Shown: positions 1 through 64,000 of the stretch, piece by piece
Layout: every line of letters begins with the position of its first letter
How positions within the stretch are numbered: the first letter of the stretch is position 1
Source: an uncultured Thermoleophilia bacterium
GTDB taxonomy: Bacteria > Actinomycetota > Thermoleophilia > UBA2241
Assembly (NCBI GenBank): GCA_963832655.1
Contig: CAWHUW010000009.1
Location: 89,675-153,674 of the forward strand
Direction: 5' to 3'
Length of the DNA: 64,000 nucleotides
Notes under the pieces: generated by a model
What the model was told of the DNA's origin: nothing
Database searches by the model: none
Seen by the model: the letters and a program-made list of their open reading frames with translations, nothing else
Position numbers and translations under genes: made by a program

Positions 1-465
1 GCGTCGGCGGCCGAGAGCGCCCGGATCGGGCGCGCGGGCGCCGAGGAGGCCGGATCGGGGCGCGCCGACGAGGCGCCCGCTGACCTCTCTGCGGTCGACG
101 AGACCGTGCCCGACGACCTCGCGACGGCGGGGTCCACGCCGGCCGATGTGCCACCCGTCGAGACGGCGCCGGATGCCTTCGTCCACACCGACGATGCGCC
201 CGACATGTCGGGCGAGTACATCGCCGCCTGGCGCGGCCTGATGGCGGCGGTCGAGTCGCTTCGCGATCGCCGTCTGGACCTCGACGCGGCGCTGGCGACG
301 GCCAGGGTGACGCTCGAGCAGGTGACCACTGCGGACACGGTCCTGCGCGGGCTGCTCGACGAGGTCGCGCCGTACCTGGACGCCGACGACGATGAGGCCG
401 TCCTCGCGGCCTTCATGGCCCGCGCCTCGGCCGGCGGCGACGCAGGTGCGGGCACGCCCTCCTAG
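1..465 (+). CDS. 3' end of a hypothetical protein (begins before the window)
   Basis: Frame 1 is open from base 1 to TAG at 463-465. Acidic, Ala-rich; no family recognised. Confidence 0.5.
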   Translation, partial: ASAAESARIGRAGAEEAGSGRADEAPADLSAVDETVPDDLATAGSTPADVPPVETAPDAFVHTDDAPDMSGEYIAAWRGLMAAVESLRDRRLDLDAALATARVTLEQVTTADTVLRGLLDEVAPYLDADDDEAVLAAFMARASAGGDAGAGTPS

Positions 466-651
466 AGCACGCCCTGAGTCTCTCTTCCGCGTCCTCGCGG
501 CGCGTCGCCCCGTCGCGGCCGGCGCTCTCGCGTACCCCGCCGGTGGGAGCGCAGGTTCCTCCTTGGGAGGGATGTGCACGCCGTTGACGCGGAGGGAGAC
601 TACGAGGGCGGTCGCCGACGTGCGGCCGCGGACGGGACGGCGAGGACGGAG

Positions 652-1587
652 ATGGCCCTCTTGAAGCCAGACCCGGTCATCACGGTCGAAGGCCTGCGCA
701 AGGCCTACGGGCCGACGACCGCCGCCGACGGCGTGAGCTTCAGCGTGGAGGCGGGCGAGGTGTTCGGGCTGCTCGGCTCGAACGGCGCCGGCAAGACGAC
801 GACGGTCGAGTGCCTCGAGGGGCTGCGCAGGCCCGACGCGGGCGTTGTCCGGGTGCTCGGGGTCGATCCTCTGGCACACCCCGAGCGCTTGCGCGGTCGC
901 GTCGGGTGTCAGCTGCAGGAGTCGCATCTGCCCGACCGCATGCGGGTCTGGGAGGCGCTCGACCTGTTCGCCGCCGCGGCGCCGAAGCCGCTCGAGTGGA
1001 CGGAGGTGCTCGCGGCGTGGGGGCTCGCGGGCAAGCGCGACGCCGCCTTCGCCAGCCTCTCCGGCGGCCAGCGGCAGCGGTTGCTCGTGGCGCTGGCGCT
1101 CGTCACCGACCCCGAGGTCGTCTTTCTCGACGAGATGACGACCGGCCTCGACCCCGCGGCGCGGCACACGACCTGGGAGCTCATCGAGGCGATCCGCGAG
1201 CGAGGCACGACGGTCGTCCTGGTCACGCACTTCATGGACGAGGCCGAGCGCCTCTGCGACCGTATCGCGATCATGGACGGCGGCCGTATCGTCGCCATGG
1301 ACACGCCGAGAGCCCTGATCGAGGCGGAGGTCGGGACGGTGCGCGTCAAGTTCTCCGCCGAGAGGAGCGACGGCCGGGTCGGCGACTGCGGCTGGCTCAC
1401 CGGCGTCCCTCACGTTCAGGCGGTCCGGCGCCGGGGTGATGCCGTGGAGGTCGACGGCGACGGGCCGGTCCTCGCGCACGTCGCCGGCGCGCTGCTCGCG
1501 CGCGGACTCGAGCCCGCGGACCTGCGAGTCGAACGCCCGACGCTCGAAGAGACGTTCCTCAAGCTGACCGGTCACGGGCTGGAGTAG
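652..1587 (+). CDS. ABC-2 exporter ATP-binding subunit (DrrA-like)
   Basis: Walker A GSNGAGKTT, signature LSGGQRQR, Walker B VFLDE. ATG 652 follows a purine-rich RBS. Confidence 0.93.
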   Translation: MALLKPDPVITVEGLRKAYGPTTAADGVSFSVEAGEVFGLLGSNGAGKTTTVECLEGLRRPDAGVVRVLGVDPLAHPERLRGRVGCQLQESHLPDRMRVWEALDLFAAAAPKPLEWTEVLAAWGLAGKRDAAFASLSGGQRQRLLVALALVTDPEVVFLDEMTTGLDPAARHTTWELIEAIRERGTTVVLVTHFMDEAERLCDRIAIMDGGRIVAMDTPRALIEAEVGTVRVKFSAERSDGRVGDCGWLTGVPHVQAVRRRGDAVEVDGDGPVLAHVAGALLARGLEPADLRVERPTLEETFLKLTGHGLE

Positions 1588-1590
1588 CCG

Positions 1591-2352
1591 ATGCGGCTCT
1601 GGCGCAAGCTGACCTGGGAGGAGCTCAAGCTGTTCGCTCGCGAGCCGCTCACGGTGGTCTTCGCGTTCGGCTTCCCTCTGGTGATGCTGTTCGTGCTCGC
1701 CGAGGTGTTCGGGACGGCTCCGGCGACGCCGGACCCCGGCGACCCCGTCGCGTTTCGCGGTGTCTCGCCGCTCAGCTACTACGTGCCGGCCTACGTGGCC
1801 CTGGCCGCCGCCGCCGTCGGCCTTGTGATGGTGCCGGCGCATCTCGCCGGCTACCGCGAGCGCGGGGTGCTGCGGCGCTTTCGCGCCGCCTCGATCCCCG
1901 CGTCGACGGTCTTCGGCGCGCTGGCGGCTGTGCAATACGTCCTGGCGCTCGTCGGCGGCCTGCTCGTCGTGGTGGCCGCCTACCTCGCTTACGACTTCCC
2001 CGCCCCCGAGGCGTACGTAGGCCCGTTCGTTGCCTTCCTCGTCACGGTCACTGCGTTCGCCGCGCTGGGCATCCTGCTCGGCGCCGTGATGCCGTCGCCA
2101 CGCGCGGCGCAGGGGTTCGGGGTCATGCTCTTCTTCGTCATGATGATGCTCTCCGGCGCCGGGCCACCCGTCGATGTCATGAGCCCGACTATGCAGAACA
2201 TCGGGAAGGCGATGCCGCTGTGGCACGGGGTCATCGCCATACAGGACCCCTGGCTGGGCGAGGGCTGGAACTGGGGTGAGCTCGGCGCCGTCCTGGCGGT
2301 GGCGGCCGTGGCCGGGGCGCTCGCGATCGCCGCCTTCCGGCGGCGCACGTAG
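1591..2352 (+). CDS. ABC-2 exporter permease
   Basis: About six hydrophobic segments and a 'YRERGVLRRF' motif; directly follows the ATPase. Confidence 0.9.
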   Translation: MRLWRKLTWEELKLFAREPLTVVFAFGFPLVMLFVLAEVFGTAPATPDPGDPVAFRGVSPLSYYVPAYVALAAAAVGLVMVPAHLAGYRERGVLRRFRAASIPASTVFGALAAVQYVLALVGGLLVVVAAYLAYDFPAPEAYVGPFVAFLVTVTAFAALGILLGAVMPSPRAAQGFGVMLFFVMMMLSGAGPPVDVMSPTMQNIGKAMPLWHGVIAIQDPWLGEGWNWGELGAVLAVAAVAGALAIAAFRRRT

Positions 2353-2388
2353 CGCCCCGTCGTCGCGGCCGCCACCGCAGCGACGACC

Positions 2389-3495
2389 TTACCGGTTCAG
2401 CTCGACGAGCTTCTGCCTGAGGTCGGCTTGCATGCGCATCAGCTCGCCTTCGGCGGCGATGCGCTGCTGGTGGCCTTCCTCCTGGATCTTGATCGTCTCT
2501 TCGAGCGTGGCGATCAGGTCGTCGTTGGCCTTCTTGAGGGTCTCGATATCGACGATGCCGCGCTCGATCTCGCGCCCGACCTTGGCGGATCCCGTCTTGA
2601 GCAGCTCGGCGTTCTTGGCGAGCAGCTCGTTGGCGGTGTCGGTGACCTCCTTCTGCAGCTCGAGCGCCTGCTGCTGCCGGTAGAGGCTCAGGGCGATGAC
2701 GATCTGGTTCTTCCAGAGTGGGATGGTGTTGGTGATCGAGCTCTGGATCTTCTCGACGAGGTTCTGGTCGTTGTTCTGGATGAGGCGGATCTGGGGCGCC
2801 GTCTGGATGGCGATCATGCGCGTGAGCTTGAGGTCGTGGACGCGGCGCTCGAAGCGCGCCATCGCCTGGCGGAAGTCGGTGAGCTGCTGCGCGACGAGCG
2901 GGTCGGACGACGAGCGCGCTTCGACCTCGAGCGCCGGGAGCTGCCTGGCCTGCAGGTCGAGCTGGATCTCGTCGCCGGCGGCGATGTAGAGGTCGAGCTG
3001 CCCGAGGTACTCGAGGTTGAGCTCGTACATCTTGTCGAGGACGGTGACGTCCTTGAGCAGGCCCATGCGGGCGCGCTCGAGGCCGTCGAGCAGCCGCTCG
3101 ACGTTGGTCGAGATCTTCTTGTAGCGGTTGTTGAACTTCTTGAAGGAGTCGAGGAAGCGACCGACGAGCGGGATACGCGAGCCGGGCGAGCCGGCGGCGA
3201 GACCGTCGATGTCGAGCTCCTTGACCTTCGTGAGGAGCTCGGCGAGCGCCTCGCCCGCCTCGCCCGTGTCCTTGGTGCGGATATCGGCGAGCAGCGAGTC
3301 GGCGAACGTGGCGAGCTTGCTCTGCGCCGGCAGGCCGTACTGGATGACCATCTGGGGGTCGCGCACGTCGACAGCCCTCTTGATCTCTTCGACCTTGGCG
3401 AGGTCGCCGGGCGCGAGGTCGCGCTTGGCCGGGGGCGAGGCGGACGCGTCCGGCACAAGGTCCGGCTGGGTCGGCGGTGCGGTGTCGTCGGTCAT
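2389..3495 (-). CDS. telA: Toxic anion resistance protein TelA/KlaA family
   Basis: Coiled-coil protein with 'IAIQTAPQIRLIQNND..LVEKIQSSI.NTIPLWKNQ' and 'ERGIVDIETL' motifs. Confidence 0.92.
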   Translation of the reverse strand: MTDDTAPPTQPDLVPDASASPPAKRDLAPGDLAKVEEIKRAVDVRDPQMVIQYGLPAQSKLATFADSLLADIRTKDTGEAGEALAELLTKVKELDIDGLAAGSPGSRIPLVGRFLDSFKKFNNRYKKISTNVERLLDGLERARMGLLKDVTVLDKMYELNLEYLGQLDLYIAAGDEIQLDLQARQLPALEVEARSSSDPLVAQQLTDFRQAMARFERRVHDLKLTRMIAIQTAPQIRLIQNNDQNLVEKIQSSITNTIPLWKNQIVIALSLYRQQQALELQKEVTDTANELLAKNAELLKTGSAKVGREIERGIVDIETLKKANDDLIATLEETIKIQEEGHQQRIAAEGELMRMQADLRQKLVELNR

Positions 3496-4481
3496 GTCGT
3501 TCCCCCCGTGGTCGCGTCGGTGGCGCCGGCCGGCGAGGCCGGGCTCATGAGATTGTCCATCTGCACGGTCTTCTCGAGAAGGGCGACTTCGCTGTCGAGG
3601 TCGATCACCTCGTGCTCGAGGAGGCCGGCAAGTTGTTTGTCGAAGGCGCGCTGGATCGCGTCGAGCGAGGTCTCGGCGCGGGCCAGGGTCTCGCGGACGT
3701 CGGCCGCCTGCACGTCGCGGCCGGAGAGGCCGGCGTAGCCGCGGACGATGCGGTAGGCGGCCTCGAGGTAGTAGGTGAGGAAGGCGCGCGCCAGGTCGAC
3801 CTGGCGTGGCTCACGGCGGAGCTCGGCGAGGATCTTCTCGGCCGACGCGCACAGCCGCGCCACGCGGTCGCGGATCTCGGGGCGCGTGATGCGGTCGGCG
3901 GCCTCAAGGATGCCGTCGACGCGCTCGTGCGCCGCGGCGATGACCTGGGCGGCGCCGGCATCGGTGCCCTTGGGCAGGGCGGCGCGCTCGGCGCTGGGCA
4001 GGAGCGGCGGCGGCGCCGGCAGCGAGCCGAGCGGCGCGTCGCCGAACATCAGGGCGCGGAACTGCGGGCGCACGAGAAAGGCCTGGAGGACCGAGATGCC
4101 CTGTGCGAGGACGGCGACGGCCAGCGCGATCAGCACGTCGACGCCGAGAAGACCGATGGCGCCGACCAGGGCGAGCAGGTAGACGAGCCCTGAGACGATC
4201 CACTCGGCGCGGCGTCCGCGTACGCCGATGTAGAAGAAGCCGAGCCAGTTGAGACCCGGGACGAGGGTCCACAGGATCCAGAGGGAATAGCGCCACCACC
4301 AGTGGCCACGACGTCGCTCCAGCGTCTGACGGCGGAGGGCGTCGATCGGCGCCGCGGCATCCTGGGGCCGCAACTGCTGGACGTCGCGCACGACGGCGGC
4401 CGGGTGCCCGTTCTCGCACTCGCCGTAGCCGTTGACCCAGACCCAGCGGCCACAAGTCTCGCAGAACCCTCCGAGCGGCAT
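3492..4481 (-). CDS. XpaC-like (5-bromo-4-chloroindolyl phosphate hydrolysis family) membrane protein with N-terminal Cys/His motif
   Basis: C-terminal 'ARAFLTYYLEAA...LDSEVALL' motif; TM segments; 4-bp overlap with telA, the usual xpaC-telA pairing. Confidence 0.8.
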   Translation of the reverse strand: MPLGGFCETCGRWVWVNGYGECENGHPAAVVRDVQQLRPQDAAAPIDALRRQTLERRRGHWWWRYSLWILWTLVPGLNWLGFFYIGVRGRRAEWIVSGLVYLLALVGAIGLLGVDVLIALAVAVLAQGISVLQAFLVRPQFRALMFGDAPLGSLPAPPPLLPSAERAALPKGTDAGAAQVIAAAHERVDGILEAADRITRPEIRDRVARLCASAEKILAELRREPRQVDLARAFLTYYLEAAYRIVRGYAGLSGRDVQAADVRETLARAETSLDAIQRAFDKQLAGLLEHEVIDLDSEVALLEKTVQMDNLMSPASPAGATDATTGGTT

Positions 4482-4631
4482 GCCCCTGCTCCTTCGCTGT
4501 CCCCACTAGGATAGCCCTCCGGCGCGCGACTGACACCGCAGGCGTCCGGCCGCACGCTTGACCACCGCTGCTCGCCGCCGTAGTGTGAACACCGTTCGCG
4601 AAGAGAACGGCGGTCACGGAGGAGAACAGCG

Positions 4632-5306
4632 TTGGCGACCAATTCCGGTGGAGCGGAGGGCGCTCGGCGCCGCGAGCGCCGCCATCAGGAGACGCGCGAC
4701 GAGATCCTGCGCACGGCGCGCCAGATCGTCATCGAGGAGGGCGCCGACCGCCTGACCGTGCGCGAGATCGCCCGACGCACCGACTTCACGCCGTCGGCCC
4801 TGTACCGCTACTTCGAAGGCGGACGGCAGGAGATCCTGCTCGCCATAACCCGCGGCAGCGTCGAGGTGCTCGACGCACATCTCGCGCGTCTCCGTCCGTC
4901 CCCGTCGCCGGCCGAGCGCCTCGTCGCCATGGGCGCCGCGTACCTCCGCTTCGCCCACGAGCACCCCCAGGAGGAGAAGCTCCTCTTCGACAGCGTGACG
5001 GCGATGGAGCCCCTCGACCTCGACCGGCCGGACGAGTCGTTCCTCGCCCCCACCGGCGTCTTTCGCCTGCTCGAGTCCGCCCTCAGGGAGGGCGTCGCCG
5101 ACGGCAGCTTCCGCATCGCCGAGAAGGACCTCATGTTCGTCATCATGGGGACATGGGTGTTCGTCCACGGGCTCGTCGCCGTCGAACGCCTGCACGAACA
5201 GCACGGCGGCGCCGCCGGCGATCGTGCCCGCGGGCTGATCCGGGCCTACGTCAACGGCCTCGGTTCTGACTGGGCGGGCACGCGGCGCGCACGACTGGCG
5301 TCATGA
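4632..5306 (+). CDS. TetR/AcrR family transcriptional regulator
   Basis: HTH 'LTVREIARRTDFTPSALYRYF'; overlaps the downstream MMPL start. Confidence 0.92.
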   Translation: MATNSGGAEGARRRERRHQETRDEILRTARQIVIEEGADRLTVREIARRTDFTPSALYRYFEGGRQEILLAITRGSVEVLDAHLARLRPSPSPAERLVAMGAAYLRFAHEHPQEEKLLFDSVTAMEPLDLDRPDESFLAPTGVFRLLESALREGVADGSFRIAEKDLMFVIMGTWVFVHGLVAVERLHEQHGGAAGDRARGLIRAYVNGLGSDWAGTRRARLAS

Positions 5307-7574
5307 GCACTCGCACCTTCATCACGGAGCGCCTCGCTCGGCGCTCCTCGCGCCGACCCCGTCTCACGCTGGCCGTCTGGCTCGCCCTCGCCGTCGTCTC
5401 GGGGCTCGCCTACGCGGTCTGGGGAGACCTGCTCGTCACCACCGACGACTTCCTCACCAGGCCAGAGTCGAAGCAGGTCGAGCGGCTCGTCGCCCAACGC
5501 CTCCCGGGAAACGCGGCCGACACCGAGGTCGTGGTCGTGAGCGCCCCGGAGGCAGAGGCCGGCGGCGCGACCAAGGCGCTCCGGCGCCGCGTCGCCGAGC
5601 TGGTCGCCGACATCGAGGCGATCGACGGCGGGCACGTCGCCGGCGTCCGCTCGGCTGCCGGCGGCGAGGGTGCGAAGGCGCTGCTCTCCGAGGACGGGCG
5701 CAGCGCCCTCATCCTGGTCACGCTCGCCGGCGCCGCAAGCCATGCCGACGCCCACATCGCGCCACTCTACGAGCTGGTCCGAGAGGCCGACGGCGCAGAC
5801 GGCTATTCGGTCGCGGTGACCGGAGCCGCGACGTGGGGTCTCGAGGCGCAGAAGCTCGCCGAGTCGGACCTGCGACGAGGCGAGCTGATCGGCGTCCCCA
5901 TGGCCCTCGTGATCCTGCTCATCGTGTTCGGCGCCGTCGCCGCGGCCCTGGTGCCGATCGTCCTCGCCGTCGTCGCCATCGCCGTCGCCAGTGCGCTCAC
6001 TGTCGCGATGGGGGCCTGGTTCGACGTCTCGGTGTTCGCGATGAACATCGTCACCGTGATGGGACTGGCCGTCGGCATCGACTACTCGCTGCTCATCGTC
6101 TCGCGATTCCGCGAGGAGCGGCGCGCCGGCCGGGATATCGGCGGCGCCGTGGCGCGGGCCGGGGCCACGGCGAGCCGAGCGGTCTTGTTCAGCGGCGGCA
6201 TCGTCGTGCTCGCCCTCACGGGCATGTTGATCGTCCCGTTCTCGATCTTCACGAGCCTCGGGCGCCGGTTCCATCTTCGTCGTCGTGGCCGCGGTCGCCG
6301 CCGCGCTGACATTGCTTCCCGCCATCCTCCGCCTGCTCGGCGACAGGGTGGACTGGGGACGGCTCCCGCTCAGGCGGGGCCGCAGCACGGACGAGGGCGA
6401 GCCGGACGGCTTCTGGACGCGCGCCGCGCGCGCCATGATGCGCCGTCCCCACATCGCCCTCATCGGCGGGTGCGGCGTGCTCCTGCTGCTCACCGTCCCT
6501 CTCCTCGACATGAAGACAGGTATGACCGGGCTCCAGGAGTTCCCTGACGACACCAGCGCGAAGCGGGCCTTCGTGGCCCTTCAGCGCGACTTCACCGTGG
6601 GCCTCGGCTCGCCGATCCTCATGACCTTCGAGGGCGACCTCGGCGACTCCCGCTCGGAGGCCCTGCTCGCCAACCTGGGCAAGCTCGCGGAGGCGGACGA
6701 CCGATTCACGGTCGTCGGCTACGAGGCGGCTCCCGAGGGCGACCTCGCCGTCCTCAAGCTGGCGGTGAACGCCGACGCGACCAGCGGAGCCGCCATGGAC
6801 GCCGTGCGCTACCTGCGCGAGGAGGCCGCCCCCCTGGTCGAGGCCGCCGCCCCGGTCGAGGTCCTCGTCGGCGGCGTGCCCGCCCTCTATACAGATGCGA
6901 TCGAGATGATCGAGACCTTCACGCCCTGGGTCATCGGCGTGGTGCTCGCGCTCAGTTTCGTGCTCCTCCTCGTCGCCTTCCGCTCGCTCGTCGTCGCGGT
7001 CCAGGCGATCGTCATGAACCTGCTGTCGGTTGGCGCCTCGTACGGGCTTGTGACGCTCGTGTTTCAGCAGGGGGTGGGTGCTGAGCTCCTTGGGTTCACG
7101 CAGGTCGAACGCATCCTCGCCTGGCTGCCGCTGCTGATGTTCTGCGTCCTCTTTGGTCTCTCGATGGACTATCACATCTTCCTGCTCAGCCGGATCCGCG
7201 AGCGCTACGACCAGACCGGCGACACCGGCGCGGCGGTGATCTTCGGGGTCGGGTCGACGGCCGGCATCATCACCGGCGCGGCGGCGATCATGGTCGCGGT
7301 ATTCGCCGGCATGGCGATGGGCGACCTGGTCATGTTCCAGCAGCTCGGCTTCGGACTCGCGGTGGCGATCGCGCTCGACGCCACCGTCGTGCGCACGGTG
7401 ATCGTGCCGTCGGCGATGACGGTCTTCGGCCGCTCGTGCTGGTACCTGCCGCGCTGGCTCGCCTGGCTGCCGAAGGTGAGGGTCGACGAGGCGGTCGGCG
7501 ACGAGGGGCGTGGCGTGGAGACGGCAGTCGGGGTCGCTGGGGTCGAGAACGCCGCTCAGCAGGCCTCCGGGTAA
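5303..7574 (+). CDS. MMPL/RND family transporter (frameshift near 6260)
   Basis: 'GLAVGIDYSL' in the first half and 'FGLSMDYHIFLLSRIRE' in the second. The halves join if one G is removed near 6260. Confidence 0.88.
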
Positions 7575-7575
7575 G

Positions 7576-8262
7576 TCAGGCGCACGCGCCGGCGGTGCCG
7601 TAGGGGCAGGCGGCGAGGCAGCTGCCGCAGACGCCGCCGAGGTCCTCGAAACGCTCGGTATAGACCTCACAGGCCTTCTCGTCGAACAGTTCATCCCGCG
7701 GCATGCCGGCGTGCCAGGTCACGTCCCTGCCTGCGCCGGCCGGGCAGGCGTCGACGCAGGCCCGGCAGTCGCCGCAGAGGCTGTCGGTCACGGGGGCGCC
7801 GGGGGCGAGGCAGGCGTCGGTGAAGACGGTCGCGAGGCGGACCCACGGCCCCAGGTCTGGTGAGACGAACAGCGCCGTCTTGCCGATCCAGCCCAGGCCG
7901 GCGCGCGTCGCCGCGGTCTTGTGGGCGAAGACGCCGGCGTCGCCCCAGTCTTCGACGGCGTCGTACTCGTCTTCGTAGATCGTCGCCAGGACGGCCTCGG
8001 CGGCGTGGCCGGCGGCGCGCAGCGCCGCCGCGAGCGCCGCCGAGGCCTCGTCGAGCAACGCGTTCAAGCGCTTGTAGTCGGCGTAGTACGCCGGCGTCGG
8101 CTCCGTCACGACGCCGGCCATCGCCGCCGCGTCGTGGGCGGCGACGAGCGAGATGGCTCTCGGCAGGTCGGGCGAGAGGGCGATGCGCGGCTCGTTGGCG
8201 GCGACGCCCCAGAGAGCGATGTCGTGGGCCCTCAGTAGACGGTCGATCTCATCCGCGTTCAT
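7576..8262 (-). CDS. QueG/reductive-dehalogenase-like 4Fe-4S protein (short form)
   Basis: 'HKTAATRAGLGWIGK', CxxCxxCxxxCP and CxxCxxxCP motifs. Confidence 0.8.
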   Translation of the reverse strand: MNADEIDRLLRAHDIALWGVAANEPRIALSPDLPRAISLVAAHDAAAMAGVVTEPTPAYYADYKRLNALLDEASAALAAALRAAGHAAEAVLATIYEDEYDAVEDWGDAGVFAHKTAATRAGLGWIGKTALFVSPDLGPWVRLATVFTDACLAPGAPVTDSLCGDCRACVDACPAGAGRDVTWHAGMPRDELFDEKACEVYTERFEDLGGVCGSCLAACPYGTAGACA

Positions 8263-8441
8263 GGGCGCTCCTTCCTCGCGGCTGCGAGGCTGTCGTCTGC
8301 TTCACCGAGTGCTCTGTTCAGGTGCGGGCGGTCCGTCGGCGACGCGGCCGACGCTCCGCCGCGCGCGAGCGCGTCGTGTGTCCCGCCGCCGCGGCCGATG
8401 ACGTCATAGGACGCGTCCGGTGTGTCGTCGGCGGGACCCAT
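8259..8441 (-). CDS. Small hypothetical protein, probably leaderless
   Basis: On the minus strand TAGACT lies 6 nt before ATG 8441. The stop overlaps the next start (ATGA). Confidence 0.4.
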   Translation of the reverse strand: MGPADDTPDASYDVIGRGGGTHDALARGGASAASPTDRPHLNRALGEADDSLAAARKERP

Positions 8442-8699
8442 GGGGCCAGTCTAGTCGACGGCTTGAGCGCGGGGGAAGGGTCGCGTGCGGGTTCGGGCGA
8501 TACAACGGTTTCGCGTCGCTCGATAGGGGAATGCGAACAGTGAGCCGACCGGGGTGGGGTGACGTCTTGCCCGGTCAGGCTCGCATTGGCGACGACGAGC
8601 GCAAGATCGTCGCGTTCGGCAGACTCACGGGTCGGCCCCACCCGCTGCCTGGAACGACGGGCCGTCTTGCACCCCCGAGGACGACCCGGCAGCGCCAAT

Positions 8700-8783
8700 G
8701 ACGCCGGCGCTGGCGGGACCCCCCGGCCGGCTTCCGGTGAGCCACCCCCGGGACCTTCCCCCCACCTCCTCCCGGGGTGTGGC
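8700..8783 (+). ncRNA. 6C-like small RNA
   Basis: Two adjacent hairpins (8702-8739 and 8741-8783). Each loop has a run of exactly six C (8719-8724, 8758-8763). Intergenic. Matches the actinobacterial 6C RNA architecture. Confidence 0.7.
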
Positions 8784-8852
8784 ACGCCCGGACACAGGTG
8801 GACGGCGCCTTCGCGAAGGTGCTACCGTGCGGCATCCGACGGGGAGGTCTTC

Positions 8853-9131
8853 GTGCTTGGGATGGGCTGCTGTCTCGTCGCCGGCGTGGCCGCCGCCTCG
8901 CCACGGATCATCCTCTTCGGGATGTGGCTCTTCACCGACTACATCGGTCGCGCCTACGAGACGTGGATCTGGCCGTTCCTCGGCTTCCTCCTCCTGCCGA
9001 CGACCACCATCGCCTACTCGATCGCGGCGAACGAGTTCGGCGGCTTCCAGGGTTGGGGCGCCGTGGTGGTCGCCGGCGGCGTGATCATCGACGTGCTGAT
9101 CTACGGCAGCGGGAAGCGCTCGCGCGAATAG
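8853..9131 (+). CDS. Small conserved hypothetical membrane protein
   Basis: RBS GGGGAGG then GTG 8853 (alternative ATG 8862). Contains 'MGCC...SPR...WIWPFLGFLLLPTTT'; three TM segments. Confidence 0.75.
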   Translation: MLGMGCCLVAGVAAASPRIILFGMWLFTDYIGRAYETWIWPFLGFLLLPTTTIAYSIAANEFGGFQGWGAVVVAGGVIIDVLIYGSGKRSRE

Positions 9132-9173
9132 GGCTGAAGGCTTGGCGCTCGCTCGGGAGCGGGCGACGCGGCC

Positions 9174-10436
9174 TCAGGCCGCCTTGCCCGCGTCCACCCG
9201 CGAGCGCATCCGCCACACATCGCCGACGGCCAGCACCCAGAACGCCGCGACCGAACCGAGTCCGACCGATATCCACGCCGTGGTCGTCACGCCGAGCCAC
9301 TCGGCGAGGGGGCCGGCCAACGCCAGCCCGACCGGCCACAGCGCCAGCGACGCCATCCAGTCCCAGGCCACGACGCGACCCAGCGCCTCCTCTTCCACCT
9401 CGGTCTGCAGGGCCGTGTTCCACACCGCGACCAGCACGCCGACCGCCACGCCGCGTCCGGCCTGCACCGCGGCCAGCGTCCACGGCCCGAAGCCGAGCGC
9501 CAGCGCGAGCGGCGCGAGGAGAGCCGTCCCCCCGGCGAAGGTGACGGTGATCATGGGCCGCTTCGGCCGATAGCGCAGGGCGACGGCGGCGCCGAGGATC
9601 ATGCCCAGGCTGAACGCGGCCATGATCCAGCCCCAGGCGAGGGGTGTGTATCCCTGCTCCGTGAGGCCGAGCGGGCCGAGCACCTGGAAGGGCGCGATGA
9701 CGATGCAGAGGACGAGGCAGACGCGCAGGAGCATCACCCAGAGCCAGGTGCGCGAGCGAACCTCTCTCCATCCGTCGCGGAGCTCGAGGGCGAAGCGCTG
9801 GGAGGGCCGGCTCCGGACGAGGGCCGGCACGCGGAGACTGGTGAGAAAGGCCGCGCTGATGACGAAGGTGGCCGCGTCGACGGCGATCGCCCCGCCGGCG
9901 CCGATGAGCGCGACGAGCGTGCCCGCCACCGCGGGGCCGACGAACCAGCCGAAGTTGTCGCTCATGCCCATGAGGGCGTTCGCCTGCTGAAGGTCCCGCG
10001 CGGGCACGAGCTGGGGCAGCAGCGCTCCCGCAGCGGGGCGGAAGAACGCTTCGGCGGCGCCGTGGAGCGCGGCCAGTATGGCGAGCTGCCAGATCCGCGC
10101 CGTCCCGCTGAGCAGGAGCGCCGCCGCGGTCGCCTGGACGGCGGCGCGCACAAGGTCACTGGCGATCATCACCTTCTCGCGTCTCAGCCGGTCGGCCCAG
10201 ACGCCGCCCACGAGGGCGAGCCCGGCGAGGGGCAAGACCTGGGCGGCGAGCACCAGGCCGAGGTCGGTCCCCGAGCCGGTCAGCTCGAGGACGGCGAACG
10301 TCAGGGCGACGGGCGTGATGCCGTCGCCGAAGACCGAGACGCTCTGGGCGAGGAAGACCCGGCGGAAGTTGCGCAGACGCAGGAGCCCGAGCCGCTCGCC
10401 CAGACCCCCTTCGAGACCGGGACCCTGGGCAGTCAT
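9174..10436 (-). CDS. MFS transporter (macrolide efflux/H+ antiporter-like)
   Basis: About 12 TM segments and MFS motif A 'GGVWADRLRR'. TAGACT 6 nt before the ATG suggests a leaderless mRNA. Confidence 0.9.
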   Translation of the reverse strand: MTAQGPGLEGGLGERLGLLRLRNFRRVFLAQSVSVFGDGITPVALTFAVLELTGSGTDLGLVLAAQVLPLAGLALVGGVWADRLRREKVMIASDLVRAAVQATAAALLLSGTARIWQLAILAALHGAAEAFFRPAAGALLPQLVPARDLQQANALMGMSDNFGWFVGPAVAGTLVALIGAGGAIAVDAATFVISAAFLTSLRVPALVRSRPSQRFALELRDGWREVRSRTWLWVMLLRVCLVLCIVIAPFQVLGPLGLTEQGYTPLAWGWIMAAFSLGMILGAAVALRYRPKRPMITVTFAGGTALLAPLALALGFGPWTLAAVQAGRGVAVGVLVAVWNTALQTEVEEEALGRVVAWDWMASLALWPVGLALAGPLAEWLGVTTTAWISVGLGSVAAFWVLAVGDVWRMRSRVDAGKAA

Positions 10437-10483
10437 GCCCCGAGTCTACCGGCGATCCGGCCCCTTGTGCGCTGCCCGCGTCC

Positions 10484-11248
10484 TCAGTCGGTGAGCTGCG
10501 TGGCGCGCCGCGCCTCGAAGAGGGCGAGGCCACCGGTGAGCGTGGCGAAGCCGAGCGTCACGGCGAGGCCGAGCAGCAGGGGCTTCGCCTCCCAGCCGCC
10601 GTTGAGCAGCGCGCGCATCGCCTCGAACACGTAGGTCGTCGGGTTGATCGTCGCCGCGACCTTGAGCCACTCGGCCTGGATGTATTCCTTGGGCACGAAC
10701 GTCGTGCTCAGGAAGATGAGCGGGAAGAAGGCGAAGGTCGCCGCCTCGGTGGCGGCCGAGTTCTTGGTGCGCAGCGCCATGAACGAGGCGTAGCCCGCGA
10801 AGCCCATGCCCCAGAGGAAGGCGTAGCCGACGACGGCGAGCAGGCCAGGCGCCCCCGTCGCCGGCTTGAGGCCGAGCACCAGGCCGAGGGCGATGATGAG
10901 GACGACCTGGACCATCAGAAGGACGGCGCTCGCGACCATCGGTCCCCAGATGATCGCCAGGCGCGAGGCCGGCGTGAGGAGGACCTTGGTGAAGAACCCG
11001 CTCTCGAGGTCGCGGATGATGGCCTGGCCGGAGAGCCCGGCGCCGCTGACGGCGCCCGACACGATGGCCACGGGCAGGATGAAGCCGAGGTACGAGCCCT
11101 TGAACCCCGGCAGGTCCCCTACCGACGAGAGGCCGGCGTCGTAGACGAAGAGGAAGAAGACGCTGATCGCGATGCTGGGGATGATCGCCGCCGGCACGCG
11201 GATCGCGTTGCGCAGCGAGCGGCCGACCAGGAGGAGGACGTCGGTCAC
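10484..11248 (-). CDS. ABC-2 exporter permease
   Basis: Six TM segments with 'RDLESGFF.K.LLTP' and 'INPTTY' motifs. Confidence 0.9.
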   Translation of the reverse strand: MTDVLLLVGRSLRNAIRVPAAIIPSIAISVFFLFVYDAGLSSVGDLPGFKGSYLGFILPVAIVSGAVSGAGLSGQAIIRDLESGFFTKVLLTPASRLAIIWGPMVASAVLLMVQVVLIIALGLVLGLKPATGAPGLLAVVGYAFLWGMGFAGYASFMALRTKNSAATEAATFAFFPLIFLSTTFVPKEYIQAEWLKVAATINPTTYVFEAMRALLNGGWEAKPLLLGLAVTLGFATLTGGLALFEARRATQLTD

Positions 11249-12306
11249 GGTGTCGCCTCCTTCTGCGGGACAGGCGCATCAGGGTCGACGGGCTCGTCGC
11301 GTCCGTCGCCCTCGGCCTCCTTCATCGTCTCGCCCGTCGCGCGCAGGAACACGTCGTCGAGGGTGGCCTGCGAGAGCGTGAGGCCGGCCGGCGGGAGTGC
11401 GGCGGCGTCGAGCCGCCGCACCAGCTCCGGCACGACCTCGGCGGCGCGGGGCACGTACAGGCGGAGCTCGCTCCCGGCCAGCTTCCGCTGGTCGGCGAGC
11501 GGAGCAAGCACGGCGTCCGCCCGCGCCGCCGCATCCCCGTCGGCGAACTCGATCTCGACGACCTCGTCGCCGACCGAGCGCTTGAGGTCTGACGGCGCTC
11601 CCTGGGCGACGATGCGTCCGCGGTTGATGATCGCCACCTCGTCGGCCAGGCGATCCGCCTCCTCGAGGTACTGCGTGGTGAGGAAGATCGTCATGCCGAG
11701 CTCCTGGTTCAGGCGACGGACTTCCTCCCACACCGCCATGCGGCTCGCGGGGTCGAGGCCCGTCGTCGGCTCGTCCAGAAAGAGGATGCGCGGGTCGTGG
11801 ACCAGCGCCAGGGCGAGGTCGAGACGGCGCTTCATGCCACCCGAGTAGGCTCCGACCCGCTTCTTGGGGTCGACGTCGTCGAGCCCGACCGTGCGCAGGA
11901 GCCTCTCGGTCGTCTCCTGCGCCTCGGCGCCGGAGGCCCCGAAGAGGCGCGCCTGCAGCATGAGCATCTCGCGCGCCGTCATCAGCTGGTCGAGGCCGAC
12001 CTCCTGGAGGGCGACGCCGATCACGGCCCGGACGTCGCCGCCCTGCCGGGCGACGTCGAAGCCGGCCACGGTCGCCGTCCCGGCGGTCGGCCGGAGGATC
12101 GTGACGAGCATCTTGACGAGCGTCGACTTGCCGGCGCCGTTCGGGCCGAGAAAGCCGAAGATCTGGCCCGACGGCACCGAGAGGTCGGCACCGTCGACGG
12201 CGCGCAGCTTGCCGAAGTCGCGGGTGAGCCCCGCCACCTCGATGCTGCCGTCGCGCGCGGCGGCGGTTCGTCCGCCTCGCGTGACGGCCGTCGCTGTGTC
12301 TGTCAC
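11245..12306 (-). CDS. ABC-2 exporter ATP-binding subunit (DrrA-like)
   Basis: GPNGAGKST, YSGGMKRRL, LFLDEPTTGLDP. GTG 12306 follows GAGGA. Confidence 0.92.
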   Translation of the reverse strand: MTDTATAVTRGGRTAAARDGSIEVAGLTRDFGKLRAVDGADLSVPSGQIFGFLGPNGAGKSTLVKMLVTILRPTAGTATVAGFDVARQGGDVRAVIGVALQEVGLDQLMTAREMLMLQARLFGASGAEAQETTERLLRTVGLDDVDPKKRVGAYSGGMKRRLDLALALVHDPRILFLDEPTTGLDPASRMAVWEEVRRLNQELGMTIFLTTQYLEEADRLADEVAIINRGRIVAQGAPSDLKRSVGDEVVEIEFADGDAAARADAVLAPLADQRKLAGSELRLYVPRAAEVVPELVRRLDAAALPPAGLTLSQATLDDVFLRATGETMKEAEGDGRDEPVDPDAPVPQKEATP

Positions 12307-12446
12307 GTCGTCCTCACCGTCATTCGGGTTCCCGGGCTGCCCGGACAAGTTCCCCCGGGAGGACCGGTCCTAACCGGGTGACGCGTGCAGTCTCGGCACC
12401 GATGGTCGCGGGTAGAACACCCCCGAGCGACGTGGGGGTGAGGGTC

Positions 12447-13815
12447 ATGCCGGTCTTCGAGAAGCGCAGCACCATGCCCGTCCCGGTCGGACGAGCTGTA
12501 CGCCTGGCACGCGCGTGCAGGCGCCTTCGAGCGCCTCGCGCCGCCCTGGCAGCGTCTCCATGTGGCCGAGCGCAGGGGCACGATCGACAACGGCGATCGA
12601 CTGGTCATGGAGTACGGTCTCGGGCCCGTGAGGCGGCGCTGGGTCGCCGTGCACAGGGACCACGTCGAGGGCCGTGGGTTCACCGACGTCCAGGAGGAAG
12701 GGCCGTTCGCGCGCTGGCGGCACGAGCACCGGTTCGCGGCGGACGGTGACGCGAGCAGCGTGCTCGAGGACCGTGTCGAGTACGAGCTGCCGGGGCCCGC
12801 GGTGGTGCGGAGGGCGGCGGCCGGCGCAGCCGACCGCCGCCTGCAGCGGCTCTTCGAGTTCCGCCACGCGCGGACGCGCGACGATCTCGAGCGCCATGCC
12901 GCGAATCGCGAGATGCCGCGGCTACGCGTGGCGATCACCGGCGGCAGCGGGTTCGTCGGCGGTTCTCTGTCGGCCTTCCTGACCACGGGCGGACACGAGG
13001 TCGTTCGCCTGACGCGTCGCCGCGACCCCGGCGCGGGCTGGGCCCATTGGGACCCGTCGGCCGGGGCGATCGACGCCGCGGCGCTCGAGGGCGTCGACGC
13101 CGTGGTGCACCTCGCGGGGACGACGATCGCAGGTCTCTGGACGCCGCGTCGACGGCGCGGGATCCTGGAGAGCCGGCGGCAGGGCACGGAGCTCATCGCG
13201 AGCACCGCCGCCGGGCTCGAGCGACCGCCGAAGGTCATCGTCTCGGCCTCGGCGGTCGGCTTGTACGGCAGCCGTGGAGAAGAGGAGCTGACAGAGGAAA
13301 GCGGCCCGGGCGACGGGTTTCTCGCTGACGTCTGCCGGGTCTGGGAGGACTCGCTGGCGCCGGCGCGCGAGGCAGGCATCCGCGTCGTGTCGACACGCTT
13401 CGGGCTCGTGCTCGGCGGTGCCGGCGGCCTGCTCGCCGCCATGCTGCCGGCGTTCAAGCTGGCGGCCGGCGCCCGTTTCGGCTCCGGCGACCAATGGATG
13501 AGCTGGGTGGCCATCGACGACGTCCTCGGCGCCGTCCTTCACGTCCTGAAGGACGACACCGTCGAGGGACCGGTCAACGTGACGGCACCCGCGCCCGTCA
13601 CCAACCGTGAGTTCACGAAGACCCTGGCCCGCGTCCTCCATCGGCCGGCGCTGCTCGCCGCGCCGCGTGCGGTCCTCGAGAGGGGCCTCGGCGAGATGGG
13701 AGAGGATCTGCTGCTCACGAGCCAGCGGGTCCGGCCGGTCCGCCTCACGGCGGCCGGCTTCGCCTGGCTCTTCCCCGACCTCGAGGCGGCGCTGCGCTTC
13801 GAGCTCGGGCGCTGA
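12447..13815 (+). CDS. TIGR01777-type NAD-dependent epimerase with N-terminal SRPBCC domain (frameshift near 12490)
   Basis: N-domain 'LYAWHAR.GAFERLAPPW' and 'QEEGPFARWRHEHRF'; Rossmann 'ITGGSGFVG'; 'GSGDQWMSWV'. Confidence 0.85.
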
Positions 13816-13855
13816 GGTCAGCTCGACAGCGCCGACTGCCCCGGTCGCGTGCGAG

Positions 13856-14494
13856 TCAGCCCGACAGGGCGACGGCGTGCTGCACGTTCAGGTCGGTCTC
13901 GAGTTGGTCGAGGACGTAGGAGGCGACGTCGGTGCGGGAGATGGGGCGCGCGTCCGGGAGCGCGTGGCCGGGGCCGGCCCGGTAGGACCGGGTGGCCGGC
14001 CCGTCCGTGAGGCGCGACGGCCGCACTAGGGTCCAGTCGAGCTCGCTCTGGCGAACCGTGACCTCCATCCGCCTCACATCGGCGGGGTCGACGCGCTCGA
14101 TCTGCGGGCGGGTCCGGAAGATCCGCGACAGGAACGAGCGTGGTGTCTCGTCCTCGTCCGGCGCTACTCCGGCGGCCGAGAGGACGATGAGGCGTCGCAG
14201 GCGGTACTTCTGCATCACGCGGACGACGCGCAGGGCGCCGTCGGCCGTGATGGCCGCGGACTCGCCGGGCCCCGGGCCGACGGCGTAGACGACCGCCTCC
14301 TGGCCGGACACCGCCTCGGCGACCATGACGCGGTCGACGACGTCGCCGCGCACGACGCGGGCGCAGCGGGCCGCGAGGTCGCCGAGGTCCTCCGGCGTGC
14401 GTGCGAAGGCGGTCACCTCGTGACCGCGCTCGAGAGCGCCGGCGACGAGAAGTTGCCCGGTGCGGCCGTTTGCTCCGAAGATGACGAGCTTCAC
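13856..14494 (-). CDS. NAD(P)H-binding oxidoreductase (flavin reductase/BVR-B-like)
   Basis: 'IFGANGRTG', 'LDWTLVRP', 'ISRTDVA'. Extended -10 TGGTAGCAT 7 nt before GTG (leaderless). Confidence 0.88.
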   Translation of the reverse strand: MKLVIFGANGRTGQLLVAGALERGHEVTAFARTPEDLGDLAARCARVVRGDVVDRVMVAEAVSGQEAVVYAVGPGPGESAAITADGALRVVRVMQKYRLRRLIVLSAAGVAPDEDETPRSFLSRIFRTRPQIERVDPADVRRMEVTVRQSELDWTLVRPSRLTDGPATRSYRAGPGHALPDARPISRTDVASYVLDQLETDLNVQHAVALSG

Positions 14495-14556
14495 GCTGCG
14501 GATGCTACCATCGGCGCCGGCGCGGAGAGGCTGGGAGCGGACGCGGAGGGAAGCAG

Positions 14557-15285
14557 ATGGACGACGATGCGGGACCCGTGCCGGCACGGCGCGCGGCGAC
14601 GGTCGAGCTGGCCGGCAAGACGGTGCTCGTGACAGGGGCGAGCCTCGGCATCGGCCGCGAGATCGCCTTCGGCTTCGCGGCCGAGCGCAGCCGGCTCGCC
14701 CTCACGTACCTCGAGCACGAGGCCGAAGCCCGCGCCGTCGCCGACCGCTGCCGCGAGTTGGGCGCTCCGGAGGTCACGCTGCACCGGCTGGACCTCGGCG
14801 ACGAGCCGAGCATCCGCTCCTGCGTCGCCGAGCTCCTCGAGACAGTGGGCGGCCTCGACATCCTCGTCAACAATGCCGGCGTCGTCGTCTGGCGTCCCTT
14901 CCTCGAGCAGACGTTCGAAGAGATCGACCTGCAGGTCCGCGTGAACCTCCTGGGGACCATGGAGCTGACCTGGCTTATGCTCCCGCACGTGTGCGACGCC
15001 GTCATCGTCATCGCCAGCACGGCGTCGCTGCACGGGACCGCGACGCTGGGCCCGTACGGGGCAAGCAAGTGGGGCATCCGGGGCTTCGTCAAAGCGCTGG
15101 CCAAAGAGCATCGCGACAAGCGCATCGTCGCCGTCCATCCCACGGTGACCGCCACCCGCATGAACGACTTCCGCGGCATGGCGCCGGAGAAGGTCGCCGA
15201 GGTCGTGCTGATGGTCGCCCGCGGCCAGCTCGAACTGGAGCCGGGGGCCGACGTCGACGTGCGCGAGCTGGTGAGCGATCCCTGA
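14557..15285 (+). CDS. Short-chain dehydrogenase/reductase
   Basis: TGASLGIG, NNAG and YGASK motifs. Confidence 0.9.
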   Translation: MDDDAGPVPARRAATVELAGKTVLVTGASLGIGREIAFGFAAERSRLALTYLEHEAEARAVADRCRELGAPEVTLHRLDLGDEPSIRSCVAELLETVGGLDILVNNAGVVVWRPFLEQTFEEIDLQVRVNLLGTMELTWLMLPHVCDAVIVIASTASLHGTATLGPYGASKWGIRGFVKALAKEHRDKRIVAVHPTVTATRMNDFRGMAPEKVAEVVLMVARGQLELEPGADVDVRELVSDP

Positions 15286-15292
15286 ATGGGAC

Positions 15293-15322
15293 GGCCCCGG
15301 CCGGCTGACGCCGGCCGGGGCC
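15293..15322. terminator. GC-rich hairpin between convergent genes
   Basis: GGCCCCGGCCGGC-tgac-GCCGGCCGGGGCC perfect inverted repeat. Confidence 0.6.
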
Positions 15323-15356
15323 CGGAGCGGGCGATGACGCCCTGGGGGGAGCTTGT

Positions 15357-17696
15357 TCAGCGCGCGGCGGGCGAGCCTCCGGGAGCCGTGCGCGGGAAGG
15401 GCCGACGGACCTTCGGGGGAGCGACCGGCTCCTTGGCCCGCGGCGCGGGAGCGGGCGTGTCGCCCGCCGGCACGCGCTCGTCCACGCGGCCTTCGATGCT
15501 CACATTGGGCAACCACTCGAGCCAGCGGGGCAGGTACCAGTTCCAGTCGCCGAGCAGCTCCATGGCGGCCGGCACGACGATGCTGCGCACCACGGTGGCG
15601 TCGATCAGGATCGCGACCGCGAGGCCGAAGCCCATCTGCTGGAACACGACGAGCTCGCCGGTCGCCATGCCGCCGAACACGCAGACCATGATGGCGGCGG
15701 CGCCGGTGATGATGCTCCCGGTGCGGCCCAGGCCGTAGCCGACCGCCTCGCGCGTGTCGCCGCTCTGGTCGAAGCGCTCCTTGATGCGGCTGAGCAGGAA
15801 GACCTGGTAGTCCATGGAGAGGCCGAAGAGCAGGGCGAACAGCATGAGCGGCACCCAGGCCTCGATGCTCTCCACCTGCGTGAGGCCCAGAAGGCTGGCG
15901 CCGACTCCCTTCTGGAAGACCAGCACCAGCAGGCCGTATGAGGCGCCCACGCTGAGCAGGTTCATGAGGATCGCCTGCGCCGGGATGACGATCGAGCGGA
16001 AGGCCACCAGCAGGAGCACGAAGCTGAGCGAGAGGACCACCACCAGCACGATCGGCAGCCAGGTGTCGAAGAAGCCGAGGTAGTCGACCACTCCCGCCGT
16101 GGTGCCGGTGACGTACACCTGGGCGGGGCTGCCGGCGAAGGCCGCGGGGATCATGTCGTTGCGCAGGTGCTGCACGAGCGCCTGCGTGGAGTCGGCCACG
16201 GGGTCGCCGGCCAGCGCGGTGGTCAGCAGCGTCAGGTCGCCGGCCTCGTTGACGGCGGCCTGCACGGGTGCGAAGCGGCCATCCTCCTTCATCGCCCGCT
16301 TCAGCGAAGCGATGCCCTGCTCGACCGCGCTTGCGCTCGCGGGGCCGTCGACGACGATCTGCAGCGGGTTGGCCTGGCCGAGGGAGAAGTCACGGTCGAG
16401 CATGTCCCAGCCCTGCTTGGCGTAGTGGCCGTCGGGCACAAGGCCGGCGTCCTGGGTGGGGCTGCCCGTGTTCATCACCAGGACCGGAGCGGCGATCGCC
16501 AGCAGCGCCACGACGGCGACGCTGAGCCAGACGACGGGGCGGCGCATGATGCTGTGCGCGAGGCGCTCCCAGACGCCCTCGTGTCCGCTGGCGCGCCTGG
16601 AGGCGGCACGCCCGAGGAAGGGGACGCGCAGGGCGTTGATGCGGTCACCCAGCACGCTCATGACGGCGGGCAGGGCGATGAGGGCGGTGAGCAGCGTGGT
16701 GAAGACGACGAGCATGACGCCGATGCCCATGCCGATCATGATGTCGATGGGCACGATGACCATGCCGATCATGGCCAGGACGACGGTCATGCCACTGAAG
16801 AAGATGGCGCGGTTGGCGGTGGCGCCGGTGGCGGCGATGGCCTCGATCTTCTCGAGGCCGCTGGCGCGCTCCTCGCGGTAGCGGGAGATCACGAACAGGG
16901 TGTAGTCGATGCCGACCGCGAGGCCCATCATGGTGAGGATGTTCATCACGAAGATGTTCGTCGGGTAGATCTGGCCGATGAGGGCGGTGAGGGCCATCGC
17001 CAGGATGATGCTGATGATGCTGAGCACCAGCGGCATGGTCGCGGCGAGCACGGCGCCGAAGACGACAACGAGCACGATGAGGGCGGCGGGGACGCCGAAG
17101 ATCTCGCCGCGCTGCAGGTCGTTCTCGGCGAGCGTCGTGAACATCTCGTTGAGGCTGGCCTCGCCGGTCTGCGCGACGGTGAACCCCTGACCCTGCGCTG
17201 CGACGACGGTCTCATGGAGCTTGTCCACGTTCTTGAGCGCGTCGTCCACGGTGCCCGCCATGACCACGGGGATGAGCGTGGCGTGCTTGTCCTTGGAGAC
17301 GAGGCCGGGATCGTTGGTGGCGTAGTAGGTGGAGGTGGCTTGAACGACATCGGTGCCGAGGGCGTCGATCTTGCTGGTGACGTCCTGCACGTAGGACTTG
17401 AAGGCGGCATCGTTCACGGTGAGGTCCGTCGACCTGACGATGACGAAGTCGGTGACCTTGTGCGGGCCGCTGAGGCGCTCCTCGATGAGGCGGTCGGCGG
17501 TGACGCTGCCGGGCTCGCCGGCGCGGAACTTGCTCTCCGAGGTCAGCCCGCTGCCGAGCAGTGAGCCGACGGCGAGGACGGCCAGGACGATCAGCGCCGC
17601 CCAGACGGCGATGGTGCGCCACGGGTGCAGCGCGCTCGTGCGCGCCAGGCGCTCGGTGAATCCTGCGGCGGTCTTCGGTGAGGTCCTGCGTGACAT
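15357..17696 (-). CDS. MMPL/RND family transporter
   Basis: 'GLAVGIDYTLF' and 'FGLSMDYQVFLLSRIKE'; ATG 17696 follows GGGGAGA. Confidence 0.93.
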   Translation of the reverse strand: MSRRTSPKTAAGFTERLARTSALHPWRTIAVWAALIVLAVLAVGSLLGSGLTSESKFRAGEPGSVTADRLIEERLSGPHKVTDFVIVRSTDLTVNDAAFKSYVQDVTSKIDALGTDVVQATSTYYATNDPGLVSKDKHATLIPVVMAGTVDDALKNVDKLHETVVAAQGQGFTVAQTGEASLNEMFTTLAENDLQRGEIFGVPAALIVLVVVFGAVLAATMPLVLSIISIILAMALTALIGQIYPTNIFVMNILTMMGLAVGIDYTLFVISRYREERASGLEKIEAIAATGATANRAIFFSGMTVVLAMIGMVIVPIDIMIGMGIGVMLVVFTTLLTALIALPAVMSVLGDRINALRVPFLGRAASRRASGHEGVWERLAHSIMRRPVVWLSVAVVALLAIAAPVLVMNTGSPTQDAGLVPDGHYAKQGWDMLDRDFSLGQANPLQIVVDGPASASAVEQGIASLKRAMKEDGRFAPVQAAVNEAGDLTLLTTALAGDPVADSTQALVQHLRNDMIPAAFAGSPAQVYVTGTTAGVVDYLGFFDTWLPIVLVVVLSLSFVLLLVAFRSIVIPAQAILMNLLSVGASYGLLVLVFQKGVGASLLGLTQVESIEAWVPLMLFALLFGLSMDYQVFLLSRIKERFDQSGDTREAVGYGLGRTGSIITGAAAIMVCVFGGMATGELVVFQQMGFGLAVAILIDATVVRSIVVPAAMELLGDWNWYLPRWLEWLPNVSIEGRVDERVPAGDTPAPAPRAKEPVAPPKVRRPFPRTAPGGSPAAR

Positions 17697-17851
17697 CGTT
17701 CTCTCCCCCTTGATCTGGTTGCTCTTGGCTGGGTCCAAGGCTATGGCGGGGGGTCTGAGCGGTCGTCGCCCGGCGGAGAGAAATCGGTCCCCTCCTGTGG
17801 GAGGAATCTGGCCGGCAGCGTGCCCTCCCGCCGGGGGACACGGTGTCCTCC

Positions 17852-18520
17852 TCAGGGGTACGCGGAGATGGGGCGAAGGCGTCGCGCCGCGGCGGTGACG
17901 GCGGCGGTCGTCAGTCGGACGAGCTGCCCGCCGTCGTCCTCGATCGCCTCGGCGAACGCACCTGCGACGACCGCCGCACCGGCCTCCGAGAGGTGGACGC
18001 CGTCGATGGTGAAGCGGACCGGCGCGCCCGCCCTCTCGCGGGCGCGGGCGAAGGCCGGCGCAAGGTCAAGCAGTGACGCCCGGGTCTCGACCGCCACGGC
18101 CGCGGCGACGAGCTCCGCGATGTCCGCGACCCGCCGGCCCCAGGCCTCGTCCAGCTCGTCCGCGATCACCGGCGGGACGCACACTGCGCTTGGTGCCCGC
18201 TCGAGCGTCAGCGCGAGAAGGCGGGCGTAGACGGCGGCGATCCGGTCGAGGGTGCCGCGCCAGGAGATGGGTTCGAACGCCTCGTATGCCCACGAGGTCC
18301 ACTCGCCCATCGCGGCATCGTTCGTGCCGATCCAGATCACGGCGAGATCCACGGGCTCGAGCGCGACGTGCTGCAGGCGAGCGTAGAGGTCGACGACCGA
18401 GTCGCCGGCGCGTCCGTGGTTGAGCAGCTCATGGCCGGGGAGCAGCGGGCGCAGCAGCCGCAGGTACGAGGCGCCGGGAGAGCCTTCGGTCAGACTGTCG
18501 CCGAGAAAGGCGATGCGCAC
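17852..18520 (-). CDS. SGNH/GDSL hydrolase
   Basis: GDSLT block I, GTND block III, DGVH block V. Confidence 0.88.
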   Translation of the reverse strand: MRIAFLGDSLTEGSPGASYLRLLRPLLPGHELLNHGRAGDSVVDLYARLQHVALEPVDLAVIWIGTNDAAMGEWTSWAYEAFEPISWRGTLDRIAAVYARLLALTLERAPSAVCVPPVIADELDEAWGRRVADIAELVAAAVAVETRASLLDLAPAFARARERAGAPVRFTIDGVHLSEAGAAVVAGAFAEAIEDDGGQLVRLTTAAVTAAARRLRPISAYP

Positions 18521-18926
18521 GCGTCGCTCCTGGTCGCCTGCTTCCTGTACCGGATTATCGCGCAGGAAGGGCGGCGACGGGACACTGACGACATGGCCGA
18601 CGAGGCGGAGCGAAGGCGGCGGGGAGATGCCGGCGGCCGGGGCCCGACGGGCGCGACGCTTGGGCGGCGACGTTCTGCCCGCCGCCCAGGTCGCGCCTCC
18701 CGGCCCCGGCCGATCGTTCCGGCTCATCGCGCCATCGCGTCCGTGGAGGCGATGGTCGCGGCGACGCATCGGCGTCGCCTCTGGGTCTCTCTTCGTATCG
18801 GCGGCCGGAGTGCTGCGCACAAGTTTCGCGGCGTCGCCGCCGGCAAACGGCGTCGCCCGGCGTGGAGACGAACTTCGCGGCCGGCGGGCGATGGGCTACA
18901 GTAGCCGCGTCGTCGGAGGAGGCGCC

Positions 18927-19535
18927 GTGAACGGACGAAGCCGGGAGTTCTTCAGCGCGCGGACCATGCGCCTGCTCGACGTCCTGCTCGTCGCCTACAT
19001 CGTCGTGTGGGCGGTCCTCGGGGTCCTCATCGCCATCGACATCCGCGCGCAGGCGGAACTGAGCGACCAGGTCACGCGCGTCGGCGGTGCGCTCACCGAC
19101 ATCGGTGAGAGCCTCGACATCGTCGCCGGGGTGCCGCTGGTCGGCGTGGGCATCGGCGAACTCGCCGACCGCGTCCTGGACGCCGGCGAGAGCGTGCAGA
19201 GCAGCGGCCGCGACAGCCGCTCGGCACTGGAGCAGATGGGGGTCCTCGTCGGCCTCGCCTTCATCGCCGTGCCGCTGATGCTGGTGCTGCCGGTCTACGT
19301 GCCTCTTCGTCTCGCGTGGCGCCGGGAGGTCCGGGCAGTCGCCGGCGCGCTCGCCGGCGGGACCCCGGACCTCGACCGCCTTCTCGCGCGACGCGCTTTG
19401 GCGTCGATGCCGTACGAGCGGCTCCTCGCGTTCGGCGACGATCCGTGGGCGCGCCTCGAGCGCGGCGAGGTCAGCGACCTTGCCGACGCCGAGCTGGCGC
19501 GCCTCGGCCTGCGGCGGCCTCCGGGCCGTCAGTAG
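18927..19535 (+). CDS. Hypothetical membrane protein
   Basis: RBS GGAGGAGG before GTG; two TM segments; 'LARRAL...ADAELARLGL' tail. Confidence 0.75.
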   Translation: MNGRSREFFSARTMRLLDVLLVAYIVVWAVLGVLIAIDIRAQAELSDQVTRVGGALTDIGESLDIVAGVPLVGVGIGELADRVLDAGESVQSSGRDSRSALEQMGVLVGLAFIAVPLMLVLPVYVPLRLAWRREVRAVAGALAGGTPDLDRLLARRALASMPYERLLAFGDDPWARLERGEVSDLADAELARLGLRRPPGRQ

Positions 19536-20161
19536 GCGAGCGCCACGTCGCGTCCGATCCAGTCGCCGCGCTCGAGCTCCTTGAGCATGAAGTCGGCGAC
19601 GTCGGCGCGTGAGATCGCGAGCGTGCCCGGCAGGCTGTCGCCGGGCTCTGCCCTGTATCGGCCAAGCGCGGGACCATTGGTGAGGCGGGCGACGTGCACG
19701 AGGGTCCAGTCCAGCCCGCTGCCGGTCACCTGGGATTCCATGGCGCGAAGCTCTCTCCAGACGCCCCCAAGGAAGACCGGCCGCATGACCCGGGTGAACA
19801 GCGGCGACAGGTTCGCATCGTTGTCGTCGTGCGTGCCGATGGCCGAGATGCAGATGAGGCGCCGCGCCGCGTGCGAGTGCATCGCCGTGATCACGTTGGC
19901 GATGCCGCGTGAGTGGACCTTGCCCGGCGCGAACGCGAACCGGGCGCCGACCGTCACGGCGACCGCCTCGTTGCCGATCACGGCGGCGTCGACCTGGGCC
20001 GCGTCAAGGAGGTCGCAGGGGACGATGCGCGGAATGCGGCTCCGCGCGCGGACGTCCTCTGGGCGCCGTGCCGCGGCGGTGACCTCGTGACCGCGGGCGA
20101 TGCCGCCCGATACTAGTTTGCGACCGACGCGACCGGTGGCCCCGAAGACCACGATCTTCAC
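19529..20161 (-). CDS. NAD(P)H-binding oxidoreductase (BVR-B-like), paralog of 13856-14494
   Basis: 'VFGATGRVG', 'SGLDWTLV', 'ISRADVADF'. Confidence 0.88.
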   Translation of the reverse strand: MKIVVFGATGRVGRKLVSGGIARGHEVTAAARRPEDVRARSRIPRIVPCDLLDAAQVDAAVIGNEAVAVTVGARFAFAPGKVHSRGIANVITAMHSHAARRLICISAIGTHDDNDANLSPLFTRVMRPVFLGGVWRELRAMESQVTGSGLDWTLVHVARLTNGPALGRYRAEPGDSLPGTLAISRADVADFMLKELERGDWIGRDVALAY

Positions 20162-20388
20162 GGGGTGCCCCTCATCTCGTACCTCCGGGCCACCTGCGGC
20201 CCTCACGACGGATCCTGCGAGGCGGCGGCATGCGCCTCGTCCCGAGCTCCCTCACCTTCACTTTCAGTCTACCTTCGGGGTCGAGATCAGGACCGGAGCC
20301 CGACGGATGTACTAGCCGCGTCCACACTCGGCTCCCAGGCCGGGCGATGGTAGAGTCCGGACAAGCACCGCCGTCCCGAGGAGGGGTC

Positions 20389-22245
20389 GTGCATCGGAGT
20401 CGTCGAGGTCGAGGTGTCGTTCCCTCGGTCGCCCTCGTTGTCGCCTGTCTCGTCGTCGTTCTGGCGTGCCTCGCGGCGCTGCTCACGGCGGCCCCCGCGC
20501 AGGCCAAGGACTACTCGATCACCGACGTCGAGATCGAGGCGCAGATCGAGCCGGACGGGACGCTTCTCGTGCGCGAGTGGCGCACGCTGTCGTTCGACGG
20601 CGACTTCTCGCGCGTCTACTGGGAGCTCGACGAGTCGGGCAGCCAGGGGATCGAGGTACTCGGGGCCAGCGGCCCGGAGGGCGCCCTGGCCCTGACGGAC
20701 GACCCCGCGTCGCGTCCGCCGGGCACGTACGCGGTGACCGACCAGGGCTCGATCACGCTCGTCGAGGTCTTCTTCCGCCTGCAGGACACGTCGGCGCGGT
20801 TCGGCATCGAGTACCGCGCCCTCGGCGCCGCGCAGCGCTGGGACGACACCGGCGAGCTGTACTGGCAGCTGGTCGGGGCGGGCTGGGGCGTGCCGACCGA
20901 CCGCCTGCGGGCGTCGGTCGCGCCGCCGCCCGGCGTCACCGGCGAACAGGTCCGGGCCTGGGCGCACGGGCCGCTCTGGGGCACGGTGACGATCGAGGCG
21001 GACGGCGTCGTGCGGCTCGCGGTCGACGACCTCCCGGCGAACACGTTCGTCGAGATCCGCGAGCTCCTCCCTGCCGCGGCGATACCGGACGCCCCGAAGA
21101 ACGACGGGCCACGGGTCGACGCGGTGCTCCAGGAGGAGGGGCGCCTGGCCGACGCGGCCAACGCCGAGCGCGCGGCGGCTCGTCGCCGGCGGGCCCTCGC
21201 GATCGGCCTCGGCGCCGTCCTGCCGCTCGTCGGCCTCGGGCTCGTGACCTTCCTCTTCTTCAGGTACGGACGCGAGTACCGCACGCGGTTCCGCGGCCGG
21301 TACTTCCGCGAGCTCCCCGACCCGGAGCTCGCGCCTGCTCTGGTCGGGACCTTGATGCACTGGGGGTCGGTGAAGGACAGCGACGCGGTGGCGACGCTGC
21401 TCGACCTGGCCAACCGCGGCGTCATCGGCATCGCCCCGGTCGACGAGGAGAAACGCGGGCTGCTCGGGACGAAGACCGAGCGGACCTACGCGCTCACCCT
21501 CGCTCAGCCCGACGCGCAGGGACTGCGCCCGCTCGAACGAGAGCTCGTCGACTTCCTCTTCGGGGACGTGATGGGCAGCGCGTCGTTCACCATCGAGGAG
21601 CTGCGCGACGCCGCCAAGGAGAAGAAGACGACGTTCCACGCCGGCTACGAGTCCTGGCGCTCGGCGGTGTCGAAGGCGGGCGGGGCGCTGGGCTTCGTCG
21701 AGCGCCAGGGCTCGATGGCCATGGGGGGCGCCATCCTCCTCGGGATCCTGTCCATCGTCGGAGGCTTCGTGCTCTCGGGCTTCGCCGAATCGGCGTGGCC
21801 GCTCCTGGGCATCGTGGCGGGCGTCGTCATGCTCGTCATGTCGCCGTTCCTCCGTCGGCGCACGCCCAAGGCAGCCGAGCTTCACGCGATGTACAAGGCG
21901 CTCAAGCGCTATCTCGAGGACTTCGGCCGCCTCGACGAGAAGCCGCCCGACGCCGTCGTGCTCTGGGAGCACTTCCTCGTGCTCGCCGTGGTGTTCGGCA
22001 TCGCCGACAAGGTGATGGAGAACATGAAGGTCAAGATCCCCGAAGTCGTGCAGGACCCGGGCTTCAGCACGATGGGCATGATGGCGATGGCGTCGCACGG
22101 CGGCGCCAGCCCGCTCAGCGCTCTGAGCGGCGGCTTCTCCGCCGCCGTGGCCGCCAGCGCCCCGAGCTCGTCCTCGGGCGGCGGGGGCGGCTTCTCGGGC
22201 GGCGGGGGCGGCGGGGGCGGTGGCGGAGGCGGTGGAGCCGACTGA
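20389..22245 (+). CDS. DUF2207 family membrane protein
   Basis: Signal peptide, 'ELYWQLVG', 'WAHGP', 'LWEHFLVLAVVFG' and the Gly/Ser-rich 'GGGFSGGGGGGGGGGG' tail. Confidence 0.9.
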   Translation: MHRSRRGRGVVPSVALVVACLVVVLACLAALLTAAPAQAKDYSITDVEIEAQIEPDGTLLVREWRTLSFDGDFSRVYWELDESGSQGIEVLGASGPEGALALTDDPASRPPGTYAVTDQGSITLVEVFFRLQDTSARFGIEYRALGAAQRWDDTGELYWQLVGAGWGVPTDRLRASVAPPPGVTGEQVRAWAHGPLWGTVTIEADGVVRLAVDDLPANTFVEIRELLPAAAIPDAPKNDGPRVDAVLQEEGRLADAANAERAAARRRRALAIGLGAVLPLVGLGLVTFLFFRYGREYRTRFRGRYFRELPDPELAPALVGTLMHWGSVKDSDAVATLLDLANRGVIGIAPVDEEKRGLLGTKTERTYALTLAQPDAQGLRPLERELVDFLFGDVMGSASFTIEELRDAAKEKKTTFHAGYESWRSAVSKAGGALGFVERQGSMAMGGAILLGILSIVGGFVLSGFAESAWPLLGIVAGVVMLVMSPFLRRRTPKAAELHAMYKALKRYLEDFGRLDEKPPDAVVLWEHFLVLAVVFGIADKVMENMKVKIPEVVQDPGFSTMGMMAMASHGGASPLSALSGGFSAAVAASAPSSSSGGGGGFSGGGGGGGGGGGGGAD

Positions 22246-22382
22246 CGCCGGCACCGCGCGGCCGTCTTCGCTGCGGCCGTGCGGTTTGCCTCCTCAGGGG
22301 CACGGGAAGGACGAGCCCGAACGCGAGTCGCCCGCGACCCCGGACTCGGGAACACCCACGAGGATGGGAGGAGGGAACCACG

Positions 22383-22811
22383 ATGGCACGTCACGTCCCT
22401 GCGACGTTCATGGAGAAACTCGAGCGGGTCGCGCTCTCGGTCAGCGTCGCTCGCGGCGCGGACCGACGCCACTTCGACCTCGGCGGTGAGGTCGAGCCTG
22501 GCGTCCGCCTCGTCCTCACCGAGGTCGGCGGCGCCCCGCTCGCCCTCTCGCTCTGGAGCTACCCCGCAGACATCGCCGAGATCTGCGGCGACGCGGCCTT
22601 CCCGGCCACCGCCGCCCTACTCGCCATCGACCGCGACCAGGCGCACGAGCTCGGCGCGCGCGGCGTCACCGTCGACCTCGGCCAGTTCACGCGCAGCGAG
22701 GCGTACCCGGGCATCTACTACGCCCTCTTCGACCACGTGAGCAAGCGCCAGGTCCACACCGTGCTGCACAGGCTCGTACCGTCGTTGACCGCGCGCGCCG
22801 TCGCCGGCTGA
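22383..22811 (+). CDS. Hypothetical protein
   Basis: RBS GGAGGGA before ATG; GC3-rich codon pattern; no family recognised. Confidence 0.65.
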   Translation: MARHVPATFMEKLERVALSVSVARGADRRHFDLGGEVEPGVRLVLTEVGGAPLALSLWSYPADIAEICGDAAFPATAALLAIDRDQAHELGARGVTVDLGQFTRSEAYPGIYYALFDHVSKRQVHTVLHRLVPSLTARAVAG

Positions 22812-22968
22812 CGCCGCACAGCCTCTCACTTCCGCATCCCGCGGCCGTTGTGGCCGCTGATACCATAGATGTCGTCCCCGAACGCAGACCATCCCTACTC
22901 AGACCCGCGACGTGGGCGCGACGCATCGGCGTCGCCGGCGCCGCGCGCGAAAGGAGGCCTCCCGCAGC

Positions 22969-23514
22969 ATGGAACATCCCTTCCTGAACACGCCGCCCGA
23001 GCCCGAGGACAAGGGCGCGATGACGGCCGAGAACATCAAGGCCGCGCTGGCCGGCGAGAGCCAGGCCTCGCAGAAGTACCTTGCCTTCGCCGACGTCGCC
23101 GACAACGAGGGCTACCCCAACGTGGCGCGCCTCTTCCGCGCCGTCGCCTTCGCCGAGAGCACGCACGCTCGCAACCACCTGAGCGTGCTCGGCATGATCG
23201 GCTCGACCGCCGACAACCTCAAGGCGGCCTGGGGCGGCGAGACCTTCGAGATCGACGAGATGTACCCGGCCTACGACGCCGTCGCCGCGCTGCAGGGCAA
23301 CGCCTCGGCGCGCACGAGCATCCGCTACGCGCTCAAGGCCGAGGTGGACCACCAGGGCATCTACGACAGCACGCTCAAGGGCGTCGAGGGCAAGAAGGAC
23401 CTCGGCGCGACGCCCGTCCGCGTCTGCCCGGTGTGCGGCCACACCGTGATCGGCGACGCGCCGCACGAGTGCCCGCAGTGCGGCACCGCCGGCGGCTACT
23501 TCAAGGAGTTCTGA
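22969..23514 (+). CDS. rbr: Rubrerythrin
   Basis: 'AGESQA', ExxH di-iron motifs, 'EIDEMYP', C-terminal CPVCGH...CPQC rubredoxin domain. Confidence 0.93.
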   Translation: MEHPFLNTPPEPEDKGAMTAENIKAALAGESQASQKYLAFADVADNEGYPNVARLFRAVAFAESTHARNHLSVLGMIGSTADNLKAAWGGETFEIDEMYPAYDAVAALQGNASARTSIRYALKAEVDHQGIYDSTLKGVEGKKDLGATPVRVCPVCGHTVIGDAPHECPQCGTAGGYFKEF

Positions 23515-24059
23515 TGGACGAGGTCTTCGAGAAGCGCCTCCCCAAGCCCGAGGACCTCAACGCGATGACGGAGGAGAGCCTCAAGGCGGCCTTCGCCGGC
23601 GAGAGCCAGGCGGCCGAGAAGTACCTGGTGTACGCCGAGCAGGCCGAGGAGGAGGGCTTCCCGAACGTGGCCAAGCTCTTCCGCGCCATCTCGTTCGCCG
23701 AGACCCGCCACGCGCGCAACCACCTGCGCACGATGAAGGGCATCCACGCGACGGCCGACAACCTCAAGGCCGCCTTCGAGGGCGAGAGCTTCGAGATCGA
23801 CGAGATGTACCCCGCGTATCAGGAGATCGCCAAGGTCCAGGAGAACACCCAGGCCGGGCGCAGCATCCGGTACGCGCGCAAGGCCGAGATGGACCACAAG
23901 TGGATGTACGCGCAGTCGCGCGAGACGGTGCTCACCGGCAAGGACATCGAGGACAAGCCGGTCAGCGTCTGCCTGATCTGTGGCCACACCGTGATCGGCG
24001 ACCTGCCCGACAGGTGCCCGGTCTGCGCGGCGGCGAAGGAGTACTACCGCACGTTCTGA
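23514..24059 (+). CDS. rbr: Rubrerythrin (tandem paralog)
   Basis: 'AFAGESQA', 'EIDEMYP', CLICGH...CPVC; TGATG overlap with the first copy. Confidence 0.93.
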   Translation: MDEVFEKRLPKPEDLNAMTEESLKAAFAGESQAAEKYLVYAEQAEEEGFPNVAKLFRAISFAETRHARNHLRTMKGIHATADNLKAAFEGESFEIDEMYPAYQEIAKVQENTQAGRSIRYARKAEMDHKWMYAQSRETVLTGKDIEDKPVSVCLICGHTVIGDLPDRCPVCAAAKEYYRTF

Positions 24060-24103
24060 TCCATCAGGACGTGACGGCATGCGACCGGGTCGCACCTTGG
24101 GGC

Positions 24104-24147
24104 GACGGAGGGGCCGGCCCGCCACAAGGCGGGCCGGCCCCTCCGTC
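24104..24147 (+). terminator. 20-bp perfect hairpin after the rubrerythrins
   Basis: GACGGAGGGGCCGGCCCGCC-acaa-GGCGGGCCGGCCCCTCCGTC. Confidence 0.7.
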
Positions 24148-24223
24148 CGGTCCGAAGCCGTTTGATAGACTGCCGACGTCAGGCAGCCGGACCCCGTCCG
24201 GGCACGTCCAGGAGGTCCCCCAA

Positions 24224-24674
24224 GTGGGCTACGCATTCGGCGTCGGCCGTGAAGCGCCGGCCTTCGTCCTCTCCGCCGTCGACGGCAGCGAGATCAACCT
24301 CAGGCAGTACCGCGGCGACTGGTTCCCGGTGCTCGTCTTCATGCCTGCGGCGACCCCCGACGCGCCGAAGAAGCTCGAGGCGCTGAGCAAGGCCGCCGAC
24401 TCCCTCTGGGGTCTGCGCGGCCAGGTGCTGGTGCTGAGCGACGCCGGGCGCGACGAGCTGACGAAGTGGGACGCAGAGGCCGGCGTCGCCGTTCCCCTTC
24501 TCCCGGATGACGGCACGGTCGCGAGGGCGTACGGCGCCTCTCCCTGCTGGCGGCGCGCTCGAGCCGCGCACCGTCATCGTCGACCGCGCCGGCAAGATCG
24601 TCTGGATGGCCGAAGGCGACGAGGCTTTCAAGCCGGCGGCGATCACCGCGGCGTTCCGCAACGTCGCGCGCTGA
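24224..24674 (+). CDS. AhpC/TSA-redoxin fold protein lacking the peroxidatic Cys (frameshift near 24545)
   Basis: 'GREAPAFVLSAVDG.EINL..YRG', 'PLLPD..GTVARAYG'; after the shift 'PRTVIVDRAGKIVW'. Confidence 0.7.
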
Positions 24675-24802
24675 GCGCCGGCGCCTCCTCGCATCGTCAA
24701 AGCTGGGTACACATTCCCCTTGTCGGGGAGGCGCGACCGTTCGGTTCGCGCTACAGTAGGGAACAGTCAGACCGCGCAGACACTCGAAGGGGAGTACGCC
24801 GC

Positions 24803-25171
24803 GTGATCATCGGCCAGACAATGTTCAGCGTCCTCAAGGGCACGGAGCACCGCGCCGAGCACGCCCTGCAGGATCTCGCCGCGCTGCTGCAGTCTGCCTC
24901 GGGTCACGCCGGTCACCGGGTCCTGCGCTCGTTCGGCATGTCGCCCCTGGCCAGCGCTCTGCGCGACCAGGACCGCGAGGCCGTCCTCGGCGACGTCCAC
25001 TTCATCTTCGAGAGCGAGTGGGACTCGATCGAGGCCCACGACGAGTTCTACCGCGCCGAGCCCGTGCAGCGCGTCTACGCGTCGCTCCAGTCGATCCTCG
25101 CGAGCGGCCCGTTCGAAGTGCTCTACGAGGCGCTGGTCGAAGACCCGCAGCGCAGCAGTGTGGCCTTTTAG
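24803..25171 (+). CDS. Antibiotic-biosynthesis-monooxygenase (ABM)-like dimeric alpha/beta barrel protein
   Basis: RBS GGGGAG; 'SEWDSIEAHDEF' ABM-like motif; about 122 aa. Confidence 0.65.
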   Translation: MIIGQTMFSVLKGTEHRAEHALQDLAALLQSASGHAGHRVLRSFGMSPLASALRDQDREAVLGDVHFIFESEWDSIEAHDEFYRAEPVQRVYASLQSILASGPFEVLYEALVEDPQRSSVAF

Positions 25172-25500
25172 CCGCCGCGCGTCCGCGCCGTCCTTCACCG
25201 ACATCGAACCCTCCGAGGCGTTCCGTCGCGCCGGGGAGGGGGTCAAGCTCATCGACGTCCGCGAGCCTCGCGAGCTGGCGACAGGCAGGTTCCCCAAGGC
25301 GGTCAACGTTCCTCTCGCCGAGCTCGAGTCCTATGCGTCCAAGCTCGATCCGGCCGCGCCGGTCATGCTGGCGTGCCGCAGCGGGAGCCGCAGCCGTAAG
25401 GGCGCGAAGCGACTTGCGGCCCTCGGCTTCACCGACGTGAGTAACGTCCGCGGCGGCGTCGACGCGCTGGGGCCGCGCCGGGCTGCCGCTCGCACGCTGA
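25158..25500 (+). CDS. Rhodanese-domain sulfurtransferase (frameshift near 25468)
   Basis: 'LIDVREP.E', active site 'CRSGSRS'. The typical 'GG..AW..AGLP' tail is restored by a 1-nt shift. Confidence 0.82.
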
Positions 25501-25626
25501 GTCGCCCGCCGCTCTCCGCGCCTCTGCGGCCGTCGCGAGGGTTCGGAGTGCTGCCCTGCGCCGCCTCCCCTCCTGATCGGTCACGCGACCCTCCATGAAG
25601 GTGGGCCGGTCTCAGCACGGCAACGC

Positions 25627-25661
25627 TTGCCGCATCAACTGTTGACAGTTTACAGTCCATC
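25627..25661 (+). promoter_or_regulatory. Promoter with overlapping heptad operator
   Basis: TTGCCG(25627)-N18-TACAGT(25651); ATCAACT-GTTGACA-GTTTACA-GTCCATC. Confidence 0.65.
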
Positions 25662-25771
25662 ATGCATGAGCTACGCAGTGGACGCTAACGCGCCGCTCGC
25701 GAAGGGCGACAGCACGTCCGGCGGGCAACGGGGCCGCGAACACAAGATCGCGAGACAGGAGAACAGCGACC

Positions 25772-26929
25772 ATGGGGAAGCGAACCGAGTTCCTGTACCT
25801 GTCCGAGCCGGACATGATCGAGGCCGGCGTCCTGGATGCACCACGCTGCGTCGACGTCTGTGAGGATGTCTTCAAGCTCCTCGCCACCGGCGACTACCTG
25901 ATGGGGGGCTCGAACCACAACAACCACGGCTTGGGCATCGAGTTCCCGGAGGAGTCGCCGTTCCCCAACATGCCGCTGGCGGGACCGGATCGCCGCTTCG
26001 TCGCGATGCCGGCCTACCTGGGCGGCAAGTACGACGTGTGCGGCAACAAGTGGTATGGCTCCAATCCCGACAACCCCGCCCGGGGCCTGCCGCGCTCGGT
26101 CCTGACCGTGATGCTCAACGACAAGGTCACCGGAGAGCCCCTGTGCCTCATGTCGGCGAACCTGCTGAGCTCCGCCCGCACAGGCGCGATCCCCGCCGTG
26201 GCCACGCGCTACCTGGCACGCCAGGACTCCGAGGTCTGCACCGTGATCGGCTGCGGCCCGATCAACAGGGCCTGCGTTCGCGCCATCGTCTCGCAGATGC
26301 CGAGCCTGAAGAGGGTGATCTGCCACGACCTTCACGGAGGAGAAGGCCCAGGCGTTCGCGGATTGGTCGCAGAACGATGCTCGGGATACCCGGTGTCGTT
26401 TCGACCTCGCTTGACGACTGCGCTCCGGGACGGCGATGTCGTGACCGTCGCGGCCTCGCGCCTGAAGACGCTCTACGTGGAGGACGCGTGGTTCAAGCGC
26501 GGGGCGACCGTGCTCCTCACCGGCCCGATGAAGGCGGAGGACTCCTTCTGGCTCAACAGCCGGATCGTCTACGACAACATCCACCTGCACGAAGCCTACG
26601 TTCTGGACGCGCTCGCCACTCCCGACAAGCTCAAGTACTACGACGGCGTCATCGGCGGACCGCTCTACAGGCTGATCGACGACGGCAAGCTGCCGTCGCT
26701 CGCCGACTCCACCGACCTGGGAAACGTCATCCTGGGCAACAAGAGTCGTCGTGAGAGCGCCGAGGAACGCATCGTCCTCGTCGCCTCCGGAATGGCCGTC
26801 TTCGACGTCGCCTGGGGATATGAGCTCTACCAGGCAGCCCTCGAGCGGGGACTCGGCCAGCGTCTCCTGCTGTGGGACCAGCCATATCGCGAAGCCGCTC
26901 CCCCGCCCAGCGTCCTGGCTGAGTCCTAG
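25772..26929 (+). CDS. Ornithine cyclodeaminase/mu-crystallin family protein ('tyramine oxidase subunit B'-like)
   Basis: 'DRRFVAMPAYLGG', 'KWYGSN', 'SARTGA', 'GCGPI', 'GMAVFDVAWG'. There is a possible compensated frameshift at ~26330-26400. Confidence 0.85.
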   Translation: MGKRTEFLYLSEPDMIEAGVLDAPRCVDVCEDVFKLLATGDYLMGGSNHNNHGLGIEFPEESPFPNMPLAGPDRRFVAMPAYLGGKYDVCGNKWYGSNPDNPARGLPRSVLTVMLNDKVTGEPLCLMSANLLSSARTGAIPAVATRYLARQDSEVCTVIGCGPINRACVRAIVSQMPSLKRVICHDLHGGEGPGVRGLVAERCSGYPVSFRPRLTTALRDGDVVTVAASRLKTLYVEDAWFKRGATVLLTGPMKAEDSFWLNSRIVYDNIHLHEAYVLDALATPDKLKYYDGVIGGPLYRLIDDGKLPSLADSTDLGNVILGNKSRRESAEERIVLVASGMAVFDVAWGYELYQAALERGLGQRLLLWDQPYREAAPPPSVLAES

Positions 26930-26949
26930 CGGACAGAGAGCAGTAAGGG

Positions 26950-28354
26950 ATGCGGAAGATCCGGAACTTCGAAGCACTGGTCTCGCACGGAGCAGCGGAC
27001 TCCAGGAGGGTGGTGCTGGAGATCGCCGACAAGACGCTCCAGCGGCTGGACGCCTACAAGCGGATCAAGAGCATCACGCGCCTGGAGGGGAGCTCCCTGC
27101 ACATCGGGACGCGGACCTGGGACCTCTCGAAGAAGCGGCACGTCTATCTCGTCGGCGCCGGAAAGGCGTGCAACGCGATGGCTGCGGCGCTCGACGAGAT
27201 CCTCGGCCACCACCTCAGCAAGGGGATCGCGATCGTCAAGGTCGCCGAGGAGGGAGACGTCTTCAGGAACACGGACGTCTACGTGGGCGGACATCCGCTG
27301 CCCAACGAGACCGGACACGAGGCCTCCCTGAAGATCCTGGAACTCGCGGACGGGGCGGGTCCCGACGACCTGTTCATCGCGGTGATCAGCGGGGGCAGCT
27401 CGGCTCTCATGAGCTGCCCCGATCGAGGGCATCTCCCTGCAGGACGAGATGGACGCGACGGACGTCCTGCTCAAGTCCGGCGCCGGCATCTACGAGATCA
27501 ATGCGATCCGGCGCCACATCTCGCAGACGAACGGCGGCATGCTGGCCAAGCGGATCCAGGCCTCCGGTGCCGAGCTGATCGGCTTCGGCATCTCCGACGC
27601 GGTCGGCAACCCGCCGACAGGCGACATCGGGATCCCGTACCGCGACTACGCGAGCACGCCGATCGGCCCCGACAAGACCACGCTCGATGACGCCCGGCGC
27701 GTCATCGCCGACTACGACCTGGCCGATCGGCTTCCCCCCGACGTCGTCCGCTACCTCATGGAGGCCGGGGACGATCGCGAGACGCCGAAGGCGTTTCCTG
27801 ACAATACGTACTTCGTGCTCAACACCGTGCCCGATTCGTGCATCTATGCGCGAGAGGTCGCCGAGGAGATGGGGGTCACCGCCCACATCCTGACTTCCTT
27901 CCTCGAGGGCGAGAGCAAGGATGCCGGCACGTTCTTCGCCTCGCTTGCCCGCGAGGTACAGGCCTACGGCAATCCGTTCCCGGCGCCGTGCGTGATCCTC
28001 AGCAGCGGAGAGACGACGACGAAGATCCCGGACAACGCCGCCGTCGAAGGACACGGAGGGCCGTCGCAGGAGCTCACCGCGAGCTTCGCCATCAGCGCCG
28101 CGAAGGCCCCCGGCGCGTGCATGTTCTCGGTGGATTCGGAGGGGACCGATGGGACCACACCCGCGGCCGGCGGTCTCACCGACTCCACGAGCTACGAGAC
28201 GGCCGTGGAGAAGGGCGTGAGCCTGCATGCCGCGCTGCGGGGCCACTCGTGCTACGAGGCGCTGGGGGCCATCGGCGACACGGTGTTCACCGGCAACACA
28301 GGAACGAACCTCTGCGACTTCAACATCCTCTACGTCCCGGCACTCGGGGACTAG
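26950..28354 (+). CDS. Glycerate 2-kinase type (DUF4147/MOFRL) kinase (frameshift near 27420)
   Basis: 'VGAGKA', 'GGHPLPN', 'ISGGSSALM', 'EINAIRRHIS', 'SGETT', 'DSEGTDG', 'TGNTGTNLCD'. Confidence 0.85.
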
Positions 28355-28405
28355 CCAGAGGCACACCACACGGCCACGCCACACCAGCGACGAAGCGAGT
28401 CACAC

Positions 28406-29674
28406 ATGAGGATCGAATCCGTGCGGGCACGGCAGCTCATCGACTGCAAGTGCCGGCCGATGGTCGAGGTCGAGGTCGAGACGGAGGGAGGGTTCGTCGG
28501 CAGGGGCGCCGCGCCCACAGGCCAGTCGGTGGGCATGTACGAGGCCTTCGTGCTGCGGGACGACGATCCCGATGAGTACGGCGGCCTCAGCGTGCACCGG
28601 GCCGTGGAGAACGTGCGGCAGGTCATCGCGCCGGCCCTCGTCGGGATGCCGGTCGACGACCAGCGCGCCCTCGACGGCGTGATGATCGCCCTCGATGGGA
28701 CGGAGAACAAGAGCAACCTGGGCGGCAACGCCATCTACTCGACCTCGATCGCCTGCTTCAGGGCCGCCGCCGCCGTCGCCGGAGTACCCCTCTATCGATA
28801 CCTCGGAGGGGACGGGCTCGCGACGGTTCCCGTGCCGAGCTTCAACATGGTGAACGGGGGCCGCTACGGCGACATGGTCCAACCGTTCAACGAGTTCATC
28901 GTCATGCCCTACAAGGCGGAGTCGATCTTCGAAGCGGTGGAGATGGGGGTCAGGGTCTTCGAGGTGATGGCGCATGTCCTGGAGCGGTATGTCGGGTCAC
29001 CACCCGAGGTGGCGCGCTCCTACGGCTACGTGGCGCCGTCTGAGGACCCCGAGGTCGTCCTCTCACTCATGCGGGAGGCGATCGATGCCTGCGGGTACGC
29101 CGACAAGATGGCCTTCGCGCTCGACTGCGCCTCGAGCGAGATGTACGACGCGGCGACCGCGACCTACTACCTCAAGGGGGAGCGCGTCAGCTCCGGCGAT
29201 CTGATCTCCTACGCCAAGGACCTGACCGAGAAGTTCGACTTGGTGTTCATCGAGGATCTCCTCGAGGAGAACGACTGGGATGGCTATGCCCGTGCGGTAC
29301 GGGAGATCCCGCGCACGATCATCCTTGGCGACGACCTCATCGCCACGAACCTGGCGCGTCTCCAGAGGGCCAGCGCCATGAGAGCGGTCGACGGATTCCT
29401 TCTCAAGCCGAACCAGGTCGGGACGATCTCGGAGGCTCTGGAGACCTACGAGTACGCCGTCGGGCACGGTCTCATCGCGGTCCCTTCCGGGCGCTCCGGC
29501 GGGGTCGTCGACGACGTGGTCATGGATCTGTCGGTCGGGCTCCAGGTGCCGTTCCAGAAGAACGGCGCGCCACGATCCGGAGAGCGCATCGAGAAGCTCA
29601 ACTTCCTCATGCGCGCGGCTGACACGATCCCCGACTGCCGCCTGGCCGATGTTGCCAGCATCGTGAAGTTCTAG
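28406..29674 (+). CDS. Enolase-family protein with divergent active site
   Basis: Enolase fold motifs 'DGTENKSNLGGNAI', 'ALDCASSE', 'FIED', 'GDD', 'KPNQVG'. Several catalytic residues are altered (see findings). Confidence 0.85.
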   Translation: MRIESVRARQLIDCKCRPMVEVEVETEGGFVGRGAAPTGQSVGMYEAFVLRDDDPDEYGGLSVHRAVENVRQVIAPALVGMPVDDQRALDGVMIALDGTENKSNLGGNAIYSTSIACFRAAAAVAGVPLYRYLGGDGLATVPVPSFNMVNGGRYGDMVQPFNEFIVMPYKAESIFEAVEMGVRVFEVMAHVLERYVGSPPEVARSYGYVAPSEDPEVVLSLMREAIDACGYADKMAFALDCASSEMYDAATATYYLKGERVSSGDLISYAKDLTEKFDLVFIEDLLEENDWDGYARAVREIPRTIILGDDLIATNLARLQRASAMRAVDGFLLKPNQVGTISEALETYEYAVGHGLIAVPSGRSGGVVDDVVMDLSVGLQVPFQKNGAPRSGERIEKLNFLMRAADTIPDCRLADVASIVKF

Positions 29675-29725
29675 GACCGGGTCTCTGGCGTGGTCCTCCG
29701 AGACACGGACGTGAGGAGTCGCAGC

Positions 29726-31033
29726 ATGGCGGACAACGAGCGACGAGCGCGGCGGCGCGACTTCTGGTCGCGGCCCGGCCTTGCGGTTCGCGGCGGGCGC
29801 CTCGAGATCGCCGGGCGCGACGCCGAGGCGCTGGCGCGCACGCACGGCACGCCTCTGTACGTCTTCGACCTGCAGAAGATCGGCGAGCAGGCGCGCGCGC
29901 TGCACGCGGCGCTCGAGGGCGTCGGTCTGCGTCATCGCGTGCTGCTCGCCGTGAAGGCGCAACGCGAGCCGGAGGTGCTCGCCTTCGTGCGCGGTCTCGG
30001 CGCGCCGGGCGAGCACGGGAGCGTCGGTCTCGACGTGTGTTCACCCGGCGAGTTGCTGCACGGGCTCGCCCACGGGTGGCAGGCCGACGAGATCAGCTAC
30101 ACCGGCACCAACGTGAGCGAGCGCGATCTCGACGTCATCCTGGCCCACGAGGTCCACCTGAACCTCGACCTTCTCAGCCAGATCCGCCGCGTGGGGCGCC
30201 GGGCGCCCGGGCGGCGGATCGGGCTGCGCATCAACCCGCGCGCCGGCGCGGCGTGGCGGGGCGAGAACGAGTCGCTCTACAGCAGCCACCGGCCGACGAA
30301 GTTCGGCATCTACCCGGAGCAGCTCGACGAGGCGGTCGCACTGGCGCGGGACTACGGCCTCATCGTCGACACCATCCACTTCCACGTCGGCGACGGCTAT
30401 CTCAGCGACGCCGTGCCTGCGTTCGGCGTCGCCGTCGACCGCGCCGCCCAGGTGGTCGAGAGGGCACGCTCCCTCGGCTGCCCCGTCGAGACGCTCAACG
30501 TCGGCGGCGGGCTGGGGGTGCCCATGGCTCCCGGCGACGCGCCCCTCGACGTGGCCGCCTGGGCGCGCATGCTTGCCGACCGCCTCGCCGGGCTCGACGT
30601 CACCGTGGTGGTCGAGCCGGGCGACTTCCTCGTCAAGGAGGCGGCGATCCTTCTCGGCGAGGTGGTGACCGTGGAGGACCGCATGGGCACCCCGTTCATC
30701 GGTCTCGACATGGGCTGGAACGTCATGAACGACCACTTCATCTACGAGGCGCCCTTCGAGTACGTCGTCTGCGCCCGTGCCGACGCGCCGCGGGAGCGGC
30801 GCGTCACCATCAGCGGCCACATCAACGAGGGCGACGACCTCTGGGCCGAGGACTACCCGTTCCCGGAGGTCGAGGAGGGCGAGATCGTCGCCTGCATCAA
30901 CGTCGGCGGCTACAACCAGGCGATGCAGATGCCGCACTGCCTGCGCCCACCGGCGCCGGCGGTCTACTTCGACGACAGGGACGCCGCGCCGGACGGCGCG
31001 GCCGCCTCACCGAGTGTCAGGAGGGCTGTATGA
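29726..31033 (+). CDS. PLP fold-type III decarboxylase (diaminopimelate decarboxylase-like)
   Basis: 'GTPLYVFD', 'AVKA' (PLP Lys), 'KFG', 'HFHVG', 'NVGGGLG', 'EPG'. Confidence 0.85.
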   Translation: MADNERRARRRDFWSRPGLAVRGGRLEIAGRDAEALARTHGTPLYVFDLQKIGEQARALHAALEGVGLRHRVLLAVKAQREPEVLAFVRGLGAPGEHGSVGLDVCSPGELLHGLAHGWQADEISYTGTNVSERDLDVILAHEVHLNLDLLSQIRRVGRRAPGRRIGLRINPRAGAAWRGENESLYSSHRPTKFGIYPEQLDEAVALARDYGLIVDTIHFHVGDGYLSDAVPAFGVAVDRAAQVVERARSLGCPVETLNVGGGLGVPMAPGDAPLDVAAWARMLADRLAGLDVTVVVEPGDFLVKEAAILLGEVVTVEDRMGTPFIGLDMGWNVMNDHFIYEAPFEYVVCARADAPRERRVTISGHINEGDDLWAEDYPFPEVEEGEIVACINVGGYNQAMQMPHCLRPPAPAVYFDDRDAAPDGAAASPSVRRAV

Positions 31034-32689
31034 GCGCAGTGACCCCGTCCGGTCAGCGGTACGACGCGGTGGTGATCGGCGGCGGCCACAACGGTCTGGT
31101 GGCGGCGTTCTACCTCGCTCGCGGGGGGCTCCGTACGCTGGTCCTGGAGCGTCGCGAGATGGTCGGCGGCATGGCCGTCACCGAGGAGTTCGCCCCCGGC
31201 TTCCGCGCTTCCCCGGGGGCGTACGTGCTGGCCATGCTCGGCGAGCACATCTGGCGCGACATGCGGCTCGCCGAGCGCGGCCTGCACGTCGACGCCTGCG
31301 GCCCGAGTCTGAATGTCTACCCGAGCGGCGCCCACTTCTGGATGGAGGAGCACGCCGTCGACGCGGCGAGGGAGGTGGGCCGCTTCTCGAAGAAGGACGC
31401 CGCCGCCTACCCGCGGTTCGACGAGGGACTGACGCGGATCGCGCGCTGGTTCGGGCCGCTCTTCGGCCTCACGCCTCCCGACCTCAGCATGCGGACGCGC
31501 CGCCGACTGGGGCCGAATGGCCCGCCTCGGCGGCACGGCGCTCAAGAACCGCAAGCAGCTGCTCGACGCCTACCAGCTCATGATGGCGTCGAGCACGACC
31601 TACCTGGACGAGCGCTTCGAGTCGGACGAGGTCAAGGCGGGCCTCGCCTGGTTCTCGATCAACGACTCGGTCTCGGGGCCTTCGACCCCGGGCACCGCCT
31701 ACACGCTCCTGCACGAGTACGCCTCCTCGGAGGCCGGCGGCGGCGTGCGCAAGTGGGGCTTCGTGCGCGGCGGCATCGGCATCCTGGGCCGGCTCATGGC
31801 CGACGCCGTGCGCGAGGCAGGCGGCGAGGTGCGCACGAACGCCGCCGTGGAGCGCGTGCTCGTCTCGGGCGGGCAGGCGACCGGCGTGCTCCTGGCGGGC
31901 GGCGAGGAGATCCAGGCCCCGCTGGTGGTCTCCAACGCCGATCCCAAGACGACCATGCTCGGCCTCGTCGGCGAGGAGAACCTCGACGCCGGCTTCTGCA
32001 GCTCTCTCAAGACGTTCATCACCGACGGCACGAGCATCAAGGTGAACCTGGCGCTGGGCGCGCTGCCCAAGCTGGCCTTCCCGGCGCTCAACGACGGCGA
32101 CGGCGTGCAGCGCTACCACCGCAGCATCATCGAGCTGACCAGCTCGATCCGCCAGATGGACCTCAACCAGGCCGAGGCGCGCGCCGGCATCCCGGCCAAG
32201 GACTATCCCCATGTCGAGTGCTGCTTCCCCACGGTCTTCGACCCGTCGCTGGCGCCGGAGGGCAAGCACATCATGACCATCGACATGAACTCGCAGCCCT
32301 ACACCTTGCGCGACGGGTCGAACTGGGACGACATCATCGGCGACGTCGCCGACCGCTGCATCAAGCAGCTGTGCGACTGCTTCCCGGGGCTCGACGGCAT
32401 GATCGAGCATCGGCAGACGCTCTCGCCGCTCGACATGGAGCGCCTCTTCAACGCCACCGGCGGCCACGCCCTGCACGGAGACATGGGCGACCACCAGATG
32501 TTCTTCTTGCGCCCCGTGCGCGGCTGGGCCAGCTATCGGATGCCCGTCCGTAACCTGTACCTCTGCGGCGCCGGCACCCATCCGGGAGGCGGCATCTCGG
32601 GAGCCAACGGGACCAACTGCGCCAACGAAGTGCTCCACGACGCGAAGAAGATGAAGCTCGCGGCGAAGCCCGGGGGCGACGGGCGATGA
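31030..32689 (+). CDS. FAD-dependent oxidoreductase, phytoene dehydrogenase-related (COG1233) (frameshift near 31500)
   Basis: 'IGGGHNGLVAA.YLA', 'GGMAVTEE', 'GFVRGG', 'NLYLCGAGTHPGGG'. Confidence 0.85.
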
Positions 32690-33051
32690 GCGGCCTGCCG
32701 GCGATCGGCAACGCGGCCGGGGTGCCGCTCGAACCGGAGGACTTCGCTCCCGGGGCGGTCATCGAGGGATCGCCGCGCATGATGAGCCACGACCTCTACG
32801 TCTCGCCCGACGAGCGCGTGTTCAGCGGCATCTGGAGCGTCACGCCCGGCAGGTTCCACGACGTGATGGACGGCGACGAGACCTTCGTCGTGCTCGCCGG
32901 CCGCATGACCGTCGAGCCCGAGGACGGCAGCCCGCCGTTCGAGGTCGGGACGGGCGACGTCTGCGTGTTCGCGGCGGGCTACCGCAGCGTGTGGACGGTT
33001 CACGAGACGATCGTCAAGGGGTACCACATCGAGCTGCCGGCGGGAGGCTGA
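32686..33051 (+). CDS. Cupin, DUF861/EutQ-like
   Basis: 'SGIWSVTPG.F', 'ETFVVLAG', 'WTVHETIVK.Y'. Confidence 0.85.
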   Translation: MSGLPAIGNAAGVPLEPEDFAPGAVIEGSPRMMSHDLYVSPDERVFSGIWSVTPGRFHDVMDGDETFVVLAGRMTVEPEDGSPPFEVGTGDVCVFAAGYRSVWTVHETIVKGYHIELPAGG

Positions 33052-33058
33052 CACGGCG

Positions 33059-34251
33059 GTGCCGCCGGCAGAGCCGGCCTCGCCGTCCGCGGCGGGCGCA
33101 CCTCCGCCCGCGCTCGGCGCGAGCGCGCTCGCGAGCGCGCTCGCGTGGGCGCGCGACGAGCTGGTGCGCCTGGTCGAGATCCCCTCGCCCTCCGGCGAGG
33201 AGGCGGCCGTCGTCGACTACCTGGAGGGTCGCGATCGCCGAGCTCGGACTGCCGGCGCGGAGGGACCCCGTCGCCGGCGGCTGCGACAACCTCGTCGTCG
33301 GCTGCCCCTTCGAGCCCCGGCTCGCGCTGGTCGCGCACGTCGACACGGTCAAGCCCACCTGGGAGTGGGACGGCGAGGCGCGCGTCCAGGGCGACGAGGT
33401 CTGGGGGGTCGGCTCCGTCGACGACAAGGGCAGCGTGGTCGCCGCGCTGCTGGGACTGCTGCTGGCGCGCGACGCCGGCGTGCCCGTCGTCGACCTTCCG
33501 CTGAGCGTGGGGCTCACGGTCGACGAGGAGGAGGGCGGGACCGGCTCGATCGCCCTCGCACGCTCGCTGCGCCCGCGCCACGCCCTGGTCATGGAATCGT
33601 CGGAGTTCGACATCGCCGTCGCCGAGGCGGGAGTGGTCGAAGTCATGCTCGCGGTGCACGGGCGGAGCGCTCACGGCTCCGTGCCCGAGCAGGGCGACAA
33701 CGCGGTGGTCAAGGCGGCGCGGCTCGTCGTCGCCCTCGACGATCTTCCGTTCCTGCGCCGGGCGCACCCGCTGATCGCGCCGGCCGTCGTCGTCCAGCAG
33801 ATGCACGGCGGCTCGGATCTTCACGTGGTGCCCGACCTGGCCGAGGTCCACCTGGACGTGCGTCTCGGTCCGAACCTGCGCCCGCAGGAGGTGTTCGCCG
33901 AGCTGAGGCGCGCTGGCTGCCCGTCACGACGCGGAGGTGCGCACCATCGAGCTCGCCGACGCCTGGGAGACGCCGGCCGACGCGCCGTTCGTCGCAAGTC
34001 TGCGTCGCGTGGTCGCCGAGACGCTCGGCCGCGAACCTGAGCTCTTCGGGTTCCCCGCCTGGACCGACGCCCACAACATGGTGGAGGTGGGCGGCGCGCA
34101 GGCGGTCGTGTTCGGGCCGGGGCCGCGGCTCTCGACGGCGCACCGGCCGGACGATCACATCGACCTGCGCGAGGTGCTCGACTGCGCGTTGGTGGTCAGG
34201 CGCCTGGCGTGGGACCTGTGGCGCGCCGGCCCCGACTGGCCCGCGAGCTGA
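33059..34251 (+). CDS. M20 family metallo-amidohydrolase (ArgE/DapE-like); frameshifts near 33230 and 33910
   Basis: 'IPSPSGEE', 'AHVDTV', 'GSVDDKG', 'DEEEG', 'GRSAHGS', 'FGPG...AHRPDDHI' spread over three frames. Confidence 0.8.
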
Positions 34252-34710
34252 CGGCGGCGAGCGGCCAGTCGACAAGAGCGCGCCGTGGCGAGGATCTGGA
34301 CGCCGCCGGCGAGCAGCGCGAGCCGCAGCCACAGGTCGGGCCAGGAGAGCGTCTCGCCCCCGTCGCCGAAGCAGCCGCAGCCGATCTCGAGGCCGCGGAG
34401 CAAGGCGCTGGTGAGGGCGCCGGTGTAGACGGCCGCCAGGGCGGCCGTCACGAGCCCGGCGCCCGGCGTCCACAGGCCCGCGATCAGGCAGACGCCCGTC
34501 ACGAGCTCGACCCAGGGCAGGACGATGGCGGTCGCGTTGACGAGCCCCAGCGGCAGGATGCGGTAGTCGTCGATCGCGTCGGCGAAGGGCTGCGGGTCGA
34601 GCAGCGTGTCGAGGCTCGCGTACACGAGCACGGCGCCGGCGGCGAGGCGCAGCACCAGGGTGAGCCGCCGGTCGCCGAGGAGGCGGCCGAAGCCTGCGCG
34701 CGGCGCTCAC
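34155..34710 (-). CDS. MauE/DoxX family redox-associated membrane protein (both ends uncertain, likely frameshifted)
   Basis: 'LPWVELVTG', 'RGLEIGCGCFG'; adjacent to the rhodanese stop. Confidence 0.75.
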
Positions 34711-35174
34711 GGCGCCGCCCCCTGCGTCACGGGAAAGCCGGCCGCCTCCCACGCCGGATAGCCGTCGGCGAGCACACTCACGTCGCGCCAGCCGTTGGCG
34801 GCGAGCCAGGCGCTGAGCTCGAAGGCCGAGGTGCACGCGCCGCCCTCGCAGTAGGCGACGAGAGGCCGCGTGCGGGGGAGCTCGCGACGCAGCTCGCCGA
34901 GCTCCCTCGCACGCTCGTCGAAGGGCACGCTGAGCGCCCCCTCGATGTGTCCGGAGACGTAGTCGTCACGCGGCCGCGCGTCCACGAACGCCGCTCCCCC
35001 GGCCCGGTGGAGCTGGCGGGCCGCGGCGAGCCCGATGGCCGTTCCCGGCGTGGCGTCCGAGGCGAGCAGCGGGATGCCGGCGCCCGACACGGCGTTCGCG
35101 AGCAGGCCGAGCGCACCTCCGACAAGGACGATGGCGACCGCGCCGGCCAGACTCCGGACGAAGCGCTGCCTCAT
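34707..35174 (-). CDS. Membrane-anchored rhodanese-domain protein
   Basis: N-terminal TM, 'FVDARP..DY..GHIEGA', 'YCEGGACTSA', 'GYPAWEAAGFP'. Confidence 0.85.
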   Translation of the reverse strand: MRQRFVRSLAGAVAIVLVGGALGLLANAVSGAGIPLLASDATPGTAIGLAAARQLHRAGGAAFVDARPRDDYVSGHIEGALSVPFDERARELGELRRELPRTRPLVAYCEGGACTSAFELSAWLAANGWRDVSVLADGYPAWEAAGFPVTQGAAP

Positions 35175-35193
35175 CGCCCGCTCACGTTCGGGC

Positions 35194-36627
35194 TCAGCCC
35201 GTGCGCCGCCGCACACCGTCGTCGTAGCGCGCCAGCAGTCCCGGCTCGGCCGGCGGGTCGGCGGCCACCTCGGCGATCGCCTCAGCCACCTGCCGGCACG
35301 ACCAGCGGAAGAGGTCGGGCGGCATGTTGATCGCCGGCTGCAGGCGGTAGACCCACTTGCCCCACTGCGTGATGCCCAGGACGCCGCGCCGGACGAGGGT
35401 CTGATGGACGGCGGCGTGAAAGGCCGGTGCAGGCGTGATGGTGAGCTTGTCCGTGACGAACTCGATGCCGACCCAGGCTCCGACGACGCGCACGTCGCCC
35501 ACCTGCTCGTGGCGCGCGACGAGCGGGTCGAGCTCATCGTGGGCGACCTCGGCGAGCGAGCGCGCGTTCTCGAGCGCCCCCTCGGCGACGATCGCGTCGA
35601 TGCCGGCGAGCGCGCCGGCGCACGCCGCGGGGGTCCAGGCGAAGGTGCCGCCGGGCTGCACGTCGGAGTCCGCCATGACGGCTTCGGTGGCCAGCACGGC
35701 GGCGATCGGCTGGCACCCGGCGGCGATGCCCTTGCCCATCAACAGGATGTCCGGCGCAAGGTCCCAGAGCTCGGCCGCGAACATGGTGCCGCAGCGGCCG
35801 AGACAGGTCTGCACCTCGTCGAGGATGAGCATCCAGCCGAAGCGCCGGCAGAGGTCAGTGAGCCGCTGCCAGAACGCCGCCGACGGCGCCAGGATGCCGC
35901 CCTCGCCGACGACGGGCTCGATGAGCACCCCGGCGATCTGTTCCGGGTCCACCTGGTGCACGAGCAGGTGCTCCTCGATGAAGTCGGCGTAGAGCGTGTC
36001 GTCGTAGGGGCCGGGACCCTTGTGGAAGGGAGCCCTGAAGCGGTTCGGATAGGGCGCGAACACCATTCCCGAGACGTACTGGGCGGCGTTGCTGGTCACC
36101 TCGGAGAGGTCGGTGCTGGCGGCGGCCGTGAGGTAGGTCGACTCACCGTGGTACTGGCCGTGGAAGCCGAGGATCATGGGTCGCCCCGTCGCCTCGCGGG
36201 CGAGCTTCACTCCTGCCTCGACGGCCTCGGTGCCGCTGATGCTCGGACCGGCGCGGGTGATGCCCGGAGGCGAGATCTCGACCAGACGTCGCGCCAGCGC
36301 CAGCGCCGGTTCGTTCATCACGTAGTCGGAGATCTCCATGCCGTAGCGGTCCTGGGCCTCCGCCGCGGCGCGGCATGCCGCCGGGTGCGCGCCGAGAGGG
36401 GTCGACCCCCACGCCGAGACGTGGTCGACGAACGTGTTGCCGTCGACGTCCTCGATCAGCCAGTCGCTCTTGCGTGCCTCGACGAACGGCACGTCGACGT
36501 GGTCACGCATGGGGCCGCAGAGCACGGCGTCCGCCGTCGCGAAGAGGCGTGCGGATCGTGGACCCGGCAGCGAGGTGGAGACGCGCGGCAGGGTGAAAGC
36601 GCGACCGTGGCCAGTGCTGGCATCCAT
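35194..36627 (-). CDS. Class III PLP aminotransferase (GABA/ornithine/diamine type)
   Basis: 'SGTEAVEAG.KLAR', 'FHGQYHG', 'IEPVVGEGG', 'ILDEVQT', 'PDILLMGKGIA'. Confidence 0.9.
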   Translation of the reverse strand: MDASTGHGRAFTLPRVSTSLPGPRSARLFATADAVLCGPMRDHVDVPFVEARKSDWLIEDVDGNTFVDHVSAWGSTPLGAHPAACRAAAEAQDRYGMEISDYVMNEPALALARRLVEISPPGITRAGPSISGTEAVEAGVKLAREATGRPMILGFHGQYHGESTYLTAAASTDLSEVTSNAAQYVSGMVFAPYPNRFRAPFHKGPGPYDDTLYADFIEEHLLVHQVDPEQIAGVLIEPVVGEGGILAPSAAFWQRLTDLCRRFGWMLILDEVQTCLGRCGTMFAAELWDLAPDILLMGKGIAAGCQPIAAVLATEAVMADSDVQPGGTFAWTPAACAGALAGIDAIVAEGALENARSLAEVAHDELDPLVARHEQVGDVRVVGAWVGIEFVTDKLTITPAPAFHAAVHQTLVRRGVLGITQWGKWVYRLQPAINMPPDLFRWSCRQVAEAIAEVAADPPAEPGLLARYDDGVRRRTG

Positions 36628-36705
36628 GATGGTGCCCTCCAGTGTAGGGACGGTTCGTAGCGCACCGGGACGGTGCGTAGACCGCGCACCACGTGGGGCC
36701 GCTAG

Positions 36706-36747
36706 GTCGACTGTTGACAGTCTATCAATGACCGGTCATGCTCGCAA
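36706..36747 (-). promoter_or_regulatory. Aminotransferase promoter with heptad operator
   Basis: Minus strand TTGCGA-N17-TAGACT. GACTGTTGACAGTC near-palindrome at 36709-36722; a second perfect palindrome ATGACCGGTCAT at 36728-36739. Confidence 0.75.
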
Positions 36748-36799
36748 TCGTGTCGGGGCCGGAGGAGCGGACGCTGCCCCTTCTGCTCCGTCGGGCCGA

Positions 36800-36829
36800 G
36801 TCCACGGTCCATGGTAGACTGTCAGCCGA
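36800..36829 (+). promoter_or_regulatory. GntR gene promoter (extended -10, probably leaderless) with degenerate heptads
   Basis: GTCCACG-GTCCATG-GTAGACT-GTCAGCC; TG-G-TAGACT 9 nt before ATG 36830; no RBS. Confidence 0.55.
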
Positions 36830-37498
36830 ATGCGCCCGCTGCAGACACGCAAACTGCTTGCCGAAGACGTCGCCGATCGCATCCGCGATGAGATCCTCTC
36901 GGGCGGGTTCTCGCAAGGCGAGCGCCTTGTCGAGGCCAGCATCGCCGAGCAGCTCGGCGTGAGCCGGGGCCCGGTACGCGAGGCATTCAAGCTGCTGCGC
37001 GCCGAAGGCCTCGTCAAGGAGGAGCCGCATCGCGGCACGTTCGTCGTGCGTCTCACGAGCAAAGATGCACGCGAGATCTACGATCTGCGTGCCGCACTCG
37101 AGGCGCGTGCCGCCAAGGAGGTCACGGAGCAGGCTCGCAGTGCCGACTTGCGCACCATGCGGCGTCTCCTGGAGCGCCTGCTTCAGGCCGCCGAGAACGG
37201 CGACGTGGCCGTCGTCTCGCAAGCCGACCTCGCCTTTCACGAGGGTGTGTGTCATCTCACCGGCAACGGTCGCCTGCATGAGGTCTTCATGCGTCACGTC
37301 CCGGTGCTGAGGAACCTGATGAAGCTCGACGAGTACATCTACCGCACGCTCGACGCCGTCGCCGTCGAGCACGAGCCGCTCATGGCTGCGCTCGAGAGCG
37401 GCGACCCCGCTCTGGCGGCGGCGCGCTTCGAGGCCCACGTCGAGCGCGCCAGAGACCAGGTCGCCACCTACATCGACGCCCTGCCAGACCATCCCTAG
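36830..37498 (+). CDS. GntR family (FadR/FCD) transcriptional regulator
   Basis: 'GERLVE..IAEQLGVSRGPVREA' wHTH; FCD 'EIYDLRAALE', 'DLAFH', 'EHE.L..AL'. Confidence 0.93.
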   Translation: MRPLQTRKLLAEDVADRIRDEILSGGFSQGERLVEASIAEQLGVSRGPVREAFKLLRAEGLVKEEPHRGTFVVRLTSKDAREIYDLRAALEARAAKEVTEQARSADLRTMRRLLERLLQAAENGDVAVVSQADLAFHEGVCHLTGNGRLHEVFMRHVPVLRNLMKLDEYIYRTLDAVAVEHEPLMAALESGDPALAAARFEAHVERARDQVATYIDALPDHP

Positions 37499-37516
37499 CC
37501 GCCCGGCGGCCGCGCC

Positions 37517-38627
37517 ATGTGGCTCCTGCGACGGCAGCTTCTGATCCTCGGCGTCGGCGGCGCTCGTCTGCCCGCTGGCGCTTCTGACAGGCTGCGGCGA
37601 GGCGTCGCCGGCGGACGCGACGAGTCCCACCGCCACCACGGCGGCAGGTGACGAGCTCGTTCTCTTCGCGCGACCGCGGCTGATCGCCGCCGCGGGCTTC
37701 GACCGGCCCCAGCAGGGGCCGCTTCTCGGCGCCGTGCGGGCGCTGCCCTACGACTCCGGCGAGGACATCCTCGTCGATCTCGGCGCGGGCCGCAGGGCCG
37801 ACGTCGTCGAGGTCTGCAGCAACGAGAGCGCCGAGCGTCTGGCACGGCAAGGCCTGCTGCAGCCACTCGACACGAGCCGCATCCCGCAATGGGACCGGCT
37901 CTACCCGGTCCTCAAGGACCTGCCCGGCGTGGTCGTCGACGGCGAGGTCTACATGGTGCCGGTCACCGCGGCCGTGACCGGCATCCTCTACGACCCGGCC
38001 GTCGACGCCTCGCCGCCCGACTCCTTCCGCGACCTGTTCAGTCGCCGCCACAAGGGACACCTGGGCTTCGCCGACGATCCTGCTCTGGCGTTCCAGATCG
38101 CCGCCCTCAACCTCGGCCTGCCCGACCCGGCCGGCCTCGACCCCGCGCAGGCGCTCGAGGCCGAGATCTACCTGAAGCACTTCAAGAAGAACTACCTCTC
38201 CTTCTGGTACGACCTCGACAACCTGGCGAGCGCCTTCAAGGGCGGGCGCGTGACGATCGCCGTCGGCGACCGGCGCGACGCGCTCGAGCTCCAGAGACGC
38301 GACGCGCCGGTCGCCTACGCGCTCGCCGCGGAGGGTCAGCCCATCGCCACCTGCGGCCTCGCGATCACGACGCAGGCGCGCGACCTCGACGCCGCCTACG
38401 CGCTCATCGACTACGCGCTGCGACCGGACACGCAGGCCGCCGTCGCGTCCGCCACCGGCGATCTCGTGTCAAACAGGGACGCCGCGAGGCTGGTCGATCC
38501 GGCCGAGCGCGCCCGTCTCGGCCTCGCCGACCTCGCGCGGCTCGACCGGCCCGTGGCGCGCCCGTCGTCCCTCGAGCATCTCGACTGGATCCAGGCCTGG
38601 TACGAGGTCAAGAAGGGGCGCGGCTGA
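37517..38627 (+). CDS. PotD/PotF-like ABC substrate-binding lipoprotein, divergent (frameshift near 37555)
   Basis: Lipobox LTGC, 'GLLQPLDTSRIP', 'DLDAAYALIDY'. Confidence 0.75.
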
Positions 38628-38773
38628 TGTCAGTGACGGAGCCGCCGTGAGCGGCTCGCGACGGGGCAGGCGGACGGCGCGCGTCTTGTGCACCTCCCGT
38701 CCGCGACCCCGGTCGTCGGCCGCTCTGTCGTCGACCCGGCGCCGGCGCCGAGCCTGACTCACGGCGATTGCTC

Positions 38774-38802
38774 TTGCGAGTGTCGACTGTCGACAGTACG
38801 AT
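38774..38802 (+). promoter_or_regulatory. Promoter with heptad operator in the spacer
   Basis: TTGCGA-N17-TACGAT; GTCGACT-GTCGACA-GTACGAT. Confidence 0.8.
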
Positions 38803-38856
38803 GCGGAGGAAGGAGCGGGCAGGGCGCCTGCTCGTCACGCGCGACTGGGGGAAGCC

Positions 38857-39978
38857 ATGGGTGGCCACAGGAACCGACGGAACGCAGCAGTCGTCGTCCT
38901 TGTACTTGTCTTGCCGCTGCTCGCGATCATCGCGGCCTGCGGGTCGGAGGAGGACGCCGCGCCGTCGCCCTCGGCGACCAGCGGCCCGGTCGCCGGCGAC
39001 CTCAAGCTGTTCGCCTACGAGGACGGCTTCGTGCCCGGGTACATCAAGGGCTTCAAGGAGCAGTACCCGGACGTGAACCTGATGGCCAGCGCGTACGACA
39101 GCGGCGACGCCGCCATCGCCAAGCTACGCGCCGGCTTTGAGGCCGACGTCATCAACCTCTGTGTCGAGGAAAACGCCGAGATGGCGGTGAAGCTCAAGCT
39201 CGTGCAGCCGCTCGACATCTCGCGCATCAAGGACTGGGACCGGATCTTCCCCGGGTTCCTCAAGCTGCCCGGGGTCACGATGCCGGACGGCGAGCACTAC
39301 ATGGTCCCGATCGACGCTGGGCCGACCGGCCTGCTCTACGACACGACGAAGGTCACGCCCGCCCCGACGTCCTTCAAAGATCTCTTCGATCCGAAGTGGA
39401 AGGGCAAGGTCGCCATGATCGACTACCCGGTGACGGCCATCCAGATCGGCGCCCTCGCACTCGGCTACACCGACCCGCTGCATCTTACCGACGAGCAGCT
39501 CGAGAACGTCAAGGACCTCTTCATCGAGGCCAAGAAGAACGGCCAGTTCCGCACCTTCTACCAGACCGATTCGGATCAGGTCACGCTCTTCAAGGGCCAC
39601 GAGGTGTGGCTCATGCCGGGGGGGCGCGGGACAGCGCTCGACATCCAGCGTGAGGATGAGCCGGTGGAGTTCCAGATGGCCGAGGAGGGGCAGATCCTCT
39701 GGACCTGCGGTTACGGCATCAGCTCCAAGACGAAGAACCTCGACGCCGCCTACGCGTTGCTGAACTACTACCTGTCGCCCGAGGCCGAGGCGTACGAGGC
39801 AACGCACTGGAACTACATGGTCACCAACATGGACACCCTCGACGTCGTGGATCCGCAGGTGCGCGAGGACGCGGGGCTCGACTTCGCCAACGACCTGGGG
39901 AACGCGATCCCCGCCGCGCCGCCCACGGAGGGGTACGACAAGTGGATCCGTGCCTGGCAGGAGGTCAAGCGCTATTAG
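38857..39978 (+). CDS. PotD/PotF-like ABC substrate-binding lipoprotein
   Basis: Lipobox IAAC, 'LVQPLDISRI', 'SFKDLFDPKWKGKV', 'NLDAAYALLNY'. Confidence 0.88.
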   Translation: MGGHRNRRNAAVVVLVLVLPLLAIIAACGSEEDAAPSPSATSGPVAGDLKLFAYEDGFVPGYIKGFKEQYPDVNLMASAYDSGDAAIAKLRAGFEADVINLCVEENAEMAVKLKLVQPLDISRIKDWDRIFPGFLKLPGVTMPDGEHYMVPIDAGPTGLLYDTTKVTPAPTSFKDLFDPKWKGKVAMIDYPVTAIQIGALALGYTDPLHLTDEQLENVKDLFIEAKKNGQFRTFYQTDSDQVTLFKGHEVWLMPGGRGTALDIQREDEPVEFQMAEEGQILWTCGYGISSKTKNLDAAYALLNYYLSPEAEAYEATHWNYMVTNMDTLDVVDPQVREDAGLDFANDLGNAIPAAPPTEGYDKWIRAWQEVKRY

Positions 39979-41032
39979 CGGCGCCGTCAGAACCATCGAC
40001 CTGCGCAGCGACACCAAGACGCGCCCCAGTGACGAGATGCGGCGCGTCATGGCCGCCGCTCCGGTGGGCGACGACGAGTCGGGCGAAGACCCGAGCGTCA
40101 ATCGCCTGCAGGAGTACGCCGCCGAGCTCTTCGGCAAGGAGGCGGCGCTCTTCTTCCCGACCGGGACGATGAGCAACCAGGTGGCGCTGCGCGTGCTCGC
40201 CCAGGCCGGCGACGAGGTCTTCATCCACGCCCGCGCCCACATCGTGCAGTGGGAGATGGGCGCGGCCGCCGCACTCTCGGGGCTGCAGCTGCGCGGCTTC
40301 GAGTCGGCCGACGGCACGCTCGACCCACAGGAGATGGAGCAGTTCGTGCGCACCGACGAGGAGGGCGACGACTCCGTCACGCGGGTCGTCGCCCTCGAGA
40401 ACAGTCACAACGCCGCCGGCGGTCTCGTCTATCCGCACGAGCAGGCGCTGGCCGTGCGCGCGTTCTGCGACCGCTACGGCATAGCCCTGCACCTCGACGG
40501 CGCCCGCATCTTCAACGCTCACGTCGCCAGCGGGCGCTCGCTGGCTGAACTGGCGGCGCCGTTCGATACGCTCAACGCCTGTCTCTCGAAGGGGCTGGGG
40601 GCGCCGGTCGGGTCGCTGATGCTGGGCAGCGCCGCGATCATCCGCCGGGCGTTCCGCTATCGCCTGCAGTTCGGTGGCGCGATGCGCCAGGTCGGCATCG
40701 TCGCGGCCGGCGGCCTGTATGCGCTCGAGCACAACATCGCGCGCCTGGCGGACGACCACCGCCGGGCGCGCGACCTGGCCGAGCGCCTGGCCGCCGTGCC
40801 CGGTCTCGCCGTCGACGTCGGCCGGGTGCACACCAACATGGTCATCGCCGACCCGCGGCCGGCCGGCGTGACCGCCGATGCGGTGGCGGAGGCGGCGGCG
40901 CCGGCCGGCCTGCTGGTCGACCCGAACCCCTACGGATTGCGCTTCGTCACGCACCTCGACGTCGACGACGCCGACATCGAGGAGGCGGCGGCGATCACGG
41001 CGGCGACGATGGCGCGCCTGGCGGTCGCTTGA
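39974..41032 (+). CDS. ltaE: Low-specificity L-threonine aldolase family (start uncertain)
   Basis: 'IDLRSDT.T.P', 'PTGTMSNQ', 'LHLDGARIFNA', 'CLSKGLGAPVGS', 'GGAMRQ.G'. Confidence 0.9.
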   Translation: MSGAVRTIDLRSDTKTRPSDEMRRVMAAAPVGDDESGEDPSVNRLQEYAAELFGKEAALFFPTGTMSNQVALRVLAQAGDEVFIHARAHIVQWEMGAAAALSGLQLRGFESADGTLDPQEMEQFVRTDEEGDDSVTRVVALENSHNAAGGLVYPHEQALAVRAFCDRYGIALHLDGARIFNAHVASGRSLAELAAPFDTLNACLSKGLGAPVGSLMLGSAAIIRRAFRYRLQFGGAMRQVGIVAAGGLYALEHNIARLADDHRRARDLAERLAAVPGLAVDVGRVHTNMVIADPRPAGVTADAVAEAAAPAGLLVDPNPYGLRFVTHLDVDDADIEEAAAITAATMARLAVA

Positions 41033-41072
41033 CCCGAGGCTGACGCCGCTCGTAGACTGTCGACAGTAAACC
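41029..41072 (+). promoter_or_regulatory. grd cluster promoter with heptad operator
   Basis: TTGACC-N18-TAGACT; GTAGACT-GTCGACA-GTAAACC, containing the perfect palindrome ACTGTCGACAGT at 41056-41067. Confidence 0.75.
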
Positions 41073-41094
41073 CTGAGCCTTCGGAGGCCGCCGC

Positions 41095-42375
41095 GTGCCC
41101 GCTGCGCCTGTACCATCGCTGGAGCTCGCCACATTCGCCGTGCGCGACATCGTCGCGGGCACCGAGGCGTCGTGGCGCGACGGCGTGCTGACCGTCGACG
41201 CTGCCGGGCTTCAAGAGGCGATCGCGGGCGAGCCGGGACTGCTCGGCGTGACGGTGGACCTCGTGCGCCCGGGCGAGCCGGCACGGGTGCTCAACGTCCT
41301 CGACGCCGTCGAGCCGGCGGTCAAGGCGGATGAGCCCGGTACGTCCTTCCCCGGGGCGCTCGGCACCCTGGCCGTCGCCGGCGCCGGTCGCACCCACCGT
41401 CTCGACGGGGCGGCCGTCCTCGCGACCGCCGACCTGCACGGCACCTATGACGTGACCGCCCTCGACGTGTACCCCGACGGCGACTCGTTCGTGGACATGG
41501 CGGGCCCGGGAGCGGACCTCACGCATTGGTCCGCGACCCACAACGTGGTGGTGAGCTTCGCCTGCGACCCTGGGGCGCCGCCGGCCGAGGCCGACGCCTC
41601 GATCAGGCGGGCGACGCTGCGCGTCGCCCGCGATCTTGCGGCGGCCACTCTCGCGGCGCCGCCCGACCACGTGGAACTGCTCGACCTGCCGGCCGTATCC
41701 GGCGACCTGCCGCGGGTCTGCGTCATCCTGCAGGTCGCCTCCGAGGGACCCCTCGTCGACACCTACCTGTACGGCCGGCCGTTGCACGGCCTCGTGCCGA
41801 CGCTCCTGGACCCGCGCGAGGTGCTGGACGGCGCGCTCACCGCCGGGCAGTACGACTGGGCGGGCGTGCGCGACCCCACCTACTTCTTCCAGCGCAGCAG
41901 CCTGCTGCGCGAGCTCCTGCGGCGCCACGGGGACGACCTCTGCTTCTGCGGAGTGATCCTCACGCTCGGCTATCTGCCGTCCGCGTTCGACAAGGAGCGC
42001 TCCGCGATGATCGCCGCCAAGCTCGCCCGTCAGATCGGCGCCGACGCGGCCGTCCTCACGACCTTCCAGACGGGCAATTCGCACACCGACACGGTGCTCA
42101 CCTGTCGCGCCTGCGAGCGGCTTGGCATCCGCACCGTCCTGCTGCTCGCCGAGACCAACGGTGGCCTGACCGACCACGTGCCGGAGGCCGACTGCATCGT
42201 GAGCGTCGGCAACGAGGAGGAACTCGTCCCCGAGTGGCGCCCGACGCGCGTGTTCGGCGGCGAGCGCACCTGGACGGGCCGGCCGGCCGACGACGCCGGT
42301 CCCGTGCCGGCGGTCACCTACCTCGGGTCACTCTGCCAGATGGGCGACATGAGGCTGCGGGCGGTGTCGTGGTGA
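41095..42375 (+). CDS. Glycine/sarcosine/betaine reductase component B non-seleno subunit (GrdE/GrdG/GrdI-like)
   Basis: 'DLVRPGE..R...V.D.VEP.VK', 'DMAGPGA', 'DTYLYG', 'VPTLLDP.EVLDGA', 'DKERSA', 'GIRTV'; 426 aa; directly upstream of grdB. Confidence 0.88.
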   Translation: MPAAPVPSLELATFAVRDIVAGTEASWRDGVLTVDAAGLQEAIAGEPGLLGVTVDLVRPGEPARVLNVLDAVEPAVKADEPGTSFPGALGTLAVAGAGRTHRLDGAAVLATADLHGTYDVTALDVYPDGDSFVDMAGPGADLTHWSATHNVVVSFACDPGAPPAEADASIRRATLRVARDLAAATLAAPPDHVELLDLPAVSGDLPRVCVILQVASEGPLVDTYLYGRPLHGLVPTLLDPREVLDGALTAGQYDWAGVRDPTYFFQRSSLLRELLRRHGDDLCFCGVILTLGYLPSAFDKERSAMIAAKLARQIGADAAVLTTFQTGNSHTDTVLTCRACERLGIRTVLLLAETNGGLTDHVPEADCIVSVGNEEELVPEWRPTRVFGGERTWTGRPADDAGPVPAVTYLGSLCQMGDMRLRAVSW

Positions 42376-43652
42376 AGGTCGTGCACTACCTCAACCAGTT
42401 CTTCGCCGGGTTGGGCGGCGAGGAGGCGGCCGGCGCGCCGCCGGTGCGCCTCGAGGGCGCCGTCGGTCCCGGCAAGGGCCTGGGCCTCGAGGTGGCCGTC
42501 ACGCTGGCCTGCGGCGACGACTACTTCGGGGAACGTGAGGAAGGCGCGCTCGAGCAGCTCCTGCGCTGGCTCGACGAGGAGCGGCCGGACGTGCTGGTCT
42601 GCGGGCCGTCGTTCGGCTCGGGGCGCTACGGCTACGCCTGCGGCGTGCTGGCGCGCGAAGCCGCGCGCCGCGGCGTCCCCGCCGTCTGCGGCATGCACCC
42701 CGAGAGCCCGGGGGTGCTCGCCGCCGAGGGCGCCGCGTACGTCGTGCCGACCGACGTCAAGGTGACGGGCATGCGCGACGCGCTGCCCAGGATGGCGGCC
42801 CTGGCCCGTCGGCTCGCCGCCGGCGAGGCTCTCGGGTCGCCCGAGCAGGAGGGCTATCTGCCGCGCGGTCTACGCCGTAACGAGATCGCCGACCACACCG
42901 GCGCGGAGCGCGCCGTCGAGCTGCTGCTCGCCAAGCTGGCGGGAGACGTGCGCACCGAGGTCACGGCGGCGTTCGACGACGTCCCGCCGCCGCCGCCGGT
43001 GGCGGACATGGCGGCGGCCACGGTCGCGCTCGTCACCGAATCCGGGCTGGTGCCCAAGGGCAACCCGGATCGCCTCGAGTCCAATCGGGCCCACGTCTGG
43101 CTGAGCTACCCGATCCAGGGACTGGCAGGCTTCGGGGCTGGCGACTGGGAGACGGTGCACGGCGGCTACGACACCGGCGTCGCCAACGCCGACCCGAACC
43201 GGCTGGTGCCGCTCGACGCGCTGCGTCGCGCGGCCGCCGACGGCCGTATCGGGGGTGTGCACGAGACGCTTTACACGACGACCGGCAACTCGACCCCGGT
43301 GGCGACGGCGGCCAAGTTCGGGCAGGAGATCGCGCAGCGCCTGCGCGAAGCGGGCATCCAGGCGGTGATCCTCACCGGCACCTGAGGGACGGGCACGCGT
43401 TGCGGGGCAACGCTGAGCAAGGAGATCGAGCGTGCGGGCATACCGACGGCGTTCATCACGGCGCTGCCGACCATCGCCACCATGGTCGGCGCGAACCGCA
43501 CGGTGCGAGGCATTGCGGTGACCAATCCGGCGGGCGATCCGTCGCTGGGCGCCGCCGACGAACTGGCGCTGCGGCGCCGCATCGTGGAGCGCGCGCTCGA
43601 GATGCTGGCCACCGCGGTGGAGCCCAGGACGGTGTGGGAGGTCGAAGGGTGA
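42372..43652 (+). CDS. grdB: Reductase component B selenoprotein subunit (GrdB-like), Sec at TGA 43383-43385
   Basis: 'VVHYLNQFFAGLGGEE', 'GPSFGSGRYG', 'VHGGYD...NADPNRLVPLD'. The frame continues past TGA as T-U-GTGTRCGATLSKEIERAGIP...VGANR to TGA 43650-43652 (426 aa). Confidence 0.93.
43397..43413 (+). promoter_or_regulatory. Bacterial SECIS element of grdB
   Basis: GCGTTGC-GGG-GCAACGC perfect 7-bp stem starting 11 nt after the UGA, with a G-rich apical loop. Confidence 0.8.
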
Positions 43653-43716
43653 GAGAGTCAGATCGAGGACGGGCGGCGCTGAATGCCGGCCGGCCAGCGG
43701 ACCGGGAGGTCCATCC

Positions 43717-45033
43717 GTGACGCGGCGCGCCGGCATCCTCGCCGCGTCGTTCGTGCTGGAGCACGTGCCGGACCTGGTGCGCTACGGCTCCAAGCCGGCG
43801 CGCGAGGCGCGCAAGTTCGAGACCGTGCGCGACAAGCTGCGCACGTTCGAACAGGCGCGCGGCTACGCGCCGAACCAGGCCTTCATCGGCAACCTGCGTC
43901 CGGAGGAGCTGTGGGACAGGGCGCGACCGTGGTGGGGAGAGCCGGACGCGGCCGCGCCGGCCGCCGGGCCATACGGCGACATCATCGACCAGCGCTCCTT
44001 CTACGAGCTGATGAAGGAGGTCGACCTCTTCGACCTCGTCCGCCTGGGCGAGGAGCCGCGACCGGAGAACGGCGACCTCGCGCTCTACGACGGCGAGGAT
44101 GTGGTCGGCGCCTTCGCGCGCGCCCACGACGAAGACGAGGCCCTGAGCGCGCCCGCCTTGCTCGACAACCTCGCCTGCAAGGCGGGCGGCGTGCACGCGC
44201 TGCGCTTCATGCTTGCGCGCTCGGGCGTCGACCCGGAGTCGATCCGCTACGCGATCGGCGCCGGCGAAGAGGCGGTCGGCGACCGCTACAACCGCGGCGG
44301 CGGTGCGCTCGCCAAGGCGATCGCCGAGAGCTGCGGCCTGGTGAACGCCAACGGCAGCGACGTGAAGGCCTTCTGCACGAGCCCGGTGCACGCGCTGATC
44401 ATGGCCGGCGCGCTCGTCGAGTCGGGGACCTTCGAGCGCGTCGTGGTCGTCGCCGGCGGCTCGCTCGCCAAGCTCGGCATGAAGTTCAAGGGCACGCTCG
44501 ACCGCGGCGTGCCGGTGCTCGAGGACGTGCTCGCCGGCATGGCGATCCTCGTCGGCCAGGCCGACGGCGACACGCCGCGCCTGCGGCTCGACGCCGTCGG
44601 CCAGCACCGCGTCGGCAACGACTCCTCGCAGCAGTCGCTGCTCAAGGAGGTCGTGGCCGTCCCGCTCGACAAGCTGGGGCGCAAGGTGGCCGACATCGAC
44701 GTCTACGCGACCGAGCTGCACAACCCGGAGATCACCGAGCCGGCCGGAGGCTACGACGTTCCAGAGCGCAACTACAAGCTGCTCGCCGCGCTCGCCGTGA
44801 TGCGCGGCGAGCTGGGCCGCGACGAGATGGACGCCTTCTACCGCAGTCGCGGCCTGCCCGGCTTCTCGCCGACCCAGGGCCACATCGCCTCGGCGGTGCC
44901 CTGGGTCCCGCACGCCCTGGACCGCTTCGCGCGCGGCGAGCTCCGCTCGACGATGCTCATGGCGAAGGGCAGCCTGTTCCTTGGCCGCATGACCCAGATG
45001 TGGGACGCGGTCTCCGTCATCCTGGAGGTGTGA
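43717..45033 (+). CDS. grdC: Reductase component C, GrdC-like (FabH-fold) subunit
   Basis: 'LEHVPDLVRYGS', 'EEAVGDRYNRGGG.LAKAIAE', 'AGGSLAKLGM', 'ELHNPEIT', 'GFSPTQGHI', 'KGSLFLGRMT'. Confidence 0.92.
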   Translation: MTRRAGILAASFVLEHVPDLVRYGSKPAREARKFETVRDKLRTFEQARGYAPNQAFIGNLRPEELWDRARPWWGEPDAAAPAAGPYGDIIDQRSFYELMKEVDLFDLVRLGEEPRPENGDLALYDGEDVVGAFARAHDEDEALSAPALLDNLACKAGGVHALRFMLARSGVDPESIRYAIGAGEEAVGDRYNRGGGALAKAIAESCGLVNANGSDVKAFCTSPVHALIMAGALVESGTFERVVVVAGGSLAKLGMKFKGTLDRGVPVLEDVLAGMAILVGQADGDTPRLRLDAVGQHRVGNDSSQQSLLKEVVAVPLDKLGRKVADIDVYATELHNPEITEPAGGYDVPERNYKLLAALAVMRGELGRDEMDAFYRSRGLPGFSPTQGHIASAVPWVPHALDRFARGELRSTMLMAKGSLFLGRMTQMWDAVSVILEV

Positions 45034-45357
45034 ATGGCCGTCGAGGCGACCGTAGAGACCTTCCCCGCGCTGGTCGCGCGGGGCAACGTGCTGATCGACT
45101 TCTGGGGCCCTCGCTGCGTGCCCTGCCTGGCGCTGATGCCGGCGGTCGAGAAGCTCGAAGAGGAGTACGACGGAGGCTTCACGCTGGTCAAGGTGAACGC
45201 CGCCGAGAACCGGCAGATCGCGCGCGATCTCAAGGTCATCGCGATGCCGACGTTCGTGCTGTATCGCGACGGCGCCGAGGTGGAGCGCCTTGGCGGCAAC
45301 CCCTCGGCGGCCGACGTCGGCGCCGCCGTGGCGAGGCTCGTGGAGGGAGGTGAGTGA
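45034..45357 (+). CDS. trxA: Thioredoxin, glycine-reductase-associated type
   Basis: 'DFWGPRCVPCLALMP'. The CVPC active site is the type known from glycine reductase operons. Confidence 0.92.
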   Translation: MAVEATVETFPALVARGNVLIDFWGPRCVPCLALMPAVEKLEEEYDGGFTLVKVNAAENRQIARDLKVIAMPTFVLYRDGAEVERLGGNPSAADVGAAVARLVEGGE

Positions 45358-45815
45358 TGGATCTGAAGGGCAAGAAGGTCATCGCCCTCGGCGAGCGCGA
45401 CAGCGTCTCCGGCGAGGCGATCGCGGACTGCGTGCGCACGGCCGGAGCCGAAGTCGTCATGATCGAGACGGAGTGTTTCGTCTGAACGGCCGCAGGGGCC
45501 ATGGACCCGGAGAACCAGGGACGCATCAAGGCCACGGTCGAGCGCTACGGCGCTGACGACCTGGTGGTGGTGCTCGGAGCGGCCGATCTCGAAGGTCTCG
45601 AGATGGTCGCCGAGACGGTCACCGAGGGCGACCCGAGCTACGTCGGTCCATTGGCAGGGGTCCAGTTGGGACTCCCCGTGATGCACATCTTCGAGGACGA
45701 CCTGCGCGCGCAGGTCGACTCGGCGATCTACGACGACCAGATCGGCTTCGTCGAGCTGGCCGTCGACAGCGACGCCGTCAAGACGGCGATGAAGAAGTTC
45801 AGGGGCGAGGAGTAG
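45357..45815 (+). CDS. grdA: Reductase selenoprotein A, Sec at TGA 45483-45485
   Basis: ATG overlaps the trx stop. Reads MDLKGKKVIALGERD...TECFV-U-TAAGAMDPENQ...GDPSYVGPLAGVQLGLPV (152 aa), with the canonical CxxU motif. Confidence 0.95.
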
Positions 45816-45842
45816 GACACCCTCGACGTGAAAGGGGTCGCG

Positions 45843-46697
45843 ATGTCCGACCTGCTGGGCAGGTTCAGCGTTCTGACCGAGGACCTCGACCACCCCGAGG
45901 ACCTGGTCTGGGACCCGGCGAGCGGACGGCTCTACGCCGGCGGCGAAGCCGGTCAGATCTACGCCGTGGGGCTCGATGGCGAGGTCGAGCAGGTGGCCGA
46001 CAGCGGCGGCGGCATCCTCGGCCTCGCGGTCGACGCCGCCGGGACGGTCTACGCCTGCGACGAGGGGCGCGCCGAGGTGCTGCGCGTGGACCCGCGCTCC
46101 GGCGAGATCGAGGTCTACTCGGCGGGAAGTCCCGACCGCGCCATGATCGAGCCGAACTCCTGCGCCTTCGACGCCGCCGGCAACCTCTACGTCACCGACT
46201 CCTCCGACTGGGAGGAGCAGAACGGCGTGGTCTACCGCATCGCGCCCGGCGGCGAGACTGTCGTGTGGACGGACGCGCTGCGGCGCTACCCGAACGGCTG
46301 CTGCTTCAGCGCCGACGGGAGCTGGCTGTACGTCGTCGAGTCGAGCCTGCCGGGGATCTGGCGGGTGCCCGTCGGCGCCGACGGCGCGCCCGGGTCGCCG
46401 CAGCTCGTCCGCGAGCTGCCGGAGGCTCACGTGCCCGACGGCATCGCCTTCGACGATCACGGCATCCTCTACATCGCCTGCTACCGGCCGGATCGCGTGT
46501 ATCGGCTCGCGCCGGGCGGCGACCTCGAGGTGCTCGCCGACGACCCCCTCGGGCTCAAGCTGAACACGCCCACCAACGTGGCGTTCGTCGGCGCCGGCCT
46601 CGATCGTCTGGCGATCGCCAACGTCGGCGAATGGCACATACTCGTGGGTGACGTCGGCGCGCGCGGCGCGCCGCTCTTCTACCCGACGGTCGGCTAG
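45843..46697 (+). CDS. SMP-30/gluconolactonase family beta-propeller hydrolase
   Basis: 'LDHPE', 'EPN...FDAAGNLYVTDS', 'YPNG..FS.DG', 'VPDGIAFD'. Confidence 0.88.
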   Translation: MSDLLGRFSVLTEDLDHPEDLVWDPASGRLYAGGEAGQIYAVGLDGEVEQVADSGGGILGLAVDAAGTVYACDEGRAEVLRVDPRSGEIEVYSAGSPDRAMIEPNSCAFDAAGNLYVTDSSDWEEQNGVVYRIAPGGETVVWTDALRRYPNGCCFSADGSWLYVVESSLPGIWRVPVGADGAPGSPQLVRELPEAHVPDGIAFDDHGILYIACYRPDRVYRLAPGGDLEVLADDPLGLKLNTPTNVAFVGAGLDRLAIANVGEWHILVGDVGARGAPLFYPTVG

Positions 46698-46738
46698 GGC
46701 GCCGCGCAGGAGCAGACGACCGCGACCGAGGAGGAGCC

Positions 46739-47539
46739 TTGGGACGCTTCGAGGGCAGGAACGTCATCGTGACCGGCGCGTCGAGCGGCATCGGCTGGGC
46801 GATAGCGCACGCCTTCGTCGACGAAGGCGCGAGCGTGTTCGCCGTCGCGCGGCGCGGCGCGCTGCTCGAGGAGATGCGCGCCGCGTCGAGCGCGCCGGCG
46901 CGCGTGCACACGGCCGTCGCCGACGTCGGTGTGCCCGACCAGGCGCGCGGCATGGTGGCGGCGGCGATCGACGCCCTGGGCCGCGTGCACGTGCTGGTCA
47001 ACAACGCGGCCATCATGCCCTACGGCCCCGTGCTGGAGATGGAGGAGGCGACCTGGCGCGACACGCTGGCCGTGAATCTCGACGGGCCGTTCTTCGCCAG
47101 TCAGGCGGCGGCGCGACACATGGTCGCGCAGGGCGGCGGCGTCATCATCAACATCGCCTCCGCGAACGCCTTCAGGGTCGAGTCGCCGGCGGCCAACTAC
47201 AACACGTCCAAGGCGGCGCTCGTGATGATGACGCGCTGTTTCGCTCACGAGCTCGGCCACCTCGGGGTGCGCGCCTGCTGCGTCGCTCCGGGGCAGACGG
47301 TGACGCCGGAGGCCGAGGCCGAGCTCACGCGAGACGAGTACCACCGCGAGTTCGTCGAGTACTGCAGCCGGGTACCGCTGCGCCGTCCCGCGCAGCCGCG
47401 GGAGCAGGCCGCCGTCGTCCTCTTTCTGGCCTCGGACGACGCGTCGTACGTCAACGGCGAGACCGTCGTCGTCGACGGCGGCGAACTCACCGGCGAATGG
47501 TACGACCCGGACCTCAACCCGCCGGTGCCGGAGCCCTAG
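46739..47539 (+). CDS. Short-chain dehydrogenase/reductase
   Basis: TGASSGIG, NNAA, YNTSK, 'FLASDDASYVNG'. Confidence 0.9.
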   Translation: MGRFEGRNVIVTGASSGIGWAIAHAFVDEGASVFAVARRGALLEEMRAASSAPARVHTAVADVGVPDQARGMVAAAIDALGRVHVLVNNAAIMPYGPVLEMEEATWRDTLAVNLDGPFFASQAAARHMVAQGGGVIINIASANAFRVESPAANYNTSKAALVMMTRCFAHELGHLGVRACCVAPGQTVTPEAEAELTRDEYHREFVEYCSRVPLRRPAQPREQAAVVLFLASDDASYVNGETVVVDGGELTGEWYDPDLNPPVPEP

Positions 47540-47552
47540 CGGGCGCGGGACG

Positions 47553-48374
47553 ATGAGCCTCCCGATCGCCGACGAGTGGTTCTCCGCGACGCCCGCCGGC
47601 GCCGGCGTGACGCTGCTCACCGAGCCGTGGGTCGACGAGTTCCTGCGCGCCAACCTGTGGCTGGTCGAGGGCCGGGAGCGCGACCTGCTGATCGACGCGG
47701 GCAACGGCATCGCCCCGCTGCTGCCGGCGGTGCGCGCCCTGCAGGGGCACCCGCGGAAGCCCCTCGTGGCGGTCGTCACGCACACGCACTCCGACCACAT
47801 GGGCGGCCTGCACGAGTTCCCCGAGCGCCTGGTGCACCGGCTCGAGGCCGAGGCGCTTGCGGACGCCGCGGACGCCGCGTGCCTGGTCACCGCGCAGTTC
47901 CCCGCAAGCCTCCTGGCCGAGATCGCCGCCGACGGCCTCGAGCTGCCCGAGGTGCTGCTCACGGCGTCGCCGAGGGAGGGGTTCGACCCCGCGGCATTCG
48001 CCGTCGTCGGGACGACGGCGACCGGCACGCTCGACGAGGGCGACACGATCGACCTCGGCGACCGCGTCTTCGCCGTCCTGCACCTGCCGGGGCACTCGCC
48101 CGGGAGCATCGGCCTTTGGGAGGAGAAGACCGGCGTCCTTTTCTCGGGCGACGCCGTGTACCGCGACGGGCCGCTGCTCGACCAGATGCCGGGCAGTGAC
48201 GTCGGCGCGTACCTGCGGACCATGGAACGACTGCGCGATCTGCCCGTGTCGGCCGTGCACGGCGGCCACGACCCGAGCTTCGCGCGACCGCAGCTGGTGG
48301 CGATCGCCGAGGAGTACGTCGCCCGCCGTGGAGATCAGGATCGAGTCAGCGACACGACTGGGGGATCGCCATGA
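47553..48374 (+). CDS. MBL-fold metallo-hydrolase
   Basis: THTHSDHMGG (HxHxDH), 'PGHSPGS', 'FSGD', 'VHGGH'. Confidence 0.9.
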   Translation: MSLPIADEWFSATPAGAGVTLLTEPWVDEFLRANLWLVEGRERDLLIDAGNGIAPLLPAVRALQGHPRKPLVAVVTHTHSDHMGGLHEFPERLVHRLEAEALADAADAACLVTAQFPASLLAEIAADGLELPEVLLTASPREGFDPAAFAVVGTTATGTLDEGDTIDLGDRVFAVLHLPGHSPGSIGLWEEKTGVLFSGDAVYRDGPLLDQMPGSDVGAYLRTMERLRDLPVSAVHGGHDPSFARPQLVAIAEEYVARRGDQDRVSDTTGGSP

Positions 48375-49487
48375 ACCTTCCGCGACCATCATCCACACGG
48401 AGGCTGCTCGTGCTGGCGACGGCGCTGGCCTGTCTGGCCCTGCTCCTCGTCGCCTGCGGGGACGAGGAGTCCCCCGCGCCGCAGGCCAGCGCCACGCAGG
48501 CCGCCGAGCTCACCGGTAAGTTGACCGTCTTCGCCTACGAGGACGGCCTGGTGCCGGAGGCGATCGGCGGCTTCGAGGACGCAAACCCGGGCCTCAAGGT
48601 CGAGAAGGCGGCATTCAGCACCAACGACGAGGCCGTCGCCAAGATGCGCGCCGGCTTCAACCCGGACATCGTGAACGTCTGCGTCGAGGAGACGGGGCGC
48701 ATGGTCAAGCTGGGCCTCCTGCAACCGCTCGACACGAGCCGCATCACCGACTGGGACAGCATCGTGCCGGCGCTGCAGACGATCGACGGCGTCGTCATCG
48801 ACGGCGAGGTCTACATGGTGCCGACGACCGGCGGCACCGCCGGCATCGTGTACAACCCCAAGGAGGTCCCGCAGGGCATCCCATCGTGGAAGGCCCTGTT
48901 CGAGGACGCCAGTCCTCAAGGGTCGGATCACCCTCGAGGATTCGGCGGCGACGGTGATCCCGATCGCCGCCCTCGCGCTCGGCTACACCGACCCGTTCCA
49001 TCTCACCGACGACGACCTCGACCGCATCGAGGAGTACCTGCTCGCCCACAAGTCGCAGGTGCGGGCGTTCTTCAGCGGCGACGCCGACTTCCTCAACCTG
49101 TACAAGACCGGGGAGATCGTGGGGGGGTTCGCCTGGCACGACTACAAGGTGACGGCCGAGCGGAACGGCGTGCCCGCCGAGTACGTCGTGCCGACCGAGG
49201 GCCAGCTCGCCTGGGTGTGCGGCTACGGCATCGCCAGCGGCAGCGAGAACCTCGACGCCGCCTACGCGGCGCTCGACTGGTACAACTCGACCGAGCCGCA
49301 GGCCTTCTACGCCGAGACCTACACCTACTGGGTCTTCAACCAGAAGACGCTCGAGGTCCTGCCGCAGGAGACCATCGACGCGATCGGGCTCGACAAGCCG
49401 GAGCAGCTCCAACAGGCGATCCCGCTCGTGATCCCCGACAACTACGATCGCTGGCTGCGGGTCTTCCAGAAGCTCAAGGGCGCCTGA
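48371..49487 (+). CDS. PotD/PotF-like ABC substrate-binding lipoprotein (frameshift near 48915)
   Basis: Lipobox LVAC, 'FAYEDG', 'VNVCVEE', 'WVCGYGI', 'NLDAAYA'. Confidence 0.82.
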
Positions 49488-49533
49488 ACGAGTCCGGAGC
49501 GGCGGCCGCGGCGTCGTCGCGGCCGCCGCCCAC

Positions 49534-50289
49534 TCAGGTCAGGGTCTCGCCGCCGTCCACCACGAGCACGGCGCCGGTCATGAACGACGCCGCGTCGCTG
49601 GCGGCGAAGGCGACCGCCTCGGCGATCTCGTCGGGCTTGCCGTAGCGCCCCAGCGGGATCTTGGCCAGCGCGAAGGCGACCGTGTCCTCGTCGTCCTCGG
49701 CGGTCATGCCCGTCTCGATCCAGCCGGGAGCGACCGCGTTGACGCGGATGCCGAGGGGAGCCAGCTCGACGGCGAGGGAGCGGGCGAACATGTGGACCGC
49801 CGCCTTGGTCGCGTTGTAGGTCGGCGACGGGTCCTTGAGGTCGACGACGATCCCGCTCGACGAGCCGATGGCGACGATCGCGCCGCCGCCTCTCGTGCGC
49901 ATGAGGCGCGCCGCGCCGCGCGCGGTGAGGAAGACGCCCCTGACGTTCACCGCCATGTTCTCGTCGAAGACTGCGGCCGGCAGGTCGAGGATGCTGTAGT
50001 CCTCGTCGGTCTCGATGCCGGCGTTGCACACGCAGATGTCGAGACCGCCGAAGGTCCTCTCGATCTCGGCGAGCAGCTGCTCGACCTCCTCCTCACGACT
50101 CACGTCGCAGCGCGTCCCGGCGACCGCGCCGGCGAGTCCCTCGAGCTGTCGCCGGGCGGCCGTCAGTCGCCCGGCATCCCGGCCGCAGATCATGACCGAC
50201 GCGCCCTCGCTCGCGAGCAGGCGCGCCGTGGCGAGACCGATCCCGCTGCTCCCGCCGGTCACCAGCGCCACTTTGTCGCGGAACCTCAT
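49534..50289 (-). CDS. Short-chain dehydrogenase/reductase
   Basis: TGGSSGIG, CNAG, YNATK, 'IRVNAVAPG'. Confidence 0.9.
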   Translation of the reverse strand: MRFRDKVALVTGGSSGIGLATARLLASEGASVMICGRDAGRLTAARRQLEGLAGAVAGTRCDVSREEEVEQLLAEIERTFGGLDICVCNAGIETDEDYSILDLPAAVFDENMAVNVRGVFLTARGAARLMRTRGGGAIVAIGSSSGIVVDLKDPSPTYNATKAAVHMFARSLAVELAPLGIRVNAVAPGWIETGMTAEDDEDTVAFALAKIPLGRYGKPDEIAEAVAFAASDAASFMTGAVLVVDGGETLT

Positions 50290-51020
50290 GGGGCGTCTCC
50301 CTTCTCCGTCGCGCGGTCGACCCGGGGCGGGCCCGCCTCGTTGCGGAAGGCGTGCCTCGTCCAGGGGCAGACCCAGATGCAGATGCCGCAGATCTCGTCG
50401 AACTCGGGGAAGCTCGACTGGTGGGCGTCGCAGGCGGCGCAGTCGTAGAGGACGCGGCGCGGGATCCCCGCGCGCCACGCGACGTCGCGTCCCGCGCCGA
50501 CCGGGCAGGCGTCCACGCACGCGCGACAGGACCCGCAGCGTCCGGTGGTGACGGGCATGCCGGTCGAGAGCGGCAGGTCGGTGAAGACCGTGCCCAGGCG
50601 CACCGAGGCGCCGAACTGAGGGGTCACGAGGAGGGCGGTCTTGCCGATCCAGCCGAGGCCCGCCTGAGTCGCCGCGGTCTTCGAGGCGAAGATCTCCGGG
50701 TCCGTTGGTCCGTCCGGCGCGTCGTCGTCCACGCGCTCGCCCCGATAGCCGTGCGCCCGGAGCAGCGCGACGCACGCCTCGCCGATCTCGACGAGCTCGT
50801 CGTTGACCCGACGATACTCGCCGACCTCAGCCTCGTTCGGGCCTAGCTCGAGGCCGTCGATCGAGGCTGGCCGCAGCCTCAGGGCGAAGGAGATCGCCGT
50901 GGGCAGGTCGGGCGCCGCCGGCCAGTCGGGTCGCACCGCCGCGGCGCCCCAGAGGTCGACCCCGCGGGCGCCCATGAGCGCCGCCATCGCACGGTCGTCG
51001 AGTGCCTTGTCGTCACGCAT
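50286..51020 (-). CDS. QueG/reductive-dehalogenase-like 4Fe-4S protein, paralog of 7576-8262
   Basis: 'KTAATQAGLGWIGKTALL', CGSCRACVDACP, CGICIWVCPW. Confidence 0.8.
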   Translation of the reverse strand: MRDDKALDDRAMAALMGARGVDLWGAAAVRPDWPAAPDLPTAISFALRLRPASIDGLELGPNEAEVGEYRRVNDELVEIGEACVALLRAHGYRGERVDDDAPDGPTDPEIFASKTAATQAGLGWIGKTALLVTPQFGASVRLGTVFTDLPLSTGMPVTTGRCGSCRACVDACPVGAGRDVAWRAGIPRRVLYDCAACDAHQSSFPEFDEICGICIWVCPWTRHAFRNEAGPPRVDRATEKGDAP

Positions 51021-51062
51021 GGCGAGGCGACCGTAGCACCCCGCCGGGTGAGCCGCAATATC

Positions 51063-51092
51063 GTTGACTGTCGACACTTGACTATGTAGCAT
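51063..51092 (+). promoter_or_regulatory. pot operon promoter with heptad operator
   Basis: TTGACT-N17-TAGCAT; GTTGACT-GTCGACA-CTTGACT. Confidence 0.8.
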
Positions 51093-51156
51093 GCGAGGGC
51101 TGCTCCGTTCGTCGCCGCACTCGTGCCGCGATGTCGTCCCTCCAAGGAGGCCTAAC

Positions 51157-52266
51157 ATGAGCACGAAGAGCCGCGGGCTCGCGATCCTCACCCTGGTCGT
51201 CCTGGCCCTGGCCGTCCCGGTACTGGCGGCGTGCGGGGACGAGGAGGCCAGCCCCTCGCCGAGCGCCACGGCGCCCGTCGAGGTCTCCGGTGAGCTCACC
51301 CTGTTCGCTTACGAGGACGGCTTCGTTCCGAAGTACATGAAGCCGTTCAAGGAGGCCTACCCGGACGTCGATCTCAGGGCGAGCGCCTACGACAGCGGCG
51401 ACGCCGCCATCGCCAAGATGCGCGCGGGGTTCGAAGCTGACGTCATCAACCTCTGCGTGGAAGAGAACGCCGAGCAGGCCGTGCGACTCGGTCTCGTGCA
51501 GCCGCTCGACGTGAGCCGTCTGACGCACTGGGACGAGATGTTCCCGGTGTTTCTGACCCTGCCCGCCGTGACGGCCGAGGACGGCCAGCACTACCTGGCG
51601 CCGGTCGACGCCGGGGTGACCGGGGTCCTCTACGACACGACCAAGGTCACCGAGAAGCCGACGTCGTTCATGGACCTCTTCGACCCCAAGTACGAGGGTC
51701 AGGTCGCGATGATCGACTACCCGGTGACCGCGATCCAGGTGGGCGCCCTGGCGCTCGGCTACGAAGACCCGATCAACCTCACGCCCGAGCAGCTCGACGC
51801 GGTGAAGAACCTCTACATCGAGGCCAAGCAGCGCGGCCAGTTCCGCACCTTCTTCTCCAACGACTCCGAGATCGTCGCTCTGTTCCACACCGGCGAGGTC
51901 ACGATCGCCGTGGGCTACCCGGGGAACGCGCTGGACTCGCAGCGCGAGGGCGACCCGGTGGAGTTCTCGATCTGCAAGGAAGGGCAGATCGTCTGGACCT
52001 GCGGCTACGGTATCAGCAAGACGTGCAAGAACATCGACGCCGCCTACGCACTGATCGACTACTACCTGTCGCCCGAGGCGCAGGCGTTCGAGGTCAATGA
52101 GTGGAGCTACTTCCCCACCCTCGAGACCACGCTCGACCTGCTCGACCCGAAGGTGCGCGTGCAGGCCGAGATCGTGCGCGAGTGGGGGAACATCGTACCG
52201 GCGGCCCCGCCGGCCGAAGGCTACGACGAGTGGATCCGCGCCTGGCAAGAGGTGAAGAGGAGCTAG
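51157..52266 (+). CDS. potD: PotD-like ABC substrate-binding lipoprotein
   Basis: RBS AAGGAGG; lipobox LAAC; closely similar to 38857-39978; first gene of the ABC operon. Confidence 0.88.
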   Translation: MSTKSRGLAILTLVVLALAVPVLAACGDEEASPSPSATAPVEVSGELTLFAYEDGFVPKYMKPFKEAYPDVDLRASAYDSGDAAIAKMRAGFEADVINLCVEENAEQAVRLGLVQPLDVSRLTHWDEMFPVFLTLPAVTAEDGQHYLAPVDAGVTGVLYDTTKVTEKPTSFMDLFDPKYEGQVAMIDYPVTAIQVGALALGYEDPINLTPEQLDAVKNLYIEAKQRGQFRTFFSNDSEIVALFHTGEVTIAVGYPGNALDSQREGDPVEFSICKEGQIVWTCGYGISKTCKNIDAAYALIDYYLSPEAQAFEVNEWSYFPTLETTLDLLDPKVRVQAEIVREWGNIVPAAPPAEGYDEWIRAWQEVKRS

Positions 52267-53183
52267 TGGCGCAGGCCGTACTGCAGAACCCTGGGGCGGC
52301 ACCGGGCGAGGGTGGCATCCCCGTCGCGCAGGTGCCGCTCGGCCTTCGCGTGCGGCGTTCTCTCGACGCCGTCGGGGGGCGCACCTACGCGATCGTGTTC
52401 ATCATGCTGCTCTACGGCCCGCTCGTCCTGCTGGCGGCATTCTCGTTCAACGACTCCATCGTCTTCTCGTTGCCGTGGAGCGGCTTCACGACGAAGTGGT
52501 ATTCGGAGGCGTTGTCCGATTCGAACCTCCGCCAGGCGCTGCGGAACTCGGTGATCGTGTCCAGCATCGTCGCTCCGGCGAGCGTCATCCTCGGGACCCT
52601 CGCCGCGTACCCGATCACCCGTCTGCGCTTCAAGCTGCGCGGCGGGGCCGCCATGCTTCTCGCCGCGCCGCTCGTGGTGCCTTGGCTGGTGATCGGCATC
52701 AGCGCGCTCATCTACTTCAACAAGGCGGGGGTCGCCCTGTCGTGGCACACGGTCGTGCTCATGCACATCGTGGTCACGTTCCCGCTCGTCACGGTGCTGA
52801 TGTCGGCGAGCATGGCGCGTTTCGACCGCACCCAGGAGGAGTCGGCCATCGACCTGGGGGCGTCCCAGCTGCAGGTCGTGCGCCACGTGCTCCTGCCTCA
52901 CATCGCGCCGTCGCTGATGGCCTCGTTCATCCTCGCCTTCTCGTGGTCGTTCAACAACTTCGAGATCACCTACTTCGTCGGCGGCTTCGACCAGCTCTTC
53001 CCGGTCTGGGTGTACTCCACCCTGAGACATGCCTCCAACCTGCCGATCGTCAACGCCGTCTCCACACTCGTCTCGATCGTCGAGGTGCTGCTCGTCTACA
53101 CCTTCTGGGTGCTCATAACCCGGGGCGCCGGCGCCCGCACCTCGAAGGAGAAGACCGACACCCTCATGGAGTCGATCCGCTGA
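52266..53183 (+). CDS. potC: Polyamine-type ABC permease (PotC-like)
   Basis: 'LYGPL..L..FSFN', 'GFTTKWY', EAA loop 'EESAIDLGAS'. Confidence 0.88.
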   Translation: MAQAVLQNPGAAPGEGGIPVAQVPLGLRVRRSLDAVGGRTYAIVFIMLLYGPLVLLAAFSFNDSIVFSLPWSGFTTKWYSEALSDSNLRQALRNSVIVSSIVAPASVILGTLAAYPITRLRFKLRGGAAMLLAAPLVVPWLVIGISALIYFNKAGVALSWHTVVLMHIVVTFPLVTVLMSASMARFDRTQEESAIDLGASQLQVVRHVLLPHIAPSLMASFILAFSWSFNNFEITYFVGGFDQLFPVWVYSTLRHASNLPIVNAVSTLVSIVEVLLVYTFWVLITRGAGARTSKEKTDTLMESIR

Positions 53184-54079
53184 TGGCCACCGTGGCTCCG
53201 TCCGCTCCCAAGGACCGCCAGCTCCGCGCCCGCGCGGTCAAGAAGTTCCGCCCGGTCGCGTTCCTGACTGCTCCGATCGCCGTGATCCTGCTCCTGTTCG
53301 TGGCGCCGCTCATCATCCTCGTGATCATGAGCTTCCGCTTCGAATCGCTGTACGGGTTCCAGACTGGGTGGACGCTCGACAACTTCCGGCTTCTGTTCAC
53401 CGATCCCATCTACCGCGGAGTGGCCAAGGACACGCTGATCATCGCCACCACGGCCATGGTGTGCCAGCTCCTGATCGCCTTCCCGCTGTCGTACTTCATC
53501 GCCTTCAAGGCAGGCCGGTGGGAGCTGCCGCTGCTCCTGCTGCTCGTGCTCGTCGACGAGCTCAACCCCATCGTCCGCATCTACGCCTGGCGCATGCTGC
53601 TCGGGAGGGAGGGGCTGATCAACGACTTCCTGATGTGGACCGGGATCGTCGACGCCCCCCTTGACTGGCTTCTGTTCACGAAGTTCTCGGTGATCCTCGT
53701 GCTCTCGACCAGCTGGGTGAACTACTGTGCCTTGCCCATCTACGCGTCGATGAAGGCCATCAACCCGGCCCTCTTCGAGGCGGCGACGGATCTCGGCGCC
53801 GGCTGGTTCACGCGCTGGCGTCGCGTCCTGCTGCCCCTCGCCGCGCCCGGCATCTTCGTCGCCGTCATCCTCGTGTACATCCCGCTGTTCACCGACTTCG
53901 CGACCCCGGGTCTGGTCGGCGGCACGTCGTCGTACATGCTCGGTAACTCGGTCGCCGACCTCATGGTCACTATCGGCGACTGGGGTGGCGGCGCCGCGCT
54001 GAGCCTCTTGCTGCTGGGGGCGATGGCGGTCGTCGCGGTGATCGCGTACTTCCTCACCAAACTCAACCAGCTCGACTGA
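53183..54079 (+). CDS. potB: Polyamine-type ABC permease (PotB-like)
   Basis: 'WTLDNF', 'VRIYAW..LLGREGLIN', 'FEAATDLGA', 'DWGGGAALS'. Confidence 0.88.
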   Translation: MATVAPSAPKDRQLRARAVKKFRPVAFLTAPIAVILLLFVAPLIILVIMSFRFESLYGFQTGWTLDNFRLLFTDPIYRGVAKDTLIIATTAMVCQLLIAFPLSYFIAFKAGRWELPLLLLLVLVDELNPIVRIYAWRMLLGREGLINDFLMWTGIVDAPLDWLLFTKFSVILVLSTSWVNYCALPIYASMKAINPALFEAATDLGAGWFTRWRRVLLPLAAPGIFVAVILVYIPLFTDFATPGLVGGTSSYMLGNSVADLMVTIGDWGGGAALSLLLLGAMAVVAVIAYFLTKLNQLD

Positions 54080-54105
54080 GCTGCGACCGGTCCCGAGGAG
54101 AGCGA

Positions 54106-55239
54106 ATGAACGACACCCCCGCGCAAGGCCATATCAGGATCGAGCGCGTCACCAAGAAGTTCGGCGACACGGTGGCGGTCGACGACGTGACGTTCGAGAT
54201 CCCGGGCGGCGAGTTCTTCTCGATGCTCGGGCCGAGCGGCTGCGGCAAGACGACCACGCTGCGCATGATCGCGGGGTTCGAGGACCCCACGGCGGGGCGC
54301 ATCATCCTCGAGGGCAAGGACGTGAGCTTCGTGCCGCCGGCGAAGCGCAACGTGAACATGGTCTTCCAGGCCTACGGCCTCTTTCCGCACATGACGGTCA
54401 GCCAGAACGTCGCCTTCGGGCTCAAGGTGAAGAAGGTCGCGAGAGCCGAGATCGCCGAGCGCGTTCAGGAGGCGCTGCGCACGGTGCGCATGGACGCCTT
54501 CGCCGATCGCCGGCCGGCCCACCTTTCCGGCGGCCAGCAGCAGCGCGTCGCGCTGGCCCGGGCGCTGGTCAACCGGCCGGCCGCGCTGCTGCTCGACGAG
54601 CCCCTGGGCGCCCTCGATCTCAAGCTCCGCAAGGAGATGCAGCTCGAGCTCAAGCGCATCCACGCCACCACGGGGACGACCTTCGTCTACGTCACCCACG
54701 ACCAGGAAGAGGCGCTGACGATGTCGCAGCGCATCGCGGTGATGAAGGACGGCATCGTGCAGCAGGTGGCGACGCCGCGGGAGCTGTACGAGAAGCCGGC
54801 GAACGCCTTCGTGGCCGGCTTCATCGGCACCTCCAACGTGATCAGCGTGCAGCCAGGCGGTGCGCGCGACGGCGTCGCCGTGATGGACCTCGGCGACGGG
54901 GACCGTGTGTGCGTGCCGGACGTCGGCGCGGGAGCTGGTCCAGTGAAGATCATCGTGCGGCCCGAGCGCATGCGCGTGTGGGGCGACCCGGACGGCGAGC
55001 GTATCTCGCGCGTGCGCGGCACGATCGCCGAAGTCGTGTACCTGGGCTCCATGACGCAGTTGATCATCGACCTCAAGACCGGCGAGCGCGTGACCGTGCA
55101 CGAGCTGAACGACGACCTCAAGGGCGCGCTTCCCGAGATCGGCGACCCGGTCCTGGTCCAGTGGGCCGCCGAGAGCAGTTACGTGATCGACGACGCCGGC
55201 GCTGTCAACGTCGCGGCCGGCTCGGCTTCACCCGATTGA
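54106..55239 (+). CDS. potA: Polyamine-type ABC ATPase (PotA-like)
   Basis: [42 protein letters not shown] tail. Confidence 0.93.
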
Positions 55240-55297
55240 CGGCGCCGGCGGCCAGCCGGCGCATGTCGTCACAGGCACATCATCCACCAGAAGGAGC

Positions 55298-57105
55298 GTG
55301 CAAATCGTGGACTTCTACACCGGCAAGGTCCTCAGGATCGACCTGAGCGCCGGCGCCACCGCCGTCGAGCCGCTCGACCTGGACTGGGCGCGGCTCTACC
55401 TGGGCGGCAAAGGCCTCCTGTTCCGCTACCTGTGGGACGAGGTCGCGCCGGGGCTGGACCCCGCCTCGCCCGCCAACCCCCTGATGCTCGTCACGGGGCC
55501 GTTCGCCGGCACCAACGTGACCACCGCGTCGCGCCTCGTCGTGGGCTGCAAGAGCCCCACGACGGGGACGATCCTCGACTCGTACGTCGGCGGCTCGTTC
55601 GCGCCCGAGATGAAGTTCGCGGGCTACGACATCATCATCCTCACGGGCGTCGCGCCCGAGCCCACCGTGGTCTGGATCAGCGACGACGTGGTCGAGTTCC
55701 GCTCGGCGACGCCGTACCTGGGCATGAAGACGTCGGAGGTCGAGGAGGCGCTGCGCAACGACCTCGACGGCGACGCGAAGGTGCTCTCCATCGGTCCGGC
55801 CGGGGAGAGCAGGATCCCGTGGGCCTGCCTGTCGACCGATCAGTACCACAAGGCAGGCCGCGGCGGGGCCGGCGCCCTCATGGGCATGAAGAACGTCAAG
55901 GCGGTCGCCATCCGCGGCACGGGCGCCGTGCCCGTCGGCGACGCCAAGGCCTTTCTCGACGCGATGTATGCCCTGCACCACGACTACATCCTCACCGACA
56001 CCAATCTGTGGGCGCACGAAGAGGGCACGCCGATGCTGGTCGACGTGATCAACGGCGGCGGCGCGCTGCCGACGCGCAACTATTCGTCCGGCACCTTCGA
56101 AGGCGCCGACAAGATCAACTCCGAGTCCTTCCAGAAGATCCGCGTCAAGAAGCGCGCCTGCTACCAGTGCGCCATCGGCTGCCGCAACTTCCACGCCACG
56201 AAGTGGGCCGGAGCCGAGGTGCGCGGCGAGGGCCCCGAGTTCGAGACCATCGCCCTCTGCGGCTCGAACTGCGGCATCGACGACATCGACGCGCTGATGA
56301 AGTTCAACGAGCTTTGCGACGAGCTCGGCATGGACACGATCTCTTCGGGCTCCGTGGTCGGTCTGGCCATGGATCTCTGCGAAAAGGGCTACGCCGATTT
56401 CGGTCTCGCCTTCGGCGACAGCAAGGGCTATCTGCAGGCGGTGGAGCTGATGGCGAAGCGCGAGGGCTTCGGCGCCGAGCTGGCGCTCGGCGCAAGGCCC
56501 TCGCCGCCAAGTACGGCCACCCCGAACTCGCCATGCAGGTGAAGAACATGGAGGTGCCCGGGTACGACCCGCGGGGCGCCTTCGGGATGGCGCTCAGCTA
56601 CGCGACATCCGACCGCGGAGCCTGCCACATGCGGTCCTTCCCCGTCGGCCAGGAGATCGTCGAGGGCTCGATGCCCGCCGACACCTTCGAGGGCAAGGCC
56701 GAGTGGATCGTGAACGCCGAGGCCGGCGGCCAGAACTTCTTCGCCCTCAAGTTCAGCGGCATCTGGTGCGACTTCTGGGCGATCGACCTCGAGCAGATCG
56801 CCATGCTCATGAAGCACCTGTGGGGCCGCGAGTTCGCGCGCGACGAGCTCATGCAGATCGGCGAGCGCATCTGGAACCTCGGGCGGCTGTTCAACTTGCG
56901 CGAGGGGCTCACGATCGCCGACGACGCGCTGCCCGAGCGCATGCACGAGCAGCGCTTCGCGGAGGGCGCGGCGGCGGGCAAGGTGATCGACCGCGCCGCC
57001 TTCGCCGACGCCCTGCAGGAGTACTACGCCATCCGCGGCTGGGATGCCGCCGGCGTCCCCTCAGAGGCCAAGCTCGCAGAGCTCGGCGTCGACGTGCGCC
57101 TCTAG
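55298..57105 (+). CDS. aor: Aldehyde:ferredoxin oxidoreductase (W/Mo-bis-pterin AOR family); frameshift near 56495
   Basis: 'YLGGKG', 'KSP.TG', 'SIGPAGE', 'AGRGGAGA.MG.KN.KA', CxxCxxxC, 'GPEFET', 'CDELGMDTIS', 'PGYDPRG', 'RGACH', 'YY..RGWD'. Confidence 0.9.
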
Positions 57106-57141
57106 ACGACCGTCCGGCGAGAGACGAAGGGACACACAGAC

Positions 57142-57639
57142 ATGCCTCACGTGATGATCAGTTCCAAGAAGTGCACCGGCTGCCACATGTGCGAGCTCGC
57201 CTGCTCGGCGCAGCACGAGAACGCCTACCGCCCCTCGGTCGCGCGCCTCTTCGGCGAGGTCAACCCGACCACGGGCGCCATCAAGGGCCACACCTGCCTG
57301 CAGACCGGCTGCGCCAAGTGCCAGGAGGCCTGCCCCAACGACGCCATCGTGACGAAGGAGATCACCGTCAAGGTCAAGGGCGACTTCGCCGGCCGCGAGA
57401 AGCTCGGCGACACCGTCAACGGCTACGTGCTCGTCGTCGTCGACGACCTCTGCACCAACTGCGGCGAGTGCTACGACGTCTGCCCCACCGGGGTCATCCA
57501 CGAGCACCCCGACCGCGAGGTCGCCTTCAAGTGCGACCTCTGCGACGGCGAGCCCCAGTGCATCGCCTTCTGCCAGAACCCCCACGTCCTCGCCGTCGAC
57601 CTCAAGGTCGACAAGATGGACCGGGAGCTGCAGGCGTAG
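57142..57639 (+). CDS. Multi-[4Fe-4S] ferredoxin-like subunit, AOR partner
   Basis: CTGCHMCELAC, CLQTGCAKCQEACP, CTNCGECYDVCP, KCDLC...C...C. Confidence 0.9.
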   Translation: MPHVMISSKKCTGCHMCELACSAQHENAYRPSVARLFGEVNPTTGAIKGHTCLQTGCAKCQEACPNDAIVTKEITVKVKGDFAGREKLGDTVNGYVLVVVDDLCTNCGECYDVCPTGVIHEHPDREVAFKCDLCDGEPQCIAFCQNPHVLAVDLKVDKMDRELQA

Positions 57640-57795
57640 GGGCATGGCGGCGGGGCCGGCCGGTCAACTACGCGCAGCAGGGCGTTGACGATTGGAATAG
57701 GTGGGTTACGGGGCGTGTGACGTTCGGAGGGCCGCGGTGCGGCGACGGGCTGCAAGCCCTGCGCCGCACCGCGGCCACAGATCCTGGAGGTAGTC

Positions 57796-59841
57796 ATGAG
57801 ACGCATCGCCATCACCATCCTCGCCGTCCTGTTGATCGCGGGAACGTCGGCGCCGGTCGCTGGCGCCAAGGTCCGACCGATGACCTTCGACACTGCGGTC
57901 GACAGCTTGATCGCCGGCGGATACGCGAAGCGCGTCGCAGGCGATCTCTGCGGTCTCGGAACGTCGCCCTTCGGCTTCCGCGTGGGCGGCACGACCGCCG
58001 ACGACGCGGCCGCCCGCTACATCGCCGCCGAGATGCGCGCGATCGGCCTCAAGAACGTTCGACTCGAGCCTGTGGCGATGGACGTGTGGGAGTACCGCGG
58101 CGGCAGTGTCGCGGTCGCCGGCAACGTGTACGACGCGACGTCGTTCACCGGCGTGCCGGGGACGTTGCCCAAGGGGGTCACGGGGGAGGTCGTCGACGTG
58201 GGCTTCGGCACGGCCGCGGACTTCGACGCCGCCGGCGACGTGCACGGCAAGATCGTGCTGGTCGACTTCCACGGCGACGCGTTCTGGGCGAACCTGCCCG
58301 GGCACGAGGCGACCCTGAGGGGAGCCGTCGCGCTGATCCTCACGACGTCGACCGCCGATCTGAGCTTCTTCGCCGACCCCGACAGTCTCGGGAGCAACGA
58401 CGGCGAGTACGACCCCGACTGGATCCCGCTCGTCTCCGTCAGCAGGACGACCGGCGACACCATCCGCGCCGCGCTGGCCGGCGGTCCCGTGGCGGCGACG
58501 GTCAAGCTCGACGCGATCACGACGCGGTCCTTCGACGGCGGCGAGGGCTACAACGTCGTGGGAGAGCTTCCCGGCAGCGCGGGCGGCGCCGAGAAGGTCG
58601 TCATGGCCGGGCACCACGACGCGTTCTTCCAGGGGGCTCTCGACAACACGACGGCCGTGGTGGCCGGACTGGTCACCGCCAAGGCCATGCAGATGGCGGG
58701 CTACGTGCCCCGGCGCACGCTGGTCTTCGTGTCGCACACGGGCGAGGAAGGCGGGATCGTCGACTCCTGGTACGACTGGACCTTCGGTTCCTGGGTGCAG
58801 GCGACGCAGACCCACCCGGAGTGGGCGGGAACGGTGGCCGGCTTCCTCAACTTCGAGATGCCGGGGGCGCCCGACGGTCAGGTCCGCCTGTTCATGAGCC
58901 CCGAGCTGCAGCCGGCGGTGTCGGAGGTGGTCGCCGCGAACGGCAAGCTCAAAGGCCCCGGCCTGCCGACCCGGCTGTACCCCGTGGTCGGCACCAACAG
59001 CGACGAGTGGCCGTTCACGGCCGCCGGCATCCCCTCGGTGCTTCTCGTCGGCGCACCGGACAGCTGGTTCCCGTGGAACTACCACACGACGAACGACACC
59101 GTCGACGCGGTCGACTGGCCCTTCTTCGGCACCTGCGTGAAGCTCATGCATCGGATCGGGCTGCGCCTGGACGAGTCGCTGGTCCCGTACAGCCTGGCTG
59201 CCCGCGCCGACCAGCTGGGCGGCACGGTCGATGCCCGCGAGCTGACCGCCGCGGGGGCCTCGGCCGCCACCGTCGACCGGCTCACCAGGTCGCTCGGGGA
59301 GTTCACGTCCGCGACGTACGCCTTCGAGAAGCGAAGGGCAATGCTGCCCGCGTCCGTGTGGTCGCAGACCAGCGCGCGGCTCATGGCGATCGAGAAGCTT
59401 CTGAGCAGCAACTTCACCGCCCTCAGCTGGTGGGACGACACGATCTACCCGCACGAGCAGGTGCTGTGGGACCTCCAAGGGGTCAATGCGGCCATCGGTG
59501 CTCTGGACCGGTCGCAGCCCCAGCTCAGGGCGGCGCTCGACGCGCTGGCCGGGGTCGGCTACTCGTACTACGGCCTGCTCGCCAGCGAACCCGTCTACCT
59601 TCATGAGCTGGACCGGCACGACCCGGACTACTGGGCGATCGCCTGGGGCGGCCAGGGACACCTTCCGCAGCCGATCGACGTCATGCCGGAGTACCGGCTG
59701 GTCGGATCGGGCGACTATGGCGCCGCTCTCGAGGGGCTGCGCGCCGAGCGCGGCAGGCAGATAGGGCAGTTGAACGAGCGTCTGGCGGCGATCGCCGACG
59801 TGCTCGCAGCGGCGACGCCGCAGGTGAACGCCCTGCGCTAG
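57796..59841 (+). CDS. Secreted M28 family peptidase with PA domain
   Basis: Signal peptide, PA domain 'GEVVDVGFGT...DVHGKIVLV', 'GHHD', 'GALDN', 'GEE', 'SDEWPF', 'YHT..DT'. Confidence 0.85.
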   Translation: MRRIAITILAVLLIAGTSAPVAGAKVRPMTFDTAVDSLIAGGYAKRVAGDLCGLGTSPFGFRVGGTTADDAAARYIAAEMRAIGLKNVRLEPVAMDVWEYRGGSVAVAGNVYDATSFTGVPGTLPKGVTGEVVDVGFGTAADFDAAGDVHGKIVLVDFHGDAFWANLPGHEATLRGAVALILTTSTADLSFFADPDSLGSNDGEYDPDWIPLVSVSRTTGDTIRAALAGGPVAATVKLDAITTRSFDGGEGYNVVGELPGSAGGAEKVVMAGHHDAFFQGALDNTTAVVAGLVTAKAMQMAGYVPRRTLVFVSHTGEEGGIVDSWYDWTFGSWVQATQTHPEWAGTVAGFLNFEMPGAPDGQVRLFMSPELQPAVSEVVAANGKLKGPGLPTRLYPVVGTNSDEWPFTAAGIPSVLLVGAPDSWFPWNYHTTNDTVDAVDWPFFGTCVKLMHRIGLRLDESLVPYSLAARADQLGGTVDARELTAAGASAATVDRLTRSLGEFTSATYAFEKRRAMLPASVWSQTSARLMAIEKLLSSNFTALSWWDDTIYPHEQVLWDLQGVNAAIGALDRSQPQLRAALDALAGVGYSYYGLLASEPVYLHELDRHDPDYWAIAWGGQGHLPQPIDVMPEYRLVGSGDYGAALEGLRAERGRQIGQLNERLAAIADVLAAATPQVNALR

Positions 59842-60245
59842 CTTCGTGGGCAACGCGTGCCGGATCGGCCACTGCTCGCCACAGTCGATCGTGACGTGGG
59901 AGAGCGCGGTCAAGGGGGACAACCCCGGCCGCGAGAAGACGGACGGCACCGCCTGCGGCCACGCCCCTGTGTCCATGCCTGGCAACGCTTTCCGCCCCGG
60001 GCGGCCCCCGGCCGGACGGAGGCGCGCTAGACTGTGCGTCTCACGGCCCTCGGCTGGCAGTCGACTGTTTACAATCGGCTGAATGGGCTGTACGGTGTGC
60101 CCGACCGCCGTCCTCGCGGCGCGGCGCAGACACAGGCTGCGCAAGGCCGTGAGTCGAGGGGAGAGGAGTGGCTCCGCAAGGTGCGCTGGGGTGAGCACGG
60201 GCCCCCCTGACAGTTCTCACGTACTCGAGCCATCTGGGGGTAACC

Positions 60246-61882
60246 ATGACTTCACCACGCACGCATCGCGGCGTGCTCGTGCTCGTCGCGACTCTGCTCG
60301 TGTGCCTCGTGCTCGCCTCACCGGCCATGGCAGGGAAGAAGCCACCGCCGCCGCCGCCGCCGCCGGACCCGGTACCGTTCGGCATGTGGGTGACCGGCGA
60401 CTCGCACAACCACACCCAGTTCTCCGACGGCAACCAGTACCTGCCCGCGCTCGTCTACCAGGCCTTCAGCGTGTACAAGCTCGACTGGCTGGGCAGCACC
60501 GACCACGGCGGCGAGTGGGACCGCGACGCCAACGGCGTCAAGTACTGGGCCGACACCGTGGGCAACGGCAGCGGCGACATCTGGGCCTGGGACGGCATGC
60601 TCGACAACTGGGACAGCTTCAACGCGCTGCGTGCCCAGTACACGGGCAAGGTCCTCTTCCAGGGCCTCGAGTGGGGCGTGCCCGGCATCGACGAGTCCAA
60701 GACCGTGGTCCTGGACAAGTACCAGCAGCCCGGCTCGGCGGCACCGACGTACAAGACCGGCATGGCGATGAGCGACTTCGAGTTCCTCTTCGACAAGCTC
60801 GACGACGACTTCACGCAGAGGAAGACGCTCGGCACCGTGACGAAGCTGCCGCTCGGTCAGAAGCCGTGGTACGGCACAACGCTCAGCCGCACCGGCTTGA
60901 CCAAGAACATGGAGACCTTCGACAAGTACCCCCGTGGCCTGGAAGCCGCCAAGTTCCTGGGTACGCGGTACGCGAACACCAGCTACTCGATCCTGAGCCA
61001 CCCCTCGCGCGACCTGCTGTGGACGGCGCTCGACATCCGCCGCTACAACGACGCCGCACCGACGGTCTTCTTCGGCATGGCCGGCATGCCCGGCTCGCAG
61101 AAGGAGCCGCCGCTCCGCGGCGGCTACGACGAGGAGTTCTTCAACGACGACGGCACCCTGACGTGGAACTCACCGCTCAGGCGCGCACCTACGGCGGCGC
61201 CGACTACCTCACCGCCAAGGTCGGCGGCGTATGGGACGCCCTGCTCGGCGAGGGCCGCAAGTTCTGGGTCTTCTGCGACTCCGACTTCCACGAGACGGCC
61301 GAGGAGTTCTGGCCCGGCGAGTACAACAAGGACCACACCTTGGTGGCCGCCAAGACGCCGCAGGGCATCGTCGATGGCCTGCGCTCGGGCAACTCGTTCG
61401 CGGTCGAGGGCCAGCTCATTGACAGCCTCGAGTTCAAGGCCACGAGCGGTGCGGACAGCGCGACGATGGGGGGCACCCTGAACGTGGCCCAGGGCGCCAG
61501 CGTCACGATCACCGTGAGTTGGCACAGCCCGGACTTCAACAACAACTGGCAGACGCCGAAGGTCGACCATGTCGACCTCATCTCGGGCAACTGGGGCCCC
61601 AAGCTCCTCCCGAGCAATCCCGCCTACGCGACGCAGGTCACCAACCCGAGCACCGAGGTGGCGGACGACCTTCTACACCGAACTCAGCCACCTTCACGAT
61701 CAACCCGACCGCCGACATGTACTTCCGTCTGCGGGGCACCAACCAGCCCTGGACCCACTCGCCCGAGACATCTCGACGGCAACCCCTTGAGGGACGACAC
61801 CGACCCTGAGGAGAACAGCGCCGCCAAGGCGTGGGCCGATCTGTGGTTCTACTCCAACCCGATCTTCATCGACGTGCAGTGA
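60246..61882 (+). CDS. Secreted PHP-like metallo-phosphoesterase (frameshifts near 61165 and 61670-61770)
   Basis: Signal peptide, 'GDSHNHT..SDG', 'TDHG', 'SHP', 'DSDFH', C-terminal 'WFYSNPIF'. Confidence 0.72.
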
Positions 61883-61912
61883 GCGACTGACAGGCACCAC
61901 GGCACGACAGGA

Positions 61913-61942
61913 GGGGCCGGCCCGCGCGAGCGGGCCGGCCCC
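61913..61942. terminator. Hairpin between convergent genes
   Basis: GGGGCCGGCCCGC-gcga-GCGGGCCGGCCCC. Confidence 0.65.
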
Positions 61943-61986
61943 AGTTCTTCTGGTGTCACAGCGTAGGCGCGGCACGCGCGCCGAGG

Positions 61987-62205
61987 TCAGACCCCTCAGC
62001 CGCCGCCGAAGCCGACACGGATGTCGCCATCCTCGATGAGGACGGGCACGACCATCTGTCCGCCGGTGAGCTCGGCGAGCTTCTCCATGGCGCCGGGCGT
62101 GGCGTGGACGTCGATCTCCTCGTACTCGACGTCGCGCTCCTTCAGGTCGGCCTTGGCCGCCGCGCAGTACGGGCAGCCGACCTTGGTGTAGATGGTGACG
62201 GCCAT
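61987..62205 (-). CDS. Glutaredoxin-like selenoprotein with C-terminal U-x-x-stop (Uxx-star type)
   Basis: MAVTIYTKVGCPYC...VPVLIE...VGFGGG-TGA-GGG-GTC-TGA; RBS GAGGAGG. Hairpin GGCGCG-CGTGC-CGCGCC starts 13 nt after the first UGA. Confidence 0.82.
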
Positions 62206-62344
62206 GGGGCCTCCTCGTGGTCGCCGGACAGTGCGGACCGCGCGGGCACGGCGAGTTGCGCGCGCGGGATGATGCGTACGGCAATGATGACGTCGCGGCG
62301 CGCCGGCGTCCATGGGTGATGTGCCGGGTCACGACGTCGGGCAC

Positions 62345-62373
62345 TTGCCGGATGCTTAGTGGGCCGCTACAGT
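62345..62373 (+). promoter_or_regulatory. Sigma70-type promoter of the alkaline phosphatase gene
   Basis: TTGCCG-N17-TACAGT. Confidence 0.55.
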
Positions 62374-62430
62374 CGATTGACAGTGAACGGCGTCGTCCGC
62401 AACGGGCGGCGCCAAGGAGAAGGGGGAGCT

Positions 62431-63778
62431 ATGAGAAGGCACTACTTGCGCTCTGCGGTCTTGGTCATCGTGCTGCTGATCGGTGCGCTCGCGCTGGTCG
62501 CCGGGGTCGCGCTGCAGCGCCGGGCCCGGCAAGGCGGCGGCCGCCGACCCGGCGTCGACTCGCGCACGTCAAGAACGTCATCGTCTTCATCGGCGACGGC
62601 ATGGGCCCCGAGGAGATGCAGGTCTGGGCGCGCAGCCTGAACGCAGCGGCGGCTGTTGCTCGACGACATTCCGTGGGGCGGCCGCGTGCATGATCGACAC
62701 GACCTCGCTCGACGGGGTCACCGACTCGGCCGCCGCCGCCACCGCGCTCGCCACGGGTTACGAGACGTGGAACGGCTGGCTCTCGATGGGACCCGCCGCG
62801 CAGGACGGCAAGTACACCGATCTTCGAGACCGTGCTCGAGCGCGGCCGAGGATTGGGACAAGGCGACGGGGCTGGTCACCGATCCTCGAGTCTACGCCGC
62901 GACGCCGGCGGCCTTCGCCGCGCACGTCCCCGACCGTGACATGGAGTAGGAGATCACCGACATGATGGCCACCCAGGGTATCGAGGCGCTGTTCAGCGGG
63001 AGCTGGAGCGAGGACTACCTGCTGCGCGAGCTGCCCGGGGTCACCAACCTCGACAGCTTGAGCGACTTGCAGCCGTACCTCCTCCCGGGCTCTGTAGCGT
63101 ATGCCGGCGGGGATGTACGGCTTCTTCGGTCACATGGCGTACACGCTCGACTTCGAGGAGGAGGGGGTCGTCAAGAAGCAGCCGACCCTGGCGCAGATGA
63201 CGAGGCGGCGATCGGCGTCCTCGCGCAGGACGACGACGGCTTCTTCCTGATGGTCGAACAGGCCACCCTCGACTATGGTGGCCACTCGCGCGATCCCGGG
63301 TGGGTCGGCGCCGACATGAACGATCTCGACCGGGCGGTCAAGGCCGCCTACGATTGGGCCGAGGGCCGGAGCGACACGCTGATCGTGGTCACGGGTGACC
63401 ACGAGACCGGCGGCCTCGACGTCACCCCCGACACCGACTATGCGGCGATCAAGCCCAGAAGGCCACCACCGAGTGGATGTGGGGCCTGATCAAGGCCGGC
63501 AAGATGACGGTCAAGAGGACCTCGCGAAGTACGCCGGATTCACCCCACCGCTGCCGAGCAGGCGCTCATCGCAAGAACAAGGAGATGGGCATCTCCGACG
63601 TGCTCGCTGCCAGGGACAAGGTCGAATGGGGCTGGAGCGGGACCGACGAAGGCGACCACACCGACACCCCGCTCGAGCTGAGAGCGTGGGGTCCCGGAGC
63701 GCGACGCGTTCGATCTGGAGCCGCTCACGCCCAACGAGTACATCGGCCAGCAGTTGCTGCTGGGCGGTCAGCAACTGA
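62431..63778 (+). pseudogene. Alkaline phosphatase (PhoA family) broken by many frameshifts and one in-frame TAG (probably assembly errors)
   Basis: 'VKNVIVFIGDGMG', 'VTDSAAAATALATG', 'ATPAAF.AH', 'GFFLMVE...D..GH', 'DTLIVVTGDHETGG' scattered across frames. Confidence 0.8.
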
Positions 63779-64000
63779 AACGTACCGGGCCGGGCGGCGG
63801 CGGGCGCGAAGCGCCTCTCCGCCGCCCGGCGCCCGATCGGTCGCCCCCGCGAGGAGGGGCGGTACGACGCGGAAGGGGAAGAGATGTCGCACGAGGGATC
63901 AGCAGGCGAGACAGGCGCGCCTGGCGGCGCGCCCCGACCTTCGCGGGCCGACGCCGCGCGCGCGGTTCGCGACCGGGACGTGATCGGCCTCACCCGGGAG

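Follow-up and report, generated by a model that had tools for sequence, protein, structure and literature searches.

Seven intergenic sites sharing a palindromic element were found in the window, the whole 64-kb stretch of DNA that was analysed, and this element is quite likely the operator of an FCD-type GntR regulator encoded at 36830-37498. The seven strings quoted in the initial annotation were each recovered at their positions, and the intergenic location claimed for them held for all seven. The sites are as follows, with PWM scores in bits:

25634..25654, unstranded: operator O1, ATCAAC-T-GTTGAC-A-GTTTAC; 25.8, on the minus strand at 25633
36706..36726, unstranded: operator O2, GTCGAC-T-GTTGAC-A-GTCTAT; 26.4
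36814..36826, plus strand: proximal partial operator O3, GTAGAC-T-GTCAGC; 16.0, marginal
38782..38802, unstranded: operator O4, GTCGAC-T-GTCGAC-A-GTACGA; 29.1
41052..41072, unstranded: operator O5, GTAGAC-T-GTCGAC-A-GTAAAC; 25.8 and 26.0
51063..51083, unstranded: operator O6, GTTGAC-T-GTCGAC-A-CTTGAC; 27.6
60053..60073, unstranded: operator O7, GCTGGC-A-GTCGAC-T-GTTTAC; 21.2

A full site was an imperfect palindrome of about 20 bp with three GTNNAC hexamers in 7-bp phase, and the consensus across sites was GTAGAC-T-GTCGAC-A-GTCTAC. The spacer W between hexamers was A or T, and the array was direct and inverted at once, as had been described; the three-heptad unit proposed earlier was also seen, although the third heptad was degenerate at most sites. 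Arm strength was unequal, with the centre hexamer and one arm strong and the second arm weak. GTNNAC was present at the centre hexamer in 29 of 30 aligned sites with a symmetric half-site matrix, and one outer box equalled the core in strength, again in 29 of 30. The centre hexamer and its flanks (TGTYGACA, extended to ACTGTYGACAGT) would present one dimer with a canonical GT-N2-AC palindrome of the FadR subfamily, and the outer hexamers may act as auxiliary boxes, one strong and one weak, which probably recruit further subunits or dimers.

With at most one mismatch allowed, ACTGTYGACAGT gave 10 strand matches in the 64-kb window, corresponding to 5 places (25638, 36710, 38786, 41056 and 51067), compared to 0.20 expected, and none of 100 shuffles reached 10 matches. 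Exact GACTGTYKACA occurred 5 times in the window, every time on the plus strand, compared to 0.05 expected. The loose heptad GTYGACWGTYGACW with at most 3 mismatches showed no overall enrichment in the window (49 matches vs 47.1 expected), and its matches with 0 or 1 mismatch were exclusively the claimed sites. GTNNACWGTNNAC had 7 matches in the window at 6 places, all intergenic.

A PWM was then derived from 24 sites of related loci alone, with none taken from the window. Scanning the 64 kb with this matrix returned the seven places of the initial annotation, at 29.1, 27.6, 26.4, 25.8, 25.8, 21.2 and 16.0 bits, and no other place above 12 bits. Since the related-locus sites had been gathered with a window-derived pattern, the fixed positions of the PWM are circular, whereas independence holds for its N positions, for the flanks and for the locations. 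The maximum in 100 Markov simulations averaged 14.0 bits with a top value of 22.4, and because the null maximum reaches this value, the places at 60060 (21.2, above the null mean and below the null maximum) and 36814 (16.0) are not individually significant. Despite its marginal score, the 36814 site is backed by conservation in other loci. Of the site originally placed at 36800, the last heptad and the letters after it (from 36814) were conserved in the related locus L009, but GTCCACG and GTCCATG were not; the site placed at 60060 was present, but its best palindrome register starts at 60053.

The sites lie beside the following genes:

25772..34414, plus strand: putative O1 operon, with OCD family, DUF4147/MOFRL glycerate kinase (split), enolase, Orn/DAP decarboxylase, FAD amine-oxidase-like, EutQ-like cupin and M20 peptidase genes
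35194..36627, minus strand: class III aminotransferase gene under O2, divergent from the GntR gene
36830..37498, plus strand: GntR/FCD (FadR-subfamily) regulator of 222 aa, the proposed binder, assigned by domain matches
37734..41032, plus strand: two PotD-like binding-protein genes and a GntG-family PLP aldolase gene
41095..49645, plus strand: grd-type cluster, with PF09338 subunit, GrdB-type selenoprotein, component C beta, thioredoxin, GrdA selenoprotein, SMP-30, SDR, MBL and binding protein genes
51157..59841, plus strand: O6 operon, with binding protein, two permeases, ATPase, aldehyde:ferredoxin oxidoreductase (split), ferredoxin and M28 peptidase genes

Overlap with -35/-10 boxes, another point of the initial annotation, was confirmed for six of the seven sites, which coincided in differing registers with 6 of the 10 promoter matches that relaxed criteria gave in the window; both strict promoter matches within 25.4-62 kb also overlapped sites, although this overlap is not fully independent evidence because TTGACA and TAGACT hexamers sit inside the motif. 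The operator fell on the -35 at O6 and O7, in the spacer at O1 and O4, and on the -10 and start at O2, O3 and O5. O1 overlapped a promoter match TTGCCG-18-TACAGT at 25627-25656, upstream of the operon starting at 25772. O2, in the divergent region between the aminotransferase gene (minus) and the GntR gene (plus), took in both the -10 and the start region of TTGCGA-17-TAGACT (36747 to 36719), the aminotransferase promoter on the minus strand. At O3, the element at 36814, GTAGACTGTC / TAGACT, ended 9 nt 5′ of the GntR ATG in a leaderless-type arrangement, and GGTAGACTGTC immediately 5′ of the start codon was kept in L008, L009 and L012, three loci that also repeat the divergent pairing of aminotransferase and GntR genes. 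O4 occupied the spacer of TTGCGA-17-TACGAT (38774-38802), upstream of an operon for a PotD-like binding protein and the GntG-family (threonine-aldolase-like) enzyme, and the same arrangement was repeated in L009 at 11958. The first hexamer of O5 was the -10 of TTGACC-18-TAGACT (41029-41058), upstream of the grd-type cluster. O6 overlapped TTGACT-17-TAGCAT at 51064-51092 in the divergent region between a Fer4 gene (minus, start ATG 51020) and the O6 operon (plus, likely start ATG 51157), and O7 overlapped TTTACA-17-TACGGT at 60068-60096, upstream of a gene for a secreted protein (60246-61882), whose reading frame seems to shift near 61150.

The regulator matched the GntR wHTH domain PF00392 at residues 10-72 (64.8 bits, cutoff 27) and the C-terminal all-helical FCD effector domain PF07729 at residues 82-205 (83.4 bits, cutoff 24.3). 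Many homologues with 55-92% identity were found, and among 19 homologues D133, H137, H181 and H203 were invariant, which we take to be the FCD metal-site pattern. No regulator gene other than GntR was found in the island, and the one other regulator gene found in the 64-kb window was a TetR gene (4632-5306).

The motif also accompanied the regulator in other genomes. In 11 of 12 GntR orthologue loci (L001-L012, 53-80% identity, the closest locus in the collection being 80% identical), a PWM match of at least 16 was located within -300 to +30 of the GntR start. The exception, L010, had a 23.9-bit site just 3′ of its GntR gene, before the next gene, and another at 146-154. The density of GTNNACWGTNNAC was 1.18 per 10 kb in L001-L012 vs 0.07 per 10 kb in L013-L080, which are not a clean negative set because in 31 of these 68 loci the GntR gene is itself preceded by a PWM match of 16 or more; these upstream matches support the view that the motif is family-wide. 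Of 24 strict-pattern places in the twelve loci, 13 (in 11 loci) adjoined the GntR gene and the remaining 11 adjoined families also present in the island of the window, with PF09338 Grd component, amine oxidase, Orn/DAP decarboxylase, enolase, class III aminotransferase and ABC transporter genes lying 3′ of these other sites. The PF09338 gene was preceded by sites in L003, L005 and L011 too, and where an operon was split an extra site appeared, as at the L009 decarboxylase. In the intergenic alignment with L009, the two conserved islands were O2 with its promoter, and O3. No other regulator gene was conserved across L001-L012, an HxlR gene being present in only 3 of 12.

We believe that this phylogenetic footprinting, with sites upstream of GntR in 11 of 12 loci and beside the same gene families, bears out the earlier proposal of a regulon defined by this motif, with the motif as operator of the GntR at 36830. 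As judged from the sequence, the sites and GntR constitute a well-supported candidate for an autoregulated regulon, and co-regulation of the genes under these sites as one unit is likewise supported, while the single pathway proposed for them earlier is a possibility. Six sigma-70-type promoters have a site on their -35, within the spacer, or over the -10 and start region, and the regulator's own leaderless-type promoter is covered as well. Since sites overlap promoters, bound GntR would occlude RNA polymerase, so that the regulon is probably under repression and the regulator under autorepression. Release of GntR from the operator would then come from a small-molecule effector binding to the FCD domain.

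GntR is unlikely to activate some of the promoters, or to have a dual role there, instead of simply repressing them. Such a role would suit O6 and O7, where the operator lies over the -35 region and activators can also sit, but at O2 to O5 the operator lies over the spacer, -10 or start region, the classical position for occlusion, and characterised members of the family are mostly repressors released by an effector. E. coli NanR is such an effector-released repressor (PMC8012715). It is also quite unlikely that the sites are regulatory but bound by another transcription factor encoded outside the window, for example a regulator with a global or nitrogen/amine role in this lineage, with the GntR gene merely a member of the regulon. 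The search for regulators covered the 64-kb window, and no identical locus was found in the collection searched, which leaves some room for such a factor; however, the motif accompanies the GntR gene at all 12 orthologue loci in different MAG lineages and PhnR-type relatives in Betaproteobacteria as well, the GT-N2-AC form is typical of the GntR/FadR family, and no second regulator gene is conserved across these loci.

We regard as very improbable that the motif is no operator but a promoter element for RNA polymerase or a dedicated sigma factor. TTGACA-like and TAGACT-like hexamers do lie inside it, and its coincidence with relaxed promoter matches could be read in this way, but its register relative to the -35/-10 varies from site to site, it has dyad symmetry over about 20 bp, and it co-varies with the GntR clade. 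Chance similarity, or a small dispersed repeat without a regulatory role, has a negligible probability: the marginal scores of 36814 and 60060 are all that speaks for it, and it is effectively refuted by the enrichment of matches, all intergenic, by the GTNNACWGTNNAC density and the PWM, and by positions conserved in other genomes.

The GntR operator reading offers an uncultured high-GC lineage a concrete, testable regulon, in which about 30 genes would be under one regulator acting at seven sites. Seemingly unrelated genes would be switched together, including those for the OCD family, glycerate kinase, enolase, aminotransferases, polyamine-type transporters, a grd-type selenoenzyme cluster and aldehyde:ferredoxin oxidoreductase. 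The type of switch is ordinary, and the set tied together, six groups of amine-degrading and selenium-enzyme genes, is unusual. For the substrate-specific B component of the Grd-like reductase in the window, no named Grd or Far family was matched, and the effector of the regulator could be a short route to the substrate of this enzyme. A broader reading is possible but speculative: soil Thermoleophilia-like Actinomycetota may have a conserved catabolic regulon, as yet undescribed, that the operator marks. In it, a sensor related to PhnR would govern PotD/PhnS2-like ABC systems for uptake, class III aminotransferases, FAD amine oxidase, PLP decarboxylase and aldolase for deamination, and a divergent selenoprotein reductase of the Grd type, the 7-bp-phased triple hexamer being read by two or three dimers wound round the helix without an N-terminal extension of the NanR type. 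If so, the effector would name the substrate of a new reductase branch.

Among named families, the Burkholderiales-type PhnR (TIGR03338, phnR_burk, a GntR/FCD regulator associated with phosphonate utilization) was the best NCBIfam match of the window GntR, yet the score of 146.8 bits was below the curated equivalog cutoff of 271.5 (139.3 bits for the L001 orthologue); in comparison, 7 of 8 tested Burkholderiales/Betaproteobacteria relatives, which are distant (about 31-45% identical), exceeded it. PhnR-type loci have the same three-hexamer palindrome 60-200 bp upstream of the regulator gene, in an AT-richer version with T/A instead of C/G at mirror positions 6 and 15. Both groups share the recognition helix SRGPVREA, whereas the wing and helix 1 differ. 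PhnR-type regulators adjoin a PotD/PhnS2-like ABC transporter and a class III aminotransferase-like gene, and genes for 2-aminoethylphosphonate (phnW, phnA, phnY, phnS2T2U2) are present beside the regulator in L033, L036, L048 and L073. None of these reached its cutoff among the scanned window genes, the binding protein at 51091 matching phnS2 with only E = 3.6e-14 and the window aminotransferase scoring 183 bits against 525 for PbfA. In the literature searched, no published operator for TIGR03338 was found, and the element is a candidate operator for the wider PhnR clade, apparently the first in that literature.

According to PMC4494728, operators of the FadR subfamily are palindromes of the form NyGTNxACNy with x = 2 or 3; several groups have x = 2, and weaker extra boxes occur at 7-12 nt. 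Sites of the window type have this palindrome form. These systems and ours have in common a wHTH + FCD protein, a palindromic GT-N2-AC core, weaker adjacent boxes, and a location in own and neighbouring promoters (PMC4494728). The element differs from that description in having one outer box of core strength, a tight 7-bp phase, and CTGT instead of TKGT in the TKGT/ACMA boxes: half-site positions 6-9 are C-T-G-T, which deviates at one of four positions, while the TTGT half-site of PhnR-type relatives is a full match. NanR binds (GGTATA)3 and reads two or three close hexamer repeats cooperatively, one dimer each, and this cooperativity requires a 32-residue N-terminal extension (PMC8012715). 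Likeness to NanR lies in an FCD-type GntR protein and a candidate operator with at least two hexamer repeats at fixed short spacing. Unlike NanR as described there, the window GntR has no such extension, its GntR domain starting at residue 10 of 222, and where NanR repeats are purely direct, each hexamer here is palindromic and the whole site is dyad-symmetric (PMC8012715). Compared to the described FadR-subfamily systems, the lineage (Thermoleophilia-like MAGs) and the content of the regulon are new.

The seven site strings that the initial annotation had assigned to a heptad operator, (GTYGACW)n, are all present in the window, each at its recorded position, in DNA of 70.3% G+C. With at most one mismatch allowed, the 12-mer ACTGTYGACAGT gave 10 strand matches at 5 places, where shuffles expect 0.20, and none of 100 shuffles reached 10; GACTGTYKACA occurred 5 times, on the + strand every time, against an expected 0.05. 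The loose heptad pattern of that annotation, with up to 3 mismatches, showed no enrichment in the window (49 matches versus 47.1 expected), and thus the signal sits in the good copies and not in a genome-wide heptad bias. For this reason, the loose pattern was replaced by stricter patterns and a position weight matrix (PWM). The motif had also been described as intergenic, which held: GTNNACWGTNNAC, searched on both strands, has 7 positions at 6 places in the window, all between genes. Flags placing some sites inside genes were an artefact of calling genes from the first start codon, and on inspection those sites lie upstream of the real starts. The PWM was derived from 24 sites, taken only from L001-L012, the loci of other genomes carrying a GntR orthologue, and the window was then scanned. 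Besides seven places (O1 to O7), no window position exceeded 12 bits; the maximum score over 100 Markov simulations had a mean of 14.0 and a largest value of 22.4.

Putative operators in the window, with PWM score and promoter-like match
O1, 25634: 25.8 bits (at 25633); 25627 TTGCCG-18-TACAGT, operator on spacer and -10
O2, 36706: 26.4 bits; 36747 (- strand, aminotransferase gene) TTGCGA-17-TAGACT, operator on -10 and start
O3, 36814: 16.0 bits
O4, 38782: 29.1 bits; 38774 TTGCGA-17-TACGAT, operator on spacer
O5, 41052: 25.8 bits; 41029 TTGACC-18-TAGACT, operator on -10 and start
O6, 51063: 27.6 bits; 51064 TTGACT-17-TAGCAT, operator on -35
O7, 60053/60060: 21.2 bits (at 60060); 60068 TTTACA-17-TACGGT, operator on -35

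Since a strict sigma-70 scan yielded only two promoters in 25.4-62 kb, promoters were sought with a relaxed rule (in the -35 box, TT and a minimum of 4 of 6; a spacer of 16-19 nt; and TANNNT). This rule had only 10 matches on both strands of the window, and 6 of them, including both strict promoters, overlap the six main sites, as had been proposed for the motif, an overlap that is partly built in because the motif itself holds TTGACA-like and TAGACT-like hexamers. If the motif were a sigma-factor element, its place relative to the promoter boxes would have to be reconciled with a register that changes from site to site against -35 and -10. This variation argues against such an element and for occlusion, whereby a repressor on the putative operator would cover the promoter. 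At 36814, TAGACT ends 9 nt before the GntR ATG, and the spacings are 6-11 nt in L008, L009 and L012, which suggests that the GntR transcript may be leaderless and autoregulated.

The genes around these sites were mapped by codon-position G+C together with Pfam and NCBIfam.

Genes of the island
25772 to ~34400, + strand: OCD family, split DUF4147/MOFRL glycerate kinase, enolase, Orn/DAP-type decarboxylase, FAD amine-oxidase-like protein, EutQ-like cupin, M20 peptidase
35194-36627, - strand: class III aminotransferase
36830-37498, + strand: GntR/FCD regulator
37734-41032, + strand: two PotD-like binding proteins and a GntG-family PLP aldolase
41095 to ~49600, + strand: grd-type cluster
up to 51020, - strand: Fer4 gene, start ATG at 51020
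51157-59841, + strand: binding protein, permeases, ATPase, split aldehyde:ferredoxin oxidoreductase, ferredoxin, M28 peptidase
60246-61882, + strand: secreted protein, downstream of O7

Besides GntR, no regulator gene was found in the island, and a TetR at 4632-5306 was the sole further regulator found in the window. Six genes look split between frames, which may reflect errors in the assembly or mean that they are pseudogenes: the glycerate kinase (26950-28354), the M20 peptidase (32991-34414), a binding protein (48371-49645), the aldehyde:ferredoxin oxidoreductase (55298-57105), the secreted protein (60246-61882) and an alkaline-phosphatase homologue (62571-63740). This last gene was considered as the one following 60060, as an alkaline-phosphatase-family gene follows a site in L003, and was rejected: it occupies 62571-63740, spread over three frames, without any site above 12 bits upstream of it. 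The gene that does follow O7 begins, in its 60246-61150 part, with a signal-peptide-like segment and then a proline run; neither frame tested had a Pfam match, and by eye it holds a histidine-rich HNHT..SDG-like motif, which we take to be of the kind seen in metal-dependent phosphoesterases. Immediately 3' of the gene, a 13-bp all-G+C hairpin (61913-61942) probably marks the end of the island's last operon.

The GntR protein has many homologues, 55-92% identical to it; few bear a name, and those that do are from MAGs of Thermoleophilia, Gaiellales and Actinomycetota. Nineteen of the homologues were aligned, and searching this alignment against one genome per species gave 80 loci, none from the window's own genome, with GntR identities of 53-80% in L001-L012 and 31-45% in L013-L080. 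The strict pattern occurred 25 times in 211 kb (1.18 per 10 kb) in the former and 8 times in 1119 kb (0.07 per 10 kb) in the latter, and 11 of the 12 orthologue loci had a PWM score of at least 16 within -300 to +30 of the GntR start. In the remaining one, L010, a 23.9-bit site immediately follows the GntR gene, and another lies at 146-154. This Mycobacterium sp. MAG locus (11884-14130) carries the GntR orthologue, then a binding protein, then a fused phosphotransferase (APH)/class III aminotransferase gene, its putative operator being of the AT-richer type and placed after rather than before the regulator gene. Sorted by neighbour, the 24 strict-pattern places in L001-L012 adjoin the GntR gene (13 places, 11 loci), the PF09338 Grd subunit (L003, L005, L011), amine oxidase (L001, L008, L012), Orn/DAP decarboxylase (L009), enolase (L012), a binding-protein/aldolase operon (L009), a divergent class III aminotransferase/permease pair (L003) and an alkaline-phosphatase-family gene (L003). 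The PWM alone added sites upstream of amine oxidase in L002 and between GntR and binding-protein genes in L004 and L007. Where gene order is altered, the sites move with the promoters: in L009 a gene on the opposite strand lies between enolase and decarboxylase, and the decarboxylase has a site to itself; in the window it directly follows enolase with no gap. Alignment of the window with L009 upstream of GntR left two conserved islands, one comprising the distal operator and about 25 bp of promoter, the other TGGTAGACTGTC immediately before the ATG; the heptads GTCCACG and GTCCATG, which had been included in the 36800 site, are not conserved. Beside O2, within the spacer of the promoter predicted for the aminotransferase, lies a perfect 12-bp palindrome, ATGACCGGTCAT (36728-36739), kept in L009 with one change; it may serve as another protein site or merely be conserved promoter spacer.

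The distant loci L013-L080 were dropped as negative controls, as 31 of 68 have, upstream of the GntR gene they carry, a PWM score of 16 or more; they are relatives, not clean controls. About 30 of the 33 distant sequences printed are of type TGTAGATTGTYRACAATCTRCA (TTGT..ACAA), the same three-hexamer dyad with T/A in place of C/G at mirror positions 6 and 15; the T at position 6 of this box is why the strict-pattern contrast between the two sets stays valid. Proteins with this box exceeded the TIGR03338 cutoff (Burkholderiales-type PhnR) in 7 of 8 cases tested, and the neighbours of such regulators are phnS2T2U2, phnW, phnA, phnY and pbfA. In L024-L080, Burkholderiales phnR genes are preceded by a TGTAGATTGTYRACAATCTRCA-type palindrome of about 22 bp, between divergent phnS2T2U2-phnW and phnR-phnA-phnY operons (for example, L026 ~9907, L036 ~3015, L048 ~6830 and L073 ~3905). 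The papers searched yielded no published operator for GntR-type PhnR. The GntR of the window scored 146.8 bits against a TIGR03338 cutoff of 271.5, and is thus a relative of PhnR and not a member. Both groups share the recognition helix SRGPVREA unchanged and differ in the wing and helix 1, in a comparison whose group-A consensus includes L009 and L012 rows one base out of frame and is noisy to that extent; this would fit a shared core with a changed outer position.

Over the 64-kb window and the 80 relative loci, for which the site distribution is known, sequence comparison makes it well supported that the motif is a real, conserved putative operator and defines a GntR regulon. The core conserved across loci (GntR, a PotD/PhnS2-like ABC system, class III aminotransferases, amine oxidase and decarboxylase, and the grd-type cluster) suggests that an amine or amino acid is taken up and broken down, but nothing more specific. 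Both grd selenoproteins have an in-frame TGA at the expected motif, GrdA (45375-45815) at 45483-45485 (...CFVUTAAG) and the GrdB-type protein (42339-43655) at 43383-43385 (...LTGTUGTGTRCG). Related loci show the same selenoprotein split, GRDA models matching from position 47 on. Component C beta (43717-45033) is above its own model cutoff (527 bits versus 450). The substrate-specific PF09338 subunit (41095-42375) reaches no named family in NCBIfam, its best matches being sarcosine reductase GrdG (190.6 bits, cutoff 780) and fluoroacetate reductase FarE (140.4, cutoff 675), so the substrate of this reductase may be undescribed. A literature search found nothing joining glycine reductase with Thermoleophilia. 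The putative operator would organise, in an uncultured lineage, a divergent cluster of selenoprotein reductase genes.

When 30 sites were aligned to a 20-bp dyad, the direct heptads proved also to form inverted repeats, as the initial annotation had proposed. The centre hexamer GTNNAC is present in 29 of the 30, and 29 sites have one perfect outer hexamer, a figure partly reflecting how sites were collected; both outer hexamers are perfect in 1. The weaker arm matches GTMGACT at 4.07 of 7 positions, compared with 1.9-2.9 for control boxes further out (Mann-Whitney p = 1e-6), and the spacer base between hexamers is T or A. A pure 13-bp palindrome centred on W leaves the conserved A at position 14 and GT at 15-16 unexplained, while reading the site as direct repeats alone fails to account for the change that PhnR-type boxes show at mirror positions 6 and 15. 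Put most economically, the site has a core palindrome of GT-N2-AC form, ACTGTYGACAGT, flanked by auxiliary GTNNAC boxes 7 bp to either side.

By analogy with NanR, two or three GntR dimers might occupy adjacent hexamers. As described in PMC8012715, three NanR dimers bind (GGTATA)3 cooperatively via an N-terminal extension 32 residues long; the GntR of the window has no such extension. The family operator consensus in PMC4494728 is NyGTNxACNy; for several groups of the FadR subfamily x is 2, and additional weaker boxes occur at 7-12 nt in family operators. The window motif fits the FadR subfamily as given there, in its consensus, in x = 2 and in the extra-box rules.

Follow-up and report, generated by a model that had tools for sequence, protein, structure and literature searches.

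Organization of the locus

The 64,000-nucleotide stretch of DNA analysed here (the window) contains a block of about 30 conserved and jointly regulated genes (Table 1) from an uncultured actinobacterium of anoxic soils and sediments. We conclude that it is a real catabolic regulon, under GntR/FCD control in an uncultured Thermoleophilia bacterium, that begins at approximately 25.6 kb in the window and reaches to approximately 61.9 kb. An earlier sequence-only reading had described an amine catabolic island at 25772–57639; Pfam and NCBIfam profile matches recover each of the gene families that it named in the places where it had put them, and the actinobacterial host that it proposed is borne out by the Thermoleophilia in the titles of same-genus records. 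Genes for a glycerate-2-kinase-like protein, an enolase, a cupin, a MauE/DoxX protein, a rhodanese, the GntR/FCD protein and an Fe-S protein had gone unmentioned.

Table 1. Genes and operator sites of the regulon (window coordinates; scores in bits).
Feature	Position	Strand	Evidence or remark
Operator 1 (ACTGTTGACAGT)	25638..25649		upstream of OCD gene
OCD/mu-crystallin family enzyme	25772..26929	+	NF004848, 405, cut-off 362
Glycerate-2-kinase-like (DUF4147 + MOFRL)	26950..28354	+	split by one extra base at 27422
Enolase	28421..29674	+	TIGR01060, 362, cut-off 300
Fold-III PLP decarboxylase	29690..31033	+	LysA-like, 209, under cut-off 298
CrtI/amine-oxidase-like FAD oxidoreductase	31039..32689	+	split, one extra base near 31496-31497
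EutQ-like cupin	32686..33051	+	Pfam
M20 (ArgE/DapE family) deacylase	33059..34251	+	three frames; extra bases near 33232, 33907-9
MauE/DoxX membrane protein	34155..34655	-	Pfam
Rhodanese-domain protein	34707..35174	-	Pfam
Class III (GABA/omega type) aminotransferase	35194..36525	-	Pfam, NCBIfam
Operator 2	36710..36721		separates aminotransferase operon from gntR
GntR/FCD regulator	36830..37498	+	Pfam
PotD-like binding protein 1	37517..38627	+	start uncertain, probable frameshift in signal peptide
Operator 3	38786..38797		perfect palindrome
PotD-like binding protein 2	38911..39978	+	Pfam, NCBIfam, PDB
Threonine-aldolase/GntG-family PLP aldolase	39950..41032	+	338, cut-off 230
Operator 4	41056..41067		perfect palindrome; upstream of grdE
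GrdE-like protein B subunit	41095..42375	+	Tyr replaces pyruvoyl-forming Cys
GrdB-family selenoprotein	42369..43652	+	Sec codon TGA 43383-43385; UxxGxxC
GrdC (component C beta)	43717..45033	+	527, cut-off 450
Thioredoxin	45034..45357	+	
GrdA selenoprotein	45357..45815	+	Sec codon TGA 45483-45485; CFVU
SGL/NHL six-bladed propeller	45828..46697	+	
SDR 1, glucose-1-dehydrogenase subfamily	46739..47539	+	223, cut-off 215
Metallo-beta-lactamase-fold hydrolase	47553..48374	+	
PotD-like binding protein 3	48371..49487	+	split by one extra base near 48914
SDR 2	49534..50289	-	235, cut-off 215
4Fe-4S protein (QueG/RDH-like Fe-S part)	50286..51020	-	
Operator 5	51067..51078		one mismatch; divergent promoter region
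PotD-like binding protein 4	51157..52266	+	Pfam
Two ABC permeases	52266..54079	+	Pfam
ABC ATPase, TOBE domain	54106..55239	+	Pfam
Aldehyde:ferredoxin oxidoreductase (AOR)	55298..57105	+	split, one base missing near 56492-56496; in frame in relatives
Poly-ferredoxin	57142..57639	+	Pfam
Operator 6	60064..60075		two mismatches; matching site kept in relatives
Secreted protein, ~540 aa, split gene	60246..61882	+	no Pfam family; single ORF in relative

The PotD-like uptake proposed earlier is matched by four PotD/PotF-like binding proteins, two permeases and an ATPase; the top PDB matches of binding protein 2 are PotD/PotF (E 2e-17 and weaker), and Pfam profiles reveal no BCCT or OpuA-type betaine carrier in the island. 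The supposed lactonase is indeed an SGL/NHL propeller gene, but the name is weak, as its top matches in the PDB are to designed 'Pizza' propeller proteins and to the propeller of PknD. Enterobacterial PhnR-PhnSTUV-PhnWX operons, which combine uptake of an amine or aminophosphonate with transamination, resemble the window in layout: in both, an aminotransferase gene accompanies a GntR-family regulator and a transporter composed of a PotD-family binding protein, two permeases and a TOBE ATPase. The phnS2 match is weak, however (36.7 bits), and the binding protein, which falls far under all cut-offs, matches PotD better (55.9 bits). The aminotransferase is of class III, unlike the PhnR-PhnSTUV-PhnWX type, and genes of the phosphonatase or PhnA type were not found.

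A shared operator

The intergenic regions of the island are marked by a 12-nucleotide palindrome, ACTGTYGACAGT, and this one operator lies upstream of at least six transcription units. There are only seven sites with no more than one mismatch in the whole 2.70 Mb genome, five of them in the island and all five intergenic, so that the shared operator of the sequence-only reading stands. When up to two mismatches are allowed, strand matches number 14 and fall at six intergenic places (expected 5.7 ± 3.3), and one of 100 shuffles reached 14. The GntR/FCD protein is the presumed binder. Because operator 6 precedes the split secreted-protein gene, the regulon extends beyond 57639, and the range given earlier holds for its gene families but not for the end of the regulon. 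Eight relatives have the operator at equal intergenic places, and sites adjoin crtI or grdE in all 11 distant core clusters (described below), but none was found in the three simple-type clusters. We note that, of the two sites outside the island with no more than one mismatch, one adjoins a saccharopine-dehydrogenase-like gene, and the other a binding protein and an M24 creatinase-like hydrolase.

A non-canonical selenoprotein reductase

The centre of the island is an actinobacterial, non-canonical variant of the glycine/sarcosine/betaine reductase family. The TGA codons align with the Sec of reference GrdB, GrdF and GrdH proteins (one homologue has a Cys there), and the genome encodes Sec machinery (tRNA-Sec, selD, selA and selB). 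The glycine/betaine-type assignment made earlier is weakened, as all of the equivalog cut-offs are missed: 404 versus 602 for glycine, 430 versus 800 for sarcosine, and 368 versus 775 for betaine (the GrdH model on GrdB). The window's GrdB conforms to three of the six blocks of the published GrdB motif. Where the glycine and sarcosine enzymes have the Cys that forms the pyruvoyl group, the window's GrdE has no Cys but a Tyr, and the betaine GrdI reference a Phe. GrdB in the window's lineage carries HGGYD and TTGNSTPV, matching the glycine reference; other clade members have HAGFD and TTGVDTP, and HAGFD is also present in GrdH, compared here through a single GrdH/GrdI reference.

The Peptostreptococcales glycine reductase genes of Acetoanaerobium noterae are ordered grdX-trxB-trxA-grdE-grdA-grdB-grdC-grdD, and the families GrdE, GrdB (Sec), GrdA (Sec, CxxU), GrdC and thioredoxin are common to both systems; the Sec positions align, and the window's GrdB has the TxGNxTxV block. 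In contrast to the A. noterae complex, the window cluster lacks GrdD, GrdX and trxB, has a Tyr for the pyruvoyl-yielding Cys of GrdE and UxxGxxC for UxxCxxC in GrdB, encodes a GrdC of 438 rather than 511–514 residues (about 70 shorter), and belongs to a GntR regulon that also includes an ABC importer. The GrdH/GrdI betaine reductase locus of Enterococcus gilvus is similar to the window in having a GrdI-type subunit without the processing Cys and a GntR-family gene close by, but it includes grdD, trxB and a BCCT carrier, none of which is in the window locus, and GrdH has HAGFD and GTGT where the window's GrdB has HGGYD and GNST.

FarE/FarB, the fluoroacetate reductase of Cloacibacillus porcorum (NF053623), is a Grd-family protein B pair from a different phylum in which, according to its description, the E subunit is no proprotein and the B subunit departs from UxxCxxC, both as in the window, and which shows that the family can accept non-amine X-CH2-COO- substrates (PMC10838667). 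The same paper takes a missing pyruvoyl Cys in the E subunit as a sign of substrates with no need for a Schiff base (PMC10838667). However, the FarE model scores 137 bits on the window's GrdE against a cut-off of 675, and the far operon, as described there, includes genes for an MFS antiporter and a radical SAM protein but no ABC importer, aminotransferase or flavoenzyme (PMC10838667).

Conservation of the cluster

A lack of synteny in relatives, which the sequence-only reading had named as grounds for refutation, is not seen. The modules are syntenic in all eight relatives that carry the reductase: they lie within 40 kb of one another, collinear in seven and rearranged in one, and the gene order from decarboxylase to ferredoxin is kept in seven. 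Only four of the eight have the OCD/glycerate kinase/enolase module. Further afield, a core cluster occurs across Actinomycetota, and the CrtI-like flavoenzyme, aminotransferase, propeller, SDR, Grd proteins, GntR and PotD-type ABC importer form this old conserved core; in distant clusters overlapping starts and stops bind crtI, the aminotransferase, SGL and SDR genes to grdE. The GrdE tree unites the window's lineage with a sister clade of 31 rows in core context (SH-aLRT 98). The aldolase is found at nine of 80 loci, in all nine directly upstream of grdE, and AOR in none of five distant genomes with the core cluster.

Proposed pathway and alternatives

We give about an even chance to an amine regulon that proceeds from import and tailoring through an aldolase split to Sec-dependent reduction of the glycine half and oxidation of the aldehyde by AOR. 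An amino compound would enter through the four paralogous binding proteins, and the decarboxylase, deacylase, transaminase and dehydrogenases would convert it to a beta-hydroxy-alpha-amino acid, which the threonine-aldolase-family enzyme would split into an aldehyde and glycine. The latter, or an N-substituted glycine similar to it, would be reductively cleaved by the Sec reductase with thioredoxin, while AOR and its ferredoxin would oxidise the aldehyde to the acid; if that acid is glycerate, glycerate-2-kinase and enolase could carry it to PEP. For the window's lineage the aldolase-AOR portion of this scheme, already put forward in the sequence-only reading, is plausible, and the position of the aldolase directly 5′ of grdE and the co-regulation of AOR and ferredoxin fit reduction of one half and oxidation of the other, but by their distribution (nine of 80 loci and none of five genomes) the two enzymes are not old partners of the reductase.

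The lower branch of the archaeal non-phosphorylative Entner-Doudoroff pathway similarly passes glyceraldehyde through an AOR-family enzyme, a MOFRL-type glycerate 2-kinase and enolase, and in the window a single regulon brings together AOR and its ferredoxin, enolase and a glycerate-2-kinase-like gene of the MOFRL type. Unlike the archaeal branch, the window shows no KDG aldolase or sugar-acid dehydratase, and its kinase/enolase module is limited to half of the eight relatives.

The island was earlier called self-contained, which is not borne out: GrdD was found in none of 11 genomes, the region contains no thioredoxin reductase gene, and acetate kinase (AckA) was found in one of five island genomes and not in the others. 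Given the missing GrdD and the scarcity of acetate kinase, a yield of ATP by way of acetyl phosphate is no more than a possibility; GrdA/GrdC could instead release their carboxymethyl or acetyl group as acetate or a thioester such as acetyl-CoA. The internal redox balance proposed earlier is likewise conjectural, as is any assignment of the substrate.

The genome also carries 52 MTTB-family matches and a pyl cluster (tRNA-Pyl, pylC, pylD), which point towards methylated amines. These fit a substrate other than free glycine, as do the Tyr of GrdE (Phe in the GrdI reference), the FarE described as likewise unprocessed (PMC10838667), retention of the core cluster without aldolase or AOR, and the HAGFD that other clade members have in common with one GrdH reference. 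The reductase might then act on a different compound of the X-CH2-COO- type, one with a leaving group that requires no Schiff base; candidates are glycine betaine, dimethylglycine, an N-substituted glycine of greater bulk and an analogue without nitrogen, for example sulfoacetate. The flavoenzyme, aminotransferase, propeller and SDR would produce this compound from the imported amine, with aldolase and AOR as side branches. We consider this somewhat unlikely, because GrdB in the window's lineage is glycine-reference-like (HGGYD and TxGNxTxV), the aldolase adjoins grdE in nine of nine lineage loci, betaine carriers of the BCCT or OpuA type are missing from the island, none of the 52 MTTB-family matches is on the window's contig, and the comparison rests on a single GrdH/GrdI reference.

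It is improbable, in our view, that the region is a mosaic, its pathways separate and either under a common regulator or simply adjacent (uptake and tailoring of polyamines or amino compounds, a reductase that works on its own as an electron sink, and a glycerate/aldehyde module), with no single substrate or built-in redox balance. The variable module content, with the OCD/glycerate kinase/enolase genes in four of eight relatives and one relative rearranged, the lack of AOR in five distant genomes, the four to five binding-protein paralogues, and the two operator sites elsewhere in the genome are as expected of a mosaic; but a single operator serves all units and is retained with them in relatives, overlapping starts and stops tie the core genes to grdE in distant clusters, and the decarboxylase-to-ferredoxin order is conserved. 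That the pathway is dead and the island decaying, with real frameshifts in the kinase, flavoenzyme, M20, binding protein 3 and AOR genes, is highly improbable even though at least six genes of the region are broken by single-base indels, as these are probably assembly errors: the extra bases at 27422, 31497, 33232 and 33907-9 are absent from contigs of three to four other public runs, the same genes are in frame among relatives, selD, selA and selB are also split by frame breaks, and the genome, in few long contigs, has a completeness of just 65%, as indel errors would produce.

Returning to the amine regulon, the observation made in the sequence-only reading is thus confirmed, and its interpretation is supported in part. 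The window's own family has added the aldolase, AOR and others to a reductase whose selenium-dependent glycine reductase relatives are known elsewhere mainly from clostridia.

Gene content of the region

The window, at 70% G+C, yields plain ORF lists that are crowded with shadow frames; genes were called with a codon-bias model and named by Pfam and NCBIfam, and every function that the sequence-only reading had listed for its proposed amine-catabolic island was found in the region. The gene that it called a lactonase is present, although the label is weak: the solved structures nearest by sequence are those of the designed 'Pizza' propellers and of the propeller of PknD. The importer has the architecture of a PotABCD-type polyamine ABC importer (PotD/PotF-like binding protein, two permeases, PotA-like ATPase), and its binding proteins resemble PotD/PotF only distantly (E 2e-17 in PDB; 56 bits against a cut-off of 582). 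Neither PDB nor NCBIfam matches narrowed the substrates of the flavoenzyme, aminotransferase, SDRs, MBL hydrolase or propeller, the SDRs scoring over the cut-off of a 'glucose 1-dehydrogenase' subfamily model.

Two features flank the region. The tandem rubrerythrin genes just upstream, a sign of an oxygen-sensitive lifestyle, are kept by same-genus relatives at 76–99% identity. The gene for an M28 peptidase with a PA domain, which lies between the ferredoxin gene and that of a secreted protein, is absent from that place in seven of the eight relatives and is found between the aldolase and aminotransferase genes in the rearranged genome G016.

Genes of the region in order (25.6–57.6 kb), followed by other features; positions refer to the window unless a contig (C) of its genome or a numbered locus (L) is named
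Feature	Position	Strand or remark
OCD/mu-crystallin family		
Glycerate-2-kinase-like (DUF4147 + MOFRL)		
Enolase		
Fold-III PLP decarboxylase		
CrtI/amine-oxidase-like flavoenzyme		
Cupin		
M20 deacylase		
MauE/DoxX		minus
Rhodanese		minus
Class III aminotransferase		minus
GntR/FCD regulator	36830–37498	
Two PotD-like binding proteins		
Threonine-aldolase/GntG-family aldolase		
GrdE-like	41095–42375	
GrdB	42369–43652	TGA 43383–43385
GrdC	43717–45033	
Thioredoxin (Trx)	45034–45357	
GrdA	45357–45815	TGA 45483–45485
SGL/NHL propeller		
SDR		
MBL hydrolase		
Third binding protein		
Second SDR		minus
Fe-S protein		minus
Fourth binding protein		
Two permeases		
ATPase		
AOR		
Poly-ferredoxin		
Operator sites, intergenic	25638, 36710, 38786, 41056, 51067, 60064	at most two mismatches
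Operator sites outside the island	C8:69225, C6:183609	
Tandem rubrerythrin genes	22969–24059	
M28 peptidase with PA domain	57796–59841	
Cys-containing GrdB homologue	L047:11227–12507	
selD-selA-selB	C1:62891–67463	
tRNA-Sec	C1:84159–84256	
tRNA-Pyl with pylD, pylC	C6:293931–294003; L127:11329–13473	anticodon CTA
MTTB-family examples	C5:41187–42581, C8:38381–39751, C7:30234–31391	
tRNA of unknown identity (ARAGORN)	C7:370662–370749	four-base anticodon (gagg)

Frameshifts in the window

Compared with close relatives, the genes of the glycerate kinase, the flavoenzyme, the M20 deacylase, the third binding protein and AOR are all interrupted by single-base indels. The extra bases at 27422, 31497, 33232 and 33907–9 are absent from the contigs of four other public runs, which were compared over 27000–46999, and the same contigs also lack the bases at 34273/6 and 34693; the indels at 48914 and about 56494 lie outside that interval and were judged by comparison with relatives. 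The genome is in 10 contigs, yet its completeness score is 65%. The frameshifts of the window are probably assembly errors. At 27422 and 33234 the window reads CGATCG where the relative G008 has CG-TCG, an extra base creating GATC both times, a possible sign of systematic miscalling at a single motif. The tRNA with a four-base anticodon may likewise be an artefact of an assembly indel.

A conserved operator and its regulon

The shared operator proposed by the sequence-only reading is real. The palindrome ACTGTYGACAGT was found by reading the intergenic DNA of the window; a repeat search that revealed the paralogy of the binding proteins missed it. With no more than two mismatches there are 14 strand matches against 5.7 ± 3.3 expected, a number reached in one of 100 shuffles; with no more than one mismatch there are seven sites in the whole 2.70 Mb genome, five of them within the region. 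One of the outside sites lies between a saccharopine-dehydrogenase-like gene and a Fic-domain gene, and the other is ahead of the genes for a fifth PotD-like protein (a fragment) and an M24 creatinase/prolidase-like hydrolase. The sixth site of the window precedes a split gene that is a single ORF in a relative, encoding a secreted protein of 539 aa, and the regulon therefore runs past the end, at 57639, that had been assigned to the region. A Pfam search of the secreted protein (about 540 aa) returned no family, and the ESM Atlas gave only a DUF3604 lead (0.91).

The operator is present at the corresponding intergenic places in all eight relatives that carry the island. The regulator gene, the palindrome repeated ahead of the units and its retention in relatives together mark out a GntR/FCD-controlled regulon, in which binding of the regulator to the palindrome is predicted.

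Distribution and synteny in relatives

A GrdE orthologue is present in eight of 40 relatives searched, six among the 12 of the same genus and two in other genera of the same family, and in none of the 16 genomes of other families; class-wide, 20 of 401 genomes, the window's own included, have a GrdE match at E ≤ 1e-30. The sequence-only reading had staked its proposal on synteny or co-expression among relatives, and the synteny holds: within 40 kb around the gene, the order from decarboxylase to ferredoxin is kept in seven of the eight, and the eighth has a rearranged set of modules that still lie together within 40 kb. The OCD, glycerate kinase and enolase module is retained at 78–97% identity in four of the eight, the other four having only 35–40% paralogues on the other strand. 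AOR shares a regulon with Grd in seven of the eight family genomes, and was not seen within 40 kb in one.

A variant member of the Grd family

The window's genes were compared with annotated records of glycine/sarcosine/betaine reductase (Grd) components, namely P. acidaminophilum grdG and grdF, and the E. gilvus GrdI-type subunit, grdH, grdC and grdD, and with the A. noterae grdX-trxB-trxA-grdE-grdA-grdB-grdC-grdD locus. Five of six component tests place this system in the Grd family. The GrdB-family subunit scores 388 bits with PF07355 and 430 bits with TIGR01918 (cut-off 65), and its in-frame TGA aligns with the selenocysteine of three references; GrdA scores 201 bits with NF040748 (cut-off 130) and has the CxxU motif as ECFVU; GrdC scores 527 bits (cut-off 450). 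Hairpins are predicted after both UGA codons, with a stability no better than that of shuffles (z 0.25 and -1.74). GrdD (NF040747) was sought without success in the window's genome and in 10 other cluster genomes, three of which are 94–97% complete; the sole matches to the model in those 11 genomes are at 23–29 bits, and the same model also matched six of 14 control genomes, every one below the cut-off. Component C, composed of GrdC and GrdD, is represented by GrdC alone. Among five island genomes, acetate kinase (AckA) was found in one and thioredoxin reductase (TrxB) over cut-off in four, the incomplete genome of the window being the exception. These counts bear on a possible Stickland-type fermentation, which would couple an oxidative and a reductive branch through common electron carriers and draw ATP from acetyl phosphate.

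The reductase lies outside the glycine, sarcosine and betaine equivalogs. It misses the glycine equivalog TIGR01917 (404 bits against 602), and GrdB matches three of the six blocks of the GrdB motif given in the methods of PMC9751293, and does not match the GrdF motif; the positive controls gave the expected result, with A. noterae GrdB matching the full GrdB motif and P. acidaminophilum GrdF the full GrdF motif. Both sarcosine models are missed (NF040794, 430 against 800; NF040793, 185 against 780), as is the betaine model NF040795 (368 against 775). The GrdE-like subunit is of the unprocessed GrdI type, and the region contains no BCCT or OpuA-type betaine carrier.

Two departures, one in GrdE and one in GrdB, are shared across the actinobacterial sequences compared. 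The pyruvoyl-forming proprotein cysteine of GrdE, Cys242 in C. difficile according to PMC9908766, lies in SGN-C-V in the glycine (GrdE) and sarcosine (GrdG) references and is replaced by Phe in the betaine reference; the window and the nine other actinobacterial sequences in the alignment all have a Tyr there, in a well-aligned block. GrdB has U-G-T-G-T-R-C where the references have U-G-T-C-T-R-C, and this is so in all actinobacterial sequences in which the motif was found. No solved structure matched GrdB by sequence. A distant homologue, in locus L047 of the type A layout described below, has Cys at the selenocysteine position and runs to a normal stop, a natural variant that could ease heterologous expression.

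A wider actinobacterial family in two contexts

The GrdE-like protein has 523 matches in a large protein collection, the best 120 of which are unnamed or generically named. A pattern scan over a collection with one genome per species hit at least 126 places, although canonical Firmicutes genes could not appear in it because the patterns were drawn from the clade's own conserved motifs; the best 80 of the 126 are all in Actinomycetota MAGs (44–98% identity). ORFs of these 80 loci were clustered, with flanks of at most 10 kb and many loci cut short at their ends, and the counts are GrdE 77, GrdB 73, GrdA 67, GrdC 63, Trx 62, aminotransferase 39, SGL 38, SDR 36, binding protein 33, CrtI-like 32, GntR 29, ATPase 25, M20 13, MBL 11, aldolase 9 and decarboxylase 9.

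Two layouts recur. Type A consists of crtI, aminotransferase, SGL, SDR, grdE, grdB, grdC, trx, grdA, gntR, binding protein, two permeases and ATPase, with frequent overlap of starts and stops, and in some loci a PhoX-like propeller, M20, an amidohydrolase or an MR/MLE enzyme is added. Type B has an IclR gene followed by grdE, grdB, grdC, trx and grdA and nothing else. A GrdE tree of 75 rows (the window, three references and 71 loci, nine of the 80 having no called GrdE ORF of at least 330 aa) separates a type B clade of 34 rows from a type A clade of 38 (SH-aLRT 98), the context labels being crude in that two rows labelled A fall in clade B and have only 30–39% paralogues. The window's lineage forms a group of seven rows within type A (support 99), sister to the other 31. 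The type B clade (L052, L086, L117 and about 30 other loci) comprises Gaiellaceae and others; it too has Tyr where the pyruvoyl Cys would be, and the three type B genomes searched yielded no GrdD. GrdB motifs differ among the groups: VHGGYDT and TTTGNSTPV in the window's lineage, close to the glycine reference; VHAGFDT and TTGVDTP in other type A loci, HAGFD being also in the one betaine reference; and VHGGFDV and TTTGNGTPV in type B.

The operator adjoins crtI or grdE in all 11 distant type A loci scanned and in none of three type B loci, and AOR was found in none of five distant type A genomes. The old conserved unit thus comprises the importer, flavoenzyme, aminotransferase, propeller, SDR and reductase under GntR, to which the window's family has added the aldolase, AOR and ferredoxin, cupin, MauE, rhodanese and Fe-S protein.

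Genes for selenocysteine and probable pyrrolysine decoding, and MTTB-family matches

The genome has a tRNA-Sec and, 17 kb away, a selD-selA-selB row (C1:62.9–67.5 kb) with all three genes over cut-offs, each split across frames like those of the window, and with an in-frame TGA in selD. It also has a tRNA-Pyl with adjacent pylD and pylC, and the genome, that of a Thermoleophilia bacterium, apparently decodes pyrrolysine as well as selenocysteine. The MTTB family (PF06253) has 52 matches in its 2.7 Mb, several with one in-frame TAG, many of them pieces of frameshift-split genes so that the gene count is below 52; none is on the window's contig. MttB-family enzymes demethylate methylamines and quaternary amines.

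A proposed pathway and its alternatives

Sequence-level co-regulation, synteny, the capacity to decode selenocysteine and a variant architecture are demonstrated here, and a pathway can be sketched from them. An imported compound would be tailored upstream by the decarboxylase, M20 deacylase, aminotransferase, flavoenzyme, SDRs and propeller. In this lineage the aldolase, whose gene is directly upstream of grdE in all nine loci that have it, would supply glycine from a beta-hydroxy-alpha-amino acid; the reductase, with thioredoxin, would remove the amino group reductively, and AOR would oxidise the aldehyde to an acid with reduction of ferredoxin. A C3 acid could proceed to PEP via glycerate-2-kinase and enolase, a route that presumably resembles the lower branch of the archaeal non-phosphorylative ED pathway. 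Taken as a whole, and for this lineage, we regard this scheme of aldolase-derived glycine for the reductase and aldehyde for AOR as evenly poised between right and wrong; the lack of the pyruvoyl Cys, of GrdD and of acetate kinase weighs against it, as does the late appearance of the aldolase and AOR.

It is rather doubtful, although worth serious consideration, that the reductase acts instead on another substrate, an X-CH2-COO- compound that needs no Schiff base. Such substrates are argued for GrdI and FarE in PMC10838667, and the genome context, with its tRNA-Pyl, pylC, pylD and many MTTB-family matches, also favors this. A mosaic of separate pathways under one regulator is a poorer prospect still. 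Decay of the island is rejected as very improbable, since the contigs of other runs lack the extra bases. Compounds considered as possible substrates of the island are ethanolamine or choline and their phosphoesters, 2-amino-2-deoxy-aldonates such as glucosaminate, 2-aminoethylphosphonate, N-carboxymethyl amines such as carboxymethyl-lysine, opine-like secondary amines, and taurine via sulfoacetate.

Returning to the aldolase and AOR scheme, it concerns the window's lineage; for the family we propose, tentatively and with more doubt than conviction, that soil and sediment Actinomycetota hold an undescribed Grd branch (no pyruvoyl group, UxxGxxC, no GrdD) that, together with the flavoenzyme, aminotransferase, propeller and SDR, would reductively cleave a new substrate class derived from an imported amine and release a two-carbon unit without GrdD-dependent acetyl phosphate.

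Significance

Grd-type selenoenzymes are regarded as rare, a property of clostridia that ferment amino acids, of Synergistota and of a few other groups. A full-text literature search listed no paper joining Thermoleophilia or Gaiellales with glycine, betaine or sarcosine reductase, although the supplementary Grd tree of PMC9751293 may hold actinobacterial sequences, and a term search of a 2026 selenoproteome review met no mention of Actinobacteria or Actinomycetota. PMC9751293 counts 107 species carrying GrdBE in natural ecosystems outside serpentinite-hosted systems; the motif behind that count is the one that the window's GrdB fails. What is new here is the conserved gene context around a Grd-family system, in a family occupying at least 126 places in a one-genome-per-species set, with actinobacterial MAGs making up the best 80. 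Many of these MAGs come from classes usually seen as aerobic heterotrophs of soil.

The pyruvoyl group, the CxxC partner Cys and GrdD, all three considered central to the mechanism, are missing from the variant. Should the variant be active, then either the textbook mechanism does not hold generally or the substrate is a new one. Direct experimental handles are offered by the operator, which is conserved, by the regulator and by the four binding proteins. Apparent pyrrolysine decoding and dozens of MttB-family genes occur in the same genome, so that the organism may specialise in turning over amines in anoxic soils.

Follow-up and report, generated by a model that had tools for sequence, protein, structure and literature searches.

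The stretch of DNA analysed here (the window, 64 kb in length) holds on its + strand a row of five genes in the order E'-B'-GrdC-TrxA-GrdA, in which B' and GrdA contain selenocysteine (Sec) and which is opened by the gene of a GrdE-like subunit, E'. The source of this gene is an uncultured soil actinobacterium, Thermoleophilia-like in its affiliation. The genes and features of the row are as follows.

41095..42375, + strand: E', GrdE-like, Cys-less substrate-side subunit, 426 aa, PF09338
41827..41883, + strand: loop DGALTAGQYDWAGVRDPTY of E', residues 245-263, as aligned with GrdE, GrdG and GrdI
42061..42084, + strand: TFQTGNSH of E', residues 323-330, in place of EEG[FY]GNPD
42372..43652, + strand: B', GrdB-like selenoprotein, 426 aa, translated with TGA as U, TIGR01918
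43397..43413, + strand: hairpin GCGUUGC-GGG-GCAACGC, SECIS-like, set 14 nt behind the B' UGA
43717..45033, + strand: GrdC (component C beta), 438 aa, NF040746 527.2 bits, cut-off 450
45034..45357, + strand: thioredoxin TrxA, PF00085 E 1e-19
45357..45815, + strand: GrdA (selenoprotein A), 152 aa, NF040748 200.9 bits, cut-off 130

The E' gene starts with GTG, with GGAGG 7 nt upstream, and its coding frame lies on the + strand (GC1/GC2/GC3 of 0.75/0.52/0.92), the antisense ORF at 41445-41762 being a shadow of that frame by its GC pattern of 0.51/0.77/0.91. The Pfam profile PF09338 (Gly_reductase) matches E' with 286.4 bits (E 3.8e-85, cut-off 22.2) over its full length, residues 9-388 of 426 corresponding to profile positions 3-382, and these values establish, at the level of sequence, that E' belongs to the PF09338 family and is of glycine-reductase type. 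On the NCBIfam models E' stays below the cut-offs, with 190.6 bits for GrdG (NF040793, cut-off 780), 140.4 for FarE (NF053623, cut-off 675) and 24.2 for PrdA (TIGR04480, cut-off 700), and the GrdG of P. acidaminophilum, used as a control, reaches 881.2 bits on the GrdG model. A sequence search of the PDB with E' returned no relative, its sole match being an isochorismatase (E 0.084).

Scanning one genome per GTDB species gave 263 relatives, the best 80 of which were retained as loci; these 80 come from uncultured Actinomycetota except for two (Desulfofundulus and Syntrophobacter). The five-gene set is present in 62 of the best 80 loci, and in 62/62 of these the order is E-B-C-Trx-A. The start of B' overlaps the stop of E' (GTGA), GrdC starts with GTG behind a GGGAGG, and the five genes of the row are probably translationally coupled. 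GrdC is 41% identical to that of A. noterae, with a deletion of ~36 residues, and the nearest NCBI model to TrxA is that of clostridial TrxA (82.1 bits against 140). GrdA has an in-frame TGA at 45483-45485 within the motif ECFV-U-TAAG, which is found with its TGA in 64/80 loci (best 80 of 263). The selenoproteins A and B with in-frame UGA and SECIS that mark a Grd-type complex are both present, and of protein C, that is GrdC plus GrdD, the window and the loci hold GrdC alone: GrdD was found neither in the 64-kb window nor in the best 80 of 263 loci by tblastn (E<=1e-3) or by six-frame phmmer (E<=1). No Sec-insertion genes were seen among the window ORFs scanned, and the window is free of tRNA genes. 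An Rfam search of positions 36000-58000 gave three sub-threshold matches, which were set aside as chance.

The in-frame TGA of B' lies at 43383-43385 (U338) in the motif ILTGT-U-GTGTRCGAT, with Gly instead of Cys three residues past the Sec. B' matches the TIGR01918 subfamily model over its full length with 430 bits and stays below the curated cut-offs for GrdF (429.2 against 800), GrdB (TIGR01917, 404.1 against 602.2) and GrdH (NF040795, 367.7 against 775), while the control references attain their own, the A. noterae GrdH for example with 811.9 bits against 775. Three of the six elements of the published GrdB motif are retained in B' (YxNx6GGE, CGD and TxGNxTxV), against 6/6 in the A. noterae GrdB used as a control, and the two GrdF-specific elements are both missing (0/2). 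The B' motif was read in 76 of the best 80 of 263 loci, and 73 of these have Gly in place of the S-T-U Ser (44 TGT-U, 28 SGT-U and 1 TGT-C, TST-U being kept in 3). In an alignment of 17 loci the hairpin behind the UGA has 6/7 pairs invariant, synonymous positions included, and one pair with a compensatory change. It shows clearly in this 17-sequence alignment only; folds of single sequences did not outperform shuffled ones, with z of 0.25 behind the UGA of B', -1.74 behind that of GrdA and 0.47 at the B' stop, taken as a control. The reading frames and the alignment thus demonstrate in-frame UGAs and a conserved SECIS-like hairpin in the gene row of E'.

The altered cleavage site and the clade around it

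In the alignment, Tyr253 of E' stands at the cleavage cysteine of GrdE, Cys242, and Gly257 at its second cysteine, Cys246, both processing cysteines being missing from E'. At the aligned site E' reads DGALTAGQYDWAGVRDPTY, the GrdE of A. noterae DGAILSGNCVSACDKNPTY and the GrdG of P. acidaminophilum DGAITSGNCVAPCDKVTTF; the second motif is EEGFGNPDTD in this GrdE, EEGYGNPDTD in this GrdG, and TFQTGNSHTD in E'. The original prediction, made for the segment 41815..41895, had the GrdE-like subunit lacking its pyruvoyl-forming cysteine, and this proved correct, the loop lying inside that segment at 41827-41883. The replacement of the GrdE motif by TFQTGNSH is equally real and found in the same ORF, but outside that segment, and the GrdE motifs given in the prediction were compared with the real GrdE and GrdG sequences quoted above. 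The GrdE reference is the A. noterae protein, whose gene adjoins those of GrdA, GrdB (above the TIGR01917 cut-off), GrdC and GrdD.

Among the homologue matches listed, Cys occurs at the Cys242 column in 0/120 (Y 112, F 7, M 1), and it occurs in 0/80 of the locus-encoded relatives, the best 80 of 263 (Y 77, S 1, W 1, gap 1). As read from these alignments, the absence of the cleavage Cys is clade-wide and is neither a chance nor an assembly feature. Trp255 is conserved in 187/201 clade sequences and G-N-S-H-T-D in 188-200 of 201. The Asn328-Ser329 pair of E' is similar to the Asn-Cys dipeptide at which GrdE is cleaved. F324 is specific to the E' clade, 52/115 of the other representatives having E there, and the S329 column elsewhere in Cys-less clades holds A in 41, P in 21 and S in 17 of 115 representatives. 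In the wider family Tyr is the commonest residue at the Cys242 column (67 of 128 full-length representatives) and Cys is found in just 4, so that Cys-less forms make up 124/128 of the family as sampled, while Cys242 is retained in all known glycine and sarcosine enzymes sampled here. The prediction had suggested that Tyr and Trp could form a cation-pi pocket for a quaternary ammonium, sulfonium or other N-substituted substrate. Since Tyr is family-wide at this column, it marks Cys-less forms in general, and a purpose-built pocket of this kind is not supported as stated by the alignments.

E' is 31% identical to GrdE, 30% to GrdG and 27% to GrdI. In two quick maximum-likelihood trees of 75 rows (LG+G4 and LG+C20 PMSF) the E' clade is separated by a branch with SH-aLRT support of 100 in both, and GrdE, GrdG and GrdI fall together with four representatives in a different clade (97/98). 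The GrdI reference is an A. noterae protein assigned from its neighbours (GrdH above cut-off, and a BCCT transporter) rather than the purified E. acidaminophilum protein. A tight grouping with GrdI, which would have spoken against the prediction, is seen neither in the alignment nor in the trees, and on the partner side B' stays below the GrdH cut-off; the separate clade, together with the scores of B' below the GrdB, GrdF and GrdH cut-offs, indicates that E' is not a GrdI orthologue. When the NCBIfam models were run on 115 representatives (E<=1e-110), none attained the GrdG or FarE cut-off, which places the characterised enzymes outside the 150 nearest representatives. A literature search found no paper on the E' clade, although the full Grd tree (Fig. 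S6) of PMC9751293 might show it.

Several known systems share the general plan of E' and B'. GrdE/GrdB and GrdG/GrdF are of the same fold family and of similar length (~426-430 aa) and have GrdA, GrdC and TrxA as partners, but the gene order of the A. noterae locus is trxB-trxA-E-A-B-C-D, with GrdD, instead of E-B-C-Trx-A. The betaine reductase GrdI/GrdH is likewise of the same Pfam family, has no Cys at the Cys242 column and a Sec-containing B partner, and acts together with GrdA, thioredoxin and GrdC. The no-Cys feature common to E' and GrdI is one shared by most of the family. GrdI keeps EEGYGNPD where E' has TFQTGNSHTD, and GrdH reads S-T-U-G-T-C-T-R-C where B' reads G-T-U-G-T-G-T-R-C; the E' locus further differs in its Pot-type transporter and in having no GrdD nearby. 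The FarE/FarB system of Cloacibacillus porcorum, as passages of PMC10838667 describe it, resembles E'/B' in its Cys-less E subunit and in a B subunit with an altered CxxC past the Sec, but genes of radical-SAM or fluoride-related type were not observed; in a comparison made by model, E' scores lower on the FarE model (140.4 bits) than GrdE, GrdG and GrdI do (167-206 bits). The profile scores and trees show E' and B' to be distinct, as sequences, from GrdE/GrdB, GrdG/GrdF, GrdI/GrdH and FarE, and E' is best judged a real, conserved and uncharacterised variant within a known enzyme type. A new specificity class, as predicted, is reasonable phylogenetically, but the clade is one among many uncharacterised Cys-less clades.

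Neighbouring genes

The following genes and features surround the row, with recurrence near E' counted in the best 80 of 263 loci.

31050..32689, + strand: FAD amine-oxidase/CrtI-like oxidoreductase, split over two frames in the window, homologues in 32/80 loci
35194..36627, - strand: class-III aminotransferase, PF00202 E 1.1e-72, homologues in 40/80 loci
36830..37498, + strand: GntR/FCD regulator (Pfam FCD, GntR), first gene of the + strand row
37734-38627 and 38857-39978, + strand: two PotD/PotF-like solute-binding proteins, SBP_bac_8/6/1
39950..41032, + strand: GntG-family/low-specificity threonine-aldolase-like PLP aldolase (glycine-forming type), NF041359 366.5 bits, cut-off 230
41029..41058, + strand: candidate promoter-like site, TTGACC-18-TAGACT, lying past the aldolase gene and ahead of E'
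45828-46697, + strand: SMP-30/gluconolactonase-like protein (Pfam), SGL near E' in 41/80 loci
46739-47539, + strand: SDR (Pfam), 39/80 loci
47553-48374, + strand: metallo-beta-lactamase-fold protein, MBL (Pfam), 15/80 loci
51091..55239, + strand: Pot-type ABC importer (binding protein 51091-52266, permease 52101-53183, PotA-like ATPase 54106-55239)

The importer recurs in the best 80 of 263 loci with its binding protein in 35, its permease in 27 and its ATPase in 25, and the PotA-like ATPase scores 392.8 bits on the potA subfamily model TIGR01187 (cut-off 355.6). The two separate binding proteins, with homologues in 33-35 of the best 80 loci, match PotD, PotF and PhnS2 weakly and far below cut-offs, and a cluster of regulators homologous to the GntR/FCD one is represented in 30 of the best 80. 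A fourth linked binding protein lies at 48371. A full-length homologue of the FAD oxidoreductase (locus L073) matches PF01593 with E 2e-20. The aldolase gene lies 62 nt upstream of E' on the same strand and scores 288 bits on the L-threonine aldolase model (cut-off 312); found near E' in just 8 of the best 80 of 263 loci, it was rejected as a general definer of the pathway. The promoter consensus scan gave 2 sites against 0.5 expected and serves as a lead only. A gene for an aldehyde:ferredoxin oxidoreductase lies 10 kb downstream of E'. A phosphonate substrate was considered and set aside, the matches to phnS2, PhnT2, phnR, TIGR03329 and PbfA being weak, all below cut-off and not taken as evidence.

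The recurrent neighbours (Pot importer, aminotransferase, FAD amine-oxidase-like protein, SDR and SMP-30-like protein) point to an imported amine or its oxidation product, rather than free glycine, as the substrate. Loci of the Gaiellales type have the core genes only. Neighbour sets vary by sub-clade, and a single shared substrate is therefore not assured.

Mechanism and competing readings

The reading that we favour, with modest confidence, is that E' is a non-processed, pyruvoyl-free subunit of the 'protein B' of a selenium-dependent complex of glycine-reductase type, and that the substrate carries its own leaving group. E' would remain a single chain and offer no carbonyl for a Schiff base, and E'B' would act in the manner of fluoroacetate and betaine reductase: the B' selenolate would attack the CH2 of a carboxymethyl-X whose X itself leaves readily. 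After this attack the carboxymethyl would move to the Sec of GrdA and on to GrdC, and thioredoxin would re-reduce GrdA. According to passages of PMC10838667, neither GrdI nor FarE has the two processing cysteines or is a proprotein, betaine reductase works without a carbonyl, and such Cys-less members, acting on leaving-group substrates, form a precedent, as FarE/FarB does for new substrate classes on the Grd scaffold without a Schiff base; the same passages give four characterised substrate classes for the Grd/Prd scaffold, and fluoroacetate in addition. What the prediction assumed about the Cys-derived carbonyl and the carbonyl-free betaine reductase agrees with these passages and with those of PMC9908766. 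A further extension, possible but on balance doubtful, is that soil Actinomycetota hold a widespread carbonyl-free, GrdD-less Grd branch in which Sec cleaves an unrecognised carboxymethyl-X and the acetyl group goes to a non-phosphate acceptor; X might be, for example, an N-carboxymethyl or onium product from the catabolism of an imported polyamine-like amine, and GrdC might hand the acetyl to CoA, for example.

It is unlikely, though the best of the rival readings, that the enzyme is a glycine reductase after all, in which glycine, supplied for example by the adjacent aldolase acting on a beta-hydroxy amino acid, binds without any Schiff base or by way of a carbonyl or another group of B', and in which the GrdE pyruvoyl is dispensable. 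In passages of PMC9908766 the Cys242-derived pyruvoyl is demonstrated on GrdE, but a role merely in maintenance is suggested for it, and glycine binding is assigned to a second, unlocated carbonyl on GrdB. As far as these passages go, the glycine-binding carbonyl is not firmly placed on GrdE, and the loss of Cys242 alone therefore does not exclude glycine. The claim that the substrate is not glycine or sarcosine accordingly stands as likely but is weaker than made out, given this GrdB carbonyl, the upstream aldolase and the TxGNxTxV of B'. Glycine would also suit the three GrdB elements retained without any GrdF-specific one, scores of B' closer to the GrdF and GrdB models than to the GrdH model, and the downstream aldehyde:ferredoxin oxidoreductase, which could take an aldehyde co-product. 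On the other hand, the aldolase seldom recurs and has a promoter-like site between it and E', B' falls short of the GrdB cut-off and of three of the six motif elements, and the known glycine and sarcosine enzymes sampled keep Cys242. Moreover, the S-T-U Ser that passages of PMC10838667 propose as the precursor of the GrdB carbonyl is the very residue replaced by Gly in most loci read.

A reductase for betaine or another simple quaternary ammonium or sulfonium compound, of an origin separate from GrdHI and with Tyr253 and Trp255 as an aromatic cage, is quite improbable. E' is Cys-less like GrdI, whose aligned loop SGSFMPCSSKWSTY also has aromatics, Y253 and W255 are conserved across the E' clade, and a carbonyl is not required for such a reaction in the betaine reductase of PMC10838667 as cited above; but E' and GrdI are related at family level only, B' is furthest from the GrdH model, and the family-wide Tyr is not diagnostic. 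The window yielded no betaine transporter of the BCCT or OpuA type, the transporters at the E' locus being Pot-type, whereas the A. noterae grdI-grdH locus has a BCCT above cut-off. Least probable is a moved carbonyl, in which self-cleavage at Asn328-Ser329 of TGNSHTD would leave a Ser-derived pyruvoyl on a C-terminal fragment of ~98 residues. In its favour, the change affects both motifs at once, the clade sequences retain N328 in 198/201, S329 in 198/201 and H330 in 188/201, Pro follows the Asn in canonical enzymes (GNPD), and the pyruvoyl groups of other enzyme families usually derive from Ser, as passages of PMC9908766 also note; but the case is one of sequence analogy, and A, P or G at this position in other Cys-less clades argues against a general solution.

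If the carbonyl-free, GrdD-less extension of the favoured reading were true, the enzyme family would gain both a new class of substrate and a new output, in organisms that are not regarded as Stickland fermenters. The sampled PF09338 family is mostly Cys-less with few substrate classes characterised, which points to unexplored chemistry, and a populous clade with a complete, conserved operon offers a tractable entry to it. Knowledge of the substrate would test the need for the GrdE pyruvoyl in C-N cleavage and would add a reductive sink, possibly yielding ATP or acetyl-CoA, to the turnover of carbon and nitrogen in soil. Finally, the E' clade bears on the use of selenium in high-GC soil actinobacteria.

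The E' gene and its cleavage-site loop

The GrdE-like protein E' lies in a window of about 70% G+C (0.655-0.742 per 2 kb), and by codon-position G+C (0.75/0.52/0.92) its plus-strand frame is the coding one, the antisense ORFs that overlap it being shadows. Pfam PF09338 covers the protein almost end to end (286.4 bits), and both motifs quoted in the original prediction are present in the ORF translation exactly as given:

41095-42375, + strand: E', 426 aa, GTG start after GGAGG
41827-41883, + strand: DGALTAGQYDWAGVRDPTY in E'
42061-42084, + strand: TFQTGNSH in E'

The reference enzymes are annotated relatives found by tblastn in a plasmid collection. On the P. acidaminophilum plasmid NZ_CP007453.1, grdG and grdF are annotated as a pair. 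The 2.6-Mb A. noterae NZ_CP154629.1 carries the row trxB-trxA-grdE-grdA-grdB-grdC-grdD and, about 60 kb away, a grdI-like gene beside GrdH (811.9 bits, cut-off 775) and a betaine BCCT transporter (687.3/650). Since these neighbors pass their NCBIfam cut-offs, the A. noterae gene serves as a GrdI reference inferred from its locus, and is not the purified E. acidaminophilum GrdI. The other references also exceed their NCBIfam cut-offs (GrdB 945.7/602.2, GrdF 854/800, GrdG 881.2/780, GrdC 816.6/450, GrdD 581.4/350). The 2.63-Mb NZ_CP154629.1 (L082 and L083), with a full grd operon and the grdI-grdH-BCCT locus, is filed as a plasmid and looks chromosome-sized.

Cleavage-site loops and second motifs in alignment A2
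GrdE: DGAILSGNCVSACDKNPTY; EEGFGNPDTD
GrdG: DGAITSGNCVAPCDKVTTF; EEGYGNPDTD
GrdI (reference inferred from its locus): DGAVISGSFMPCSSKWSTY; EEGYGNPDAD
E': DGALTAGQYDWAGVRDPTY; TFQTGNSHTD

These sequences bear out the GrdE motifs given in the original prediction. In the same alignment, Tyr253 of E' occupies the column of GrdE Cys residue 242, and Gly257 that of the second Cys. The pyruvoyl derivative of residue 242 was captured in C. difficile GrdE (peptide 242-266; PMC9908766). Unlike GrdE and GrdG, E' therefore has no processing cysteine, and the predicted absence of a pyruvoyl precursor is solid, as this column holds no Cys in the 120 homologues listed (53-96% identity) or in the 80 locus-encoded relatives (the best 80 of 263). 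Among 201 sequences, Y253 is conserved in 190, W255 in 187 and G327-D332 in 188-200; residues specific to the clade, compared with family representatives, are D254, W/Y255, F324 and the S329-H330 pair.

Place of E' in the PF09338 family

Searching 1.84 billion representatives at E<=1e-3 retrieved 994 members of the family. E' is 31% identical to GrdE, 30% to GrdG and 27% to GrdI (alignment A2), and falls below the model cut-offs of FarE (140.4/675) and PrdA (24.2/700); among the 150 nearest representatives, none of the 115 full-length proteins scanned reached the GrdG or FarE cut-off. In two quick IQ-TREE runs on 75 rows (LG+G4; LG+C20+F+G4 PMSF), E' falls both times in an 18-row clade with an SH-aLRT support of 100. 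GrdE, GrdG and GrdI form another clade (97/98), which also takes in representatives P0218, P0237, P0263 and P0241. Grouping with GrdI, which the original prediction had named as speaking against it, is thus not seen in either tree, and identity of E' with GrdI is rejected on this separation, the low sequence identity and the score of its partner B' below the GrdH cut-off.

The partner matches the selenoprotein-B subfamily model TIGR01918 over its full length (430 bits) and stays under the curated cut-offs for GrdF (429.2/800), GrdB (404.1/602.2) and GrdH (367.7/775). Of the six elements in the GrdB motif of Nobu et al. (PMC9751293) it fits three, and it has neither of the two GrdF-specific elements.

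The residue-242 column also bears on the proposed Tyr/Trp cage, which gains no support from specificity: the 128 full-length representatives nearest the query have Tyr in 67 cases, Phe in 16 and Cys in four (P0183, P0218, P0237, P0263). The 124 without Cys are spread over many deep clades.

The five-gene module and selenocysteine

E' opens a row of five genes, the remaining four being:

42372-43652, + strand: B', start overlapping the E' stop
43717-45033, + strand: GrdC
45034-45357, + strand: TrxA
45357-45815, + strand: GrdA

The genome scan found 263 relatives of E', and the best 80 were kept as loci; all of these are from uncultured Actinomycetota (Thermoleophilia, Gaiellales, Actinomycetes and one Acidimicrobiia) except Desulfofundulus and Syntrophobacter. 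The nearest, L013, is 98% identical; its E' frame is broken (L013:10001-11284), and a one-frame reading gives only a 190-aa piece. The five genes are complete in 62 of these 80 loci, always in the order E-B-C-Trx-A and within 6 kb.

Single in-frame TGA codons stand at the family's Sec positions in B' (ILTGT-U-GTGTRCGAT) and in GrdA (ECFV-U-TAAG). Of the 76 loci in which the B' motif [TS][GS]T-U-GTGTRCG could be read, 75 have TGA and one, L010 (TGT-C-GTGTRCG, L010:12208-12270), has Cys; the GrdA of L010 retains its in-frame TGA. A 17-nt hairpin, GCGUUGC-GGG-GCAACGC (43397-43413), begins 14 nt past the B' UGA. In 17 loci of 43-96% protein identity its synonymous sites are also invariant, with one compensatory pair, beside codons that wobble freely, which makes it a candidate actinobacterial SECIS.

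GrdB, GrdF and GrdH share U-G-T-C-T-R-C and S-T-U, whereas in B' the Cys at Sec+3 is Gly in 76/76 loci (window 43374-43406), and Gly also takes the place of the Ser ahead of T-U in 73/76. The CxxC is reported to be missing from FarB as well (PMC10838667). GrdC, found in 68 of the best 80 loci, is about 36 residues shorter in the module than canonical GrdC. GrdD, the acetyl-phosphate-forming subunit (component C alpha), is absent by tblastn (E<=1e-3) from the 64-kb window and from up to 10 kb around the module in 80/80 loci; phmmer found no GrdD match at E<=1 in 13,684 six-frame segments, and the GrdC control matched 90 segments. Acetyl-phosphate-forming protein C consists of GrdC plus GrdD according to PMC9908766.

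Gene neighborhood and substrate

Recurrent neighbors in the best 80 loci are an SMP-30-like protein (41), a class-III aminotransferase (40), an SDR (39), an FAD amine-oxidase/CrtI-like enzyme (32) and a GntR/FCD regulator (30), along with transport genes for PotD-like binding proteins (33-35), a permease (27) and a PotA-like ATPase (25). One Thermoleophilia subgroup has other neighbors: an IclR regulator in 17 loci and, in seven each, a DAO-type oxidoreductase and an aminobutyraldehyde dehydrogenase (693.8/615). Gaiellales-type loci have the core genes only. Directly upstream of E' in the window is a PLP aldolase:

39950-41032: GntG-family/threonine-aldolase-like PLP aldolase, passing the GntG cut-off (366.5/230)

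A promoter-like site separates it from E', to which it is linked in only 8/80 loci. No betaine-type transporter was found among the window ORFs scanned with Pfam and NCBIfam. Together, the recurrent neighbors, the rare aldolase linkage and the lack of such a transporter speak for an imported amine as substrate, not betaine, and for glycine only locally.

Several other genes of the window were recorded. The FAD amine-oxidase/CrtI-like gene (~31050-32689) is split over two frames near 31480. The reading of an aldehyde:ferredoxin oxidoreductase gene (55187-57105) also changes frame, near 56480-56540; this gene is a pseudogene, or the assembly has an indel there. In the upstream row 25670-31033, an OCD-family protein exceeds the cut-off of the "tyramine oxidase subunit B" subfamily (405.3/362), and an enolase scores 366.1/300. 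The row also encodes a glycerate-kinase-like MOFRL protein and a DAP-decarboxylase-like PLP enzyme, the latter recurring near the module in 11/80 loci. A TelA toxic-anion-resistance protein with an adjoining PF10112 protein (2392-4505, -), a rubrerythrin (22861-23511, +) and a glutaredoxin (61999-62328, -) form a redox, anaerobe-flavored set in a high-GC actinobacterial background with MMPL and TetR genes.

GrdI and FarE, which lack processing cysteines (PMC10838667), make it plausible by analogy that the missing processing Cys excludes glycine, as originally proposed. This falls short of proof, as the position of the carbonyl that binds glycine is not itself settled in the literature (PMC9908766). 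A bolder reading would relocate the carbonyl cofactor of E' to Asn328-Ser329.

No description of the E' clade turned up in the literature searched. Judging from representatives P0124-P0271, the diversity of PF09338 goes far beyond its three or four characterized members. E' is a real, conserved form of a known kind of enzyme, and it stands outside every characterized specificity class.

Follow-up and report, generated by a model that had tools for sequence, protein, structure and literature searches.

The five tightly packed genes found at 41095-45815 in the DNA of an uncultured Thermoleophilia bacterium (grdE-like, grdB-like, grdC, thioredoxin and grdA) appear to specify a reductase of the glycine/sarcosine/betaine type without the subunit GrdD. 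With slightly better than even confidence, we regard this as a functional, Sec-dependent and lineage-wide GrdD-less variant of the Grd system in which the acetyl group would leave GrdC in a form other than acetyl phosphate. The textbook example of an energy-conserving soluble selenoenzyme is glycine reductase, which makes acetyl phosphate through its subunit GrdD. Since GrdD is missing here and in nearly all relatives, the reaction probably ends unlike that of the textbook enzyme. The host is an actinobacterium (UBA2241; 70% G+C) of sediment, wetland and other waterlogged habitats, represented by a MAG of 64.9% completeness (GCA_963832655.1), and the window, that is, the whole 64,000-nt stretch of DNA analyzed, covers positions 89,675-153,674 of the forward strand of contig CAWHUW010000009.1.

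The gene cluster and its selenocysteine codons

Table 1. Features of the grd cluster and of its flanks (positions in the window)
Feature	Position	Strand	Evidence and remarks
PotD-like ABC substrate-binding protein (paralogue 1)	37734-38627	+	Pfam SBP_bac_8/1/6; weak PotD match, 61 bits; kept upstream in related loci
PotD-like ABC substrate-binding protein (paralogue 2)	38857-39978	+	Pfam SBP_bac_8, 97 bits
PLP-dependent threonine-aldolase-like (GntG family) aldolase	39950-41032	+	Pfam Beta_elim_lyase, 312 bits; NCBIfam GntG family, 366.5 bits (cut-off 230)
GrdE-like component B subunit	41095-42375	+	Pfam Gly_reductase, 286 bits
GrdB-family selenoprotein B	42372-43652	+	TIGR01918, 429.9 bits (cut-off 65); Sec codon TGA 43383-43385 in G-T-U-G
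SECIS-like hairpin of grdB	43397-43413	+	Fold; 14 nt after UGA
GrdC (component C beta subunit), short form	43717-45033	+	NF040746, 527 bits (cut-off 450)
Thioredoxin, CVPC active site	45034-45357	+	Translation and family scores
GrdA selenoprotein A	45354-45815	+	NF040748, 200.9 bits (cut-off 130); Sec codon TGA 45483-45485 in C-F-V-U
SMP-30/gluconolactonase-like protein	45828-46697	+	Kept with the module in this sub-lineage only
Short-chain dehydrogenase, glucose 1-dehydrogenase subfamily	46739-47539	+	223 bits (cut-off 215)
Metallo-beta-lactamase-fold (MBL) hydrolase	47553-48374	+	Weak likeness to glyoxalase II
PotD-like substrate-binding protein	48371-49487	+	Reading frame changes near 48950 (two frames)

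A first-pass annotation made from the sequence had described most of the genes as overlapping or abutting, and in fact grdE/grdB and trx/grdA share 4 nt each (GTGA in both cases) while grdC abuts trx. The order of ten genes was common to all nine related Thermoleophilia/Actinomycetes loci (GrdE identity 65-98%), and GrdD-less grdE-grdB-grdC-trx-grdA modules were also present in seven further loci with different flanks. The aldolase gene immediately precedes grdE in eight of the nine related loci and follows it at a distance of about 5 kb in the other (L023); its product scored 288 bits with the model of low-specificity L-threonine aldolase (cut-off 312) and, as a member of the GntG family, would yield glycine together with an aldehyde. 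The lactonase, SDR and MBL hydrolase genes reported to follow grdA were likewise found (45828-48374), but they are tied to this sub-lineage only and not to GrdD-less modules in general. The transporter encoded in the window is PotABCD-like, no OpuD- or OpuAC-type betaine transporter being found there, and the cluster locus was not found in any RNA run.

The in-frame TGA codons that the same annotation had placed at Sec motifs (43383 and 45483) were kept at both sites in 17/17 related loci. Its claim that homology continues behind both of them also stood, as the TIGR01918 match of the GrdB-like protein extends past the TGA up to residue 427 and the dN/dS values of the post-TGA parts were 0.21-0.30 in grdB and 0.14-0.20 in grdA. 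Judged by these values, the post-TGA parts of both genes are under purifying selection, and the TGA sites with the conserved sequence behind them are more than a chance pattern. The clean SECIS hairpin described for grdB was confirmed by folding 11 of the 18 available sequences (near-identical ones were dropped), with six pairs, three of them showing compensatory changes and none broken. For grdA, a common hairpin was not found, and hairpins were predicted in single sequences only, without a shared consensus. A genome devoid of Sec machinery, which would have turned these genes into pseudogenes, is not what we encountered: selD, selA and selB lie on another contig (C1:62891-67463) and a tRNA-Sec gene at C1:84159-84256, so that the set expected for a bacterial selenoprotein (selA, selB, selD and tRNA-Sec in the genome, plus the grdB SECIS after the UGA) is present. 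Frame breaks in the selA and selD of this MAG sit at short base runs, and selA was intact in five of five relatives.

Absence of GrdD and the electron supply

As stated in the first-pass annotation, grdD, trxB and sel genes were not found within the 64-kb window. GrdD is a PlsX-like protein (Pfam FA_synthesis), and the best GrdD profile match in the MAG (23.6 bits) was PlsX itself; tblastn with a genuine GrdD gave a best E of 0.21. At 64.9% completeness, the failure to find grdD, trxB, ackA or pta in the MAG itself counts for little, and the argument is carried by the relatives, which, being kin, are not independent. Searches of five genomes with the same cluster gave no GrdD (0/5), and the same-cluster genomes without GrdD include relatives of 94-97% completeness (G037, G061, G206 and G246). 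In a class sample of 301 genomes, 15 of them GrdC carriers, the GrdD model matched two at E<=1e-10: G293, in which three GrdD fragments adjoin grdC and which, although frameshifted, is the one genome serving as positive control, and G213, a genome without a strong GrdC that gave a weak match of 43.8 bits. The phylum sample, also with 15 GrdC carriers, yielded GrdD in 0/401 genomes. Over both samples, GrdD accompanied GrdC in only one of about 26 GrdC-bearing Actinomycetota genomes, so that the GrdC part of component C (GrdC plus GrdD) was found and the GrdD part was not. These searches show that GrdD is missing throughout the lineage.

The earlier annotation had offered two explanations, namely that the missing genes lie elsewhere in the genome or that the cluster is a new variant. 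The former held for selD, selA, selB and tRNA-Sec, and for trxB to the extent that TrxB was found in all 23 other GrdC genomes searched (23/24); it failed for grdD, where the latter prevails. This MAG, with a best TrxB match of 77.7 bits, was the sole exception, and trxB seems to be missing from it through incompleteness. Since TrxB occurs in 23/24 GrdC genomes, the suggested reduction of Trx by AOR-derived ferredoxin is unsupported and superfluous.

Two other readings of the cluster have to be weighed at this point. The cluster could be a decaying relic in which the TGAs are true stops and the genes pseudogenes, as several frame breaks in the assembly (selA, selD and the substrate-binding protein gene at 48371-49487) might suggest, but we find this very hard to credit: TGA falls exactly at the two Sec sites in every related locus with dN/dS of 0.14-0.30 behind it, the grdB SECIS covaries, and the Sec machinery is encoded in the genome. 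Moreover, no frame break was found inside the five cluster genes, the short-read contigs from four public runs that cover them reporting a single indel (at 42443, in one contig of depth 2), and none of the base differences listed (40 of 321) fell in either TGA. Alternatively, the cluster could belong to a regular glycine reductase, with grdD, trxB and ackA located in the third of the MAG that was not assembled. The low completeness, the apparent loss of trxB in this very way and the glycine-forming aldolase next to grdE are in its favor; nevertheless, we hold it improbable in view of the lack of GrdD in same-cluster relatives that are nearly complete and in almost all GrdC genomes of the phylum samples, of a GrdB that falls short of the cut-off of the glycine-specific model and of a GrdE-like protein without the equivalent of Cys242 (see below).

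Component B, GrdC and the fate of the acetyl group

The GrdB-like protein fell under the equivalog cut-offs of GrdB, GrdF and GrdH alike. It reached 404 bits with the glycine-specific model TIGR01917 (cut-off 602.2), 429.6 bits with the sarcosine model GrdF (cut-off 800) and 367.5 bits with the betaine model GrdH (cut-off 775). For the second sarcosine model, GrdG, the score obtained with the cluster was 190.6 bits (cut-off 780). Hence the nesting within canonical glycine reductases that would have spoken against a new variant was not observed for the glycine, sarcosine or betaine equivalogs. Tyr253 of the GrdE-like protein occupies the alignment position of Cys242 in P0222, a GrdE-type protein of 428 aa from Eubacteriales; among 128 sequences, this column has Y 67 times, F 16 times and C 4 times. 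From work attributed to Bednarski and colleagues in 2001, Cys242 is reportedly the processing residue (pyruvoyl precursor) of clostridial GrdE, and the textbook mechanism requires a pyruvoyl group when glycine is the substrate. The GrdE-like subunit is thus probably unprocessed, with Tyr253 in place of the precursor Cys, and an unprocessed partner fits betaine reductase. According to PMC10838667, FarE and GrdI do not undergo processing.

Several specific assignments found no support. A D-proline reductase does not fit the scores of PrdB (85.5 bits, cut-off 300) and PrdA (24.2 bits, cut-off 700) or the presence of GrdA and GrdC, which the Prd system is not known to use. A fluoroacetate reductase does not fit the score of FarE (140.3 bits, cut-off 675), a sarcosine reductase does not fit those of GrdF and GrdG, and a glycine-specific reductase (GrdB/GrdE) does not fit the GrdB score and the Tyr at the pyruvoyl-precursor site. 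As to the substrate, glycine supplied by the adjoining aldolase and an N-methylated or betaine-type glycine derivative that does not need a carbonyl cofactor are two tentative candidates of equal standing, and a different compound is almost as likely. The adjoining aldolase favors glycine, yet the GrdE-like protein cannot form a pyruvoyl group at the usual site.

Cys220 of GrdC was invariant in 125/125 sequences and aligns with the active-site Cys of KAS III. The AF2 model (pLDDT 91) had FabH, SpoVAD, ZhuH, OleA and BioZ as best structural matches, and the predicted fold is KAS III-like. The long form of GrdC was seen in company with GrdD (G293) as well as in genomes devoid of it, so that a sequence hallmark of GrdD-independence was not found in GrdC. 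AckA was detected in 9/24 and Pta in 2/24 GrdC genomes, neither being found in this MAG, and AckA was not found in seven short-GrdC genomes of 92-97% completeness. On the other hand, AckA was present in 8/23 GrdD-less genomes searched, including one with the same cluster (G037), so those eight may still form acetyl phosphate.

On these grounds, we picture a system without GrdD in which the GrdE-like and GrdB-like proteins form the substrate-specific B component, GrdA is the carrier selenoprotein, and GrdC and a dedicated thioredoxin complete the set. The Sec of GrdB would attack the alpha-carbon of an X-CH2-COO- substrate and expel X, the carboxymethyl group would pass to the Sec of GrdA, and the CxxU pair of GrdA would release it reductively to form an acetyl thioester on Cys220 of GrdC, GrdA being re-reduced by electrons that may run from NADPH through housekeeping TrxB and the operon thioredoxin. 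Because a PlsX-like GrdD is missing and AckA and Pta mostly are too, the acetyl group would then probably leave GrdC in a form other than acetyl phosphate, most likely by transfer to CoA to give acetyl-CoA, in line with the exchange of acetyl groups from Cys to CoA and back in KAS III enzymes; fold and gene content are the basis for proposing acetyl-CoA as the product. The different resolution of the selenoether suggested in the earlier annotation, by CoA transfer or hydrolysis, is what we best infer as well. An acetyl-CoA product would mean a role in assimilation or as electron sink and not in substrate-level phosphorylation. In its most explicit form, which we put forward as a doubtful possibility, GrdC alone would act as a carboxymethyl-selenoether:CoA acetyltransferase in a rebuilt three-protein (B, A, C) actinomycetotal Grd system, converting glycine or a betaine-type compound straight to acetyl-CoA with a B component that has no pyruvoyl cofactor. 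If so, a selenoenzyme known only from ATP-yielding Stickland fermentation would provide a new, short and ATP-neutral way of turning C2 amino compounds into acetyl-CoA, a point of relevance to the reductive glycine pathway.

The thioester might also meet other fates. GrdC, alone or with housekeeping PlsX, could phosphorolyse it to acetyl phosphate as in the textbook, GrdD simply being dispensable in the phylum. PlsX, which belongs to the family of GrdD, is indeed encoded in this genome (342 bits, FA_synthesis), and the eight GrdD-less genomes with AckA fit well; we judge it unlikely, however, because 15/23 GrdD-less genomes have no AckA and 22/23 no Pta (among them the seven short-GrdC genomes), which leaves acetyl phosphate there without obvious use, and because no PlsX is known to us that uses a protein thioester besides acyl-ACP. 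Rather unlikely, too, is that the thioester is hydrolysed, so that the system would be an electron sink or deaminase that cleaves C-N (C-X) bonds reductively and yields free acetate. Here the MBL-fold protein could be the hydrolase, as its gene is kept directly downstream in 9/9 loci of the sub-lineage and it weakly matches hydroxyacylglutathione hydrolase (47.9 bits), and the general scarcity of AckA and Pta agrees with such an end. That match is nevertheless far under the glyoxalase II cut-off (200.8), the thioester would be wasted, and the GrdD-less modules L044-L048, L050 and L051 have no adjoining MBL, lactonase or SDR gene, so the MBL protein is not the general replacement of GrdD.

Beyond the earlier annotation, the data add the Tyr at the Cys242 site of GrdE, the sub-threshold GrdB, the invariant Cys of GrdC, the counts of AckA and Pta and the restriction of the lactonase, SDR and MBL genes to one sub-lineage. 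Phylum-level GrdD-less operons, mostly in genomes without acetate kinase, suggest either that GrdC can finish the reaction alone or that product and role differ (acetyl-CoA for assimilation, electron sink). A naturally minimal system makes the long-unclear division of labor between GrdC and GrdD directly testable, and the missing precursor Cys is relevant to a long-standing problem, namely whether a carbonyl group activates the substrate and, if so, which one. Automatic "betaine reductase" or "glycine reductase" labels on such soil and sediment genes, and the assignment of the reductive glycine pathway, in its glycine-reductase branch, to MAGs, rest on incomplete complexes.

Comparison with known systems

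The closest reference is the clostridial glycine reductase (Eubacterium acidaminophilum, Clostridium sticklandii), made of GrdA, GrdB/GrdE, GrdC/GrdD and TrxA/TrxB. Shared with it are a GrdA with CxxU, a selenoprotein B with Sec in T-U-G, a GrdE-family partner, a GrdC over the NCBIfam cut-off, an operon-borne thioredoxin and a SECIS directly after the UGA. In contrast, the system described here has no GrdD, a GrdB of 404 bits against a cut-off of 602, Tyr at the Cys242 site, a GrdC about 35-40 residues shorter and no trxB in the operon; its host is a 70% G+C actinobacterium, and the GrdC genomes mostly have no AckA or Pta. The missing equivalent of Cys242 recalls betaine reductase (GrdH/GrdI) and fluoroacetate reductase (FarB/FarE), whose B partner is not a pyruvoyl proprotein and which feed GrdA and GrdCD, according to PMC10838667; here, however, GrdD is missing, the GrdH (367.5 bits, cut-off 775) and FarE (140 bits, cut-off 675) scores are too low, and a PotABCD-like transporter takes the place of the OpuD or OpuAC type of betaine systems.

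'Candidatus Formimonas warabiya' DCMF, for which PMC9768040 describes a sarcosine reductase, 82 MttB-superfamily genes and a methylated-amine lifestyle, resembles the present host in combining a Grd-type reductase with abundant MttB-family and pyrrolysine genes. Unlike the full trxB-trxA-grdA-grdC-grdD-grdG-grdF cluster reported there, ours has neither grdD nor trxB within it and misses the GrdF and GrdG cut-offs; since the MttB expansion is also found in 17/18 genomes of the host's family without Grd, the association appears to be one of lineage, a functional tie not being indicated. Finally, GrdC resembles KAS III (FabH) and other thiolase-fold acyl-Cys enzymes in its modeled structure (FabH, ZhuH, OleA and BioZ; Foldseek probability 1.00, TM about 0.5) and in the alignment of Cys220 with the active-site Cys, and departs from them in an identity of about 14-22%, in an extra N-terminal domain of about 140 residues and in having GrdA and not ACP as partner, condensation chemistry not being indicated for it.

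Gene content and selenocysteine codons of the operon

The source MAG (2.70 Mb in 10 contigs, 70% G+C, 64.9% complete) has its closest public relatives among Thermoleophilia and 'Actinomycetes' MAGs, and its assembly holds a single copy of the glycine/sarcosine/betaine reductase (Grd) module. The cluster described in the first-pass annotation, with its genes, its two in-frame TGAs and its tight packing, proved correct in every checkable detail: grdE and grdB, and likewise trx and grdA, overlap by GTGA, and grdC abuts trx. The order SBP - aldolase - grdE - grdB - grdC - trx - grdA - lactonase-like - SDR - MBL - SBP recurs in nine related loci with GrdE identities of 65-98%, except that locus L023 has its aldolase some 5 kb downstream. 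Eight further loci from other Thermoleophilia carry more divergent versions of the module.

Features of the operon, its surroundings and the rest of the source genome. Bare numbers are window positions; C1 and C5-C8 are contigs of the source MAG (G000); L049 is a related locus in another actinobacterial genome, G293.
Feature	Location	Strand	Details
GrdE-like protein	41095-42375	+	Pfam Gly_reductase, 286 bits
GrdB-family selenoprotein	42372-43652	+	TIGR01918, 430 bits, match runs to model end; in-frame TGA 43383-43385 in G-T-U-G
grdB hairpin	43397-43413		14 nt past UGA
GrdC	43717-45033	+	NF040746, 527 bits (cut-off 450); two match pieces, model 3-116 and 156-474
Thioredoxin, CVPC site	45034-45357	+	
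GrdA	45354-45815	+	NF040748, 201 bits (cut-off 130); TGA 45483-45485 in C-F-V-U
Rubrerythrin	22861-23514		
PotD-like binding proteins (SBP)	37734-39978; 48371-49487; 51082-52266		gene at 48371-49487 split over two frames
4Fe-4S protein	50286-51308	-	weakly QueG-/reductive-dehalogenase-like (67 and 46 bits, both under cut-offs)
Permease	52101-53183		
PotA-like ATPase	53947-55239		
Aldehyde:ferredoxin oxidoreductase (AOR) and ferredoxin	55187-57639	+	10 kb downstream of the grd operon; AOR gene (55187-56542) matches only the first half of AFOR_C
AOR and ferredoxin	C6:298775-301196	-	adjoins the pyl genes
selD, selA, selB	C1:62891-67463		in-frame TGA of selD in S-G-U-A-A-K (C1:62891-63253); selD and selA each in two frames (C1:62891-65468)
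tRNA-Sec	C1:84159-84256		
Pyrrolysine system	C6:288533-297682		pylD, pylC, corrinoid protein; tRNA-Pyl (CUA) at C6:293931-294003
MttB-family matches (examples)	C5:41187-42581; C8:38381-39751; C7:30234-31391		
tRNA-like gene, 88 nt	C7:370662-370749		four-base anticodon (gagg)
grdD of G293	L049:8748-9735	-	beside long-form grdC

TGA was found at both Sec positions in 17 of 17 loci, and the reading frames downstream of it displayed dN/dS values of 0.21-0.30 (grdB) and 0.14-0.20 (grdA). In the grdB hairpin, compared among 11 of the 18 available sequences after leaving out near-identical ones, three of the six pairs carried compensatory changes and none was broken. For grdA, hairpins were predicted in individual sequences, and RNAalifold disclosed no shared SECIS. 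In DNA so rich in G+C, single-sequence folding energies did not improve on those of shuffled sequences (z = 0.25 for grdB and -1.74 for grdA), and an Rfam scan of positions 40000-47000 at E<=1 gave no SECIS family, its three matches being at chance level. Short-read contigs from four public runs (sediment, wetland and soil) covered the 4.7 kb piecewise at 90-99+% identity, with 321 base differences (40 of them listed) and one reported indel (place 42443, in one contig of depth 2). Since these contigs agree, with a single low-depth indel, the frames cannot be put down to long-read assembly. Near-identical DNA was present in 24 listed DNA runs from sediment or wetland, and no RNA run holding the locus was among the public runs listed.

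Having seen no grdD, trxB or sel genes in the 64 kb, the first-pass annotation proposed either that they lie elsewhere in the genome or that the system is a new variant, with thioredoxin reduced from ferredoxin. This interpretation is partly supported. The sel genes are indeed elsewhere, with selD-selA-selB and tRNA-Sec on contig C1; the selenophosphate synthetase SelD is itself a selenoprotein here. The frame breaks in selD and selA were taken for assembly errors because they coincide with short runs of bases and because all five relatives carrying the cluster have an intact selA. The split selD, selA and binding-protein genes and the half-matching AOR gene look like errors of long-read assembly, which may have lowered the 64.9% completeness figure. 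As for trxB, it was not found in the incomplete MAG (best match 77.7 bits) and is present in 23 of the 24 GrdC-bearing genomes searched (21 above cut-off), so that the copy of the source genome lies most likely in the missing third of the MAG and the proposed ferredoxin route becomes unnecessary.

Absence of grdD and proposed fate of the acetyl group

For grdD, it is the new-variant option that holds. The best match of the NCBIfam GrdD model in the source genome (23.6 bits) was the housekeeping PlsX (FA_synthesis, 342 bits), tblastn with genuine GrdD gave a best E of 0.21, and grdD was found in none of the five genomes with the same cluster. Among 301 genomes of the class, 12 had GrdC above cut-off and three in frameshifted pieces, and the GrdD model at E<=1e-10 matched two. 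One of these, G293, served as a positive control for the search, with three GrdD fragments (203, 93 and 83 bits) directly adjoining grdC; the match in the other, G213, was weak (43.8 bits) and its genome is without a strong GrdC. In the phylum sample, GrdD at E<=1e-15 was detected in 0 of 401 genomes and GrdC in 15, the only figure in which the unpublished genomes G443 and G616 are counted. Altogether, GrdD accompanied GrdC in one of about 26 genomes, many of the others being 92-98% complete, with the proviso that these genomes are kin and such counts overstate independence. It is the lineage that lacks grdD, and the absence is no effect of the assembly.

The grdD of G293 is the sole actinobacterial one that we found, and this genome also carries pta and ackA; its Grd cluster may be more canonical, perhaps separately acquired. 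No fewer than three divergent forms of the GrdD-less five-gene module exist, and their flanks are unrelated. No GrdD stand-in common to the flanks of seven other GrdD-less modules was found, the neighbours there being a GyrI-like protein, an acyl-CoA dehydrogenase, a glyoxalase, an AIR-synthase-related (AIRS) protein that is likely SelD, an isocitrate dehydrogenase, a permease and a DUF169 protein.

The GrdC encoded here, about 437 aa long, is a short form in which some 35-40 residues are missing where the N-terminal domain adjoins the thiolase core. Such short GrdCs abound in metagenomes (7213 proteins at E<=1e-10, the top 120 nearly all of about 437 aa). A PDB sequence search with GrdC returned KAS III only (about 23 bits), and the AF2 model (pLDDT 91), with FabH, SpoVAD, ZhuH, OleA and BioZ as best structural matches, predicts a KAS III-like thiolase-fold protein. 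Cys220, conserved in every one of the 125 short and long GrdCs compared, aligns to the KAS III active-site Cys. GrdD is a member of the PlsX/phosphotransacylase family, and its task, according to what Kohlstock and co-workers reportedly found in 2001, is the conversion of an acetyl thioester into acetyl phosphate. The same reaction is given in PMC10298544. Because GrdC is KAS III-like and this Cys is invariant and aligned to the active site, we place the putative acetyl thioester on Cys220; without GrdD, its acetyl group would pass to another acceptor.

AckA was present in nine and Pta in two of the 24 GrdC genomes searched, seven short-GrdC genomes with a completeness of 92-97% were without either, and neither was found in the source MAG at its 64.9% completeness. 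Since the two enzymes are mostly missing, these counts speak against acetyl phosphate in the majority of these organisms. By analogy, the simplest inference is a transfer to CoA, which would run the KAS III priming step backwards. The rival explanations are that the acetyl thioester is hydrolysed, or that GrdC or PlsX carries out a phosphorolysis; against a route free of acetyl phosphate, AckA does occur in eight of the 23 GrdD-less genomes searched.

Component B and the substrate

The B-component models gave scores (cut-offs in parentheses) of 404 (602) for GrdB, 430 (800) for GrdF, 367 (775) for GrdH, 191 (780) for GrdG, 140 (675) for FarE and 85 (300) for PrdB. None of the cut-offs was reached, as was also the case for six other actinobacterial GrdBs and four GrdE-like proteins, and component B would thus lie outside all defined specificities. 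For neither the GrdE-like nor the GrdB-like protein did PDB sequence searches disclose a relative of solved structure. The Sec motif of GrdB is G-T-U-G-T-G-T-R-C, the canonical spacing being U-x-x-C-x-x-C. PMC10838667 describes S-T-U-G as conserved, together with a CxxC near Sec; the GrdB found here has G-T-U-G and a single Cys after Sec.

We aligned the GrdE-like protein with 127 full-length representatives from the nearest 150 of 994 50%-identity clusters, 23 having been dropped for length. Tyr253 aligned to the Cys of V-S-G-N-C-V in Eubacteriales GrdE-type proteins, of which the reference P0222 (428 residues, Cys at 242) had the best GrdG-model score of the ten labelled. Bednarski and co-workers are said to have shown in 2001 that Cys242 is the pyruvoyl precursor, and we take this column to be the processing site of GrdE. 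Of the 128 sequences, 67 have Y in this column, 16 have F and four have C, and Cys is likewise absent from it in all other actinobacterial copies. According to PMC10838667, FarE, like the betaine subunit GrdI, is without processing cysteines and is not a proprotein; by alignment, the GrdE-like protein resembles them. Look-ups of the clusters for a labelled GrdI returned generic names only.

The gene directly upstream encodes a threonine-aldolase-like PLP aldolase of the GntG family (366 bits, cut-off 230) that would yield glycine plus an aldehyde. Glycine as the substrate is favoured by this aldolase and by the AOR and ferredoxin genes downstream, and the missing pyruvoyl site speaks against it, as it does against sarcosine. 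Conversely, a predicted unprocessed subunit of the GrdI/FarE kind points to a betaine-type or otherwise activated X-CH2-COO-, and against betaine itself stand the low GrdH score and a transporter that is PotABCD-like, with five PotD-like binding proteins, and not a betaine transporter. At least four PotD-like paralogues surround the operon, with a fifth type in related loci, and are served by one PotA-like ATPase and one permease. The 4Fe-4S protein is encoded between the cluster and the binding-protein gene that comes next. It is only in this sub-lineage that the lactonase-like, SDR and MBL genes accompany the module. The wider island (a class-III aminotransferase, an Orn/DAP decarboxylase, an amine oxidase, an ornithine cyclodeaminase homologue and MauE) points to a putative role in amine catabolism.

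The host and known systems

The source genome has a pyrrolysine system and, at E<=1e-20, 35 MttB-family matches, of which no fewer than four contain a single in-frame TAG. We considered the co-occurrence of MttB with short-GrdC genomes (11 of 24) as a hint of a betaine to trimethylamine route and rejected it, since the expansion is also seen in 17 of 18 genomes of this family that have no Grd (2-37 matches at E<=1e-60, TAG being present in many). As a family trait, the expansion says nothing about the substrate; as far as gene content can tell, it shows a family that would live on methylated amines. A search of the literature on Thermoleophilia and pyrrolysine returned one unrelated paper only. 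The tRNA-like gene on C7 was called by ARAGORN and may be a false call. Thermoleophilia is a class known for aerobes, in which anaerobic or microoxic life is unusual; the AOR genes, the rubrerythrin and the sediment and wetland occurrence fit such a life.

We found no literature on Grd in Thermoleophilia, and a Grd cluster without grdD is not described in the titles or abstract openings of the papers that the literature searches returned. All component families are already known. Judged from the genes, what would make the system new is its composition of B, A and C-beta only, with a putatively unprocessed B subunit and no acetyl-phosphate route. PMC9768040 reports 82 MttB genes in strain DCMF together with a complete sarcosine reductase including GrdCD: the host family is likewise rich in MttB and probably lives on methylated amines.
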